Source: Candidatus Saccharimonas sp.
GTDB lineage: Bacteria; Patescibacteriota; Saccharimonadia; Saccharimonadales; Saccharimonadaceae
Assembly: GCA_015256915.3 (NCBI GenBank)
Contig: CP076101.2
Location: 270,001-302,000 of the forward strand
Length of the DNA stretch: 32,000 bases
Direction of reading: 5' to 3'
The translations under genes were made by a program, and so were the position numbers. A model generated the notes under the pieces. It was given only the letters and a program-made list of their open reading frames with translations. It searched no databases and had not been told where the DNA came from. The first letter of the stretch is position 1; each line of letters starts with the position of its first letter. Positions 1 to 32,000 of this stretch are shown piece by piece.

Positions 1-349
1 TTCCAATAATTTGTTTTCGCGGAACCGGACCAATTTGCTTATAAATAAACCCACCATCTTCATTAATTGTAAGCTTCAGAATATCGCCCTCCACAAGCTT
101 TGATTTCGAAGCATAATTCGCTGGAACTGGGTAATTTTTACCATCTGGACCAATCATAGTTTGACCATCGAAAACACCTTCAATAACTTTGCCATGAGGG
201 CTTTCGATGATGGAATTACTTGGAGCTGTCACGGTGTTATCTTCACCGCTAATGCTTATTAGTAATTCTTTGGCTGCAGCAAGATTAGTTTCCGCTTCTT
301 GAATCAAGCTTTTTAGCCGTTTTACTTGTTTTTCTGGTAATTCAGACAT
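1..349 (-). CDS. hypothetical protein, 5' part only (gene runs off the window start)
   Basis: Minus-strand frame is open from ATG at 349 (MSELPEKQVKRLKSLIQEAETNLAAAKELL...GPDGKNYPVPANYASKSKLVEGD...) to position 1 with no stop. GAGGA at 352-356 lies just upstream. It is missing from the ORF track only because it is truncated. No family recognised. Confidence 0.5.
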   Translation of the reverse strand, partial: MSELPEKQVKRLKSLIQEAETNLAAAKELLISISGEDNTVTAPSNSIIESPHGKVIEGVFDGQTMIGPDGKNYPVPANYASKSKLVEGDILKLTINEDGGFIYKQIGPVPRKQIIG

Positions 350-548
350 ATTCCTCGCATTTTCCTTGTCTGTTTTCTTTTGATATTATCTTTTAAATTC
401 TATCACGAATTAACCTAAAAGTCAATATTTTTATATAATTTTAAGCTAATTTTAAGTTTTCCACAATTTTTAATCTGTTAAATGTAGGATGTTGTAATTT
501 TTACAGAAATGCTTATGTTTATTTTTAATAACGTTTATCGATATTGCA

Positions 549-577
549 TTGACTTTTCAAGACAATAGTTATAATAT
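549..577 (+). promoter_or_regulatory. putative sigma70-type promoter of the pilin gene
   Basis: TTGACT 549-554, 17-nt spacer, TAATAT 572-577 (alternatively TATAAT 570-575 with a 15-nt spacer). The ATG at 584 follows 6 nt later with no Shine-Dalgarno. Hexamer choice is ambiguous. Confidence 0.35.
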
Positions 578-583
578 GAAAAT

Positions 584-1096
584 ATGAATAAGCATAAACT
601 AAATAAAGGTTTTACGATCATTGAAGTCGTTTTGGTTCTTGCGATTGTGGGATTAATTTTTCTTGCTGTTTTTTTAGCTCTTCCCGCTCTTCAACGCAAT
701 CAACGAGATACACAACGTAAAAACGATATGTCACGGTTTAAGGCCGCTTATCATCAATATCGCGCAAACAATAAAGGTTCAAAAATTGGCGGAGTATTCA
801 ACGGTGAGTCTATGAGTAAACTTCCAAATTGGGATAATTTCATTAATGAATATCTTCGAAAAGGTAATGACACTTTTCGTGATCCTCTTGGTGAAGATTA
901 TTTCGTTCAGGAGGGGTTGTGGGATTATGCTCGAGCTGGAGGGGTTGGAACAGGTGTTATTACTATTAAAGATGGCCATGTTTGCGACTATAGTTCTAAT
1001 AAGCCAATCAACCAAAGAATTGTTAGTGGAAATGGTCAAACTGCAAGGATTTGGCTTGAATCTGGTGAGGTTTATTGCTTAGATTTACTTAACTAA
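584..1096 (+). CDS. type IV pilin / pseudopilin-like protein (prepilin N-terminal cleavage-methylation motif)
   Basis: N-terminus MNKHKLNKG/FTIIEVVLVLAIVGLIFLAV has a short basic leader, G-F-T-x-x-E and a hydrophobic helix. Two Cys near the C-terminus (..HVCDYSS....EVYCLD) resemble a pilin disulfide loop. 170 aa. Confidence 0.85.
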   Translation: MNKHKLNKGFTIIEVVLVLAIVGLIFLAVFLALPALQRNQRDTQRKNDMSRFKAAYHQYRANNKGSKIGGVFNGESMSKLPNWDNFINEYLRKGNDTFRDPLGEDYFVQEGLWDYARAGGVGTGVITIKDGHVCDYSSNKPINQRIVSGNGQTARIWLESGEVYCLDLLN

Positions 1097-1116
1097 CATT
1101 TTCTTGAAGAATTAAT

Positions 1117-1138
1117 AAAACCCTCCAATGAGGGTTTT
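1117..1138. terminator. bidirectional rho-independent terminator between convergent genes
   Basis: 9-bp stem AAAACCCTC (1117-1125) / GAGGGTTTT (1130-1138) with 4-nt loop. A-run and T-run are built into the arms. It lies between stops at 1096 (+) and 1142 (-). Confidence 0.75.
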
Positions 1139-1141
1139 CGA

Positions 1142-1384
1142 TTAATAGGGTTTCCAATTATGTTTGTAGATTGTCAACGAATTGCCAATTATGTCGACCT
1201 CGTAGACTTCCCCCGCACTCTCAAAAAGAAAGTGCGTTTTATTTTTATTGGCTCCGATTCGGCAATATTCTTGGATGTAGGCACAGAGGTTTGGGGCTTC
1301 TCCTTTATCAAAGCTTCCTGAAGGGTTTTCTTTTGTTAGTTTTCTCAGCTCTTTTAAAGCTCTTCCGCTAATATTATAGCTCAT
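1142..1384 (-). CDS. hypothetical small protein (80 aa)
   Basis: ORF-track frame. The ATG at 1384 is preceded by GAGGAGGAGGAAG, which comes from the EEEEE codons of the upstream gene. It overlaps that gene by 11 nt. No family recognised. Confidence 0.6.
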   Translation of the reverse strand: MSYNISGRALKELRKLTKENPSGSFDKGEAPNLCAYIQEYCRIGANKNKTHFLFESAGEVYEVDIIGNSLTIYKHNWKPY

Positions 1385-1706
1385 TTTCTTCCTCCTCCTC
1401 TATTTTTGTAACTTCAATTGTATTTTCTTCAAGAAATTCAACGCTAAATTTTCGATTTTTCGAATACTGAAAACTATCGAAAATATCAAAACCGGTAATT
1501 TTTTTCTTACCGAAAGATTTTCGAATTTGTGATAATTCTTCAAAAACTTCTTTTCGAATTGGATTTTTTTCGTCCTCAACTAAAACCGTTCCCGTGCGAT
1601 TTGACTCATTGATTGCGTTTAAGTCTTGCATAAGTTTATCGCTGTCGTCATCATAAAGAAGTTCATCGCCAGCAGAAGTACGAAAAACAAAATTATAAAA
1701 AGCCAT
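1374..1706 (-). CDS. hypothetical acidic protein (110 aa)
   Basis: ORF-track frame. AAGAGGA Shine-Dalgarno upstream of ATG 1706, and TATAAT at 1753-1758 (minus) further upstream. D/E-rich with a C-terminal EEEEENEL. No family recognised. Confidence 0.65.
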   Translation of the reverse strand: MAFYNFVFRTSAGDELLYDDDSDKLMQDLNAINESNRTGTVLVEDEKNPIRKEVFEELSQIRKSFGKKKITGFDIFDSFQYSKNRKFSVEFLEENTIEVTKIEEEEENEL

Positions 1707-1785
1707 AATTAATTCCTCTTTCTAATGTGCTACTCAAACGAGCGCTTTTAATATTATACAACTTTTTTAAAGAAAAATCAAGACT

Positions 1786-1811
1786 AAAAAAATCCCCGCA
1801 AAATTGCGAGG
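1786..1811 (-). terminator. rho-independent terminator of the 116-aa gene
   Basis: Stem 1794-1800 / 1805-1811 (7 bp). The single mismatch on the plus strand becomes a G-U wobble in minus-strand RNA. A run of 7 U follows (1786-1792). It abuts the stop at 1812. Confidence 0.65.
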
Positions 1812-2162
1812 TTATGACGGCCAGAGTTTTTTGACTTCTGTGCTTTCGCCGCTGCGGCAAAAAATTTCGAAATTATAATCTTCATTCGAATCTTGTATAA
1901 TTTGATAGTAATACGCCATATCGTTGATGTCTTGCATTTCGAAAGTATCGAAAATTTCTTCCATCAGCACCATTTCGTTACTAAAAATTCTACCGCCAGC
2001 CGTTATTTTAAGGGAATCTTTTCCATTAAGGAGCGTTTTGAGATTTTTCACGATTTGCTCCGCAGATTTACCCTTAATCTCAATAGATTTAGCTTTTGCG
2101 ATTTCTGCCGAAAGCTGTTTTTCGCTTACGGCTTCATCGACTACTTTAATGAAAATATTCAT
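1812..2162 (-). CDS. hypothetical acidic protein (116 aa)
   Basis: ORF-track frame. GGAGG lies 5-6 nt upstream of ATG 2162. It has its own terminator. No family recognised. Confidence 0.65.
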   Translation of the reverse strand: MNIFIKVVDEAVSEKQLSAEIAKAKSIEIKGKSAEQIVKNLKTLLNGKDSLKITAGGRIFSNEMVLMEEIFDTFEMQDINDMAYYYQIIQDSNEDYNFEIFCRSGESTEVKKLWPS

Positions 2163-2257
2163 AATGTGCCTCCATAAGCTACAAATTTCGGCGGACCGAT
2201 GAGCTTATTGTTTAAATTTTATAACAAGATTTTTTAAAATGCAAGCTTGAGCTTAAT

Positions 2258-2278
2258 AAAAAAGCCGCAAATGCGACT
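2258..2278 (-). terminator. rho-independent terminator of the 118-aa gene
   Basis: Minus-strand RNA AGUCGC-AUUU-GCGGCU (6-bp stem with one G-U) followed by six U (2258-2263). It lies 13 nt after the stop at 2291. Confidence 0.55.
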
Positions 2279-2290
2279 TTGTATGAAGGA

Positions 2291-2647
2291 TTACGTTAGA
2301 AATGGTGGTATCTCAAGTTCTTCTTGAGAATTACGCGGTATTTTGATATTTTCTTCAATCCGATGTGGAATTTCTTCATCGTGTAATATTTTTACGACTT
2401 TGAAATTCCCATCAACCAACAAGCATATTTGAATAATCTCTTTTCTTGAGATAAATCGGTTAGGAGATTCACCTCTAAGATAAACAATTTCCGCTGATCC
2501 GTGAATTTCAACAATCTCTTTATCTAGATCGTAGACTGCTTTTGGTGAAATATAAATCGCTTTATTTCCATCAGCTTCGAGCCTCACTGGTGTTCCAGTT
2601 GTTATTGCTCGAAGTAGTTCTTCCTGTAAGAAAAATTGTTGATTCAT
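2291..2647 (-). CDS. hypothetical protein (118 aa)
   Basis: ORF-track frame. Strong GGAGGA Shine-Dalgarno upstream of ATG 2647. No family recognised. Confidence 0.65.
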   Translation of the reverse strand: MNQQFFLQEELLRAITTGTPVRLEADGNKAIYISPKAVYDLDKEIVEIHGSAEIVYLRGESPNRFISRKEIIQICLLVDGNFKVVKILHDEEIPHRIEENIKIPRNSQEELEIPPFLT

Positions 2648-2749
2648 TTTCTGAATCCTCCTCTAAATAAAAGTTCTAGGCAAAAGCTCAGACAATTAAA
2701 CTATAGCAGAAAATATAAGTTTTGTCAATAAAAGGCTTTCGAAAAGCTC

Positions 2750-2778
2750 TTGAAAAGCATTATTTTTTTTGATATAAT
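2750..2778 (+). promoter_or_regulatory. sigma70-type promoter of tRNA-Gln
   Basis: TTGAAA 2750-2755, exactly 17-nt spacer, TATAAT 2773-2778. The predicted start near 2785 is only about 4 nt before the mature tRNA 5' end. Confidence 0.6.
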
Positions 2779-2788
2779 TGAAAAGTAT

Positions 2789-2863
2789 TGGGATGTCGCC
2801 AAGTGGTAAGGCAGCGGGTTCTGGTCCCGCCATTCGGGGGTTCGAATCCCTCCATCCCAGCCA
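2789..2863 (+). tRNA. tRNA-Gln (anticodon CUG), CCA encoded
   Basis: Cloverleaf read by hand: acceptor TGGGATG/CATCCCA, D-arm GCC-AAGTGGTAA-GGC, anticodon stem GCGGG/CCCGC with loop TTCTGGT, T-arm GGGGG-TTCGAAT-CCCTC, discriminator G plus CCA. The U1-A72 pair and overall sequence closely resemble E. coli tRNA-Gln. Confidence 0.93.
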
Positions 2864-2867
2864 AAGT

Positions 2868-2900
2868 AAAAACATGAGTTAATGCGCTCATGTTTTTTCT
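2868..2900 (+). terminator. rho-independent terminator after tRNA-Gln
   Basis: Stem AACATGAG (2871-2878) / CTCATGTT (2887-2894), 8-nt loop, then TTTT. Flanking A/T runs can extend the stem. Confidence 0.75.
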
Positions 2901-2915
2901 TTGGTGAAAAAACAT

Positions 2916-2953
2916 AAAAAGAGGCTCACTTCCAGCTTGGTGAGTCTCTTTTT
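2916..2953. terminator. second hairpin with A-run and T-run (bidirectional-terminator-like)
   Basis: 10-bp stem AGAGGCTCAC (2920-2929) / GTGAGTCTCT (2940-2949) with one G-T, and a 10-nt loop. Flanked by AAAAA and TTTT. Confidence 0.5.
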
Positions 2954-3214
2954 ATTGTTCCGATCGAGGCAATTTCTGTATAAATTACCTCCGAGGATTA
3001 ATAAAACCGCGTAAAAAATACATACTTTAACAATCTGGCATTATTTAACAGAAGTCTTCCCTTTCGAAAGCAGGCTAATCAATAATAATTTAGAGCTTAA
3101 GCAATTATACTAGGAAACTTCAAAACATAACCTTTAGTGGGCGATTCGAGCTGGATATTGGAGATCCACCCGACCATACTTCAGTTCAAACCGCTCACTA
3201 AAAAGGAACAAATT

Positions 3215-3574
3215 ATGCAAAATACTAACGAAACCGAGTTTGAAAAAGAGCTTGAAAAAATCAAGAACTCTAAAATTGAACTCAAACCAATAAAACAAAA
3301 ACAAGGAGAAAATAAAATGAAAAATATTAAGAAATTTAACTGGAAAAAATTAATCGAAACAACTAAAACAATTGTCATTTATACAGCGGTTATTGCTGGT
3401 TTAGCCTTCTACTTCGGTATGAAACAAGGTGAAGCTAATACAAAAGTAAATAATGACAAATTAGTTGAGGCAATTCAAAATTTCAGTTCTCAGCTCCAGT
3501 GCTGTTTTCTTAACTTTTTCTGCCATATTTCCTCTTTAAATTTACTATTACAAATTTATATTACTAGTAAATAA
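3215..3574 (+). CDS. hypothetical small single-pass membrane protein (start uncertain: 3215 or 3317)
   Basis: The track ORF starts at GTG 3137. In-frame ATG 3215 (MQNTNE..) follows AAAGGA, and ATG 3317 (MKNIKKFNWKK..) follows AAGGAG 3303-3308 at 8-nt spacing. One TM segment is present (IVIYTAVIAGLAFYFGM). The Cys-rich, hydrophobic C-terminal tail looks like read-through into non-coding DNA. Confidence 0.4.
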   Translation: MQNTNETEFEKELEKIKNSKIELKPIKQKQGENKMKNIKKFNWKKLIETTKTIVIYTAVIAGLAFYFGMKQGEANTKVNNDKLVEAIQNFSSQLQCCFLNFFCHISSLNLLLQIYITSK

Positions 3575-3643
3575 CCTAGTTAATGTAGTTGATTTTAAAA
3601 GCTAAAAGATATAAAATCTAAATATAAGAAAGGTATTTATATT

Positions 3644-4081
3644 ATGAATTTTATAGATAAACTAAGAATTAAAAACCTAAATATGCGCCAATATGTTTTA
3701 GGTAACTACGACGGCGACTTCGAAGGAATAGAAGAAATAGTCGCTAAAGCTCGCCTTAAAATTACTTATAATGGTGGCGTAGAACTCCAATTTTCATATG
3801 GTTCAGCTTTTAAATATGAAACTGTACAGACTTTTTCTTGGGAAGAGATTAAAGGCTTCGATTATCGCCAAATTAAAGATTCTGCGGGTAAAAAGACTAA
3901 ATATATTTTCGAAAACATGCTTTACACCACAAAAGGAACCCTAGTATTAAGGGGTGAATATACTAAAGGTGGTAAAATGGGTTCAAATGCTTACACTTAT
4001 GATGGTTTGCTAATGGCTGCTACTAGCGCTAAGAATCGAATTAATGCTTGCTTGAAATTACATAAAAAATACGCCGACTAA
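3644..4081 (+). CDS. hypothetical protein (145 aa)
   Basis: ORF-track frame. AAGAAAGG upstream of ATG 3644. No family recognised. Confidence 0.6.
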   Translation: MNFIDKLRIKNLNMRQYVLGNYDGDFEGIEEIVAKARLKITYNGGVELQFSYGSAFKYETVQTFSWEEIKGFDYRQIKDSAGKKTKYIFENMLYTTKGTLVLRGEYTKGGKMGSNAYTYDGLLMAATSAKNRINACLKLHKKYAD

Positions 4082-4117
4082 ACTATTTCTCAATATAAAT
4101 TAAATGAAAGGATCTAT

Positions 4118-4633
4118 ATGCTAGAAAAACTCACAGGTCAAAAAACTTTTAAGGAAGCTTTTAAAAATGTCGTATGGTTCAAATTCACGGTCATTGCCTT
4201 GGTTGGAATATTTTTAATCGCTAGTGTCGTGCATGCGATCAATAATCCAGCAAAGCCAACCGCTCCAGTAAATACTAACACTCCAGCAAAACCAGATCAG
4301 CAACAAACAGCCAAAACTCCAAAACTGGTAGAAAAAGCGACCTATAACACGGCCTCTGGTATATCTTTTACGGTTAAAAAATCAACCGATTTAGCAAACC
4401 AGCCATATTATAATCTCCAAGCAAATATTTCAAAGAATGACCCAGCTTGGCGCAACAAAGCAAAAGAAGTTATTAAATTCATCAGTGAAAAAACCCAACA
4501 AAAAGACTTCTCAGTTTCTATATCAGATAAATCAACCGGAACAGACTTACTCAACTGGAATACCGGCAAGAATAAAGCAATCTTCTACACCTACCCAGTA
4601 GGATCTAACGAATCTGAAGCTTTCGATCTATAA
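4118..4633 (+). CDS. hypothetical membrane-anchored, probably extracytoplasmic protein (171 aa)
   Basis: AAAGGA precedes ATG 4118. N-terminal TM helix (FKFTVIALVGIFLIASVVHAI) is followed by a P/T/A/Q-rich linker (NPAKPTAPVNTNTPAKPDQQQTAKTPK) and a globular part. No family recognised. Confidence 0.7.
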   Translation: MLEKLTGQKTFKEAFKNVVWFKFTVIALVGIFLIASVVHAINNPAKPTAPVNTNTPAKPDQQQTAKTPKLVEKATYNTASGISFTVKKSTDLANQPYYNLQANISKNDPAWRNKAKEVIKFISEKTQQKDFSVSISDKSTGTDLLNWNTGKNKAIFYTYPVGSNESEAFDL

Positions 4634-4634
4634 T

Positions 4635-4664
4635 CAAAAAACAGACCTTTGTAGGTCTGTTTTA
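4635..4664. terminator. bidirectional rho-independent terminator (convergent 4118..4633 and 4685..4972)
   Basis: Perfect 8-bp stem ACAGACCT (4641-4648) / AGGTCTGT (4653-4660) with 4-nt loop. A6 before and TTT after. Confidence 0.8.
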
Positions 4665-4684
4665 ATTTTACTCGCAAGCAATTT

Positions 4685-4972
4685 TTATTCCAAACTCTCT
4701 TGCATATATCTATATACTATCCTAATTACCTCTTGCACGTCATCGTTAGTGTTTTTATATTGAATATTTTCATACGCTAGCTCTCCATACTCTCTAATAG
4801 CTTCACTAATAAGAGCGTGAATAAAAGATTGAGTCGCTCCATCAACTTTATTAAAATCTAATGTGATTTTTTCACCCTTTGCTAGCATTGGTAAAATTAT
4901 TTCTTCCCGTATTTTTTTAGCTAATTCTTTATTTTCGGCGAAATTACCAACTTCTTTATATAAAATAATCAT
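4685..4972 (-). CDS. STAS-like small protein (DUF4325-type, anti-sigma-antagonist-like fold predicted)
   Basis: 95 aa. The core ..EKITLDFNKVDGATQSFIHALISEAIREYG.. matches the pattern I associate with DUF4325 STAS-like domains (h-x-LDF-x-x-V-x3-S/T-x-SF). Its ATG overlaps the upstream stop as ATGA (4969-4972). Assignment is from motif memory, with no HMM run. Confidence 0.7.
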   Translation of the reverse strand: MIILYKEVGNFAENKELAKKIREEIILPMLAKGEKITLDFNKVDGATQSFIHALISEAIREYGELAYENIQYKNTNDDVQEVIRIVYRYMQESLE

Positions 4973-5934
4973 AGAAATTTAGGCTCCTTGTATTTAGTCC
5001 TTTTACGATCTCGGATAGCATCATCATATACCGAACTTATAAGTTTTAATATAGCTTGAAACTCAGGCGTATTGTCAAGAGACATATCTATAGCCACTAA
5101 AGTACCTTTAAAATCTCCCTCTATGATAGTATATCTATGAGGATCGTCGAATGGATCTATTTTTAATTTAAATATATTATTTCTTTTATCTCCTTTTAAA
5201 AGAGTGTATTCTGCTTTACCAGAAAATATAGTGAAATAACTCCTTGTAATTCGTGCTATAGATTTAGTAAAAAATAGCCCAGCTCCAGCATTATCTCTTG
5301 TTCCACCTTCTTTATGAGTAGTACCTGTAATTCCTGGCATAAGACTAAGCCTAATAGCCGAAATGTCGTCTTTAGGACGCCAATATTCATTCATGCTTTT
5401 CCATATACCAATTCCCGTATCACATATACCTATGCTAATCTTATTTTTTTTAGGATAATAATTAGCCGCAACTACTGCCCCCTTATCAGATAGAGAATGT
5501 TCAAGAACATTTCTAACTAGCTCTCCTATTATATACTTGATAATTCTGCTTTCTTTCTCGGGTAGGTGTAGTAATGGCACCATTTCAGCGATAAATTTAG
5601 ACTGATCATCAGCAGTTTTTACAACCTGTAAAGGTATATATCTTCCAGATGATTCTTTCTTGTTATATCTAAAAGGTGATTCCGTCTTTAGAAAATTAAA
5701 AAGACCCATAGAATCAAGATGTTTCCCGTTATCTGGCAGCGGCAGTTCAATAGAACTATTCTCCTTTCCGGTTTTTATAGCCAAGGCGGCAGTAAAAGCT
5801 AATATGGCTGGATGTACAGTTATCCATTTCTTATGAGTCTCCACCTCTAACGAATCAGGGTTAGAAAAATCAATAGATTTAATAAACCTTGAAAAATTTC
5901 TTAGGTGAGCTTGATTAGATAAAAATATTCTCAT
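4969..5934 (-). CDS. GHKL-superfamily ATPase (anti-sigma-factor / Ser-kinase-like) with an unassigned N-terminal domain of about 130 aa
   Basis: 321 aa. Bergerat-fold motifs are present: N-box GELVRNVLEHS, G1 ICDTGIGI, G2-like RDNAGAGLFF. There is no HisKA/H-box and no TM segment. No Shine-Dalgarno; the ATG sits 6 nt after a consensus -10 box. Confidence 0.8.
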   Translation of the reverse strand: MRIFLSNQAHLRNFSRFIKSIDFSNPDSLEVETHKKWITVHPAILAFTAALAIKTGKENSSIELPLPDNGKHLDSMGLFNFLKTESPFRYNKKESSGRYIPLQVVKTADDQSKFIAEMVPLLHLPEKESRIIKYIIGELVRNVLEHSLSDKGAVVAANYYPKKNKISIGICDTGIGIWKSMNEYWRPKDDISAIRLSLMPGITGTTHKEGGTRDNAGAGLFFTKSIARITRSYFTIFSGKAEYTLLKGDKRNNIFKLKIDPFDDPHRYTIIEGDFKGTLVAIDMSLDNTPEFQAILKLISSVYDDAIRDRKRTKYKEPKFL

Positions 5935-5940
5935 ATTTAA

Positions 5941-5969
5941 ATTATACCCGTAGGTCGTATTTTTGTCAA
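5941..5969 (-). promoter_or_regulatory. perfect-consensus sigma70 promoter, leaderless, for the GHKL/STAS operon
   Basis: On the minus strand: TTGACA (5969-5964), exactly 17 nt, TATAAT (5946-5941), 6 nt, ATG (5934). There is no Shine-Dalgarno. Confidence 0.7.
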
Positions 5970-5987
5970 TATACGACCTACGGGTAT
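5944..5987. repeat. perfect 17-bp inverted repeat (candidate operator or cruciform) overlapping the promoter
   Basis: ATACCCGTAGGTCGTAT (5944-5960) and its exact reverse complement ATACGACCTACGGGTAT (5971-5987), with a 10-nt spacer TTTTGTCAAT that contains the -35 hexamer. One arm fills the promoter spacer and part of the -10. Confidence 0.9.
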
Positions 5988-6174
5988 TTTAATATATTTT
6001 TTCACCCCTACAAATGGTCTATAAATCCTACCCAGCCACAGCTTTTGTCGCCTGCGTTGCAACATCATAAATCGACTTTTTAGCTTGATTCTGTTCTACA
6101 TGCAACATAGTTGATATAGATTGTATTTAACGTATAGCAATAAATATTTTCACGAATATTACAATTAAATTATT

Positions 6175-6338
6175 TTAAAGATAATTTAATCGATCTAAAG
6201 CCTCTGTATTTGATAGAGTCTGAAGAAACTCTTCATTATCTAAAGCGTCTGTGATGTCATTGTAATATCGCTTCACTGAATCGGTTGATTGATTTTTTTT
6301 GCGTAATCTCTAATTGATTGAGACAATTCTTTAAACAT
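6175..6338 (-). pseudogene. small ORF split by an A8 homopolymer (21-aa frame plus 33-aa frame; a 54-aa product if the tract were A9)
   Basis: ATG 6338 gives MFKELSQSIRDYAKKINQPIQ*, with the stop at 6273. One extra A in the A8 run (6293-6300) gives MFKELSQSIRDYAKKNQSTDSVKRYYNDITDALDNEEFLQTLSNTEALDRLNYL*, ending at 6175. TATAAT (6350-6345) lies 6 nt upstream of the ATG and TTCGCA (6373-6368) 17 nt further. Below the ORF-track length cut-off. Confidence 0.3.
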
Positions 6339-6501
6339 AACTAAATTATACTATAAAATAGACTGATTGCGAAATTATTATATAAGATATTATAGTTATT
6401 TATGTTATAGATTAAACTTGCCAACTAAAAATCGAAGGAGTAATCTCTATTTTTCATTTAATTCTGACTAAAATAGAATTGCTTTTATGGAAGTAAATTT
6501 G

Positions 6502-6735
6502 TTATTTTTCAATTTCGAAAATCTTAAATCGCGATTTTATACCAGTCTTTAGGGAGACTCGGCTTTTTGAAACGCCGAATTCTTCTGCCAAAAGTTTAAT
6601 TACTGCCAGATTTGCCTTACCTTCAATTGCTGGCTCACGAATAAAAATCTCAAAAAACTCACCGTTTTTATCTTGTGATTTTTGAATGAGATTTCCTTTT
6701 TTCGAATTTGGCTTAATTTTGCAACGAATCTTCAT
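6502..6735 (-). CDS. DUF167 / YggU-family small protein
   Basis: KIRCKIKPNSKKG....FEIFIREPAIEGKANLAVIKLLAEEFGVSKSRVSLKTGIKSRFKIFEI fits the YggU pattern (P-x-A.., PP-x-x-GkAN, G-x-x-sR-x-K). The start is taken at ATG 6735. The track start 6783 and ATG 6774 are alternatives, and all overlap the end of tgt. Confidence 0.7.
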   Translation of the reverse strand: MKIRCKIKPNSKKGNLIQKSQDKNGEFFEIFIREPAIEGKANLAVIKLLAEEFGVSKSRVSLKTGIKSRFKIFEIEK

Positions 6736-7984
6736 TTTGCTTAGTTTCGAAGTCTTTTGCTCGCTCTTCGCCATAATATTCATTTAAAAATTGGCGCTTA
6801 TATTCAAAAAACGTACCATTTTCAAGGCTTTCGCGGATTTTATCAATGGTATTAATTACGAAAAATTCATTATGAATTGAAGCAAGTGTACTGGCGAGAA
6901 TTTCGTCCGCACGGAAAAGATGATTAACGTAGGCTTTTGTGAAATTTTGGCAAGTGTAGCAATTGCAATTGCTATCAATCGGTGTGAAGTCTTCTTTAAA
7001 CTTGGCGTTTTTAATATTAATTCGCCCAGAATAAGTAAAAATTGCGCCGTTTCGAGCTTGACGAGTTGGTGCCACACAATCGAAAGTGTCGATACCAAAT
7101 TCTACACCTAAAAATAGATCGGCTGGTTGTGCGCCCATTCCTAACAGATGCCGTGGTTTTTCTTCTGGCAAGGTTGTGTTCACCCAAGTTAGAACTTCAG
7201 GGATTTCTTCTGGCTGAAAAATTCCACCAATCCCAAAGCCGTCAAAATCTCTCGAGCCCAAAAAACTTGCGCTTTCTTTTCGAAAATCTTCTTCGCGCGC
7301 ACCTTGAACTACCGCGAAAAGCGCTTGTAGATTTTCGCCTTCTGCAATATGCTCGGCGTTTAACTCATTGTGGCGTTTCAAACACTTTTCAGCCCAAAAA
7401 TGAGTTTTATCCAATGCGGATTTAATTTGTGCACGGCCAGCTAGCGGTGAAGTTAATTCATCAAAAGCCATGTGAATATCGGCGCCAATTTTATGCTGAA
7501 GCTCCATTGAAATTTCGGGGCTCATAAAAATCTTTTCGCCCGAAATGTGAGATTTAAACCAAACTCCGTCTTCGCCAACTTTTGCGAGCTGATTTGAATT
7601 ATGGCGTGCTAAATTTGAATCACCCTTCGAAATGTGTGAAGTTGCATCAATTCCCTTTTTGTAAGCCATTCCAAGTGAAAAAACTTGAAAACCGCCTGAA
7701 TCAGTAAAGGTTGGTGCACTCCAATTCATAAACTTATGGATTCCGCCAGCTTTTGCTAGAATATCTGCACCAGGCCGAAGCATTAGATGGTAGGTATTTG
7801 CTAGTACGGCCTGCGCACCAGTTGAGCGGATTTGCTCGGGCGTCATTGCCTTCACTGTTGCATTAGTTCCGCCTGCAATATAAGCTGGGGTTTTAATTTC
7901 ACCGTGCGGAGTTTGAATTACACCAGTTCTTGCCAAAGTGCCATTGAGGCGAGTTTTAATTTCGAAACTTAAAGCTTTTTTCAT
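6713..7984 (-). CDS. tgt: queuine tRNA-ribosyltransferase
   Basis: 423 aa with the hallmark motifs FTDSGGFQV, LLGMGAQPADL, DTFDCVAPTRQARNG and the zinc site CNCYTC...H. Confidence 0.95.
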   Translation of the reverse strand: MKKALSFEIKTRLNGTLARTGVIQTPHGEIKTPAYIAGGTNATVKAMTPEQIRSTGAQAVLANTYHLMLRPGADILAKAGGIHKFMNWSAPTFTDSGGFQVFSLGMAYKKGIDATSHISKGDSNLARHNSNQLAKVGEDGVWFKSHISGEKIFMSPEISMELQHKIGADIHMAFDELTSPLAGRAQIKSALDKTHFWAEKCLKRHNELNAEHIAEGENLQALFAVVQGAREEDFRKESASFLGSRDFDGFGIGGIFQPEEIPEVLTWVNTTLPEEKPRHLLGMGAQPADLFLGVEFGIDTFDCVAPTRQARNGAIFTYSGRINIKNAKFKEDFTPIDSNCNCYTCQNFTKAYVNHLFRADEILASTLASIHNEFFVINTIDKIRESLENGTFFEYKRQFLNEYYGEERAKDFETKQNEDSLQN

Positions 7985-8056
7985 CTGTTAAAGTATAACA
8001 TATAAATGTTTTTTTTGCAATTTAAAAACCGCCCAGAAGAGCGATTTTTAAGAATA

Positions 8057-8482
8057 TTATTCAGCAATTTCAACACCCATTGAACGAGCTGTTCCGGCGA
8101 TAGTTTTCATAGCACCTTCAAGTGAAACTGCGTTCAAGTGTTCCATTTTAGCTTCAGCAATTTCTTGCAATTGAGCTTTTGTAATTTTGCCAACTTTGTC
8201 AGTTTTTGAATTTCCTGCACCTTTTTGGATTCCTGCTCGGTCTCGAATCATATCATCAACTGGTTGACCAAGTGATTTCCAAGTGAAAGTTCGGTCTTCG
8301 AAAACCTGAAGGTGAACAATTACATCTTTACCCATCATATCTTTAGTTTTTTCATTAAATGGGTTGATGAAGTCCATCATATTTAGACCCCATTGACCAA
8401 GTGTTGAACCAACTGGAGGACCTGCTGTTGCGCGGCCAGCTGGGATTCGAAGTTTCAAATTTCCAATAACTTTTTTTGCCAT
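8057..8482 (-). CDS. rplK: 50S ribosomal protein L11 (uL11)
   Basis: MAKKVIGNLKLRIPAGRATAGPPVGSTLGQWGLNMMDF... is canonical L11. 141 aa. Confidence 0.97.
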   Translation of the reverse strand: MAKKVIGNLKLRIPAGRATAGPPVGSTLGQWGLNMMDFINPFNEKTKDMMGKDVIVHLQVFEDRTFTWKSLGQPVDDMIRDRAGIQKGAGNSKTDKVGKITKAQLQEIAEAKMEHLNAVSLEGAMKTIAGTARSMGVEIAE

Positions 8483-8534
8483 AATTTCCCTTTAAATAAT
8501 TTTATACTTGATAATTCAAGTGCGTAACGTATTA

Positions 8535-8563
8535 ATTTTAGCATATTTTTTTTAAAATTTCAA
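8535..8563 (-). promoter_or_regulatory. putative rplK promoter with extended -10
   Basis: Minus strand: TTGAAA (8563-8558), 17 nt, TGC-TAAAAT (8543-8535). This leaves a leader of about 45 nt to ATG 8482, with AAGGGA as Shine-Dalgarno. Confidence 0.55.
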
Positions 8564-8748
8564 GCTTCAATTCATTTATTTTAGGACTATTAACTCATTG
8601 TGTAAAATTTTGTGAAGATTGTTCGACGGAAAATTACGAATATGAAAATGTGATTAGCGTGAAAAATATTGTTAAAATACATTGCTTGTAAGAAATGGCA
8701 TTAGTTTAATATAAACCTCTATAGCCCTCAGCTTTGCTATGCTTTTTC

Positions 8749-8777
8749 TTGTCTTTAATTTTTAACTATGCTATAAT
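8749..8777 (+). promoter_or_regulatory. putative promoter of the nucleotidyltransferase-like gene (extended -10)
   Basis: TTGTCT 8749-8754, 17 nt, TGC-TATAAT (8769-8777). GGAGG at 8794-8798 lies 7 nt before ATG 8806. Confidence 0.5.
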
Positions 8778-8805
8778 TTTAAAATCACGCTTTGGAGGTT
8801 TAAAA

Positions 8806-9315
8806 ATGGAAAATCGTGAAGTACTTGAAGTTCTAAAAGATTTTGGGCGGGTTTATATTGTGGGAAGTTTTGCAATATATAAAGCTCTCTGCATTGATTC
8901 TGCTCAAAATAACGATATTGATATTGTGGTAAAAACAAATATAGCTGTCTCACAAATTCGTAAACGGCTTGAAGATCTGGGTGGAACTTTTGTCGAAAAT
9001 AATAATCACAAAGGCTTTCGAATTAACTATCGCGGACAACTTTTTGATATTTGGAGAATCAAAGATACGGATGCGATTTTTGAACAAGGCTTTGAGCGAA
9101 AGTATCATAATATTACAGATCTAATTTCGTCATTCGGTTTCAATCTTTACCAGGTTTGTATTTGTGTCGAAGATGGGATGATTCTAGCAACACCTGAATT
9201 TCACAAATATTCTCGAACACAAGAACTTGAACTTATTAATCATAATTTATCAAATCCTGAGTATATGATAGATAAAGCTCTTAGGATTAATAAAAACGTT
9301 GTTTCCAAAAAGTAA
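8806..9315 (+). CDS. minimal nucleotidyltransferase-fold protein (Pol-beta superfamily-like), 169 aa
   Basis: The start is reassigned to ATG 8806 (GGAGG Shine-Dalgarno); the track start 8734 is a TTG inside the promoter. The motif VYIVGSFAIYKALCIDSAQNNDIDIVV fits hG[GS]-x(9-15)-DhDh, with a later acidic residue in LFDIW. Family call is from the motif only. Confidence 0.55.
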   Translation: MENREVLEVLKDFGRVYIVGSFAIYKALCIDSAQNNDIDIVVKTNIAVSQIRKRLEDLGGTFVENNNHKGFRINYRGQLFDIWRIKDTDAIFEQGFERKYHNITDLISSFGFNLYQVCICVEDGMILATPEFHKYSRTQELELINHNLSNPEYMIDKALRINKNVVSKK

Positions 9316-9321
9316 TTTTTT

Positions 9322-9346
9322 TCTCGCTGAATTTGGCGAGATTTTT
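9322..9346 (+). terminator. rho-independent terminator of the nucleotidyltransferase-like gene
   Basis: Stem TCTCGC (9322-9327) / GCGAGA (9336-9341), 8-nt loop, then TTTTT. Confidence 0.65.
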
Positions 9347-9361
9347 AATTTAAGCCAAATT

Positions 9362-9388
9362 AAAACGCTCAATTCTGAGCGTTTTTTT
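9362..9388. terminator. bidirectional terminator (serves nusG on the minus strand)
   Basis: 10-bp stem AAAACGCTCA (9362-9371) / TGAGCGTTTT (9376-9385), 4-nt loop, T-run on both strands. It lies 18 nt beyond the nusG stop (9406). Confidence 0.75.
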
Positions 9389-9405
9389 AGTTTTCGAAAT
9401 TAAAA

Positions 9406-9948
9406 TTAGATTTTTTCAATTTGAAGAATATCAAGCTCAACTGGAGTTTCGCGACCAAACATTGAAACCATTACTTTAATTTTACCTTTCACGGCGTCAA
9501 TCTCAGAAACTGCACCTTCGAAACCTTTGAATGGTCCATCAATAATATTGATAATTTCACCTTCAGAAAAGTTAATTTCAAACATTGGTTCTTCGGCACC
9601 CATTCGGCGGCGAATATCGCGCATTTCTTTTTCGGAAACTGGTGTTGGTGAATCTGAGCCAATAAATCCAGTCACGCCTGGCGTGTTTCGAACAACAAAC
9701 CAAGTCTCCTCGGTTAATTTCATTTCAACTAAAACATAACTTTGTAAAATTTTTCGTTCAACAACTTTGCGTTTTCCATTTCTAACTTCAATCTGCTTCT
9801 CTTTTGGAACAAGCGTGTCGAAGATTTTATCGGCCATATCTACGCCTTCAATTCGTTGACGAAGATTTTCCGCAACTTTGTCTTCATATCCCGCTAAAGT
9901 TGTAACCGCATACCAGTTTCGGGAATCATCATATCGTTTATTTGCCAT
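9406..9948 (-). CDS. nusG: transcription termination/antitermination factor NusG
   Basis: N-terminal NGN signature WYAVTTLAGYEDKV, and a C-terminal KOW (GEIINIIDGPFKGFEGAVSEID..GKIKVMVSMFGRETPVEL). 180 aa. Confidence 0.95.
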   Translation of the reverse strand: MANKRYDDSRNWYAVTTLAGYEDKVAENLRQRIEGVDMADKIFDTLVPKEKQIEVRNGKRKVVERKILQSYVLVEMKLTEETWFVVRNTPGVTGFIGSDSPTPVSEKEMRDIRRRMGAEEPMFEINFSEGEIINIIDGPFKGFEGAVSEIDAVKGKIKVMVSMFGRETPVELDILQIEKI

Positions 9949-9963
9949 AAATACCTTTCAAAA

Positions 9964-10347
9964 TTACTTAATTAGTGTTTTAAAAATCCAGTTAAACAAG
10001 CCGTCTAGCAATAAAATTAATGTCGCAAACCCTATAGAAAATGCAATTACGGCACTAGTCATTTTCCAAGTTTCTTTGCGGGTTGGCCAGCGAACGAGTT
10101 TTAGTTCTTTCCAGGAAGCTACTAAATATTTACCAAGTGCAACAAATGGAATTGTAACGAATCTAAACGGTTTCGTTAAAATTCGCACAAATTTTGGTGC
10201 CGGTTTTTTGGCTTTTTTCTCTGTTTTGATGCCAGCAACTTTTGCAGCATATTTGCTTATTTTTAGCTCTTTCGAAACTTCTTTTTCAGGCTTCGATTTT
10301 GCGTTTTTTGCCTTAACGCGAGTTACTTTGGTTTCTTTCTTCGCCAT
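9964..10347 (-). CDS. secE: preprotein translocase subunit SecE with a long Lys-rich N-terminal extension
   Basis: C-terminal ..ELKLVRWPTRKETWKMTSAVIAFSIGFATLILLLDGLF is the SecE signature plus its TM helix. It sits immediately upstream of nusG, as in most bacteria. AGGAGA Shine-Dalgarno. Confidence 0.85.
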   Translation of the reverse strand: MAKKETKVTRVKAKNAKSKPEKEVSKELKISKYAAKVAGIKTEKKAKKPAPKFVRILTKPFRFVTIPFVALGKYLVASWKELKLVRWPTRKETWKMTSAVIAFSIGFATLILLLDGLFNWIFKTLIK

Positions 10348-10365
10348 CTTTCTCCTATTCCAAAA

Positions 10366-10385
10366 TTAAAAAGCCTATTAGGCTT
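10366..10385 (-). terminator. short hairpin terminator after the histidine kinase gene
   Basis: Stem AAGCCT (10371-10376) / AGGCTT (10380-10385), 3-nt loop, then UUUUU in minus-strand RNA. The small loop and stem make it only moderate. Confidence 0.45.
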
Positions 10386-10438
10386 GATATGTCAAGTATA
10401 CCATAAAATTTTTAAAAAAGCAAAAAATATGCAAAAAT

Positions 10439-11734
10439 CTATTCTTTAATTTTTGGGAGTTCAAAAAAGAATTTCGAACCGTGGTTTAATTTGCTTTCGA
10501 GTTGAATTTTTGTACCAATTTTTGCTGCCAATTTTGAAGAAATATAGAGCCCTAAGCCTGTGCCGCCAGTTTCTCGCGTTCGCCAATCTTCACTCCTGTA
10601 AAACTTTTCGAAAATCCGTTTTTGATCGCTTGAGCTAATTCCTATCCCAGTATCTTTAATCTCAAAAATTACACCTTTTTGTGAATTTTTAAAACAAATT
10701 TCAATCGAGCCCTCGCGCGTATATTTTAAGGCATTTGTGATAAAATTTTGTAATAATTCTTCTAAATAAAGTTTGCTAGCTTTAACATGATTAAGATTAT
10801 TGTCAATATTTAAATTAAGACTTAGACCTCTTTCGAAAGCTGTTTTGTGATATTTTTTGAAAAGTGTCTCGGCAAGCTCTTTTGGTTTAATTTCTTCTGC
10901 TCTTTCGCCAATTCCTCTTTCTGTTCGTGAGAGTATTGAGAGATCATTCACCATTGTTGCGAGAAAATTATTTTGGCTGTAGGCGGTTTTAGCAGATTTT
11001 TCAAGCATCTTAAAAGGTGCTTTTTTATCAATTAGCAGTTTTAAATTACTCAAAGAACCTTCTAAAATTGCTACTGGTGTGCGAAGCTCGTGGCTCACAA
11101 CACTAATAAATTCATCACGCTCTTCATCGAGCGTTTTTTGCTTGGTAATATCACGTAAAATTACCACGAATTTTTTTAAATTAGACCTTGTTTTTTTCGA
11201 AAAAGATTCTTTAATTTTAATAATTTCAATTTCAATTCGTAGTGTTTCATCTTCTTTTTGAAGGATTAAATCATTGGTTGAGAAATATGGCTTTCCTGCT
11301 TTAAGAATTTCTTGAATTTCGAATTTCTGTGTGTTGATTTTTGCAAGCTTACAAATTTTCGAAAGGTTCTTATTTAAAATTTCACTATTTTCACCTAAAA
11401 TTTCAAGCGCTGCGGAATTGTATAATTCAATTTTTCCGCGCGAATCAATACCTAAAACTGCATCAGTTAAGCTGTTGATAATCGTTAAGATTCTATTTCG
11501 CGAATCTTCAGCATTTTTACGGGCTTCAAACATTTTTTGGCGAGTTTGTCTTTGACGAACTCCAAAAATTATAAAAGCTAAATTTAAAGTAAAAAGTGCA
11601 AAAAATATTACTATAAAATTATTAAAAGTTGGCGGATTAGTAATAAAAATAATTGCAATTTCAGACAGAAAAATCATTGTGCCGAGCATGAATCTTATTA
11701 AGAGCTCATTTTTGCAATTATGAAATTTATCCAT
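10439..11734 (-). CDS. sensor histidine kinase (2 TM, PAS, HisKA, HATPase_c)
   Basis: H-box VSHELRTPV, N-box LQNFITNALKYT, G1 IKDTGIGI, G2 GGTGLGLYIS, and a PAS-like LTIINSLTDAVLGIDSRGKIELYN. The start is taken at ATG 11734 (MDKFHNC..), which lies 7 nt after TATAAT; the track start is 11740. No response regulator is present in the window. Confidence 0.85.
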   Translation of the reverse strand: MDKFHNCKNELLIRFMLGTMIFLSEIAIIFITNPPTFNNFIVIFFALFTLNLAFIIFGVRQRQTRQKMFEARKNAEDSRNRILTIINSLTDAVLGIDSRGKIELYNSAALEILGENSEILNKNLSKICKLAKINTQKFEIQEILKAGKPYFSTNDLILQKEDETLRIEIEIIKIKESFSKKTRSNLKKFVVILRDITKQKTLDEERDEFISVVSHELRTPVAILEGSLSNLKLLIDKKAPFKMLEKSAKTAYSQNNFLATMVNDLSILSRTERGIGERAEEIKPKELAETLFKKYHKTAFERGLSLNLNIDNNLNHVKASKLYLEELLQNFITNALKYTREGSIEICFKNSQKGVIFEIKDTGIGISSSDQKRIFEKFYRSEDWRTRETGGTGLGLYISSKLAAKIGTKIQLESKLNHGSKFFFELPKIKE

Positions 11735-11741
11735 AACCATA

Positions 11742-11770
11742 ATTATACGCTAAAGAAAATGAAAAATCAA
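11742..11770 (-). promoter_or_regulatory. putative leaderless promoter of the histidine kinase gene
   Basis: Minus strand: TTGATT (11770-11765), 17 nt, TATAAT (11747-11742), 7 nt, ATG 11734. Confidence 0.5.
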
Positions 11771-11777
11771 TTTTAAA

Positions 11778-11806
11778 AACCGCAAGAACAAGGAGAAAAT
11801 GCGGTT
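11778..11806 (-). terminator. hairpin after dnaB
   Basis: 7-bp stem AACCGCA (11778-11784) / TGCGGTT (11800-11806) with a 15-nt loop and a short U-run. It lies 8 nt after the dnaB stop. Confidence 0.4.
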
Positions 11807-11813
11807 TTAAAAT

Positions 11814-13166
11814 TTATTCACCATGCTTGCGGTCGAGCGACATAAAGCGGAGGCGTTCTGGATGGAAATAGAGTTCAATTGTACCAACTGGTCCGTGGCG
11901 GTGCTTGGCAAGAATGAGATCGGTGATATTCTCTCGCTCAGTTTCAGGATTATAATAAGCTTCACGATAAAGAAACATTACGATGTCTGCATCTTGCTCA
12001 ATAGAACCAGACTCACGGAGATCAGCGAGTTGCGGTATTTTGGGGTCACGGCTTTCAACGGAGCGGCTAAGCTGTGAAAGCGCAATCACGGGCACATTTA
12101 ATTCGCGCGCAAGCAACTTCAAACCACGCGAAATTTCTGAAACTTCTTGAACACGGTTTGCTGAAGATTTTGCTGAGCCGCTTCCCTGCATCAGTTGTAG
12201 ATAGTCAATAACAATCAAGCCAAGCTCACCATCATGTGCTGCGCGCCGTGCTTTTGTTCGCATTTCAAGAACACTTACACCCGGTGTGTCATCAATAAAA
12301 ATCGGAGCTTCAGCCATTTCTCCCATAGCATCAGCTAGCTTTGCGAAGTCTTCGTCACTCAAATTTCCCGTTCGAATATTCCACGAATCAACTCCGGCGG
12401 CATCTGCAAGCATACGGTCAACAAGCTGTTCTTTACTCATCTCAAGGCTAAAGAAAAGCACTGATTTTTTCTCGATCGTAGCAATATTGTAAGCTAAATT
12501 TGTTACAAAAGTTGTTTTTCCCATCGCTGGCCGGGCAGCAAGAATAATTAGGTCTGAGCGTTGTAATCCTGCTGTTTTGTTGTCAAGATCACGATAGCCC
12601 GTTCTAATTCCACGAATTGCTCCTTTGTTCTTATAAAGCTCATCTAATCTTTCGAATGAATCATTCAGAATATCTTCCATTGAAGATAAATCTTGTTTTA
12701 AACTTGCGTCTGAAACGCTAAAAAGTTCGGCTTCACTTTGGCCTAAAAGCTGCGGAACAGTTAATTCTTCATTAAAAGCCAATTCAGTAATATCGCCGCC
12801 AGCCTTGATTAGTCGTCTTCGAACTGCTGCTTGAGCAACAATTTCAGCATAACTTGCTGCATGTGAAGCTGTTGGAACATAGTTTGTCAATTCTGCTAAA
12901 TAGCTTGAGCCACCAACTGCATCAAGTTCTTCTCGTTTTTTTAGTTCGTTTGTAAGTGTTAGAAGATCGACCGGCTGGTGATGTTCATAAAGTCGAATAA
13001 TCGACGCAAAGATTGCGGCGTGGCGCTTGTCATAAAAATCTGCCGCTTTCACAATCTCTAAAATATCAATTAAAACTTCCTCATCAATCAAAATAGCGCC
13101 AATCAAACTCATCTCGGCATCTAAATTCTGTGGCGGAATTTTACCGCCGCTTTTCTCGCTACTCAT
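11814..13166 (-). CDS. dnaB: replicative DNA helicase DnaB
   Basis: PPQNLDAEMSLIGAILID.. N-terminus, Walker A ARPAMGKTT, Walker B LIVIDYLQLM, and SQLSR/ESGSIEQDAD motifs. The ATG at 13166 is used (the track TTG is at 13169). It overlaps the dnaX stop by 8 nt. Confidence 0.97.
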   Translation of the reverse strand: MSSEKSGGKIPPQNLDAEMSLIGAILIDEEVLIDILEIVKAADFYDKRHAAIFASIIRLYEHHQPVDLLTLTNELKKREELDAVGGSSYLAELTNYVPTASHAASYAEIVAQAAVRRRLIKAGGDITELAFNEELTVPQLLGQSEAELFSVSDASLKQDLSSMEDILNDSFERLDELYKNKGAIRGIRTGYRDLDNKTAGLQRSDLIILAARPAMGKTTFVTNLAYNIATIEKKSVLFFSLEMSKEQLVDRMLADAAGVDSWNIRTGNLSDEDFAKLADAMGEMAEAPIFIDDTPGVSVLEMRTKARRAAHDGELGLIVIDYLQLMQGSGSAKSSANRVQEVSEISRGLKLLARELNVPVIALSQLSRSVESRDPKIPQLADLRESGSIEQDADIVMFLYREAYYNPETERENITDLILAKHRHGPVGTIELYFHPERLRFMSLDRKHGE

Positions 13167-14706
13167 CAATTTTTACCATTTCTCCACCCCCCATTAAATC
13201 CTGAACGCTCGCAATCGCCGGGTCGCTTGCGGGTTTTGCCGTTCCAAAAACTTCAATCACCCAGCCATCTGCGCCAATTTTCTTTAAAGCTTTTCTCATT
13301 GAAGCTTGAGCTTTTGCTTTTTCGAGCTGTTTTTGGTTAAAAGGTCTGCCCGTATAAATTTTAATTTTACCATTTTCGAAAATATGGCCAGATTGTTTTA
13401 GAATTGTTTGAACTCCCTTATCACCCTCATCGATCGCACCCCAGAAATCCGCCCATTTAAATTCTTTCTTCTCTCCCAGATCTTGATTTTTATTTTCATT
13501 TTTTGGTTGAGCTTCATCTAAACTTTCTGAATTTTCACTTTTTAAAGATTTATTTTCTTCATTTTTTTGCGGAATTTCTGTTTTATCCTCAATATTTTCA
13601 TTTTTTTGCGAATTTTCGAAAGTTTCTTTTTGCAGGTTTGGCTGATTTTCTGATTCACTTTTTGAAAATTTTGCTGTTTTTTGATTTTCAACTTTTGGCT
13701 TTAAAATTGTTTTTTGCTGAACTTGTGGCAAAATATTTTGATTTATTGAAAGCTGCGGCGTAAAACTTGGCTGAATAAAAATCGAAAGCAGCTCCATTTC
13801 AATAAAATTTGACTTTTCTGCTCGTGTTAGTGGCATCAGAAATTGCGAAAGATATGGTTTTTTGCCAATATTTTCAGTAATAAAACTTAAAAGCTGGCTA
13901 GCAAAATTTTTTAAATCTACGCCAGAATTGCGAACATCTCGCACGATTTGTAAAATTTCGTTTGAATTTTGGTTTTCGAAAGCTGAAATTAAAGCATTAA
14001 TTTGCATTTTTGGCGCCAATCCAAGGGCTTCTTCAAGCAAGTTTGCTGTAATTTCTTCATTTTTTTTTGTAATGCTTGAAATTTGGTCAAGTAGTGAAAT
14101 GCTATCACGAAAGCTCCCCTCACCACGTTCGGCAATAATTTCAATCGCTTCTTTCGAAATGTTAATTTTTTCATTTTTGGCGATAAATTCTAAATGAGCG
14201 CAAACATCTTCTTTTGAAATAAATCGAAAAACAAACCGCTGAGTTCGACTAATAATCGTTGCTGGTAATTTGTGAGCATCAGTTGTGGCAAGAATAAAAA
14301 CGGCGTGTTCTGGTGGTTCTTCAAGAGTTTTGAGAAGCGCATTAAAAGCAGCCTTCGAAAGCATATGAACTTCATCTATAATGTAAACACGATATTTGGC
14401 GGAAAACGGCGCAACTTGCACATTGTCTCGAAGTTGGCGGATGTCGTCTACTCCGTTGTTGCTAGCGGCATCAATTTCAATAATATCTGGATGATTATCT
14501 TCTTCAGAATACGGCAGATTATTAATTTCGTGGGCTAAGATTCGCGCAATAGAAGTTTTGCCAACACCACGCGGGCCAGTAAAAAGGTAAGCATGGGCAA
14601 TTTTCCCTTGTTTTAAAGCATTTTCAAGCACTGTTGTGATGTGTTTTTGACCCACAACTTCACTTAATTTCTTACTCCGATATTTGCGATATAATGCTTT
14701 ACTCAT
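13159..14706 (-). CDS. dnaX: DNA polymerase III subunit gamma/tau
   Basis: Walker A GPRGVGKTS, DEVHMLS, SRTQRF, and sensor-2-like SFRDSISLLDQ. A long E/N/K/Q-rich low-complexity linker precedes a C-terminal domain. Confidence 0.93.
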   Translation of the reverse strand: MSKALYRKYRSKKLSEVVGQKHITTVLENALKQGKIAHAYLFTGPRGVGKTSIARILAHEINNLPYSEEDNHPDIIEIDAASNNGVDDIRQLRDNVQVAPFSAKYRVYIIDEVHMLSKAAFNALLKTLEEPPEHAVFILATTDAHKLPATIISRTQRFVFRFISKEDVCAHLEFIAKNEKINISKEAIEIIAERGEGSFRDSISLLDQISSITKKNEEITANLLEEALGLAPKMQINALISAFENQNSNEILQIVRDVRNSGVDLKNFASQLLSFITENIGKKPYLSQFLMPLTRAEKSNFIEMELLSIFIQPSFTPQLSINQNILPQVQQKTILKPKVENQKTAKFSKSESENQPNLQKETFENSQKNENIEDKTEIPQKNEENKSLKSENSESLDEAQPKNENKNQDLGEKKEFKWADFWGAIDEGDKGVQTILKQSGHIFENGKIKIYTGRPFNQKQLEKAKAQASMRKALKKIGADGWVIEVFGTAKPASDPAIASVQDLMGGGEMVKIDE

Positions 14707-14713
14707 TAGTTCT

Positions 14714-14742
14714 ATTTTATCAGTTTTTTACTTAAAAATCAA
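14714..14742 (-). promoter_or_regulatory. putative leaderless promoter of dnaX (extended -10)
   Basis: Minus strand: TTGATT (14742-14737), 17 nt, TGA-TAAAAT (14722-14714), 7 nt, ATG 14706. There is no Shine-Dalgarno. Confidence 0.5.
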
Positions 14743-15667
14743 ATAAACTAGCCTGTCGTTCTGGCAAATTAAGTTCAATAATTTTTGGTGAAATTCGAAT
14801 TTTTCGCCCCGTAAATTTTTTAAGTGGTATTGAAATAATTTCACCTTGTTGTTCAGCAAGTAAAATATAGCCAACTTGAGCTTTTAAAATACCCGAAAAA
14901 ATCAAAGTTTTATCGTTTTGATTTTGAGGACAATTTTGTATTTCAAGCATTTCTCCGCTTGGAATTTTACCATTTTTTGAATAAAATTTATTCAAATCTA
15001 TTGGATCTTGCTTTTCGAAAACTACTTTTTGAGCGGTTTCTATTTTTTTGCGAGCATCAAGAAGTGCTTTTTCTGCTTTCGAAAAAACAAAATCTTGTTC
15101 AAGCAATTTTAATTTTACATTTGCCTTGACATTTTCGCAAAAATCTGTCATTTTGGATATTTTCTCTTCATAATTTCGAGCAATATTTGCACTCGAAAAT
15201 TCACCTAAAATCAACGCGGCTCTCGCCCCTTGTTCAAGCAATCTTGCAATTCCTCTACCTGCAAAACTAATTCCAACCTTGATAGTTTCATTTGAAAAAT
15301 ATGCTAAATAAACAAAATGTGGCTGCAAATTTCGCTCAATCTGTTGTTTTGAAATTTCCCCATCTTTTACATTGTAGAATGCTGGATTAAAGCCGGTTCT
15401 CTTTTGGCAATTTTGACATTGTTCATATTTTTTGTCAAGTTCATAATTTTCTGGGCAGACAAAATCTTCACCCGTTTTCAAACTATGCCAACCAATACAA
15501 AATCGTTTTGAAAGGTTAATTTCTATTGAAATCGGTTCTTCAAATTCTGGCGAGAAGCTTAAAATCTCACCAGAACCCAAATCTGCCAACCTCCAACGTG
15601 GTTTTTGGTTTTTATCGAAATCGACACGGGTTAAAAGGTAGTCTTTTTCAAAAAAATCTTTATTCAT
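14732..15667 (-). CDS. hypothetical Zn-ribbon protein with a T5orf172/DUF2797-like (GIY-YIG-superfamily-like) core
   Basis: Four Cys (FCIGWH..FVCPEN..EQCQNCQ) are followed by HFVYLAYFSNETIKVGISFAGRGIARLLEQGA, which resembles the hYhhYh...hKhGhT...R motif of DUF2797/T5orf172 proteins. This comes from motif memory, not an HMM. The start overlaps the helicase stop (TAATG). Confidence 0.55.
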   Translation of the reverse strand: MNKDFFEKDYLLTRVDFDKNQKPRWRLADLGSGEILSFSPEFEEPISIEINLSKRFCIGWHSLKTGEDFVCPENYELDKKYEQCQNCQKRTGFNPAFYNVKDGEISKQQIERNLQPHFVYLAYFSNETIKVGISFAGRGIARLLEQGARAALILGEFSSANIARNYEEKISKMTDFCENVKANVKLKLLEQDFVFSKAEKALLDARKKIETAQKVVFEKQDPIDLNKFYSKNGKIPSGEMLEIQNCPQNQNDKTLIFSGILKAQVGYILLAEQQGEIISIPLKKFTGRKIRISPKIIELNLPERQASLFDF

Positions 15668-18600
15668 TAGTTATTCGAATCCTTAAAATCTGCGATCAAA
15701 TCTGCCTCAAAGGCTCGTGTTCCTTTTATATCTTTCGAATATTTTTCTTCATCTAGTACAAAATCAAATGATTTAATTTTAGCCCAAACAGCTTGAATCA
15801 GAGTTTTTAGCCGTTCCTCTTCTTCAGGTTTAAATATGACTTCAAAATTATAAGTTTTTTCAGTGTGTTTGTCTTGCTCAATGAATTCCAAAACACCCTT
15901 TTCAACCGTGTAGCCCGAAAATTCTGGTGTATTTTCGATCAAAATTTTATAAAAATATAGCTGTTGTGTATATTCGTGAATTTTTGTTGAATTTGTATCG
16001 AATTTATTAGTTTTAGTATTAAAAGGAATTGAACCGGTCTTATAATCAACGACTGTGATTTTTTTATTTTCGCGGTCTATTCGAATTAGATCAATTTTTC
16101 CAGTTAGAACCGCATCTCCAACCGTTACACCAATACCACTAAAGTTTTTTTCAGCTATATTTCCAGGTTTAAATTCATCTAGGTTATTCTTGAAAAAGTT
16201 TTCAAAAATTTGATTAAATCTTTCTAAAATTTCTTCTTTATCTTTTTCCGAGAGTGGGTATTTCGAAAATCTTTCAATAGCATATTTTTTAATATTATCA
16301 ATATTTGGTGTATTGCCAGAATTAATTTCATCTTGAATGTAGTTAAAGCCTTCATGAACGATATTTCCAAGCGTTAGAGCTGGACCATAAGTTCCGGGAA
16401 AACATAAAATTTTATTTTCAAAAAAGGTTTGAGGGCCTTTATATTGGAGGCTTGTATAGGAGTTTAGATCTGTTGGGCTTAATTTGTAGTTTTTGACTCT
16501 TGGCTTCAAAAGCTCCCGCATTTCTTCATTTTTGATGGTATAAAATTCGTGCCAGTTTGTTTCAATTTCATCAGCTTCAAGTGATTCTCTTTGGATTTTT
16601 GAAACCTCTTGCCATTTTTTAGGTAGAATCTTTGATTTTAGGACTCCGTCTTCTTCTCGCTCATCTAAAAATGATAGTGTTTTTTTGGTTTTTCCAGTTA
16701 AATCACTGTTGTAGTTTGTAAGATAAAGTTGAGTTTTTGCACGTGTCATTGCTACAAACATCAAGCGTTTGCGCGTATCTTCACCCTCATCTTCAATATT
16801 TGTAAATTTAAGGTTCGCGGGCATCGTGATATTTTCGCCACCACCGCCTTTTCTTGCAGAATTCCAGCTATCTTGATTGAGCGAAATTAGAAAGGTATAT
16901 TCAAACTCCAAGCCTTTTGCTACAAAGGGTGTCATAACTTGAACTGCATTTTCACTTGTATTGTGCGGATTTGTACTTAGAATTTGAATTTCAAATTCTT
17001 CGCATAATTCAACATAATTTATTAGAATATCAAGCTTATTATTTTCTTCATTCGAAAAATCTCGCAGTTTATCTCGCAGAATAGTTAAGTTTAAGATTGT
17101 ATCATAAAATTCTTCGTCAGATTTTTGCGAAATAAAATCTCGAATTGGTGATTTTAAGCCTTCGCGAATTTCTCTTGAACCCAAAATATAATCAAAAAGC
17201 TCTTCGAAAGTCTTTTCGTATGAAAATTCAGCTAGCGTAACTAAAATTTCACCCAAATTTCGAATTTGTTCAACTTCGCTTTTCAATATAGCTTCAATCC
17301 AAAAATCACGATTATCTTTGGCTGCCCAACTTATTTTCCAAACTTCAACTGGTGGAATTTGCCAAAAATCAAAACTCAAAACTTCAGGGAAAAGATTCGC
17401 CATTTTATCTTCGTCTTTATCGCGAATTGCCAAAATTAGCTTCGAAATCTTAATTAGCTGCGAAATTATTTCATTTTTTAGAATATTTTCGCGTTTCTCA
17501 TAATAAATTGGTATATTTTGGTTTTTTAAATATGGCACAAAAGCTTGCAGAATTTTGTGCTTTGGCGCAATTACGGCAATTTCTTTTGGCGTAACTCCGT
17601 TTTGAATTAAATTCGAAATTTTTTCTGCAACCCAAGAAAATTCTGCAATTTGACTTTCGAAATTTGTTCGTTCAAGCTGAATTTTTCGGTCGATGAAGTT
17701 CCCTTCCGCTGAAATATCTTTCTCAATTTTAATTGGCAAGTTTTTAGTTAGTCGCCCTGAAATCGTATTTGCAACATTTTTTGAAGCAGTTAAAATATCG
17801 CCGTGCGAGCGGTAATTTTTAGTTAAGTTGATGACTTTTGTGTTTTCGCCAAAACGATTGTAAAAATCAATCATGTTCGACTTACTTGCACCTTGAAAAG
17901 CCATGATTGCTTGGTCGTCATCACCCACTGCCAAGACATTTGGCTTACCCTCCATAACAGGATTATTTGTGAGCAGTTCAATAATTTTCGCCTGCGAATC
18001 ATTAGTATCTTGGTATTCGTCTAATAGTAAATATTGATATTTTTCTTGAAGCGTGAACCTAAAATCATCGTTATCTTCAAGTGTTTCGATAACTTCCAAA
18101 ATCATATCATTAAAATCATAAAGCCCACGATTTTTCATTTCATTATTGAATTTTTCATAAAAATCAGCAAATTCAAGTAGTTTTTTATTTGCGTAAGTAT
18201 CGCTGATTTGAAAATTATCTTCGAAATCTTTTAAATCAAGAAAAGTATTTTTCCAATCTGTTAAAGGTTTTGATTTTCCAGTTTCTTCTGCCTCAAGGTA
18301 GGCTTCATTTAATTTTTCGAAATAAAAATACAGGTTACTTTTAAACTTTGTATCGTTTAAATCTTTTGAGATTGAATTTTCTAAATTATCGCGAATTGCT
18401 GAGTAAAACGGCTGAACCTTCGCAAAAGTTCTCCCATCAACGCGTAATCCTTTAATGCTCTCGTTAAAAATTTCTTGCTCAGAAATATTTGCCTTCGCAA
18501 CTTTTCGCAAATCATCTGGCGAAATATAAGCATTTTTCATTTCTTTTATCGTGGAGGCGATGTTTGAAATAGAGATTTTTTTGAGTTTTGAAGAACTTGG

Positions 18601-19005
18601 CAATTCGTTTGATATTTTTGTTATAATTTCTTTTGTAACTAATTCATCGGCGGCTTCGTTAAGATTTTTATCTGTAAAATATTCGCGATAGTTTTGAATA
18701 ATTTCATTTGCGAAACCGTGATAAGTGAAAATTCCAACCTTAAAAGAATCCGTACCGATAAAACGTGAAAGTCGCTCGCGCATATTCGAAGCTCCAGCTT
18801 CAGTAAAGGTCATTGCAAGGATATTCTCTGGCGCTGTGTCGGTTTTTTGTAAAATATTGGCAATTCGTGTCGAGAGCAATTGAGTTTTCCCTGTCCCCGG
18901 CCCGGCAATCACCAAGACTGGTCCATCGATTGTATCGACCGCCTCTTTCTGCTCAGCGTTTAACATTTTATAATTTTTTTCGAAAATCTTTTGAAAGTCG
19001 TTCAT
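15667..19005 (-). CDS. UvrD/PcrA/AddA-type superfamily-1 helicase fused to a C-terminal PD-(D/E)XK (RecB-family) nuclease
   Basis: 1112 aa. Walker A IAGPGTGKTQ, motif II LLLDEYQDTN, motif III AVGDDDQAIMAFQGA, NYRS, and VMTPFVAKGLEFEY. The C-terminal nuclease motifs are GKIDLIRID...VVDYKTG and QQLYFYKIL. Confidence 0.9.
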   Translation of the reverse strand: MNDFQKIFEKNYKMLNAEQKEAVDTIDGPVLVIAGPGTGKTQLLSTRIANILQKTDTAPENILAMTFTEAGASNMRERLSRFIGTDSFKVGIFTYHGFANEIIQNYREYFTDKNLNEAADELVTKEIITKISNELPSSSKLKKISISNIASTIKEMKNAYISPDDLRKVAKANISEQEIFNESIKGLRVDGRTFAKVQPFYSAIRDNLENSISKDLNDTKFKSNLYFYFEKLNEAYLEAEETGKSKPLTDWKNTFLDLKDFEDNFQISDTYANKKLLEFADFYEKFNNEMKNRGLYDFNDMILEVIETLEDNDDFRFTLQEKYQYLLLDEYQDTNDSQAKIIELLTNNPVMEGKPNVLAVGDDDQAIMAFQGASKSNMIDFYNRFGENTKVINLTKNYRSHGDILTASKNVANTISGRLTKNLPIKIEKDISAEGNFIDRKIQLERTNFESQIAEFSWVAEKISNLIQNGVTPKEIAVIAPKHKILQAFVPYLKNQNIPIYYEKRENILKNEIISQLIKISKLILAIRDKDEDKMANLFPEVLSFDFWQIPPVEVWKISWAAKDNRDFWIEAILKSEVEQIRNLGEILVTLAEFSYEKTFEELFDYILGSREIREGLKSPIRDFISQKSDEEFYDTILNLTILRDKLRDFSNEENNKLDILINYVELCEEFEIQILSTNPHNTSENAVQVMTPFVAKGLEFEYTFLISLNQDSWNSARKGGGGENITMPANLKFTNIEDEGEDTRKRLMFVAMTRAKTQLYLTNYNSDLTGKTKKTLSFLDEREEDGVLKSKILPKKWQEVSKIQRESLEADEIETNWHEFYTIKNEEMRELLKPRVKNYKLSPTDLNSYTSLQYKGPQTFFENKILCFPGTYGPALTLGNIVHEGFNYIQDEINSGNTPNIDNIKKYAIERFSKYPLSEKDKEEILERFNQIFENFFKNNLDEFKPGNIAEKNFSGIGVTVGDAVLTGKIDLIRIDRENKKITVVDYKTGSIPFNTKTNKFDTNSTKIHEYTQQLYFYKILIENTPEFSGYTVEKGVLEFIEQDKHTEKTYNFEVIFKPEEEERLKTLIQAVWAKIKSFDFVLDEEKYSKDIKGTRAFEADLIADFKDSNN

Positions 19006-19011
19006 TCTTCC

Positions 19012-19040
19012 ATTTTATCATAAAAAGCGAACCTTGTTTA
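19012..19040 (-). promoter_or_regulatory. putative leaderless promoter of the helicase-nuclease gene (extended -10, weak -35)
   Basis: Minus strand: TGA-TAAAAT (19020-19012), 6 nt, ATG 19005. The -35 position reads TAAACA. It lies immediately after the upstream terminator hairpin. Confidence 0.45.
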
Positions 19041-19050
19041 GAGTTCGCTT
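19021..19050 (-). terminator. rho-independent terminator of the 83-aa membrane protein gene
   Basis: Stem AGCGAAC (19026-19032) / GTTCGCT (19043-19049), 10-nt loop, UUUUU in minus-strand RNA (19025-19021). It overlaps the stop codon at 19038. Confidence 0.65.
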
Positions 19051-19289
19051 TGCGATTTATGTGAATATTCTCCGTTTTCGTTTGGTGAATACTTAAGATT
19101 GAGATTTTTCTCGAGTGATTCAATTCTATCTTGATAATTTTTTTCAATTTTTTGCTGTCCATCAAAATTTTTAAGATAATCACTATAAAAAATCCCAAGA
19201 ATGATACTATTTACGACTAGCCCAATAAGAAGAATAATAGTTAAAATAATATGTAAAATTGATAAATCTCTTTTTTCGAAAAATTTCAT
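19038..19289 (-). CDS. hypothetical small single-pass membrane protein (83 aa)
   Basis: AAAGGA Shine-Dalgarno. TM helix ILHIILTIILLIGLVVNSIILGIF. It is preferred over the overlapping frame 18968..19198 because it has a Shine-Dalgarno, a TM segment and a terminator. Confidence 0.55.
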   Translation of the reverse strand: MKFFEKRDLSILHIILTIILLIGLVVNSIILGIFYSDYLKNFDGQQKIEKNYQDRIESLEKNLNLKYSPNENGEYSHKSQSEL

Positions 19290-19376
19290 AAATTCCTTTC
19301 TCGTATTTTATACTAATTAAAGCATAAGTTTAATAAAAAAACAATATTTAGAAAACGAAAAAGCCCGCGATGCGAG

Positions 19377-19904
19377 CTAAAAATCTATCGGTTGAAATCT
19401 GCCGTCCATAAACATATCTTTTGGCCGCGACCAGATTTCACTATTACCAATTTCGCAATAATTTACGAGTTCTTCATCCTGTTCTGTGTGGTGAGAAATA
19501 CTTAAAATTTCGTATTCCCCACCTTTATAATGCTTATACCTTTCACCAATTTCAATTTTTTTAAGAGGCTTAAAAGGGTTATGGCCCAGACAATCATGAA
19601 GGATCTTTTCAATAATCTTGCGGATTTCTAATTTTGAGCATTCTGTTATTTCAAAATTATTGTCATTTATTAAAAAGCTAAAAGAAACCGATGGTCTATC
19701 GGGAGAAATCCCCATTTCAGGAATTAACAATCCCGAATAATCAAGCTCTAAATTTTTAGCCGTAAAACTATCTCGCAAATTATAAGAAAATAAACCTTCC
19801 CAATCAATTGCTCGAATTGACAAAATAATTTGCTTATGAATAAGCGTTAAGTTTTTTTTTGAATCAAGCGTTGTATCCTTTGCAGTTTCTTCTAAAGAAA
19901 TCAT
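19377..19904 (-). CDS. DUF1653 domain-containing protein with an unassigned N-terminal domain
   Basis: C-terminus YKHYKGGEYEILSISHHTEQDEELVNYCEIGNSEIWSRPKDMF fits the DUF1653 signature. The start is moved to ATG 19904 (GGAGGT at 19911-19916, 6-nt spacing). The track start is a TTG inside the tig terminator. Confidence 0.7.
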   Translation of the reverse strand: MISLEETAKDTTLDSKKNLTLIHKQIILSIRAIDWEGLFSYNLRDSFTAKNLELDYSGLLIPEMGISPDRPSVSFSFLINDNNFEITECSKLEIRKIIEKILHDCLGHNPFKPLKKIEIGERYKHYKGGEYEILSISHHTEQDEELVNYCEIGNSEIWSRPKDMFMDGRFQPIDF

Positions 19905-19955
19905 AAAACCACCTCCAAATGTGCTAGTTATAACTATTATAAAATAAAGCATAAG

Positions 19956-19980
19956 TAAAAACAAGCCCTTCCGAGCCTGT
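19956..19980 (-). terminator. terminator of tig
   Basis: The 8-bp stem (19961-19968 / 19973-19980) is complete only in minus-strand RNA, where two plus-strand mismatches become G-U. GGAA loop, then UUUU. Confidence 0.5.
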
Positions 19981-19999
19981 TTTTATAAAATTTTTAAAA

Positions 20000-21280
20000 C
20001 TATGAATTAAATTTTACCAATAAATCAATTGTTTTTTCGGTCAAAATCTGATTTGCTAAGTTTCTGCGAACATCATCAGATGAAAGCTGTTTTTGGACCT
20101 CTTTGCTATTTCCATATTGTTCTTTAAGTTGCGCAATTCGGTCGTCAAGCTCTTTAGTGTCTGACTTAACTTTTTCAACTTTCGAAAGCTCTGCTAAAGC
20201 CAATCCAGATTTTACGCGCATTTCAGCTACTTCTTTAACGTCTTTTTCAAGCCATTCTTCATGAGTTTTGCCCATTCGTTCAAGATAGTCTTCAAGTGAA
20301 AGCCCAGAATACATCAAATTTTGTTGCATATCCATTTCGATGCTGCGCTTTTGATCTTCGAGCAAGATCTCTGGTACGGGAACTTTCGAAACTTCTGCCA
20401 ATTTTTTAACAATTTCATCTTTGAATTTTTCATCTGCTTCGGCTTGTTTTTGGGTTTTTAAATCTTCTTCAATCTGTTTTTCGAATTCTTCTTTAGTTTT
20501 GAAATCACCTAATTTCGAAAGGAATTCTTCGTTGATTTCTGGCTCAACATTTTCTCGAACTTCGTGAATTTTTACTTCAAAAACAACTTTTGCACCAGCC
20601 AAGTCTTTTGCGTGGTAGTCTTTTGGAAATTCTAGATCAAGTGAAAGTTCATCGCCAGCTTTTTTGCCAATCAAACCTTCTTCAAACCCAGGAATGAAAG
20701 ATTTTGAACCAAGTTCAAGTGGAAATTTTTCAGCTTTTCCACCATCAAAAGCAACACCATCTTTTTTGCCCAAAAAGTCAATAATGACTTCATCGCCATT
20801 TTTTGCCTCACGCTCAACTTTTTTCTTTTCGGCAAAATTCTTCAAAATTCGATCGATTGTTTCTTTAACTTCTTTTTTTGAAACTTTTGCAGCCTCTTTT
20901 TTTACTCCTAATTTTTTATAGTCGCCAAGTTCAACTTTTGGCATAATTTCGGTAGTTGCGGTAAATTCTAGCTCAGTTCCAGGAATAAATTTTTTGACAT
21001 CAACTTCTGGTCGATTAATTGCCTGAACTTTTTCTTTTAGAAATGCTTCAGCAACAGATTTTGAAAGCGCATTTTCAAGCGTTTCCTGATTGAGTAAAAT
21101 TGGGTCAACTTGCGCAGCAACCATTTCGAGTGGTGCTTTTCCTTTTCGAAAGCCTTCAATTTTAACTTCTTTAGCGAGCTTTGTTAGTGCAACTTGCTCA
21201 GCAGCTTTTAATTCCTCAGCTCCAAGAGAAATTGTGAGCTCAACTTTTACATCTGAAATATTCTTTAACTTTGTCTTCAT
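20000..21280 (-). CDS. tig: trigger factor
   Basis: N-terminal ribosome-binding region with GFRKGKAP, an FKBP-type PPIase segment (GDEVIIDFLGKKDGVAFDGGKAEKFPLELGSKSFIPGFEEGLIG), and a C-terminal helical domain. The start is set at ATG 21280 (MKTKLKN..) because the track start 21304 lies upstream of the -10 box. Confidence 0.93.
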   Translation of the reverse strand: MKTKLKNISDVKVELTISLGAEELKAAEQVALTKLAKEVKIEGFRKGKAPLEMVAAQVDPILLNQETLENALSKSVAEAFLKEKVQAINRPEVDVKKFIPGTELEFTATTEIMPKVELGDYKKLGVKKEAAKVSKKEVKETIDRILKNFAEKKKVEREAKNGDEVIIDFLGKKDGVAFDGGKAEKFPLELGSKSFIPGFEEGLIGKKAGDELSLDLEFPKDYHAKDLAGAKVVFEVKIHEVRENVEPEINEEFLSKLGDFKTKEEFEKQIEEDLKTQKQAEADEKFKDEIVKKLAEVSKVPVPEILLEDQKRSIEMDMQQNLMYSGLSLEDYLERMGKTHEEWLEKDVKEVAEMRVKSGLALAELSKVEKVKSDTKELDDRIAQLKEQYGNSKEVQKQLSSDDVRRNLANQILTEKTIDLLVKFNS

Positions 21281-21289
21281 ATCTATATA

Positions 21290-21318
21290 ATTATAACACA
21301 CCATATTTTTTTATGCAA
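21290..21318 (-). promoter_or_regulatory. putative tig promoter (extended -10, near-leaderless)
   Basis: Minus strand: TTGCAT (21318-21313), 17 nt, TGT-TATAAT (21298-21290), 9 nt, ATG 21280. There is no Shine-Dalgarno. Confidence 0.6.
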
Positions 21319-21417
21319 AAAGAGTACTAATAAATGCTCAATAGTTTAGGAATATGCAGTCCTCATTTATAAAAATTAAAAAGATATAAAAACAAACTAT
21401 TTTTATCTAATGAATAA

Positions 21418-21993
21418 TTATTTTGTCAAATAATTTCGCCGCACAAATTCATACATCAAAATGCCGCTAGCCACCCCAACATTAACACTTCTTGTTGAGC
21501 CGAATTGTTCAATTGCGATCATCTCTTCGCAGGCCTTGATCATTTCTTCTGAAAGACCATCGCTCTCATTTCCGAAAACGAAAATAGAGCCTTTTGAAAG
21601 TTGTGCATTATTTAGATTTTTTGCACCTTTCTGGTTGTCAATTGCAATAAGTTTAGATTTGTTCTCTTTTGCCCAATCTATGAAATCTTGCACGGTTTTA
21701 TGATGAAAAACATTCATATAAGCCTCGGTCTTCATTGCACCGCGCCGATTCCAATGTTTTTTGCCAACAATATGAATTCCTGCAGCATTAAAAGCATTGG
21801 CGTTTCGAGCGATTGTGCCAATATTAAAATCGTGCTGAAAGTTCTCAACAGCAATATGAAAATCGTGGCGTGAAGTTTCAAGATCTTTTTTAATTTCTTC
21901 AACTGATATACCCTTGTATTTATCAATCACATTTCGGGTATCGTTTTGAACGGTTAAACCTTCGCCAGTTTCGAAATTTGGTTTATTTTCCAT
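21418..21993 (-). CDS. SpoU/TrmH-family RNA 2'-O-methyltransferase
   Basis: NIGTIARNANAFNAAGIHIVG, VFGNESDGLS and RSVNVGVASGILMYEF are the three SPOUT motifs. It overlaps the upstream gene by 11 nt. Confidence 0.88.
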   Translation of the reverse strand: MENKPNFETGEGLTVQNDTRNVIDKYKGISVEEIKKDLETSRHDFHIAVENFQHDFNIGTIARNANAFNAAGIHIVGKKHWNRRGAMKTEAYMNVFHHKTVQDFIDWAKENKSKLIAIDNQKGAKNLNNAQLSKGSIFVFGNESDGLSEEMIKACEEMIAIEQFGSTRSVNVGVASGILMYEFVRRNYLTK

Positions 21994-23581
21994 TTCGAAC
22001 CGATTTCACTAATTCTTTAGTGTTTGGGCGACCTTTTACACTAGGGTTCAAAATATGCATTGGGTCGAAAATATCTTTAATCTGTGAATATAATTCTTCA
22101 ATTTCTTCACTGATATTTCTTGCAACAAAATGACCATAAATTCGCCCTTCACCCGCACCATACGCAAATTCACCATCAACTTTTGCAAGTAAAGCACCAA
22201 GGTCGGCGATGAATTTTAGTGATTTTTGACGGTCGCTAATTTTCGAAAAGTCGAATTCAGCTAGAATTTCAAAAATAGAGGTTAGCGCTGAACCTTGAAT
22301 TGGTGCGGGAATACTGTGTTGTAAGGCAAGTTTTTGAAGCCCTAGATAGAAAGTTTCGAAACGCTCCATTGGCACATAAACACCTTGAATTGGGTAAATT
22401 TCTTGCTTGATTACGCCGCTCCTTGCTCGCAAAATTTCACGAACATCACGAATTGCTTCAAGTTCAGCTTTTGAACGTTCATCGTCTTCTGGAATCCAAA
22501 CGGTTGCACCTTCAAATTTCTTGGCAATTTTTTCAATTTTATGTATTTTTGATGTAATTTTCTTCGCACTTTTATCTGAAATTCCAACAACTAAAACTAA
22601 TTTCGTGGCTAAATTTTGTGAATTCCTGTCAAGATAAAATTGGTATTTTTTACCAGAAGCAACTGCAGCTTCAAACATCTTGCCATCAAATAATTCAACA
22701 ATATCTGGTGTGAATTTAGTGATTTCATCGTTAAAATCACGCGCATCATCTCGATTTGAAAAACTTACAACCATAAAATTGGTCTCATTAATTATGTAAT
22801 TTGTTTGAATTTTTGCCTCGGTGATAATTCCTAGAGTTCCGAGCGAACCAAAAAACAACGGAATCAAATTGAACGTTCCATCTTCACTTTTTACATTTAC
22901 AATTCCAGAATAGCCGAAGCTAGAATCGCTATCGATTTGCTGAATTAAACTGTAATTATCTTCAATCAAAGTATCAATTTTGCGATAAATCTCTCCTTCA
23001 AAATTAGAAAGTGCGATTTTTTCGCTTAATTCCTTGCGGGAAATTTTTCCAATGTTAATAATATCGCCATTACTTAAGATAACTTCTGCTTCGCTAACGG
23101 AATTTACTAAGTCACCATAATTAAATTTTTCGCTTGGCAAATTCATTGCAATCGCCCCACCAACTGTAAGCCTTTCGCCAGCTGGACTTTGTGGAATTTC
23201 CATCGCTTGTGATGCAATTGCAAGATTCAATTTTTGAAAATTCGCCCCGGCTTGAACCTGAACGGTTTTAGCTCGTAAATCAAGCTCTTTAACTTTATTA
23301 AGATGTCGCGAAATATCTAATATAATTCCTCTTCCAATTGAAGAGCCATCGGTACTTCCGCCGTAGCCTCTCGCCGTAACACCAAAAATATGGCCCTTTT
23401 CAGCTAACTGCCAAGAAAACCGCATAATTTTTTGAATATCTTCACTAAAACGCGGGTAAACCACTAATTCTGGTTGAATTTTAAGAAAACTTCGGTCGGT
23501 TGAAAACTGCTTCAATCGAGTTTCGCGTGCCGAAACTTCGCCAATAATGTGTCCATTTAGATATTTCGCAATTTTACTCAT
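21983..23581 (-). CDS. FAD-binding oxidoreductase (FAD_binding_4 / GlcD-like)
   Basis: PCMH-type FAD domain: VVYPRFSEDIQKIMRF...VTARGYGGSTDGSSIGRGIILDISRHLNKV. The start is set at ATG 23581 (MSKIAKY..), 7 nt after a -10 box; the track start is a TTG at 23617. Confidence 0.85.
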   Translation of the reverse strand: MSKIAKYLNGHIIGEVSARETRLKQFSTDRSFLKIQPELVVYPRFSEDIQKIMRFSWQLAEKGHIFGVTARGYGGSTDGSSIGRGIILDISRHLNKVKELDLRAKTVQVQAGANFQKLNLAIASQAMEIPQSPAGERLTVGGAIAMNLPSEKFNYGDLVNSVSEAEVILSNGDIINIGKISRKELSEKIALSNFEGEIYRKIDTLIEDNYSLIQQIDSDSSFGYSGIVNVKSEDGTFNLIPLFFGSLGTLGIITEAKIQTNYIINETNFMVVSFSNRDDARDFNDEITKFTPDIVELFDGKMFEAAVASGKKYQFYLDRNSQNLATKLVLVVGISDKSAKKITSKIHKIEKIAKKFEGATVWIPEDDERSKAELEAIRDVREILRARSGVIKQEIYPIQGVYVPMERFETFYLGLQKLALQHSIPAPIQGSALTSIFEILAEFDFSKISDRQKSLKFIADLGALLAKVDGEFAYGAGEGRIYGHFVARNISEEIEELYSQIKDIFDPMHILNPSVKGRPNTKELVKSVRNGK

Positions 23582-23588
23582 TTGTTCC

Positions 23589-23617
23589 ATTTTAGCACAA
23601 GCACAATTAAATTTCAA
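23589..23617 (-). promoter_or_regulatory. putative leaderless promoter of the FAD oxidoreductase operon
   Basis: Minus strand: TTGAAA (23617-23612), 17 nt, TGC-TAAAAT (23597-23589), 7 nt, ATG 23581. Confidence 0.6.
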
Positions 23618-23620
23618 CTT

Positions 23621-23649
23621 TTGATTTTTATTACGAAGAATGGTAAAAT
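23621..23649 (+). promoter_or_regulatory. putative leaderless promoter of the divergent plus-strand operon
   Basis: TTGATT 23621-23626, 17 nt, TGG-TAAAAT (23641-23649), 7 nt, ATG 23657. Confidence 0.6.
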
Positions 23650-23656
23650 AGTTTAT

Positions 23657-24523
23657 ATGTATTCAAGAGCAACTCCTTTTCAAAAAGCAGACAAAATTGC
23701 TGGAACGCATCAAAAAATTGATCGTGCGGCTCGCTTAATTTTGCGAGAAATTATTTCGAAAAATCCAAAATTTTCAAAAATTCACTTCCCTAAAATTGAT
23801 GAAATTTTAGTTTTTGAGGGGAATGGTGGTCCTGATGGAATCAAAACAAAATCACCAGGAAAAGATGAACCTTGGCATTTTGTTGAGCCTTATGGTGATT
23901 TAGCACCAATTAGAAGCTACGTTGAAAATCATCTTTTTAATATTTCGAAAGCCTTAAGCGAAGAAAATTTTGTACGAGCAAGTTTTGAAGCTGGCTGGAT
24001 GGCGCATGCAATAACCGATGCTTTAACACCAGCTCATCAGTTCCCGATGACTGATAAAATTATTGAAATTTCTGGAAAAAAACCTGAAGAACGCGATAAA
24101 TTGATTAAAAAGATGTTTCTTTCTGGAGAAAATTGGCGCGAGCGGATTTTAAAGAACTGGGAATATATTGGGCCGAAAGGCGTAATGAGTTCACATATGC
24201 TTTATGAAATGGGTGTCGCTACAATGATAACTTCAATTGCTGCAAAGAAAATCATAAAGAGCCCAACAGATGAAGAAATTTTGCGAGTTTTAAAGGGTGA
24301 ATTTATGCAAATTTTTGAAGAAAAAATTAAGTGGGTCGCCGACCAAAAATATTACGAAAGATATTTAGAGAAAGGCTGGACGACTGCTTTGGCGCGAGAA
24401 ACTAAACATGATCTTTTGCCTGAAATCTCAAAAATTGTGGCACTCGGATGGTTTGAAGGTATCCGTCGAGCTCTTGAAGAAGATTTCGAAAATGCAAAAA
24501 ATAAATCTGAGGATAAAAAATGA
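23657..24523 (+). CDS. hypothetical protein, possibly phospholipase C / P1-nuclease-fold
   Basis: The start is set at ATG 23657 (in frame with the track ORF 23582). AGWMAHAITDALTPAHQF resembles the H-x-x-x-D-x-x-x-P-x-H metal-site motif of the PLC/S1-P1 superfamily. This is a weak, motif-only call. Confidence 0.55.
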   Translation: MYSRATPFQKADKIAGTHQKIDRAARLILREIISKNPKFSKIHFPKIDEILVFEGNGGPDGIKTKSPGKDEPWHFVEPYGDLAPIRSYVENHLFNISKALSEENFVRASFEAGWMAHAITDALTPAHQFPMTDKIIEISGKKPEERDKLIKKMFLSGENWRERILKNWEYIGPKGVMSSHMLYEMGVATMITSIAAKKIIKSPTDEEILRVLKGEFMQIFEEKIKWVADQKYYERYLEKGWTTALARETKHDLLPEISKIVALGWFEGIRRALEEDFENAKNKSEDKK

Positions 24524-25098
24524 ACATTCGGTTGATTTCAGGGATTTTTAAAAATCATAAAATCACAGCTCCGAATTCTCGCCAAACTCATCCAATGAGC
24601 GAACGAGCAAGAAACGCAATTTTTAATACAATTCAGGCGGAAATTCCAAATGCTGAAGTTCTTGATGCTTTCGCTGGGACTGGATCTTTAGGTCTTGAAG
24701 CGATTTCTCGTGGTGCTAAAAAAGTAGTTTTCATTGAAAAAAACAGATTAGCACAAAAAATATTAGCCGAAAACTTAAAAATTATTGAGAAGAATGAAAA
24801 TGCTGGCGAAGCTAAAATAATTCGAAGCAGTGTTTCGGGCTGGATTGGGTCGAGCCAATCTCAATTTGAAATTGGTGAAATTTTAGAAATTCCAACTTTT
24901 GATATAATTTTTGCCGATCCGCCATACTACGACCCTCAATTTCCATCTATCGAAAGGCTTTCGAAAAGGTTAAGATCTGATGGAATATTAGTTCTATCGC
25001 AACCCAAAGAAATTGAAAATTTTAAAGCAGAAAATTTAATTTTAATTAGTGAAAAGCTATATTCTGGCGCAAAAATCTTATTTTTTCGTGCAAAATAA
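24520..25098 (+). CDS. rsmD: 16S rRNA (guanine966-N2)-methyltransferase RsmD
   Basis: DAFAGTGSLGLEAISRGAKKVVFIEKN (SAM motif I) and FADPPY (motif IV). About 190 aa. The ATGA overlap with the upstream gene indicates translational coupling. Confidence 0.88.
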   Translation: MNIRLISGIFKNHKITAPNSRQTHPMSERARNAIFNTIQAEIPNAEVLDAFAGTGSLGLEAISRGAKKVVFIEKNRLAQKILAENLKIIEKNENAGEAKIIRSSVSGWIGSSQSQFEIGEILEIPTFDIIFADPPYYDPQFPSIERLSKRLRSDGILVLSQPKEIENFKAENLILISEKLYSGAKILFFRAK

Positions 25099-25101
25099 TA
25101 A

Positions 25102-25126
25102 AATAACCCTTAGGAGAAGGGTTATT
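25102..25126. terminator. bidirectional terminator between convergent rsmD and the 312-aa gene
   Basis: 10-bp stem AATAACCCTT (25102-25111) / AAGGGTTATT (25117-25126), 5-nt loop, with T/A runs on both sides. Confidence 0.75.
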
Positions 25127-25139
25127 TTATTGGGTTAAA

Positions 25140-26078
25140 TTACAATCTTTCAAAAGAGTTGGCGAAATTCGCAAAATTATTATCAAGAATATCTCCGCCA
25201 TTATTTGAACCCACTGCAATAAAGAATACTCGAGTTTTTCCAGATTTATCTTTTTTAGCAGGTAGGGATAATATCTTCATATATTGACTGTTGTGTGAGA
25301 TGTTTCCTTCAACTGCCCGAGCTCCTTTGAAATCGATTACTTTGAAATCTTCTTCTGAAACATACTTTGAAAAATTACCGCCGACACCATTGATTGCAGA
25401 GTGGATTAATTCCTCATTGCTGAGTTTTTGAGTGTCTTCATAATTTTCATCTGTGTCTGTATAGCCAATGATGTAGGCATTTATTGTATTGTTTGTGGAG
25501 TCTGAGGATGCACAAATATAGCCAACTGAATTATCGCTATTATTTTGTTTTGTAAAATTATCGCATCCTTTTGCTTTAATTGCAAAAACGCCTTCCTCAG
25601 GTATGAACTTACCTGCATTTTTAGCTTTTCTAGTTCGCTCTTTAATCTTATCCTTATCAAACAGTTCGTTGTCTTCTGTTAAGTCTGTTGTTTTATAAGG
25701 CTTAGTCTCATTAGTTATATTTTTTACTGTATTTAATGTATTTATTGTTGCTAAACTGTAAATTATAACGGATAATACGGTAAAAATTATATACGACAAC
25801 CAGCAAAAAAGATTTGCTTTTTTATTTGCGGTAGGGTCATTTTTTATAGCTGGCTTAACTATTACAAAGAATAAAATTAATCCCAGTATATTTAAACCTA
25901 GTGGCAATGCCATCGAAGCTCGTTTAACGTCACCAATTTTTAAAGTTTGTTCTTTAACTTTTTTATTGAAAAGAATAATTTCAACAATAGCCCAGACAAA
26001 AAATGCGATCTGCGCAATTCCTAAAATTATTAGGAAGACTCCCATTAGAAGCATTCCACCAATCATATTATTTACCAT
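25140..26078 (-). CDS. hypothetical membrane protein (about 4 N-terminal TM helices plus an extracytoplasmic domain)
   Basis: Strong AAGGAGGA Shine-Dalgarno. Several hydrophobic helices lie in the first 110 aa. No family recognised. It overlaps the upstream gene by 11 nt. Confidence 0.7.
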   Translation of the reverse strand: MVNNMIGGMLLMGVFLIILGIAQIAFFVWAIVEIILFNKKVKEQTLKIGDVKRASMALPLGLNILGLILFFVIVKPAIKNDPTANKKANLFCWLSYIIFTVLSVIIYSLATINTLNTVKNITNETKPYKTTDLTEDNELFDKDKIKERTRKAKNAGKFIPEEGVFAIKAKGCDNFTKQNNSDNSVGYICASSDSTNNTINAYIIGYTDTDENYEDTQKLSNEELIHSAINGVGGNFSKYVSEEDFKVIDFKGARAVEGNISHNSQYMKILSLPAKKDKSGKTRVFFIAVGSNNGGDILDNNFANFANSFERL

Positions 26079-26736
26079 TTTCTAATTCCTCCTTTTCATC
26101 TTCAAAAACTGTAAATAGTGAAATTACCACTGGCAAAATAATCAAAAAGAAAATTTCAACCTGCGGCAGAAAAATCGATATCAACGCAATAACCGCAATC
26201 CATAAAACCATCATTCCTGTGCGAATTAAATGGTAATTTCTTTGGGCTTTACGATTTTCACCATGAAAGAACCCTGTATTTTCGCCTAAGGCACTTGCAG
26301 TAATCCAGCGCATGCTTAAATCTGTAAAAAGGTAAACCATTGCATAGCAGAAAGCAGGTAAAACCTCTGTTGGCGATGAAAGCACCCAACGCATAAATAG
26401 TGGAATAAGCGATAAAAAGAAAACATAAATCATATTTTTCCAGATAAAGCTATTCGTAACCTTTTCAACTCTATCTAAAATATGATGATGACGATTCCAC
26501 TGAATTCCAACGATCACAAAACTCGCAAAGTAAATCAAAATTGCAAATCCAAAACTTTCCAGCTGAGCTAAATCTCTAACTGATTTTGGCAATTGAATTT
26601 CAAGTACCATAAGCGTAATAATAATCGCGGTGGCGCCATCAATTAAACCAACAAGACGATCTTTCGAAATTCTTCCTCCGTGATAAATTTTGTGTATTCG
26701 ACCAAGTCGTCTGTATGCACTTCTCGTTCTATCCAT
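26068..26736 (-). CDS. TMEM175 / DUF1211-like membrane protein (putative K+ channel family)
   Basis: RLVGLIDGATAIIITLMVLEI resembles the R-x-x-x-F-S-D-G-x-x-A-I-x-x-T-L-L-V signature helix. About 6 TM segments and about 220 aa. The start is set at ATG 26736 (MDRTRS..) downstream of a -10 box; the track start is a GTG at 26763. Confidence 0.65.
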   Translation of the reverse strand: MDRTRSAYRRLGRIHKIYHGGRISKDRLVGLIDGATAIIITLMVLEIQLPKSVRDLAQLESFGFAILIYFASFVIVGIQWNRHHHILDRVEKVTNSFIWKNMIYVFFLSLIPLFMRWVLSSPTEVLPAFCYAMVYLFTDLSMRWITASALGENTGFFHGENRKAQRNYHLIRTGMMVLWIAVIALISIFLPQVEIFFLIILPVVISLFTVFEDEKEELENGK

Positions 26737-26753
26737 TTTTCCCTTTCTATACG

Positions 26754-26782
26754 ATTTTACCACATGTTTTCGAAAATTCCAA
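26754..26782 (-). promoter_or_regulatory. putative promoter of the TMEM175-like gene
   Basis: Minus strand: TTGGAA (26782-26777), 17 nt, TGG-TAAAAT (26762-26754). The short leader contains AAGGGA before ATG 26736. Confidence 0.45.
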
Positions 26783-26805
26783 GCAGCTTATGTATTTTTA
26801 TAGAA

Positions 26806-26840
26806 ACAAAAATCACCCTTTTGAAAAAGAGTGATTTTAT
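26806..26840 (-). terminator. rho-independent terminator after rpsG
   Basis: Long imperfect stem (AAAATCAC-C-CTTT / AAAG-A-GTGATTTT, 26809-26838) followed by a U-run in minus-strand RNA. It begins 6 nt after the rpsG stop. Confidence 0.6.
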
Positions 26841-26845
26841 TTAGA

Positions 26846-27325
26846 TTAGCCTCGTGCAAAGTGTGCAAAAGCTCGGTTGGCTTCTGCCATTTTATGAGTA
26901 TCTTCTTTCTTTTTGAAAGCTGCACCAGTTTCATTGTAAGCATCAACAATTTCAAGTGCCAAGCGTTGACTATAAGGCATTCCGCTTCGTGCTCGTGCTG
27001 ATTGAACCAACCAACTAAACGCAAAGTGGAGTTGTCGGTGTCCTTGAACTGGGAATGGAATTTGATAGTTTGCACCACCAACGCGTCGAGACTTAACTTC
27101 AAAAGCTGGTGAAATATTTTTTAGTGCTTTTTCGAAAACTTCAAGAGGGTTTTCACTATCAAGTTTTTTAGCTGCAGTTTCAAGAGCTTTGTAAACAGCT
27201 TTTTCGGCAGTAAGTTTCTTGCCGTCAAGCATAGATTTGTTAATTAAACGTTGAACCAAAATTGATTGATATTTTCGATCTGGCTTTAATTCTCGTTGTA
27301 GTTTTTTAGTAACTTTTCGTGGCAT
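26846..27325 (-). CDS. rpsG: 30S ribosomal protein S7 (uS7)
   Basis: MPRKVTKKLQRELKPDRKYQSILVQRLINKSMLDGKKLTAEKAVYKALE.. is canonical S7. 159 aa. Confidence 0.97.
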   Translation of the reverse strand: MPRKVTKKLQRELKPDRKYQSILVQRLINKSMLDGKKLTAEKAVYKALETAAKKLDSENPLEVFEKALKNISPAFEVKSRRVGGANYQIPFPVQGHRQLHFAFSWLVQSARARSGMPYSQRLALEIVDAYNETGAAFKKKEDTHKMAEANRAFAHFARG

Positions 27326-27327
27326 CT

Positions 27328-27738
27328 TTATTTCTCCTTCTTCGCACCGTATTTTGAACGGCCTTGTTTACGATCTGCAACACCTTGAAGGTCAAGCGCA
27401 CCACGAACGATATGATATCGCACACCTGGAAGGTCGGGCACGCGTCCACCACGAACCAAAACTACGGCGTGTTCTTGAAGGTTGTGGCCTTCACCACCAA
27501 TATAAGCCCAAACTTCGTGGCCATTTGTTAAGCGAACACGAGCAACTTTTCTAAGAGCTGAGTTAGGCTTTTTAGGTGTTTTTGTTGTAACTTTAACACA
27601 AACTCCACGTTTTAGCGGTGCATTTTGTGCATAATATTTAGTTTTTAGTGCATTATGAATTCGACCAAGTGCTGGCGATTTTGATTTTTTCGCAGCAGTT
27701 TTTCGAGGTTTTCGCACTAATTGATTGATAGTTGGCAT
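27328..27738 (-). CDS. rpsL: 30S ribosomal protein S12 (uS12)
   Basis: [13 protein letters not shown]...[29 protein letters not shown] is canonical S12. The ATG at 27738 is used (the track TTG is at 27741). GGGAG lies 5 nt upstream. Confidence 0.97.
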
Positions 27739-27909
27739 CAATTCTCCCTTAAATTATTTTAATATTTTCACTTTTTCGAAAGTTGATAAAGTTTTCAAAA
27801 AAAGCGCCTCATATTTTTCGAAACAGCATTTTCGAAAAATGTCTTTACCTTTCTAGCTGAAATAACCAACACACAGGTTTATTCACCAGAAAGAGGAAAC
27901 TCACTAGAT

Positions 27910-27938
27910 ATTTTAGCAGATTTCGAAACAAAATGCAA
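27910..27938 (-). promoter_or_regulatory. putative rpsL-rpsG promoter (extended -10) with a leader of about 160 nt
   Basis: Minus strand: TTGCAT (27938-27933), 17 nt, TGC-TAAAAT (27918-27910). The spacer contains a TTTCGAAA copy. Confidence 0.55.
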
Positions 27939-28025
27939 GCGTTTAGGACTAATAAATCGCGTTACATAATTAAAACATATTTAAGTGGAGAATGTCATCT
28001 GTGGTTATTTTAAGATTTTCTAAAA

Positions 28026-28050
28026 TAAAAACCCGAGTAAAACTCGGGAA
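28026..28050 (-). terminator. rho-independent terminator of the 127-aa gene
   Basis: Stem CCCGAG (28032-28037) / CTCGGG (28043-28048), 5-nt loop, UUUUU in minus-strand RNA. It abuts the stop at 28051. Confidence 0.75.
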
Positions 28051-28434
28051 TTACTGAAGTATGGAAAGTCTAAGGTCATGAATAAACTTCGTGAGTTTTC
28101 TGTTTGCTTCAGTAAATATGCTTTTTGATTTGAAATTATTTACCTCAAAATCATTCCGCTCGTATATCTCGCCATTTTCAATTGTTAAGATGGTATAGCG
28201 CCGGTTTTTTAAGATTTTTAACTCAATATTGTTTCGCATATAGATCGCAAGCTCATCACCTAAACATTCGATTAGAGTATAGATTTCTCGTGAAGAGTTT
28301 TTATATAGAAAAGCTTCTGTTCGAAAAGTATTTGGCTCCTCGAAAGATACAAATGTTGTACTTTTAATATCCGAAAATCCAGCCTCTAGAAGTAATTTTT
28401 CAACTACCTCCATCTTGAAACATAACTCAGCCAT
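28051..28434 (-). CDS. hypothetical protein (127 aa), remote paralogue of 28543..28989
   Basis: GGAGG Shine-Dalgarno and its own terminator. It shares the pattern LL-x-AGF ... EA-x-L ... LG-x-EL with the neighbouring gene. No family recognised. Confidence 0.65.
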   Translation of the reverse strand: MAELCFKMEVVEKLLLEAGFSDIKSTTFVSFEEPNTFRTEAFLYKNSSREIYTLIECLGDELAIYMRNNIELKILKNRRYTILTIENGEIYERNDFEVNNFKSKSIFTEANRKLTKFIHDLRLSILQ

Positions 28435-28496
28435 TTTTGAAACCTCCGTGAAAAGAACTAGATTTTAATTATATACTTAAAGAGTGAAAAAATCAA

Positions 28497-28522
28497 GAAA
28501 AAACCCAGCTTTTTGCTGGGTT
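28497..28522 (-). terminator. rho-independent terminator of the 148-aa gene
   Basis: Stem AACCCAGC (28502-28509) / GCTGGGTT (28515-28522), 5-nt loop, UUUU in minus-strand RNA. Confidence 0.7.
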
Positions 28523-28542
28523 AATAATTATTTTGCGAATCT

Positions 28543-28989
28543 TTATCTACGGCGCTCGAACTCATTTTCGAGTTCATCGAAAAATGAATTAGTCTTACGC
28601 TCGCACTCTCGCAGGAGGCTTGTCTGAGTTTCATTACCAAAAACTAGACCTTTCGATACTTCGCTTTTGATACATTTTGGTAGATAAACATCTTTTACAA
28701 AAAGATAGTTTACATTTTTAGGAGCCTGTGTATTAGACTGCGCTGAGAATTTTAATTCATTGCCTAGATGATGAACTGAGATTGTGAATGAATTTCCCCG
28801 TTCATCAAAAAGTTTCGCTTCTAAATCTATCGCTCCTTCTTCAGTTGGTGCTAAAACTTCAACTGATTGAAAACCTGCACCCAGAAGCGCATCCATCAAA
28901 AAATCTTCTGAGAAGTAATTCTCGTGATAAAGCTTTTGTTTTGCTTTATATATACTGAGAGCCGATTTGAACCAATTTAGAATTGACAT
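28543..28989 (-). CDS. hypothetical protein (148 aa), remote paralogue of 28051..28434
   Basis: AAGAGG Shine-Dalgarno and its own terminator. No family recognised. Confidence 0.65.
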   Translation of the reverse strand: MSILNWFKSALSIYKAKQKLYHENYFSEDFLMDALLGAGFQSVEVLAPTEEGAIDLEAKLFDERGNSFTISVHHLGNELKFSAQSNTQAPKNVNYLFVKDVYLPKCIKSEVSKGLVFGNETQTSLLRECERKTNSFFDELENEFERRR

Positions 28990-29083
28990 ATTTTTTTACC
29001 TCTTTGTAAAATACTTAAACTTAAACTATAAAATTTAAGTTTAGCTTGTAGTATTCTACCATAAAAATATAAAAATGTCAATG

Positions 29084-30193
29084 TTAAATGACGATTCCGC
29101 CACCCAAACAAACTTCACCAGAATAAAATACAACACTTTGGCCACTAGTAATTGCGCGTTGTTCATCTTGCAATTCAATTTTTGCCAAATTATCACTTTC
29201 GAAAAAGATTTTTGCATTCACGAGTGGCGCACGATGGCGGATTCGAACTTGAATTTCTGCCCCATTTTCAACTTTTTGGCTGATCCAGTGAAGTGCTGAA
29301 ACTTCGATTTTATTAGACCAAAGTTCGCCGTTATTAATATCAGTCGTTACGAAAACTTCGTTAGTTTCCATATTTTTACCACAAACATAAAATGGTAGTC
29401 CGCCGCCAATATTTAAGCCGTGGCGCTGACCTAAAGTGTAAAAAATCGCACCGTCGTGCCAACCGAGAACTTCGCCTGTATTTTTGTTAATGATTTTTCC
29501 TGGTTTTTGTTCGGGGATAAATTGTTTTAGAAAATCACGAATTCCAATTTTTCCAACAAAGCAAATTCCTTGTGAATCTTTTTTTTGAGCAGTAAAAAGC
29601 CCGCGCTCTTTCGCCATCTCGCGCACTTCAGGTTTAGTAAATTTACCAAGTGGAAACAAAGTTCGTCCCAAAGCCTCACCTCGCACACGATACAAAAAAT
29701 AAGTTTGGTCTTTATTTTCATCTTTTGCGCGAAGTAGCTCGCCTTTTCCACTTTTCGAAAGGTTGAAATTTTCGTCAGAATTTTCAGTAAAAGCATTTCG
29801 AACGCCAGCGTAATGGCCTGTTGCAATTAGATCGGCTCCATCTTCAAGTGCAGCCTCTAAGAAAAGCTTAAATTTTACTTCTTGATTACACATTATATCG
29901 GGGTTTGGTGTGCGGCCAATTTCGTATTCGTCAAGCATATATTGCACAACTTTTTCGCGGTAGTGTTTTTCGAAATCAAAAACTTTAAAATCAATGCCCA
30001 GCTGAACCGCAACTCTTTTTGCGTCGGCCAAATCTTCTGCCCAAGGACATTTCATTCCTGGTAAATCTTGCGTCCAGTTTTTCATATAAACGCCCACAAC
30101 GTTATATCCTTGCTCTTTTAAAAGTGCCGCAGTTAAAGATGAGTCTACGCCACCACTCATTCCAACATATACTTTAATTTTTGAATTATCCAT
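29084..30193 (-). CDS. mnmA: tRNA-specific 2-thiouridylase MnmA
   Basis: PP-loop VGMSGGVDSS, CPWAEDL.., NPDIMCN, and catalytic Cys in SQGICFVG. 369 aa. Confidence 0.95.
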   Translation of the reverse strand: MDNSKIKVYVGMSGGVDSSLTAALLKEQGYNVVGVYMKNWTQDLPGMKCPWAEDLADAKRVAVQLGIDFKVFDFEKHYREKVVQYMLDEYEIGRTPNPDIMCNQEVKFKLFLEAALEDGADLIATGHYAGVRNAFTENSDENFNLSKSGKGELLRAKDENKDQTYFLYRVRGEALGRTLFPLGKFTKPEVREMAKERGLFTAQKKDSQGICFVGKIGIRDFLKQFIPEQKPGKIINKNTGEVLGWHDGAIFYTLGQRHGLNIGGGLPFYVCGKNMETNEVFVTTDINNGELWSNKIEVSALHWISQKVENGAEIQVRIRHRAPLVNAKIFFESDNLAKIELQDEQRAITSGQSVVFYSGEVCLGGGIVI

Positions 30194-30808
30194 TTATTCT
30201 CCTATATAAAATCTAAAAATTCCAAAAAGCTCGCTCATCGAGAGATACCAACCGCGTGAATTTGTCCACCAAAATCCATTCCAATCTGGATCATTCAAAA
30301 CTGGTGCCGAAATCACCTCTACGCCCGAACCTTCTAGAGCTTTTTCGAATTCGAGTCTTGCTCGAGTTTGATGATATTTTGAAGTGGTTAGAGTTACGCG
30401 CTTATAGCCATTTTGCTTAATTATTTTTGCAGTAAATTGTGCATTTTGGTGAGTGTTTTGAGCCTTTTCTTCGAGTAAAATTTCTTCTTCTAAAACTCCT
30501 TGTTTTCGGGCTAAATTAGCCATTTGGCGCGCATCGCTTAAAACTTTAGGATTAGAGTTTGCACCTGAAAAAATCAACTTTTTAGCTTCAACCGATTTAA
30601 AAATTTCAATTGCCTCGCGAGTTCTTAAAGCAGTATTTCCGCCAGAAATCGCTATAACTGCATCAATTTTTTGAGAACATTCGCCTTTTTTGTAGTTTGG
30701 GCAAATTTCGGCGAGCCGATTTTTATCGCTAATAATTAAAGTTGCGCTAATAATAAAAACCGCAACTAAACCCACAAAGGCTAAAATCCAGGCAATAAAT
30801 TTTACCAT
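30194..30808 (-). CDS. DUF218 (YdcF/ElyC/SanA-like) membrane-anchored protein
   Basis: N-terminal TM helix, then AVIAISGGNT...LIFSGAN...VTLTTSKYHQTRA, typical of DUF218. There is zero intergenic distance to both neighbours. Confidence 0.8.
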   Translation of the reverse strand: MVKFIAWILAFVGLVAVFIISATLIISDKNRLAEICPNYKKGECSQKIDAVIAISGGNTALRTREAIEIFKSVEAKKLIFSGANSNPKVLSDARQMANLARKQGVLEEEILLEEKAQNTHQNAQFTAKIIKQNGYKRVTLTTSKYHQTRARLEFEKALEGSGVEVISAPVLNDPDWNGFWWTNSRGWYLSMSELFGIFRFYIGE

Positions 30809-31984
30809 TTATTTTTGAATCCTCTTAAATTCAGCTTGCACAGTTTTCGAAATTATTTCAGCTGCACGCTTTATGTTTTCTTCATTCGAAAGTTTTCCTA
30901 GCGAGATTCGCAAGCTTCCATCGGCCTCAGAATCGCTCAAGCCCATTGCGGTTAAAGTGTGCGAACGTGTACCTTTATTTGCTGCACAAGCTGAACCTGT
31001 TGCCACTAAAACCCCTTGCGTTTCGAGTGCAAAAACCATCCGCTCGGCGTCAATTCCGGGAAAAGATACTGAAATGTGGCTTGCAAGCTGTTTTTTTGGA
31101 TTTCCAAGAAAAATTATTTCTTCATTCGAAAAGTTTTCGCTTAAAGTTTTTTTGAATAATTCCTTTAATTTTCGAAGGCGTTCATTTTCTTTTTTGCGAT
31201 GCTTTTCTGCCAATTGAATAGCTTTCGCAAAACCAATTACACTTGGTACATTTTCAGTTCCGCTTCGCAGATTTCGCTCTTGTCCGCCGCCCACAATTTG
31301 TGCATTAAATTCAATTTCGCGATTAGCCCACAAAAGACCAGTTTGTTTTGGCCCATAAATCTTGCCAGCGTTTAAAGTTAGCATATCTACGCCAAGTCTT
31401 GCAACTGAAATATCCAGTTGACCAACACCTTGACTAGCATCAGAATGGAGATAAATCGGCGTTTTTTCACCATTTGAAAGCCGTCGCATTCGTTCTTCTC
31501 GTACAATTTCGGCAATTTTCGAAATTGGCTGAATTACACCCGTTTCATTATTTGCAAGCATTACTGAAACAATCTTTGTTTTTGGCGAAATTTTTGCACG
31601 TAAATCTTCAAGGTCTATTATGCTATCTTTTTTAATTCTTACAAGTTTTTGGATACCGTATTTTTTGGCTGAATTCAAAACCGCGTGATGCTCAAATTCA
31701 CCAACCAAGATTTCATCGCCATTTTCTTTCGAAGCTGCTGAAAATGCTAAATTAATGCTTTCAGTTGCTCCAGCTGTAATCACAATTTCATCGCTTTTTG
31801 CGCCAATATTTTGCGCAATTTGATGTTTTGCGTCCTCATAGTCTCTTCGAACATCCAAAGCTTGAACATAAGGCGCACTTGGATTGTAGAATTTTTCACT
31901 AAAATATGGCAACATCGCAGCCAAAACTTTTTCACTCACCGGTGTTGTGGCGGCATGGTCAAGATAAATAATTTCCTCGTTCAT
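30809..31984 (-). CDS. iscS: cysteine desulfurase, IscS/NifS/YrvO type (class V aminotransferase)
   Basis: IYLDHAATTP, HSDASQGVG, PLP-lysine context LNAGKIYGPKQTG, and active-site Cys in ATGSACAAN. The start is set at ATG 31984 (MNEEIIYLD..), 7 nt after TGT-TATACT (32000-31992); the track start is a TTG at 31990. Confidence 0.92.
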   Translation of the reverse strand: MNEEIIYLDHAATTPVSEKVLAAMLPYFSEKFYNPSAPYVQALDVRRDYEDAKHQIAQNIGAKSDEIVITAGATESINLAFSAASKENGDEILVGEFEHHAVLNSAKKYGIQKLVRIKKDSIIDLEDLRAKISPKTKIVSVMLANNETGVIQPISKIAEIVREERMRRLSNGEKTPIYLHSDASQGVGQLDISVARLGVDMLTLNAGKIYGPKQTGLLWANREIEFNAQIVGGGQERNLRSGTENVPSVIGFAKAIQLAEKHRKKENERLRKLKELFKKTLSENFSNEEIIFLGNPKKQLASHISVSFPGIDAERMVFALETQGVLVATGSACAANKGTRSHTLTAMGLSDSEADGSLRISLGKLSNEENIKRAAEIISKTVQAEFKRIQK

Positions 31985-32000
31985 CTTCAATAGTATAACA

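Follow-up and report, generated by a model that had tools for sequence, protein, structure and literature searches.

TTTCGAAA, a HIP1-like or uptake-sequence-like palindrome enriched throughout the genome of some Saccharibacteria

Restriction targets are normally avoided in genomes, and TTCGAA is the target of BstBI/AsuII-type restriction-modification. In E. coli, VSP repair by the Dcm/Vsr system shapes the frequencies of CCWGG versus CTWGG, a modest effect (below ~2-fold) that depletes the words produced by deamination. CtsM provides methylation-dependent self-recognition in the transformation of Campylobacter jejuni via RAATTY, a word that is frequent largely through base composition. The closest described systems are the cyanobacterial HIPs, such as HIP1 (GCGATCGC), and the uptake sequences of Neisseriaceae (DUS) and Pasteurellaceae (USS). 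HIP1 sites are conserved by selection and not replenished via biased repair (PMC5861425), and HIP1, methylated by Slr0214, marks self DNA in transformation, which it lifts up to >100-fold in a methylation-dependent manner (bioRxiv 10.1101/2024.09.10.611283). The DUS and USS are asymmetric 9–12-mers with family-wide 'dialects' and a dedicated receptor (ComP in Neisseria).

In this study, we analyzed a window of 32 kb from an uncultured Saccharimonas-like bacterium (TM7/CPR) and found that in some Saccharibacteria (TM7), tiny bacteria capable of natural transformation, the octamer TTTCGAAA lies ~40–90x above chance across the genome. By exact count, the window contains 93 TTCGAA (2.9 per kb), 48 TTTCGAAA, and 12 copies of the 10-mer TTTTCGAAAA, against zero-order expectations of 10.9, 1.2, and 0.12, respectively, at 35.0% GC. 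A preliminary description of the window, made by eye, had been accurate in its hand counts (~90 TTCGAA, about half in the octamer). The octamer is the most over-represented one whichever composition model is used, with an observed/expected ratio (O/E) in the window of 41.6 (order 0), 9.9 (order 1), 6.2 (order 2), and 4.7 (order 3), and of 42–93 (order 0) and 6–7 (order 2) across the window, a 50-kb extension, and the distant relative L002. The maximal-order Markov expectation, the comparison suggested in that description, is nearly reached (81 expected vs. 93 observed for TTCGAA; 44 vs. 48 for the octamer), but owing solely to enrichment of the sub-words themselves, so this null is uninformative here. 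The TTTCGAAA starts in the window are as follows:

First third: 1865, 1937, 2737, 3062, 3907, 6513, 7278, 7960, 9392, 10270, 10606, 10831, 11195, 11357, 13374, 13614
Middle third: 13974, 14152, 15013, 15077, 16261, 17655, 18315, 18978, 19274, 20180, 20384, 20513, 21144, 21969, 22241, 22354
Last third: 23754, 23943, 24484, 24959, 26662, 26768, 27130, 27774, 27816, 27830, 27921, 29197, 29753, 29968, 30845, 31517

The conditional preference grows outwards to position ±4 (OR 3–4) and is gone at ±5, i.e., the specificity is exactly 8 bp. The half-sites of TTTCGAAA are mutually independent, the pattern anticipated if a symmetric dimer reads the 8-bp palindrome. While the excess of TTCGAA, previously described as an AsuII/BstBI-type site, is real (8.5-fold in the window, in contrast to the usual avoidance) and this hexamer core is shared with that restriction target, the functional and selected unit is the octamer. 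To our knowledge, no restriction enzyme recognizes TTTCGAAA.

A compositional or coding artefact (codon usage, the favoured dipeptides Phe-Glu, Ser-Lys, and x-Arg-x, CpG or A/T-tract context, or copies of repeats and mobile elements) might be suspected from the nearly met maximal-order Markov expectation, from the over-representation of Phe-Glu (O/E 1.5–1.6), which distorts the proteome, and from one site that is a tRNA T-loop. However, the coding sequences hold 82 sites, compared to 29.5±4.9 after synonymous-codon shuffling (z=10.6) and 21.8±4.6 after codon-order shuffling (z=13.1), and these sites use all frames (30/20/32 in frames 0/1/2). Intergenic DNA (3457 bp) holds 11 sites against 1.15 expected, a 10-fold excess, and a search for a larger repeat family carrying the word found none. 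Synonymously attainable sites are occupied at 38–59% in motif-rich lineages vs. 4–10% in relatives, including L007, whose GC is comparable and whose proteins are the same (12 sites, occupancy 8%); being lineage-specific, the Phe-Glu excess is likelier to result from the enrichment than to cause it. The enrichment is independent of codon and amino-acid usage, as the preliminary description had argued, and the artefact explanation, to which we give next to no weight, is refuted by the shuffles, the frames, the intergenic excess, and the relatives' low occupancy. At least one site occurs in 27 of the 37 genes, rather than in nearly every gene as earlier stated. The intergenic features concerned are:

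2737–2744, no strand: intergenic octamer (position checked exactly)
2789–2863, + strand: tRNA-Gln, with TTCGAA in its T-loop at 2841
3062–3069, no strand: intergenic octamer (position checked exactly)
6513–6520, no strand: octamer, intergenic in the gene model used; gene calls in other strains place it within a small PF1765-like ORF
9392–9399, no strand: intergenic octamer downstream of nusG (position checked exactly)
26768–26775, no strand: intergenic octamer contained in the 10-mer TTTTCGAAAA at 26767
27774–27928, no strand: four octamers upstream of rpsL (starts 27774, 27816, 27830, 27921)

The TTCGAA at 2841, one of the 11 intergenic sites, is explained independently of the phenomenon by its place in the T-loop. 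All seven intergenic octamers previously listed are correctly placed, including the four upstream of rpsL, although their clustering is not significant (scan-statistic P=0.07).

The enrichment is patchy, being found in the W/L001 species complex, the distant relative L002, and another MAG (L165), yet absent in L007 and L003–L010, at similar distance (64–69% amino acid identity), and in the ~70 outgroups examined. No alternative enriched word was found in the motif-poor relatives. Comparison with related genomes, as earlier proposed, places the word in some Saccharibacteria and not in equally related ones. The W and L002 lineages share 64% amino acid identity, at which synonymous sites must be saturated, and have only 12 orthologous sites in common (12/42 in W, 12/51 in L002), suggesting that the sites accumulated independently in each. 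Given that these saturated lineages keep 39–59% occupancy with mostly non-shared sites, sustained gain is needed in both.

We compared young variants (singletons) and older, outgroup-polarised changes among ~20 strains, using one conserved core:

6085–23159, no strand: TGT, rplK, nusG, secE, PAS-His kinase, DnaB, DnaX, DUF2797, AddA-like helicase-nuclease, and following genes

In this core, motif sites turn over, yet are preferentially retained. At synonymous third positions, singleton losses affect 12/61 motif CpGs and 123/516 other CpGs (OR 0.78), and motif-creating singletons (5/46) match the background of 182/1665 (10.9%; OR 0.99), i.e., young motif variants behave like any CpG and mutational drive is absent. 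Counting whole motifs, young losses exceed gains, 22 vs. 9 (P=0.03). Among outgroup-polarised changes, loss is ~3-fold rarer at motif CpGs (a small count of 6/59 vs. 110/387 at other CpGs; OR 0.285, P=0.002), a retention that is significant only against other CpGs and not against non-CpG C/G (P=0.69), and whose contrast with the young variants is only marginal (estimated z≈1.8). The gain/loss rate ratio is 1.13 in motif context vs. 0.31 elsewhere, with 6 gains and 6 losses of the motif at third positions. The word is kept by something acting after mutation.

One such process, which we consider unlikely, is biased mismatch correction without a role in uptake, in which a TTCGAA/TTTCGAAA methyltransferase and a nuclease or glycosylase specific for mismatches (Vsr-like, or as in Elhai's methyl-directed MMR model) would settle mismatches within the motif context, T:G or other, in favour of the motif; acting mainly on recombination heteroduplexes, it would behave as biased gene conversion, i.e., a fixation bias. 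Type II methyltransferase-like recognition typically targets such a palindromic 8-mer, the patchy distribution is in keeping with the mobility of methyltransferase genes, and a model of this kind has been proposed for HIPs (Elhai 2015, PMC4390886). The 3.6-fold shift in the gain/loss ratio also fits, as do the 2.7-fold higher mutability of CpGs over other C/G (P=6e-12), compatible with cytosine methylation, the 12 CpG transitions among 17 single-base differences between W and L001, and an equally enriched resident mobile element together with frequent recombination (LD decays within ~500 bp, where strain chimeras among metagenome assemblies would inflate the apparent recombination). Conversely, motif-creating T>C singletons leave no mutation-level signature, TTTGAA/TTCAAA, the neighbour words, show no depletion (O/E 2.66 vs. 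2.04 in L007), and the enrichment holds against all neighbour classes rather than CpG-transition neighbours alone. CpG-specific repair does not explain why the outer T/A positions vary less between strains than the central CpG, neither a Vsr nor an m5C methyltransferase was seen in ~75 kb, and biased repair is disputed for HIP1 (Xu et al. 2018, PMC5861425). The undepleted neighbours and unelevated motif-creating mutations lend no support to a mutation-level (VSP-type) drive, one form of the repair role that had been left open earlier.

Less likely still is a non-equilibrium relic, in which the gene responsible for a past drive has been lost in the species complex and the word is now decaying. 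While the excess of young losses and the ordinary mutation rate of motif CpGs in singletons agree with decay, the balance of older gains and losses, the better retention of motif CpGs over other CpGs, and the occupancy kept at mostly non-shared sites in two saturated lineages do not.

Each site might instead be under direct selection for some cellular role other than gene transfer, e.g., binding of a protein that organises the chromosome or associates with the nucleoid, or strand discrimination in mismatch repair through marks spaced such that no mismatch is out of reach; we consider this reading about as improbable as mismatch correction. Existing sites are preferentially retained, resident mobile DNA has the word, the density is near the ~1 per kb that, in Elhai's argument, would serve methyl-directed repair (PMC4390886), and selection with a role in nucleoid structure was inferred for HIP1 (Xu et al. 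2018, PMC5861425). However, the word is entirely lacking in close relatives that live the same way and share the gene order, so any selected function must be one that can be dispensed with or that is specific to the lineage. The spacing is Poisson-like rather than regular (CV 1.06), and turnover is free, with 23/56 sites fixed among 12 strains and only 12 in common with L002, which fits a weak per-site advantage or drive better than a site-specific function.

Two accessory features of the window are:

584–1096, + strand: type IV pilin-like gene (Pfam N_methyl only)
3299–6084, no strand: strain-specific accessory island (three small ORFans, DUF4325, HATPase-like)

The island, which L001 lacks and in whose place other strains have different content, has 2 sites against 8.7 expected (Poisson P=0.008) and includes the longest motif-free gap. 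The comparison of core and accessory DNA proposed earlier gave 3.36 sites per kb in the core and 2.18 in islands; recently acquired DNA is motif-depleted. On the other hand, full motif density (3.9–4.3 per kb) is seen in an integrated element that encodes a serine recombinase and a rolling-circle Rep, a finding more readily explained by an intracellular process than by an uptake drive. The pilin-like gene had been thought to make an uptake role conceivable, but it is an accessory gene without which the enrichment persists, being absent from the motif-rich L001, L133, L136, L137, and L139–L142. With similarity in the PDB restricted to its N-terminal pilin helix, it is no evidence for an uptake receptor. 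The gene dprA adjoins the window. In the ~75 kb of the species inspected (genome guessed at ~1 Mb), we identified neither a TTCGAA methyltransferase or restriction gene nor an uptake receptor or other reader of TTTCGAAA.

We tentatively favour (probability roughly 0.4) a HIP-class 'genomic watermark', read by a dimeric protein and held by a post-mutational, most likely recombination-coupled, transmission bias. A sequence-specific protein of the lineage would recognize TTTCGAAA as an 8-bp unit, and a post-mutational bias, rather than mutation itself, would have raised the word to ~1.5–2.2 copies per kb in all resident DNA and would keep it there. Among Saccharibacteria that transform naturally and recombine heavily, fragments or alleles with the word, probably methylated, would be preferentially taken up or recombined, such that motif-bearing alleles spread, motif-destroying alleles stay rare, and newly acquired foreign DNA starts motif-poor. 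In its favour are the size and 8-bp width of the signal, its independence of codon and amino-acid usage, its lineage restriction and independent accumulation, the absence of mutational drive, the retention of motif CpGs, the depletion in recently acquired DNA, the frequent recombination, the neighbouring dprA, and the precedent of HIP1. Saccharibacteria have been shown to undergo natural transformation that depends on ComEC (PMC10633639), and an environmental MAG provides an example of TTCGA(m6A)A methylation (bioRxiv 10.64898/2026.06.24.734251). Counting against this watermark are the lack of a reader in the ~75 kb, the full density of the integrated element, the small counts and marginal contrast behind the retention signal, the chimeric assemblies that may inflate recombination, and the random spacing.

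The core claim of the preliminary description, a HIP1-like or uptake-sequence-like palindrome, holds on every null it had called for, and such a word is new for CPR. Like HIP1, TTTCGAAA is a palindrome of 8 bp, ranks first among the octamers of its genome, occurs in coding and non-coding DNA and all frames unexplained by codon usage, has a patchy phylogeny in a naturally transformable host, and is retained better than comparable sequence; its density (1500–2200 per Mb) resembles the 1000–2000 per Mb of the HIP class, whereas its fold-enrichment falls near the bottom of the reported 15–300x (PMC4390886, PMC5861425). It differs in being AT-rich (25% GC vs. at least 50–100% for known HIPs), in its host (CPR/Patescibacteria, another phylum with a much smaller genome), and in having no cognate orphan methyltransferase in the ~75 kb inspected. 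The DUS and USS (~1–3 per kb, coding and intergenic; PMC1939737, PMC1626085) are likewise scarcer in recently acquired DNA, measurably distort the proteome, and are maintained by transmission bias rather than mutation, a route that for TTTCGAAA is presumed; the saccharibacterial host has type IV pili, ComEC, and DprA. Unlike these asymmetric, family-wide words, TTTCGAAA is a perfect palindrome, absent from sister lineages without an alternative dialect, and the pilin-like gene is dispensable; the palindromy and patchiness count against the favoured reading. VSP repair illustrates how a methyltransferase target word can become more frequent through sequence-specific bias in repair, but the undepleted neighbours and the lack of a mutational T>C excess set TTTCGAAA apart, as does its 40–90x excess over composition from RAATTY. 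The methylated HIP1 mark is likewise a short, very frequent palindrome, and if TTTCGAAA were such a methylated self mark for transformation, its palindromy, patchiness, and post-mutational drive would be explained together.

The window holds 93 copies of TTCGAA at 35.0% GC, together with 48 of the full octamer TTTCGAAA, 12 of TTTTCGAAAA and two of TTTTTCGAAAAA, against composition-based expectations of 10.9, 1.2 and 0.12 for TTCGAA, TTTCGAAA and TTTTCGAAAA, respectively. TTCGAA is the most enriched 6-bp palindrome of the window (8.5-fold; the runners-up reach ~4-fold on counts of only 3–4), the opposite of a restriction target under avoidance. We did note that GGATCC, CCATGG, CCTAGG, GACGTC and CGTACG have 0 copies each in the window, with ~3 expected each, which may reflect restriction avoidance, the counts being too small to judge in 32 kb. 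TTTCGAAA is the rank-1 octamer under an order-2 Markov model (48 vs. 7.8 expected, z = 14), with observed/expected (O/E) ratios of 41.6, 9.9, 6.2 and 4.7 under orders 0–3, and the density is unchanged when ~9 kb is added on each side (145 TTCGAA and 86 octamers in 50.2 kb). The preliminary description held that counts close to the maximal-order Markov expectation would speak against an enrichment, and the count is indeed close (81 expected vs. 93 TTCGAA observed). This arises because the sub-words TTCGA and TCGAA are enriched too and carry the same signal; given that such a null is blind to words of this kind, we set it aside as uninformative and used lower-order models and codon shuffles instead.

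Our gene model comprises 37 ORFs (28.5 kb coding), with 82 TTCGAA sites in coding sequence (2.87 per kb) and 11 in intergenic DNA (3.18 per kb; 1.15 sites expected), where the positions named in the preliminary description all proved correct on exact re-check. The coding sites are spread over frames 0, 1 and 2 (30, 20 and 32, encoding Phe-Glu, x-Arg-x and x-Ser-Lys/Asn), and 27 of the 37 genes carry at least one; five of the ten site-free genes lie in strain-variable DNA. When synonymous codons were permuted with the proteins kept, 29.5±4.9 sites remained against the 82 observed (z = 10.6), which bears out the earlier suspicion that codon or dipeptide bias alone is insufficient, and a shuffle of codon order left 21.8±4.6. 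Codon choice follows the word, with TTC used for 48% of Phe ahead of Glu vs. 24% elsewhere, and TCG for 43% of Ser after a T-ending codon and ahead of Lys/Asn vs. 12% elsewhere. The sole TTCGAA with an independent explanation (2841) is the T-loop of tRNA-Gln, and a repeat-family search of the window found no longer repeat bearing the word. A codon-usage or composition artefact is thus excluded as its cause.

Given the inner bases, the T/A preference grows outward to ±4 (OR 4.1 in the window strain and 3.1 in L002, a more distant Saccharibacterium) and is lost at ±5 (OR 1.5 and 1.1), and the two half-sites are statistically independent. The selected unit is therefore the 8-bp TTTCGAAA and not merely the BstBI/AsuII hexamer, as expected for a symmetric dimeric reader, which we infer here. 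Sites are spaced in a Poisson-like manner (CV 1.06, measured locally over 50 kb of contiguous sequence). The rpsL upstream region carries four TTTCGAAA copies in 155 bp (27774–27928), a cluster that is not significant (P = 0.07) and which we rejected as a regulatory array.

A DnaB-based scan assigned the window to an uncultured Candidatus Saccharimonas (Saccharibacteria/TM7, CPR), whose species complex was traced by exact-protein look-ups to two ENA sample series, where it is plentiful (contigs of 200–374 kb). Samples of the VALL22-1/SUKU23-1 series are rich in this species. The close relative L001 shares 94% nucleotide identity with the window across the core. More distant relatives show the trait in an all-or-none fashion, and no motif enrichment was seen among ~70 outgroup loci.

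Motif content of relatives identified via DnaB
L002: DnaB 82% identical; GC 44%; TTCGAA 88 in 21 kb; TTTCGAAA 47
L007: DnaB 81% identical; GC 37%; TTCGAA 12 in 21 kb; TTTCGAAA 3
L003–L006, L008 and L010: DnaB 57–79% identical; GC 44–53%; TTCGAA at or below expectation; TTTCGAAA 0–1

Occupancy of synonymously attainable sites is 38–39% in the window strain and L001, 59% in L002 and 4–10% elsewhere. The window strain, L002 and L007 are near-equidistant (64–69% amino acid identity over eight shared genes), the window strain being marginally nearer to the motif-free L007, and no alternative hyper-abundant octamer (a "dialect" palindrome) was found in the motif-free relatives. At least one more motif-rich Saccharibacterium came from a metagenome scan (L165; 171-kb contig), the other listed matches being local repeats; TTTCGAAA is the top-ranked octamer in the window strain, L002 and L165. 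Motif-rich assemblies include CAURWT01, JAUMUX01 and the ERZ773031 NODE-3 genome, and motif-free ones include CAURWW01 (L007), JAZQPT01 and JAQBRV01. Phe-Glu is over-represented 1.5–1.6-fold in the coding sequences of the window strain, L001 and L002, 1.3-fold in L007 and at most 1.0-fold in other relatives, an excess in the motif-rich lineages that suggests the DNA word has shifted the proteome, bending protein sequences to itself. No paper found in our literature search connects Saccharibacteria or the CPR with TTCGAA or with another uptake/HIP-like word.

Viral contigs were searched for a triple-octamer pattern, and most matches were local repeats. The 15-kb contig IMGVR_UViG_3300020567_000331 (TCGA 259, ~5-fold over composition; TTCGAA 78) resembled a motif-rich phage but was left out as evidence, given its enriched word is TCGA and not the octamer, it has no proteins in common with the Saccharibacteria loci, and it is doubtfully viral. 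Its genes include those for a phage-type RNA ligase and a YkuD transpeptidase as well as ORFans, and it carries an IS605 TnpB remnant (11267–12554) that lacks the word. Separately, a 12-kb locus (39% GC) of the 111-kb viral contig IMGVR_UViG_3300044959_000237 has a hyper-abundant palindrome of its own, distinct from TTTCGAAA: it carries TTCCGGAA 51 times and TTCGAA 96 times and is also rich in associated words such as AATGTTCC and GGAACATA. This could be a further HIP-like case or else a repeat dispersed over the locus.

The region at ~520–6085 of the window (~13450–18000 in L133–L142, further strains of the species complex), between TGT/PF1765-like genes and dprA, is a hypervariable island and integration hot spot, the content of which differs among almost all strains.

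Content of the hypervariable island
584–1096, window: pilin-like gene, without counterpart in L001
3299–6084, window: 2.8 kb without counterpart in L001
4685–5934, window: DUF4325 (STAS-like) protein and, next to it, a 321-aa protein weakly matching HATPase_c, in some strains only
5944–5987, window: inverted repeat (20 nt, 95% complementary, 4-nt loop), exactly at the accessory-island border
L134 and L141: SNase
L137: DnaJ
L133, L136 and L139: integrated element with a REP_ORF2-G2P rolling-circle Rep and a serine recombinase

The 2.8-kb segment has two motif sites vs. 8.7 expected (P = 0.008), and the mean density over ten strains is 2.18 sites per kb in variable islands vs. 3.36 in the core. 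The integrated element with Rep and serine recombinase carries the motif at full density (3.9–4.3 per kb). The DUF4325/HATPase_c-like pair is possibly a defence-related accessory module, and the inverted repeat could serve in termination or in attachment/recombination. In one strain (L141, 8208–9510), the PAS-HisKA-HATPase sensor kinase orthologous to window 10439–11740 is split into two ORFs, likely a pseudogene or an assembly error.

Between the window strain and L001, 52 sites are common, 12 are found only in the former and 11 only in the latter, with hexamer conservation of 0.81 vs. 0.68 for background. Transitions at the central CpG account for 12 of the 17 single-base motif differences; given that transitions make up most of the divergence in the species anyway (827 vs. 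126 transversions), we built multi-strain alignments and limited the comparisons to synonymous third positions. These alignments span 12.9 kb in 12 strains and 18 kb in 11 strains (window 6500–19350; 20200–32000 plus flank), with divergent strains retrieved through NusG and S7 exact-protein look-ups, the strains from the first look-up being at least 99.9% identical and uninformative.

Motif turnover at synonymous third positions
Young singletons, loss: motif 12/61 vs. other CpGs 123/516 (OR 0.78, P = 0.53)
Young singletons, gain: motif 5/46 (10.9%) vs. other CpG-creating 182/1665 (OR 0.99)
Outgroup-polarised loss: motif 6/59 vs. other CpGs 110/387 (OR 0.285, P = 0.002)
Outgroup-polarised gain: motif 6/52 vs. 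CpG-creating 118/1335 (not significant) and vs. other W>S 208/4162 (P = 0.046)

Mutational drive for the word is absent, as singletons in motif context behave like those in any CpG/TpG context, and the word is eroded by mutation alone (22 losses vs. 9 gains among whole-motif singletons, P = 0.03). Among polarised changes, motif gains and losses are in balance (gain/loss rate ratio 1.13 vs. 0.31 for generic CpG), with the retention significant against other CpGs only (P = 0.69 vs. non-CpG C/G), and motif-forming alleles segregate at a frequency of 0.61, somewhat above the 0.475 of generic C/G alleles (one-sided P ≈ 0.03). This pattern points to a bias acting after mutation, at fixation or transmission, the motif counts being small and the young-versus-older contrast marginal; Xu et al. 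(PMC5861425) likewise concluded post-mutational bias for HIP1. That the word is a decaying relic of a past drive is unlikely: synonymous sites between the window strain and L002 must be saturated, yet both keep 39–59% occupancy, mostly at sites that are not common to them (12 common orthologous sites, of 42 and 51, respectively), indicating sustained gain in each lineage.

We also rejected a word bias of the VSP type (an m5C methyltransferase with Vsr), given that T>C singleton gain in the motif (5/46) equals the 10.9% of the background, and that the product words TTTGAA/TTCAAA (O/E 2.66 vs. 2.04 in the non-enriched L007) and one-mismatch neighbours are not depleted. A raw singleton rate at the motif C of 2.4-fold over background, considered as a sign of m5C, is mostly gone at synonymous third positions and was dropped as such. 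Throughout the alignments, C>T/G>A change at CpG is 2.2–2.7-fold that at other C/G at synonymous positions (P = 6e-12) and CpG is over-represented (odds 1.23), a general mutability that would fit either cytosine methylation of some target containing CpG or selection at the codon level.

In the strain alignments, LD decays within ~500 bp and four-gamete incompatibility climbs from ~20–25% to ~45% by 1 kb, pointing to heavy recombination with short tracts, with the proviso that metagenome assemblies can be strain chimeras. The genes dprA, recR and ybaB lie directly outside the window, pilin-like genes are present, and natural transformation that depends on ComEC is experimentally established for cultivated Saccharibacteria other than this one (PMC10633639). 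The pilin gene, which had been put forward in connection with an uptake role, is the sole candidate receptor in the window and was rejected as such: it is accessory, many motif-rich strains lack it, and its similarity to pilins is generic and confined to the N-terminus.

For the HIP class, Elhai (2015) described a methyltransferase for the word or an internal sub-word in every genome bearing it, and TTCGA(m6A)A methylation has been observed in an environmental MAG (bioRxiv 10.64898/2026.06.24.734251). In Pfam lists of all retrieved loci and a catalytic-motif screen, neither ~75 kb of the species complex nor 21 kb of L002 yielded a gene for a DNA methyltransferase or restriction endonuclease or one resembling Vsr; the matches were only RsmD, an rRNA methyltransferase, and an L002 secreted protein with a chance NPPY motif. 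A post-mutational bias could also stem from methyltransferase-linked biased correction of recombination heteroduplexes, which we regard as improbable, or from selection acting directly on a role in the nucleoid or in repair, to which we give similarly little weight.

The HIP class is defined by a palindrome that is the top octamer, reaches ~1000–2000 copies per Mb (Elhai 2015), and lies inside and between ORFs beyond codon and peptide usage. All of this holds for TTTCGAAA, its densities (1500 per Mb in the window, 1712 in the 50 kb extension and 2202 in L002) being of that class. HIP1 sites are conserved beyond comparable sequence, indicating selection and not neutral replenishment, and show 10–90 kb periodicity (Xu 2018). 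HIP1 proper is GCGATCGC in cyanobacteria, whereas both word and host differ here. Like DUS/USS, TTTCGAAA occurs at ~1 per kb or more in coding and intergenic DNA in both orientations (trivially so for a palindrome) and is scarce in recently acquired DNA, except for the one integrated element at full density. Hosts of DUS/USS are naturally competent, with type IV pili and ComEC/DprA, and bind or take up DNA bearing the motif in preference to other DNA. However, DUS/USS are asymmetric and family-wide with dialects, whereas TTTCGAAA is a perfect palindrome with relatives at 64–69% identity lacking both the word and a substitute, and the in-window pilin does not fit the dedicated ComP-type minor pilin receptor of Neisseria DUS. 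Being palindromic, patchy and without known receptor, the word is set apart from both, and we place it within the HIP/uptake-sequence kind as a new member, neither HIP1 nor classical DUS/USS. A Chi-like asymmetric hotspot co-oriented with replication was rejected, given a self-reverse-complementary word cannot carry orientation; a Chi-like effect independent of orientation, of the sort put forward for HIP1, may apply.

The best-supported reading, to which we assign a probability of roughly 0.4, takes the word as a HIP-class watermark: a putative lineage-specific protein would recognise the 8-bp palindrome, and recombination-coupled transmission bias would keep it in place. In its most plausible form, the word, probably methylated, would enhance uptake or recombination of conspecific DNA, and this bias would maintain it; HIP1 was recently reported to enhance uptake/recombination in cyanobacteria (bioRxiv 10.1101/2024.09.10.611283; 10.64898/2026.06.24.733823). 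More doubtful is the specific version in which TTTCGAAA would be the tag by which some Saccharibacteria recognise self-DNA during natural transformation, with an orphan methyltransferase marking the DNA and the competence/recombination machinery favouring marked DNA.

Should the self-DNA tag prove true, it would be the first uptake/transformation specificity signal in the Candidate Phyla Radiation and an independent second origin of the HIP1 phenomenon, and hyper-abundant palindromes would be general wherever a methyltransferase target couples to transformation. HIP1 has been a 30-year puzzle and a seemingly cyanobacterial peculiarity, and an independent AT-rich case elsewhere would make it a class. 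Metagenomic contigs and mobile elements of the lineage can also be binned and assigned to their host by the word, which is a strong signature for both purposes. The host phylum combines small genomes and an epibiotic lifestyle with known natural competence and has become genetically tractable, and the patchiness of the word among close relatives with common gene order provides a clean comparative design, in which genome comparison could reveal the responsible gene. (Methylated) TTTCGAAA sites in donor DNA could, moreover, lift the transformation efficiency of these hard-to-manipulate bacteria.

Follow-up and report, generated by a model that had tools for sequence, protein, structure and literature searches.

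Introduction

The closest described systems to the gene pair analyzed here are CapK/CapS and VapK/VapS/VapC, in which a STAS-GHKL kinase activated by ssDNA phosphorylates a STAS partner (Chambers et al., EMBO J 2026, PMC13373217). In these systems, the kinase is a sensor and not a toxin, the switch is a phospho-Ser, and ssDNA activates the kinase via an aromatic residue in the STAS-GHKL groove (PMC13373217). The CapK-CapS modules are transcriptional controllers of CBASS, Bub, and Thoeris operons (PDB 9Z71-9Z73); CapK has an N-terminal HTH, CapS has a C-terminal winged-HTH (wHTH) DNA-binding domain, and about 20% of the modules are linked to R-M systems, with palindromes as operators (PMC13373217). 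VapK consists of STAS and GHKL domains without an HTH, and the third gene of VapKSC encodes a VapC-like PIN toxin; together they form a toxin-antitoxin (TA)-like anti-phage system in which the C-terminal helix of VapS inhibits VapC (PMC13373217). The reported loci number 443 for CapK/CapS and 289 for VapKSC (PMC13373217).

We analyzed a two-gene cassette in a 32,000-nt stretch of Candidatus Saccharimonas DNA (hereafter, the window). A preliminary description, made from the sequence alone, had stated that the pair could not be placed in any described family; the pair proved to be homologous to VapK/VapS and CapK/CapS (PMC13373217). Judged by its sequence, it is a relative of these switches without a DNA-binding domain or toxin output.

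Results

The Gene Pair and Its Genomic Setting

Both genes lie on the minus strand. The first, called as an ORF, encodes a GHKL protein of 321 aa (4969..5934), and the second, called as an ORF and by Pfam, encodes a DUF4325/STAS-like protein of 95 aa (4685..4972); the stop codon of the former overlaps the start codon of the latter in ATGA at 4969-4972. The two ORFs were thus located correctly in the preliminary description, and the motifs quoted there were all recovered: ELVRNVLEHS (aa 138-147), CDTGIGI (aa 171-177), and NAGAGLFF (aa 215-222) in the kinase, and ITLDFNKVDGATQSFIHALISE at aa 36-57 of the 95-aa protein. That description was also right in seeing a SpoIIAB/RsbW-like GHKL protein paired with a DUF4325 protein of STAS-like type.

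The setting of the pair required revision. It had been placed in compositionally foreign DNA; however, its GC content is 0.33 against 0.30-0.43 along the window, without a step, and GC composition was rejected as a sign of foreign origin, which rests on phage homology instead. It had also been placed next to a tRNA, whereas the tRNA-Gln gene (2789-2863), the sole match of the Rfam scan, lies 1.8 kb away with three ORFs intervening. No tRNA-derived direct repeat was found at the locus, so that tRNA-targeted integration was rejected as well, and the linkage of the pair to the tRNA is weak. In agreement with the earlier reading, identical copies of the locus have no sigma factor or PP2C gene within 10 kb and no PIN gene either, and the pair is very probably not one arm of a sigma-factor regulon. 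PADLOC, which has no dedicated model for the pair, returned the N-terminal part of the DrmA profile as its sole match, and a single-sequence search against solved structures yielded only noise.

Domain Architecture of the Kinase

The kinase begins straight with a STAS-like domain (5620..5934, minus strand; aa 1-105), delimited by the AF2 model and by colinearity with VapK, with a beta-strand at aa 2-5 in the model. The N-terminal 130 aa had been regarded as unassigned; aa 1-105 instead form an alpha/beta domain of beta-alpha-beta-alpha topology, modeled with a pLDDT of about 90. Foldseek matched this domain to the RsbV chains 6m36_C and 6m37 over about 80 residues (rmsd 2.1-3.0 and probability 0.85-0.91, but E 0.16-0.41), and it is colinear with the N-domain of VapK. 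Its invariant residues include K36-W37 and P42, the latter also invariant in alignment A5; W37, while invariant, is offset by 2 residues from the F/W that more distant relatives have. By analogy with CapK/VapK, the domain may form part of an ssDNA-sensing groove.

The GHKL (Bergerat-fold) kinase domain follows (5065..5592, minus strand; aa about 115-290) and was delimited by invariant boxes, hhalign, and Foldseek. The earlier GHKL assignment was upheld. The N box (E138/N142/H146), G1 box (D172-G174-G176), and G2 box (G217-G219) are invariant throughout the family and remain so in alignments that extend to E. coli VapK, and the top PDB matches of the AF2 model are the SpoIIAB structures 1til, 1tid, 1th8, and 1l0o (Foldseek probability 1.00), with further matches to CheA P4 and HK domains. 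These boxes and SpoIIAB-type structural matches place the protein in the GHKL superfamily, the Pfam HATPase_c and HATPase_c_2 matches being below threshold (20 and 17 bits). The reported absence of an H-box is borne out by the absence of a HisKA match in Pfam; the NCBIfam HK matches span only the N box, with E values of 0.003 or worse. No HTH family was matched in the kinase by Pfam or NCBIfam.

The C-terminal extension (4972..5064, minus strand; aa 291-321) consists of a long helix, at aa 290-312 in the AF2 model, followed by the basic tail IRDRKRTKYKEPKFL. I307, R308, R310, K311, P318, and F320 are invariant in this extension. The net charge of the last 30 aa is +4.4, and the pI of the full-length protein is 9.4. 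The extension is a candidate for contacting nucleic acid or the partner protein.

With SpoIIAB and RsbV as its best solved structural matches, a weak NCBIfam spIIAB match (E 0.008), and the JGI label 'anti-sigma regulatory factor' on its relatives, the pair could be read as a classical anti-sigma/anti-anti-sigma pair of the RsbW-RsbV or SpoIIAB-SpoIIAA type, the sigma factor and the phosphatase being encoded elsewhere in the genome. We consider this highly improbable. The extra N-terminal STAS-like domain is shared with CapK/VapK and unlike the 140-aa anti-sigma factors, the nearest characterized homologs are not anti-sigma factors, and the cassette moves among phages, R-M operons, and unrelated chromosomal sites. 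Additionally, the absence of a sigma factor and PP2C within 10 kb extends to the families recurring in the neighbors of the 77 unique pairs described below.

The STAS Protein

Pfam assigned aa 18-80 of the 95-aa protein to DUF4325 (E 7e-15; 54.9 bits against a cut-off of 23), the family to which the preliminary description had attributed it, and about 15 residues remain after the domain. The protein is acidic (pI 4.9), had no HTH match in Pfam, and harbors, among others, the invariant positions G9, F11-K15, G45-F50, H52, S56, and V86-S93. A possible phospho-acceptor had been pointed out in the ATQSF motif (nt 4823-4837, minus strand). Its T47 and S49 are indeed invariant, and the T-Q-S residues, also invariant, lie at the start of the second helix; T47 or S49 is the candidate acceptor, and the protein is presumed to be the kinase substrate. 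The C-terminal helix VYRYMQESL is conserved. In family-profile scans, neither the kinase nor the STAS protein had a recognizable DNA-binding domain.

Adjacency, Fusions, and Neighbors in Related Loci

The comparison set comprised 100 related loci, mostly from candidate phyla radiation (CPR) bacteria, with 77 unique pairs and 63 distinct upstream regions. The whole clade is very abundant: clustered at 90% identity, its proteins, which come mainly from CPR bacteria and the phages of these bacteria, form >2000 clusters. The two genes are adjacent in 99 of the 100 loci, and the remaining locus is truncated at the end of its contig. In some relatives, the pair is fused into a single polypeptide: PHROG 5816 and four representatives of 400-428 aa are fused STAS-GHKL-DUF4325 proteins without any third domain, and TQSF is kept in the natural fusions P0370, P0379, and P0388. 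The AF2 model of a fused protein gave generic GHKL matches only (Foldseek). P0259 was rejected as a natural fusion because its linker resembles frameshifted read-through.

The pair often occurs among defence genes, an association that had been proposed for examination. In about 16 of the 77 unique pairs, the gene directly 3' of the pair is type III mod or type I hsdR, with a gap of -1 to +25 bp, as in L006 (pair-mod-res) and L035 (hsdMS-pair-hsdR), whereas the window pair ends at a terminator without a client; most loci, the window included, have housekeeping or unrelated neighbors and no client operon. Clustering of 348 neighbor ORFs revealed lineage-specific synteny groups only and no conserved third gene, and the Pfam and PADLOC censuses of 106 neighbor representatives found no family in more than 3. 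PIN domains were absent from the families recurring among these representatives, and VapC had no tblastn match in the window or the 100 loci. DUF4325 also occurs in pairs with PIN.4 nucleases.

The repeated adjacency of Mod/Res or HsdR raises the alternative that the STAS protein holds a partner encoded elsewhere, such as a nuclease of host or phage origin or a subunit of an R-M system, as VapS holds VapC, and that an ssDNA-sensing kinase releases this partner; the window copy would then be the regulatory half of a split system. The invariant VYRYMQESL helix, comparable to the VapC-inhibiting C-terminal helix of VapS, and the pairing of DUF4325 with PIN.4 nucleases fit this reading. However, no neighbor is conserved over the 77 unique pairs, no candidate occurs within 10 kb of the window pair or its identical copies, and the fused forms lack a third domain, for which reasons we regard it as quite unlikely.

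Promoter, Palindrome, and Terminator

The kinase gene is preceded by a sigma-70-type promoter (5941..5969, minus strand), with the -35 element TTGACA at 5969..5964, a 17-nt spacer, and the -10 element TATAAT at 5946..5941. It had been described as perfect-consensus, and it matches at 12 of 12 positions, being the sole perfect site among 20 promoter-like matches in 4400-6800. The start codon lies 6 nt past the -10 element, so that the mRNA should be leaderless or nearly so. TTGACA and a TAnAAT-like -10 element are kept in the 63 distinct upstream regions, and in 62 of these the start codon lies 6-11 nt past the -10 element. The leaderless promoter buried in a palindrome had been taken to suggest strong but tightly repressed expression; since the leaderless spacing is conserved across the family, it is a family trait and not a mark of special repression here.

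The promoter is overlaid by an inverted repeat (5944..5987; ATACCCGTAGGTCGTAT / ATACGACCTACGGGTAT), with arms at 5944-5963 and 5968-5987, which confirms the palindrome reported before: the arms are perfect over 17 nt, or 95% matched over 20 nt. The -35 element lies inside the 10-nt centre of the repeat, and the right arm fills the promoter spacer. As ssDNA, the repeat folds with -20.9 kcal/mol (z = -8.8); it occurs in a single copy in the window, where 0 are expected by chance. Promoter and palindrome together are a real functional element, kept in 63 of 63 distinct upstream regions, and the palindrome persists across loci whose proteins are about 60% identical while the flanks do not. Across loci, 85.8% of the arm cells pair, and both-side changes were observed in 103 cells, against 49 +/- 7 in shuffled data. 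The covariation score was 0.297 versus 0.174, it was reached by 0 of 500 shuffles, and slid controls stayed at 0.12 or below. The co-variation lies in the inner arms, and the A4 pairs 13-38 and 14-37, where the outer arm block meets the inner one, are largely unconstrained. A second palindrome copy stands in tandem upstream in about 14 of the 63 regions and just downstream of the pair in three lineages, and second copies belong to the same inner-arm class as their own locus. In an attempt to find the DNA reader, we correlated operator class with protein-region divergence; Spearman values of 0.21-0.43 in all regions made this comparison uninformative.

The inverted repeat is a candidate operator, the alternative being a hairpin or recombination site. 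The palindrome could, in this alternative, be mainly a structural or recombination element, i.e., a hairpin or cruciform for insertion or a read-through insulator, with the cassette as constitutive cargo. Its arms are long (17-20 bp) and fold stably, and the homology boundary between lineages coincides with its left edge. Moreover, direct repeats of about 75 nt with the palindrome flank the pair in the L067 group, palindrome copies occur at both ends in the L031 group and L065, and housekeeping genes flank the inserted cassette (pth|mraZ and GT2|sucC). Against these points, most loci have a single copy that lies exactly over the consensus promoter, the unconstrained pairs 13-38 and 14-37 are more in line with recognition of half-sites than with an uninterrupted stem, a recombinase gene is missing from the cassette, and a U-tract is generally missing on either strand. 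We judge the structural role as the main one to be very unlikely. The palindrome was also considered as an intrinsic terminator and rejected, no conserved U-tract following on either strand. A bidirectional intrinsic terminator with an 11-bp stem (4638..4663) lies 22 nt past the stop codon of the operon, and a terminator behind the pair is kept in the closest relatives.

Phage Origin and Mobility

The proposed horizontal mobility was supported, as the pair occurs as a phage moron, in R-M operons, and at unrelated chromosomal sites. The nearest copies of the pair occur as a moron in a siphophage of Saccharimonas, and a fragment of that phage region is present in the window. In the related siphophage, a 181-aa ORF lies directly upstream of the pair; the window retains only its last 17 codons (6031..6081, minus strand), with 100% tblastn identity to aa 165-181 of L102:7363-7908, and nucleotide homology of the window to L102 and L001 stops at position 6083. 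This remnant marks the edge of the phage-derived block. On the other side, two hypothetical ORFs on the plus strand (3541..4633) accompany the pair in the phage copies: a 145-aa ORF (3644..4081; 95.8% aa identity to L104:9316-9750) and a 171-aa ORF (4118..4633; 86.6% to L102:9302-9817), neither of which had a Pfam match. A search of cultured phages gave four weak partial matches only. With the terminator and no downstream client, the window copy is an orphan phage-derived copy.

A mobile cassette found as a phage moron and in defence islands, organized as a compact operon whose genes overlap and whose strong promoter comes with a palindrome, also resembles a two-gene toxin-antitoxin or abortive-infection module. 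The kinase would be the toxic effector, acting on a host target by phosphorylation or in another ATP-dependent manner, the STAS protein its antitoxin or pseudosubstrate, and the palindrome an autoregulatory operator of the sort common in TA modules. In its favor, the related VapKSC acts against phages as a TA-like system, and no other effector was found here. However, the kinase is the sensor and not the toxin in the characterized relatives, and one-chain fusions of both partners would be unusual for a toxin and its antitoxin; we consider this module unlikely.

Discussion

We conclude that the pair is probably a self-contained sensor-switch cassette of the CapK/CapS-VapK/VapS kind. Following the characterized relatives, the kinase would be activated by ssDNA or DNA damage, for example during phage replication or restriction, and would phosphorylate T47 or S49 of the STAS protein, altering what this protein binds. 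The later steps are less certain and are suggested by the anatomy of the locus: a cassette product may repress its own promoter via the palindrome, the basic kinase or a kinase-STAS complex being a likelier binder than the acidic STAS protein alone, and phosphorylation may lift this repression. In loci with a restriction gene no more than 25 bp behind the pair and no terminator in between, the same switch might raise the expression of that gene, in a controller role like that of Cap, also with less certainty. The window copy ends at a terminator and has no downstream client; its output, if any, would be in trans or through the kinase itself.

Several observations count against the sensor-switch reading. 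Neither protein has a recognizable DNA-binding domain, and the STAS protein is acidic. The similarity to VapS is weak beyond the shared Pfam family, and the aromatic residue with which CapK/VapK contact ssDNA fails to align cleanly with W37. Additionally, client-less loci are in the majority, and the palindrome could be a structural or recombination element, a direct repeat with it flanking the pair in the L067 group.

More tentatively, and with a probability that we place clearly on the doubtful side, the pair could represent an effector-less CapK/VapK branch, in which a minimal kinase-STAS pair and its co-evolving palindromic promoter make up a complete mobile regulatory unit whose output takes an undescribed route. 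In one such route, the kinase or its complex with the STAS protein would recognize DNA without an HTH, leading to damage-inducible control of restriction genes and phage morons; in another, the palindrome would serve as both operator and cassette insertion site.

Both CapK/CapS and VapKSC are recent descriptions, from 2026, and the forms described have an evident output, either a wHTH repressor or a PIN toxin (PMC13373217). The window clade, concentrated in CPR/Patescibacteria and their phages, is much larger than the 443 and 289 reported loci and lacks both outputs; the target of its phospho-switch would tell to what extent the ssDNA-sensing kinase module has been put to new uses. If the pair does control the downstream hsdR and mod-res genes, it would constitute a new damage-inducible layer of R-M control in organisms about whose immunity little is known. 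The conserved promoter with its candidate operator offers a directly testable handle on the cassette.

Comparison with Known Systems

In the SpoIIAB-SpoIIAA and RsbW-RsbV systems, the GHKL Ser-kinase fold is the closest solved-structure match to the window kinase, and the STAS acceptor lies at the N-terminus of helix 2, as does the candidate acceptor here. The window kinase, however, is twice as long as SpoIIAB or RsbW, with a STAS-like domain of its own, and the pair is mobile and has neither sigma factor nor PP2C phosphatase.

VapK is a colinear homolog of the window kinase (hhalign probability 92.6%, E 4.5e-7; 136-302 to 136-287). Both are STAS-GHKL kinases without an HTH, of 297 aa in VapK and 321 aa in the window, with a low identity of about 19% overall and 25% over the GHKL domain; intermediates such as P0345 connect the two families. 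The partners are both DUF4325 STAS proteins of roughly 100 aa (Pfam E 1.4e-17 for VapS, PDB 9Z7O); they share a short helix at the C-terminus and have a conserved Ser/Thr at the equivalent position. Among PDB entries, the window STAS profile matches VapS best, but with E 0.068 and an hhalign probability of 30%, and S48 of VapS aligns on window Q48, between the invariant T47 and S49. The kinase-then-STAS gene order and the defence neighborhoods are shared with VapKSC. In contrast, the VapC/PIN gene is missing from the window, from 10 kb around the identical copies, and from the 100 loci, and a terminator follows the STAS gene. VapK ends before the basic C-terminal extension of the window kinase, the window cassette has its own conserved palindromic promoter, and its clade is large, mostly from CPR bacteria, and includes a phage moron.

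In CapK-CapS, as in the window, a STAS-GHKL kinase is immediately followed by a STAS protein with a conserved phospho-acceptor, a candidate one in the window pair, and palindromes overlap the module promoter(s). The R-M linkage is similar, at about 20% for CapK-CapS and about 21% for the window clade, some of whose members also lie directly upstream of, and co-oriented with, an immune gene. Since the window kinase lacks the N-terminal HTH and the window STAS protein lacks the wHTH, the known DNA-binding mechanism of CapK-CapS cannot apply. The candidate operator in the window, CCCGTAG...CTACGGG with 17-bp arms, is unrelated to the TTAA half-sites of CapK-CapS, and the clients in the window clade are R-M subunits or none, not CBASS or Bub.

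The C-proteins of R-M systems, which are small HTH repressors or activators, are unrelated to the window pair as proteins. They provide a functional analogy only, restricted to the loci in which the pair and its palindromic promoter lie just upstream of mod/hsdR, where the pair may regulate the restriction genes in a comparable manner.

Architecture of the gene pair

The pair lies on the minus strand and comprises a kinase ORF of 321 aa (4969..5934, stop TGA) and a small STAS-like ORF of 95 aa (4685..4972), whose ATG overlaps the kinase stop as ATGA. A bidirectional terminator with an 11-bp stem (4638-4663) follows the small gene. The small protein, acidic (pI 4.9) and without a DNA-binding domain, matched Pfam DUF4325 ("STAS-like") over the curated threshold (E 7e-15). 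The basic large protein (pI 9.4, net charge +11) matched HATPase_c and HATPase_c_2 only below the Pfam threshold, and no HisKA domain was found in it. Its family keeps invariant residues of the N, G1 and G2 boxes (E138, N142, H146, D172, G174, G176, G217 and G219) and an invariant, basic C-terminal tail.

The AlphaFold2 model of the kinase has two domains (pLDDT 72 overall, about 90 for residues 1-105). For the C-terminal domain, SpoIIAB structures were the best solved matches (Foldseek probability 1.00, E about 1e-3). The N-terminal 105 residues, left unassigned in the preliminary description, were modeled as a beta-alpha-beta-alpha domain resembling RsbV chains over about 80 residues at 2-3 Å, with non-significant E-values of 0.16-0.41. 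Every motif quoted in that description was found in the sequence, and the GHKL and STAS folds it had paired are supported by the invariant boxes, the SpoIIAB matches and the DUF4325 match. A true anti-sigma partner switch would pair the same folds; in the identical-copy contigs, the 10 kb around the pair contain no gene for a sigma factor, a PP2C or a PIN protein, and we regard this reading as highly improbable.

Among PADLOC families, the sole match of the pair was the N-terminal part of the DrmA (DISARM helicase) profile PDLC02567, where kinase residues 72-250 (window 4969-5934) aligned with positions 77-252 of 1750 (E 8.5e-13). Apparently, some DrmA-type proteins contain an N-terminal STAS-GHKL module of this kind, which, if so, would be a further case of the sensor domain being reused.

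Phage origin and chromosomal setting

Copies 92-96% identical to the pair were found on three IMG/VR contigs. One of them (L102) is clearly a siphophage structural module, in which a large terminase, an 831-aa portal, a protease/major head protein and four small ORFs precede the pair, and three small opposite-strand ORFs, a 621-aa tape-measure protein and tail proteins follow it. Set among siphophage structural genes and equipped with a promoter and terminator of its own, the pair is here a classic moron. Homology between the window and these phages is limited to 4093-6083, or 3541-4050 plus 4635-6081, and at 6031-6081 the window preserves the final 17 codons of the ORF that precedes the pair in the phage. 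No structural phage genes were found in the window. The locus recurs in identical form on 24 contigs, always in the same chromosomal context (DnaB-HK-SecE-NusG-L11-TGT-DUF167-gap-pair-hypotheticals).

The foreign origin proposed earlier therefore holds by homology to the phage copies, not by composition. The GC content of the pair (0.33) falls within that of the window (0.30-0.43) and the profile has no discontinuity, so its DNA is not compositionally foreign. The proposed mobility is borne out by the moron copy and the varied chromosomal sites. The placement next to a tRNA was not confirmed, as tRNA-Gln (2789-2863) is 1.8 kb from the pair with three ORFs between, and no att-like repeat was found beside it.

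Small ORFs of 80-145 aa run on both sides of tRNA-Gln (1142-2647, minus strand; 3137-3574, plus strand). Five of them, those on the minus strand and 3317-3574, were scanned against Pfam with zero matches. These ORFs are kept in all identical-context contigs and lack homology to the genes of the phage contigs L102 and L104.

Family distribution and adjacency

Clustered at 90%, the relatives of each protein number more than 2000, typically with about 60% identity over the full length. The source-named relatives mostly carry Patescibacteria/CPR labels, among them Saccharibacteria, Pacebacteria, Moranbacteria, Nomurabacteria and Gracilibacteria, and one genome locus came from a Verrucomicrobiales MAG. 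A profile search of 1.84 billion representatives resulted in 2824 clusters at E<1e-3 and 90 at E<1e-30. An adjacency census, proposed in the preliminary description, placed the DUF4325 gene directly after the kinase gene in 99 of 100 fetched loci, the exception being broken by a contig end. Adjacency is thus obligate, with occasional fusion into one polypeptide: distant relatives include STAS-GHKL-linker-DUF4325 proteins (PHROG 5816, P0370, P0379, P0385 and P0388) that keep the TQSF motif, and the last four look like genuine fusions.

P0259 (451 aa, representative library) was rejected as a kinase-DUF4325 fusion; its linker (WERHGRRHRRKRRSWRS...PQPQAP) resembles out-of-frame read-through in a high-GC genome, and it is probably a frameshift artefact. 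The called start of a homologue, P0011 (334 aa; loci L006-L009), is 13 codons too far upstream, and its extension MTGNVPYGYNICN is the translated promoter palindrome, an artefact of gene calling that public protein sets contain.

The promoter palindrome

The sigma-70 promoter of the pair (minus strand; -35 TTGACA at 5969..5964, 17-nt spacer, -10 TATAAT at 5946..5941) is the sole 12/12 site in the region and is enclosed by an inverted repeat (5944-5987) with 17 perfectly complementary bases per arm. The -10 and the ATG are just 6 nt apart, and the distance is 6-11 nt in 62 regions; hence, a leaderless or near-leaderless start is a family trait. All 63 distinct upstream regions carry the consensus tACCCGTAG-(7 nt)-TATTGACA-aaa-(7 nt)-CTACGGGTA-aAAT, and the sequence farther upstream is unrelated among them. 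The promoter palindrome belongs to the cassette.

The outer blocks and the central -35 are nearly invariant, and the two positions where outer block meets inner block are largely free of constraint. The inner-arm classes change on both arms together (for example TGCT/AGCA, TACA/TGTA, CGTG/CACG and CGTA/TACG), and copies in one locus share the same class. In an alignment of 53 sequences, 85.8% of cells were pairing, with 103 double-sided changes versus 49 +/- 7 in shuffles. The covariation score was 0.297 against 0.174 shuffled, a value reached by 0 of 500 shuffles, and slid controls gave at most 0.12. The palindrome fits a candidate operator read by a cassette-encoded dimer with drifting specificity. 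In single-stranded form the repeat has a folding energy of -20.9 kcal/mol (z = -8.8), as would suit a mainly structural (hairpin) or recombinational element; given as the palindrome's main role, we find this very unlikely. As for which of the two proteins might read it, correlating operator class with how far each region of the proteins has diverged gave no discrimination among regions.

A second copy without TTGACA lies about 48 nt upstream in about 14 of the 63 regions, and three lineages have a copy directly downstream of the pair, which in the L067 group sits inside an approximately 75-nt direct repeat flanking the cassette. In these loci (L067, L068, L070, L073, L075 and L076), the pair lies between pth and mraZ-mraW; each repeat holds the full promoter palindrome, the downstream copy lying about 1326 nt after the kinase start, and in L070 five tandem CCAATAG units precede the downstream repeat. 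Either an insertion footprint or a 'solo promoter', the relic of a second cassette since deleted, could explain this arrangement. In nine other loci (L031, L037, L038, L043, L045, L057, L064, L085 and L086), a TTGACA-less copy (CCCGTAGAACGTTTTTATATCAAAACACGCTCTACGGGGAGGA) is found about 1260 nt downstream of the kinase start, where it separates the stop codon of the STAS gene from the ribosome-binding site serving a sucC/sucD-like operon. The cassette's element may have gained control of this housekeeping operon.

Upstream of the pair, a 568-bp gap (5935-6500) has no ORFs of at least 50 aa. It contains the 17-codon phage ORF remnant (6031-6081) and a second promoter-like site (TTCGCA-17-TATAAT, 6373..6345). 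The ATG of a 21-codon ORF (MFKELSQSIRDYAKKINQPIQ) lies 6 nt past this site, the same 'TATAAT + 6 nt + ATG' arrangement as at the pair (direct repeat D4). Leaderless arrangements may be frequent in this genome.

Neighbours of related pairs

Clustering of 348 neighbour ORFs gave no third conserved gene, only lineage-specific synteny, and when 106 representatives of the neighbours were surveyed with Pfam and PADLOC, any one family occurred in at most three. About 16 of the 77 unique pairs, a fifth, are tightly coupled to restriction genes, which come next on the same strand with a gap of -1 to +25 bp: either a type III methyltransferase then a Res helicase-nuclease, or type I HsdR, with HsdM and HsdS immediately upstream of the pair. 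Genes for OLD/AAA_15, RhuM, DUF3644, AbiE and Cas9 lie close by in several loci. Other sites are between housekeeping genes (pth/mraZ-mraW, glycosyltransferase/sucCD) or upstream of ychF.

In one Saccharibacteria MAG (L005, 16365-16966 and upstream), the pair heads a dense defence island of type III Mod, two AAA_15/OLD-like ATPases, a Res helicase-endonuclease and then Cas9. In five loci of Pacebacteria-like context (L011, L016, L017, L019 and L020), the first gene, FtsH, has an intein with a LAGLIDADG homing endonuclease (1072-aa product; Pfam Intein_splicing and LAGLIDADG_3).

Proposed mechanism and comparison with known systems

A full-text literature search for DUF4325 returned incidental mentions only. 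One of them, in a PIN classification (PMC5499597), concerns a PIN.4 family "transcriptionally coupled to DUF4325 genes"; this family is very likely VapC from the system since named VapKSC. In the work of Chambers et al. (EMBO J 2026, PMC13373217; preprint February 2026), CapK (HTH-STAS-GHKL) is activated by ssDNA and phosphorylates a conserved serine of CapS (STAS-wHTH), so that the repressor dimer dissociates and the downstream immune operon is de-repressed. In VapKSC, from the same study, the substrate of VapK (STAS-GHKL) is VapS, a STAS domain extended by a short C-terminal helix, and its phosphorylation frees the PIN toxin VapC.

The VapS sequence of PDB 9Z7O matched Pfam DUF4325 (E 1.4e-17) and was the top PDB match of the small-protein family profile, at only E 0.068; its S48 lands on Q48, flanked by invariant T47 and S49. 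Against VapK from an E. coli vapKSC locus (L101), hhalign aligned the kinase family at 92.6% probability (E 4.5e-7), residue 136 on residue 136. Through intermediate representatives both domains were colinear, with P42 and all GHKL catalytic residues invariant. On these grounds the pair, which the preliminary description could not place, is a VapK/VapS homologue and a more distant relative of CapK/CapS.

By analogy with these characterised relatives, ssDNA from damage, phage replication or restriction would activate the kinase, which would phosphorylate the STAS protein at T47 or S49. The anatomy suggests that a cassette product represses the palindromic promoter and that phosphorylation lifts this repression. 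A mod or hsdR gene that follows with no terminator between would be expressed more strongly as well, making the cassette a Cap-like controller of restriction. We consider a CapK/VapK-like switch probable overall, and the specific transcriptional output a tentative proposal. In the window the operon closes at the terminator, so this is an orphan phage-derived copy whose output, if any, is in trans or the kinase itself. The kinase might instead be a toxin with the STAS protein as antitoxin, which is unlikely; a split system, in which the STAS protein holds a trans-encoded partner, is decidedly unlikely.

The pair differs from the described systems in several respects. CapS has a wHTH and CapK an HTH, whereas the window proteins have neither, and the kinase tail is missing from VapK. 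VapKSC has VapC, whereas none was found in the window, its identical copies or 100 relatives. The operator in PMC13373217 consists of TTAA half-sites unrelated to the window palindrome, and DUF4325, CPR bacteria and an effector-less two-gene form are absent from that paper. The pair represents a recently described kind of system, here abundant, concentrated in CPR bacteria and their phages, and lacking the outputs described for that kind; its interest lies mainly in the missing output and the co-varying operator, both directly testable.
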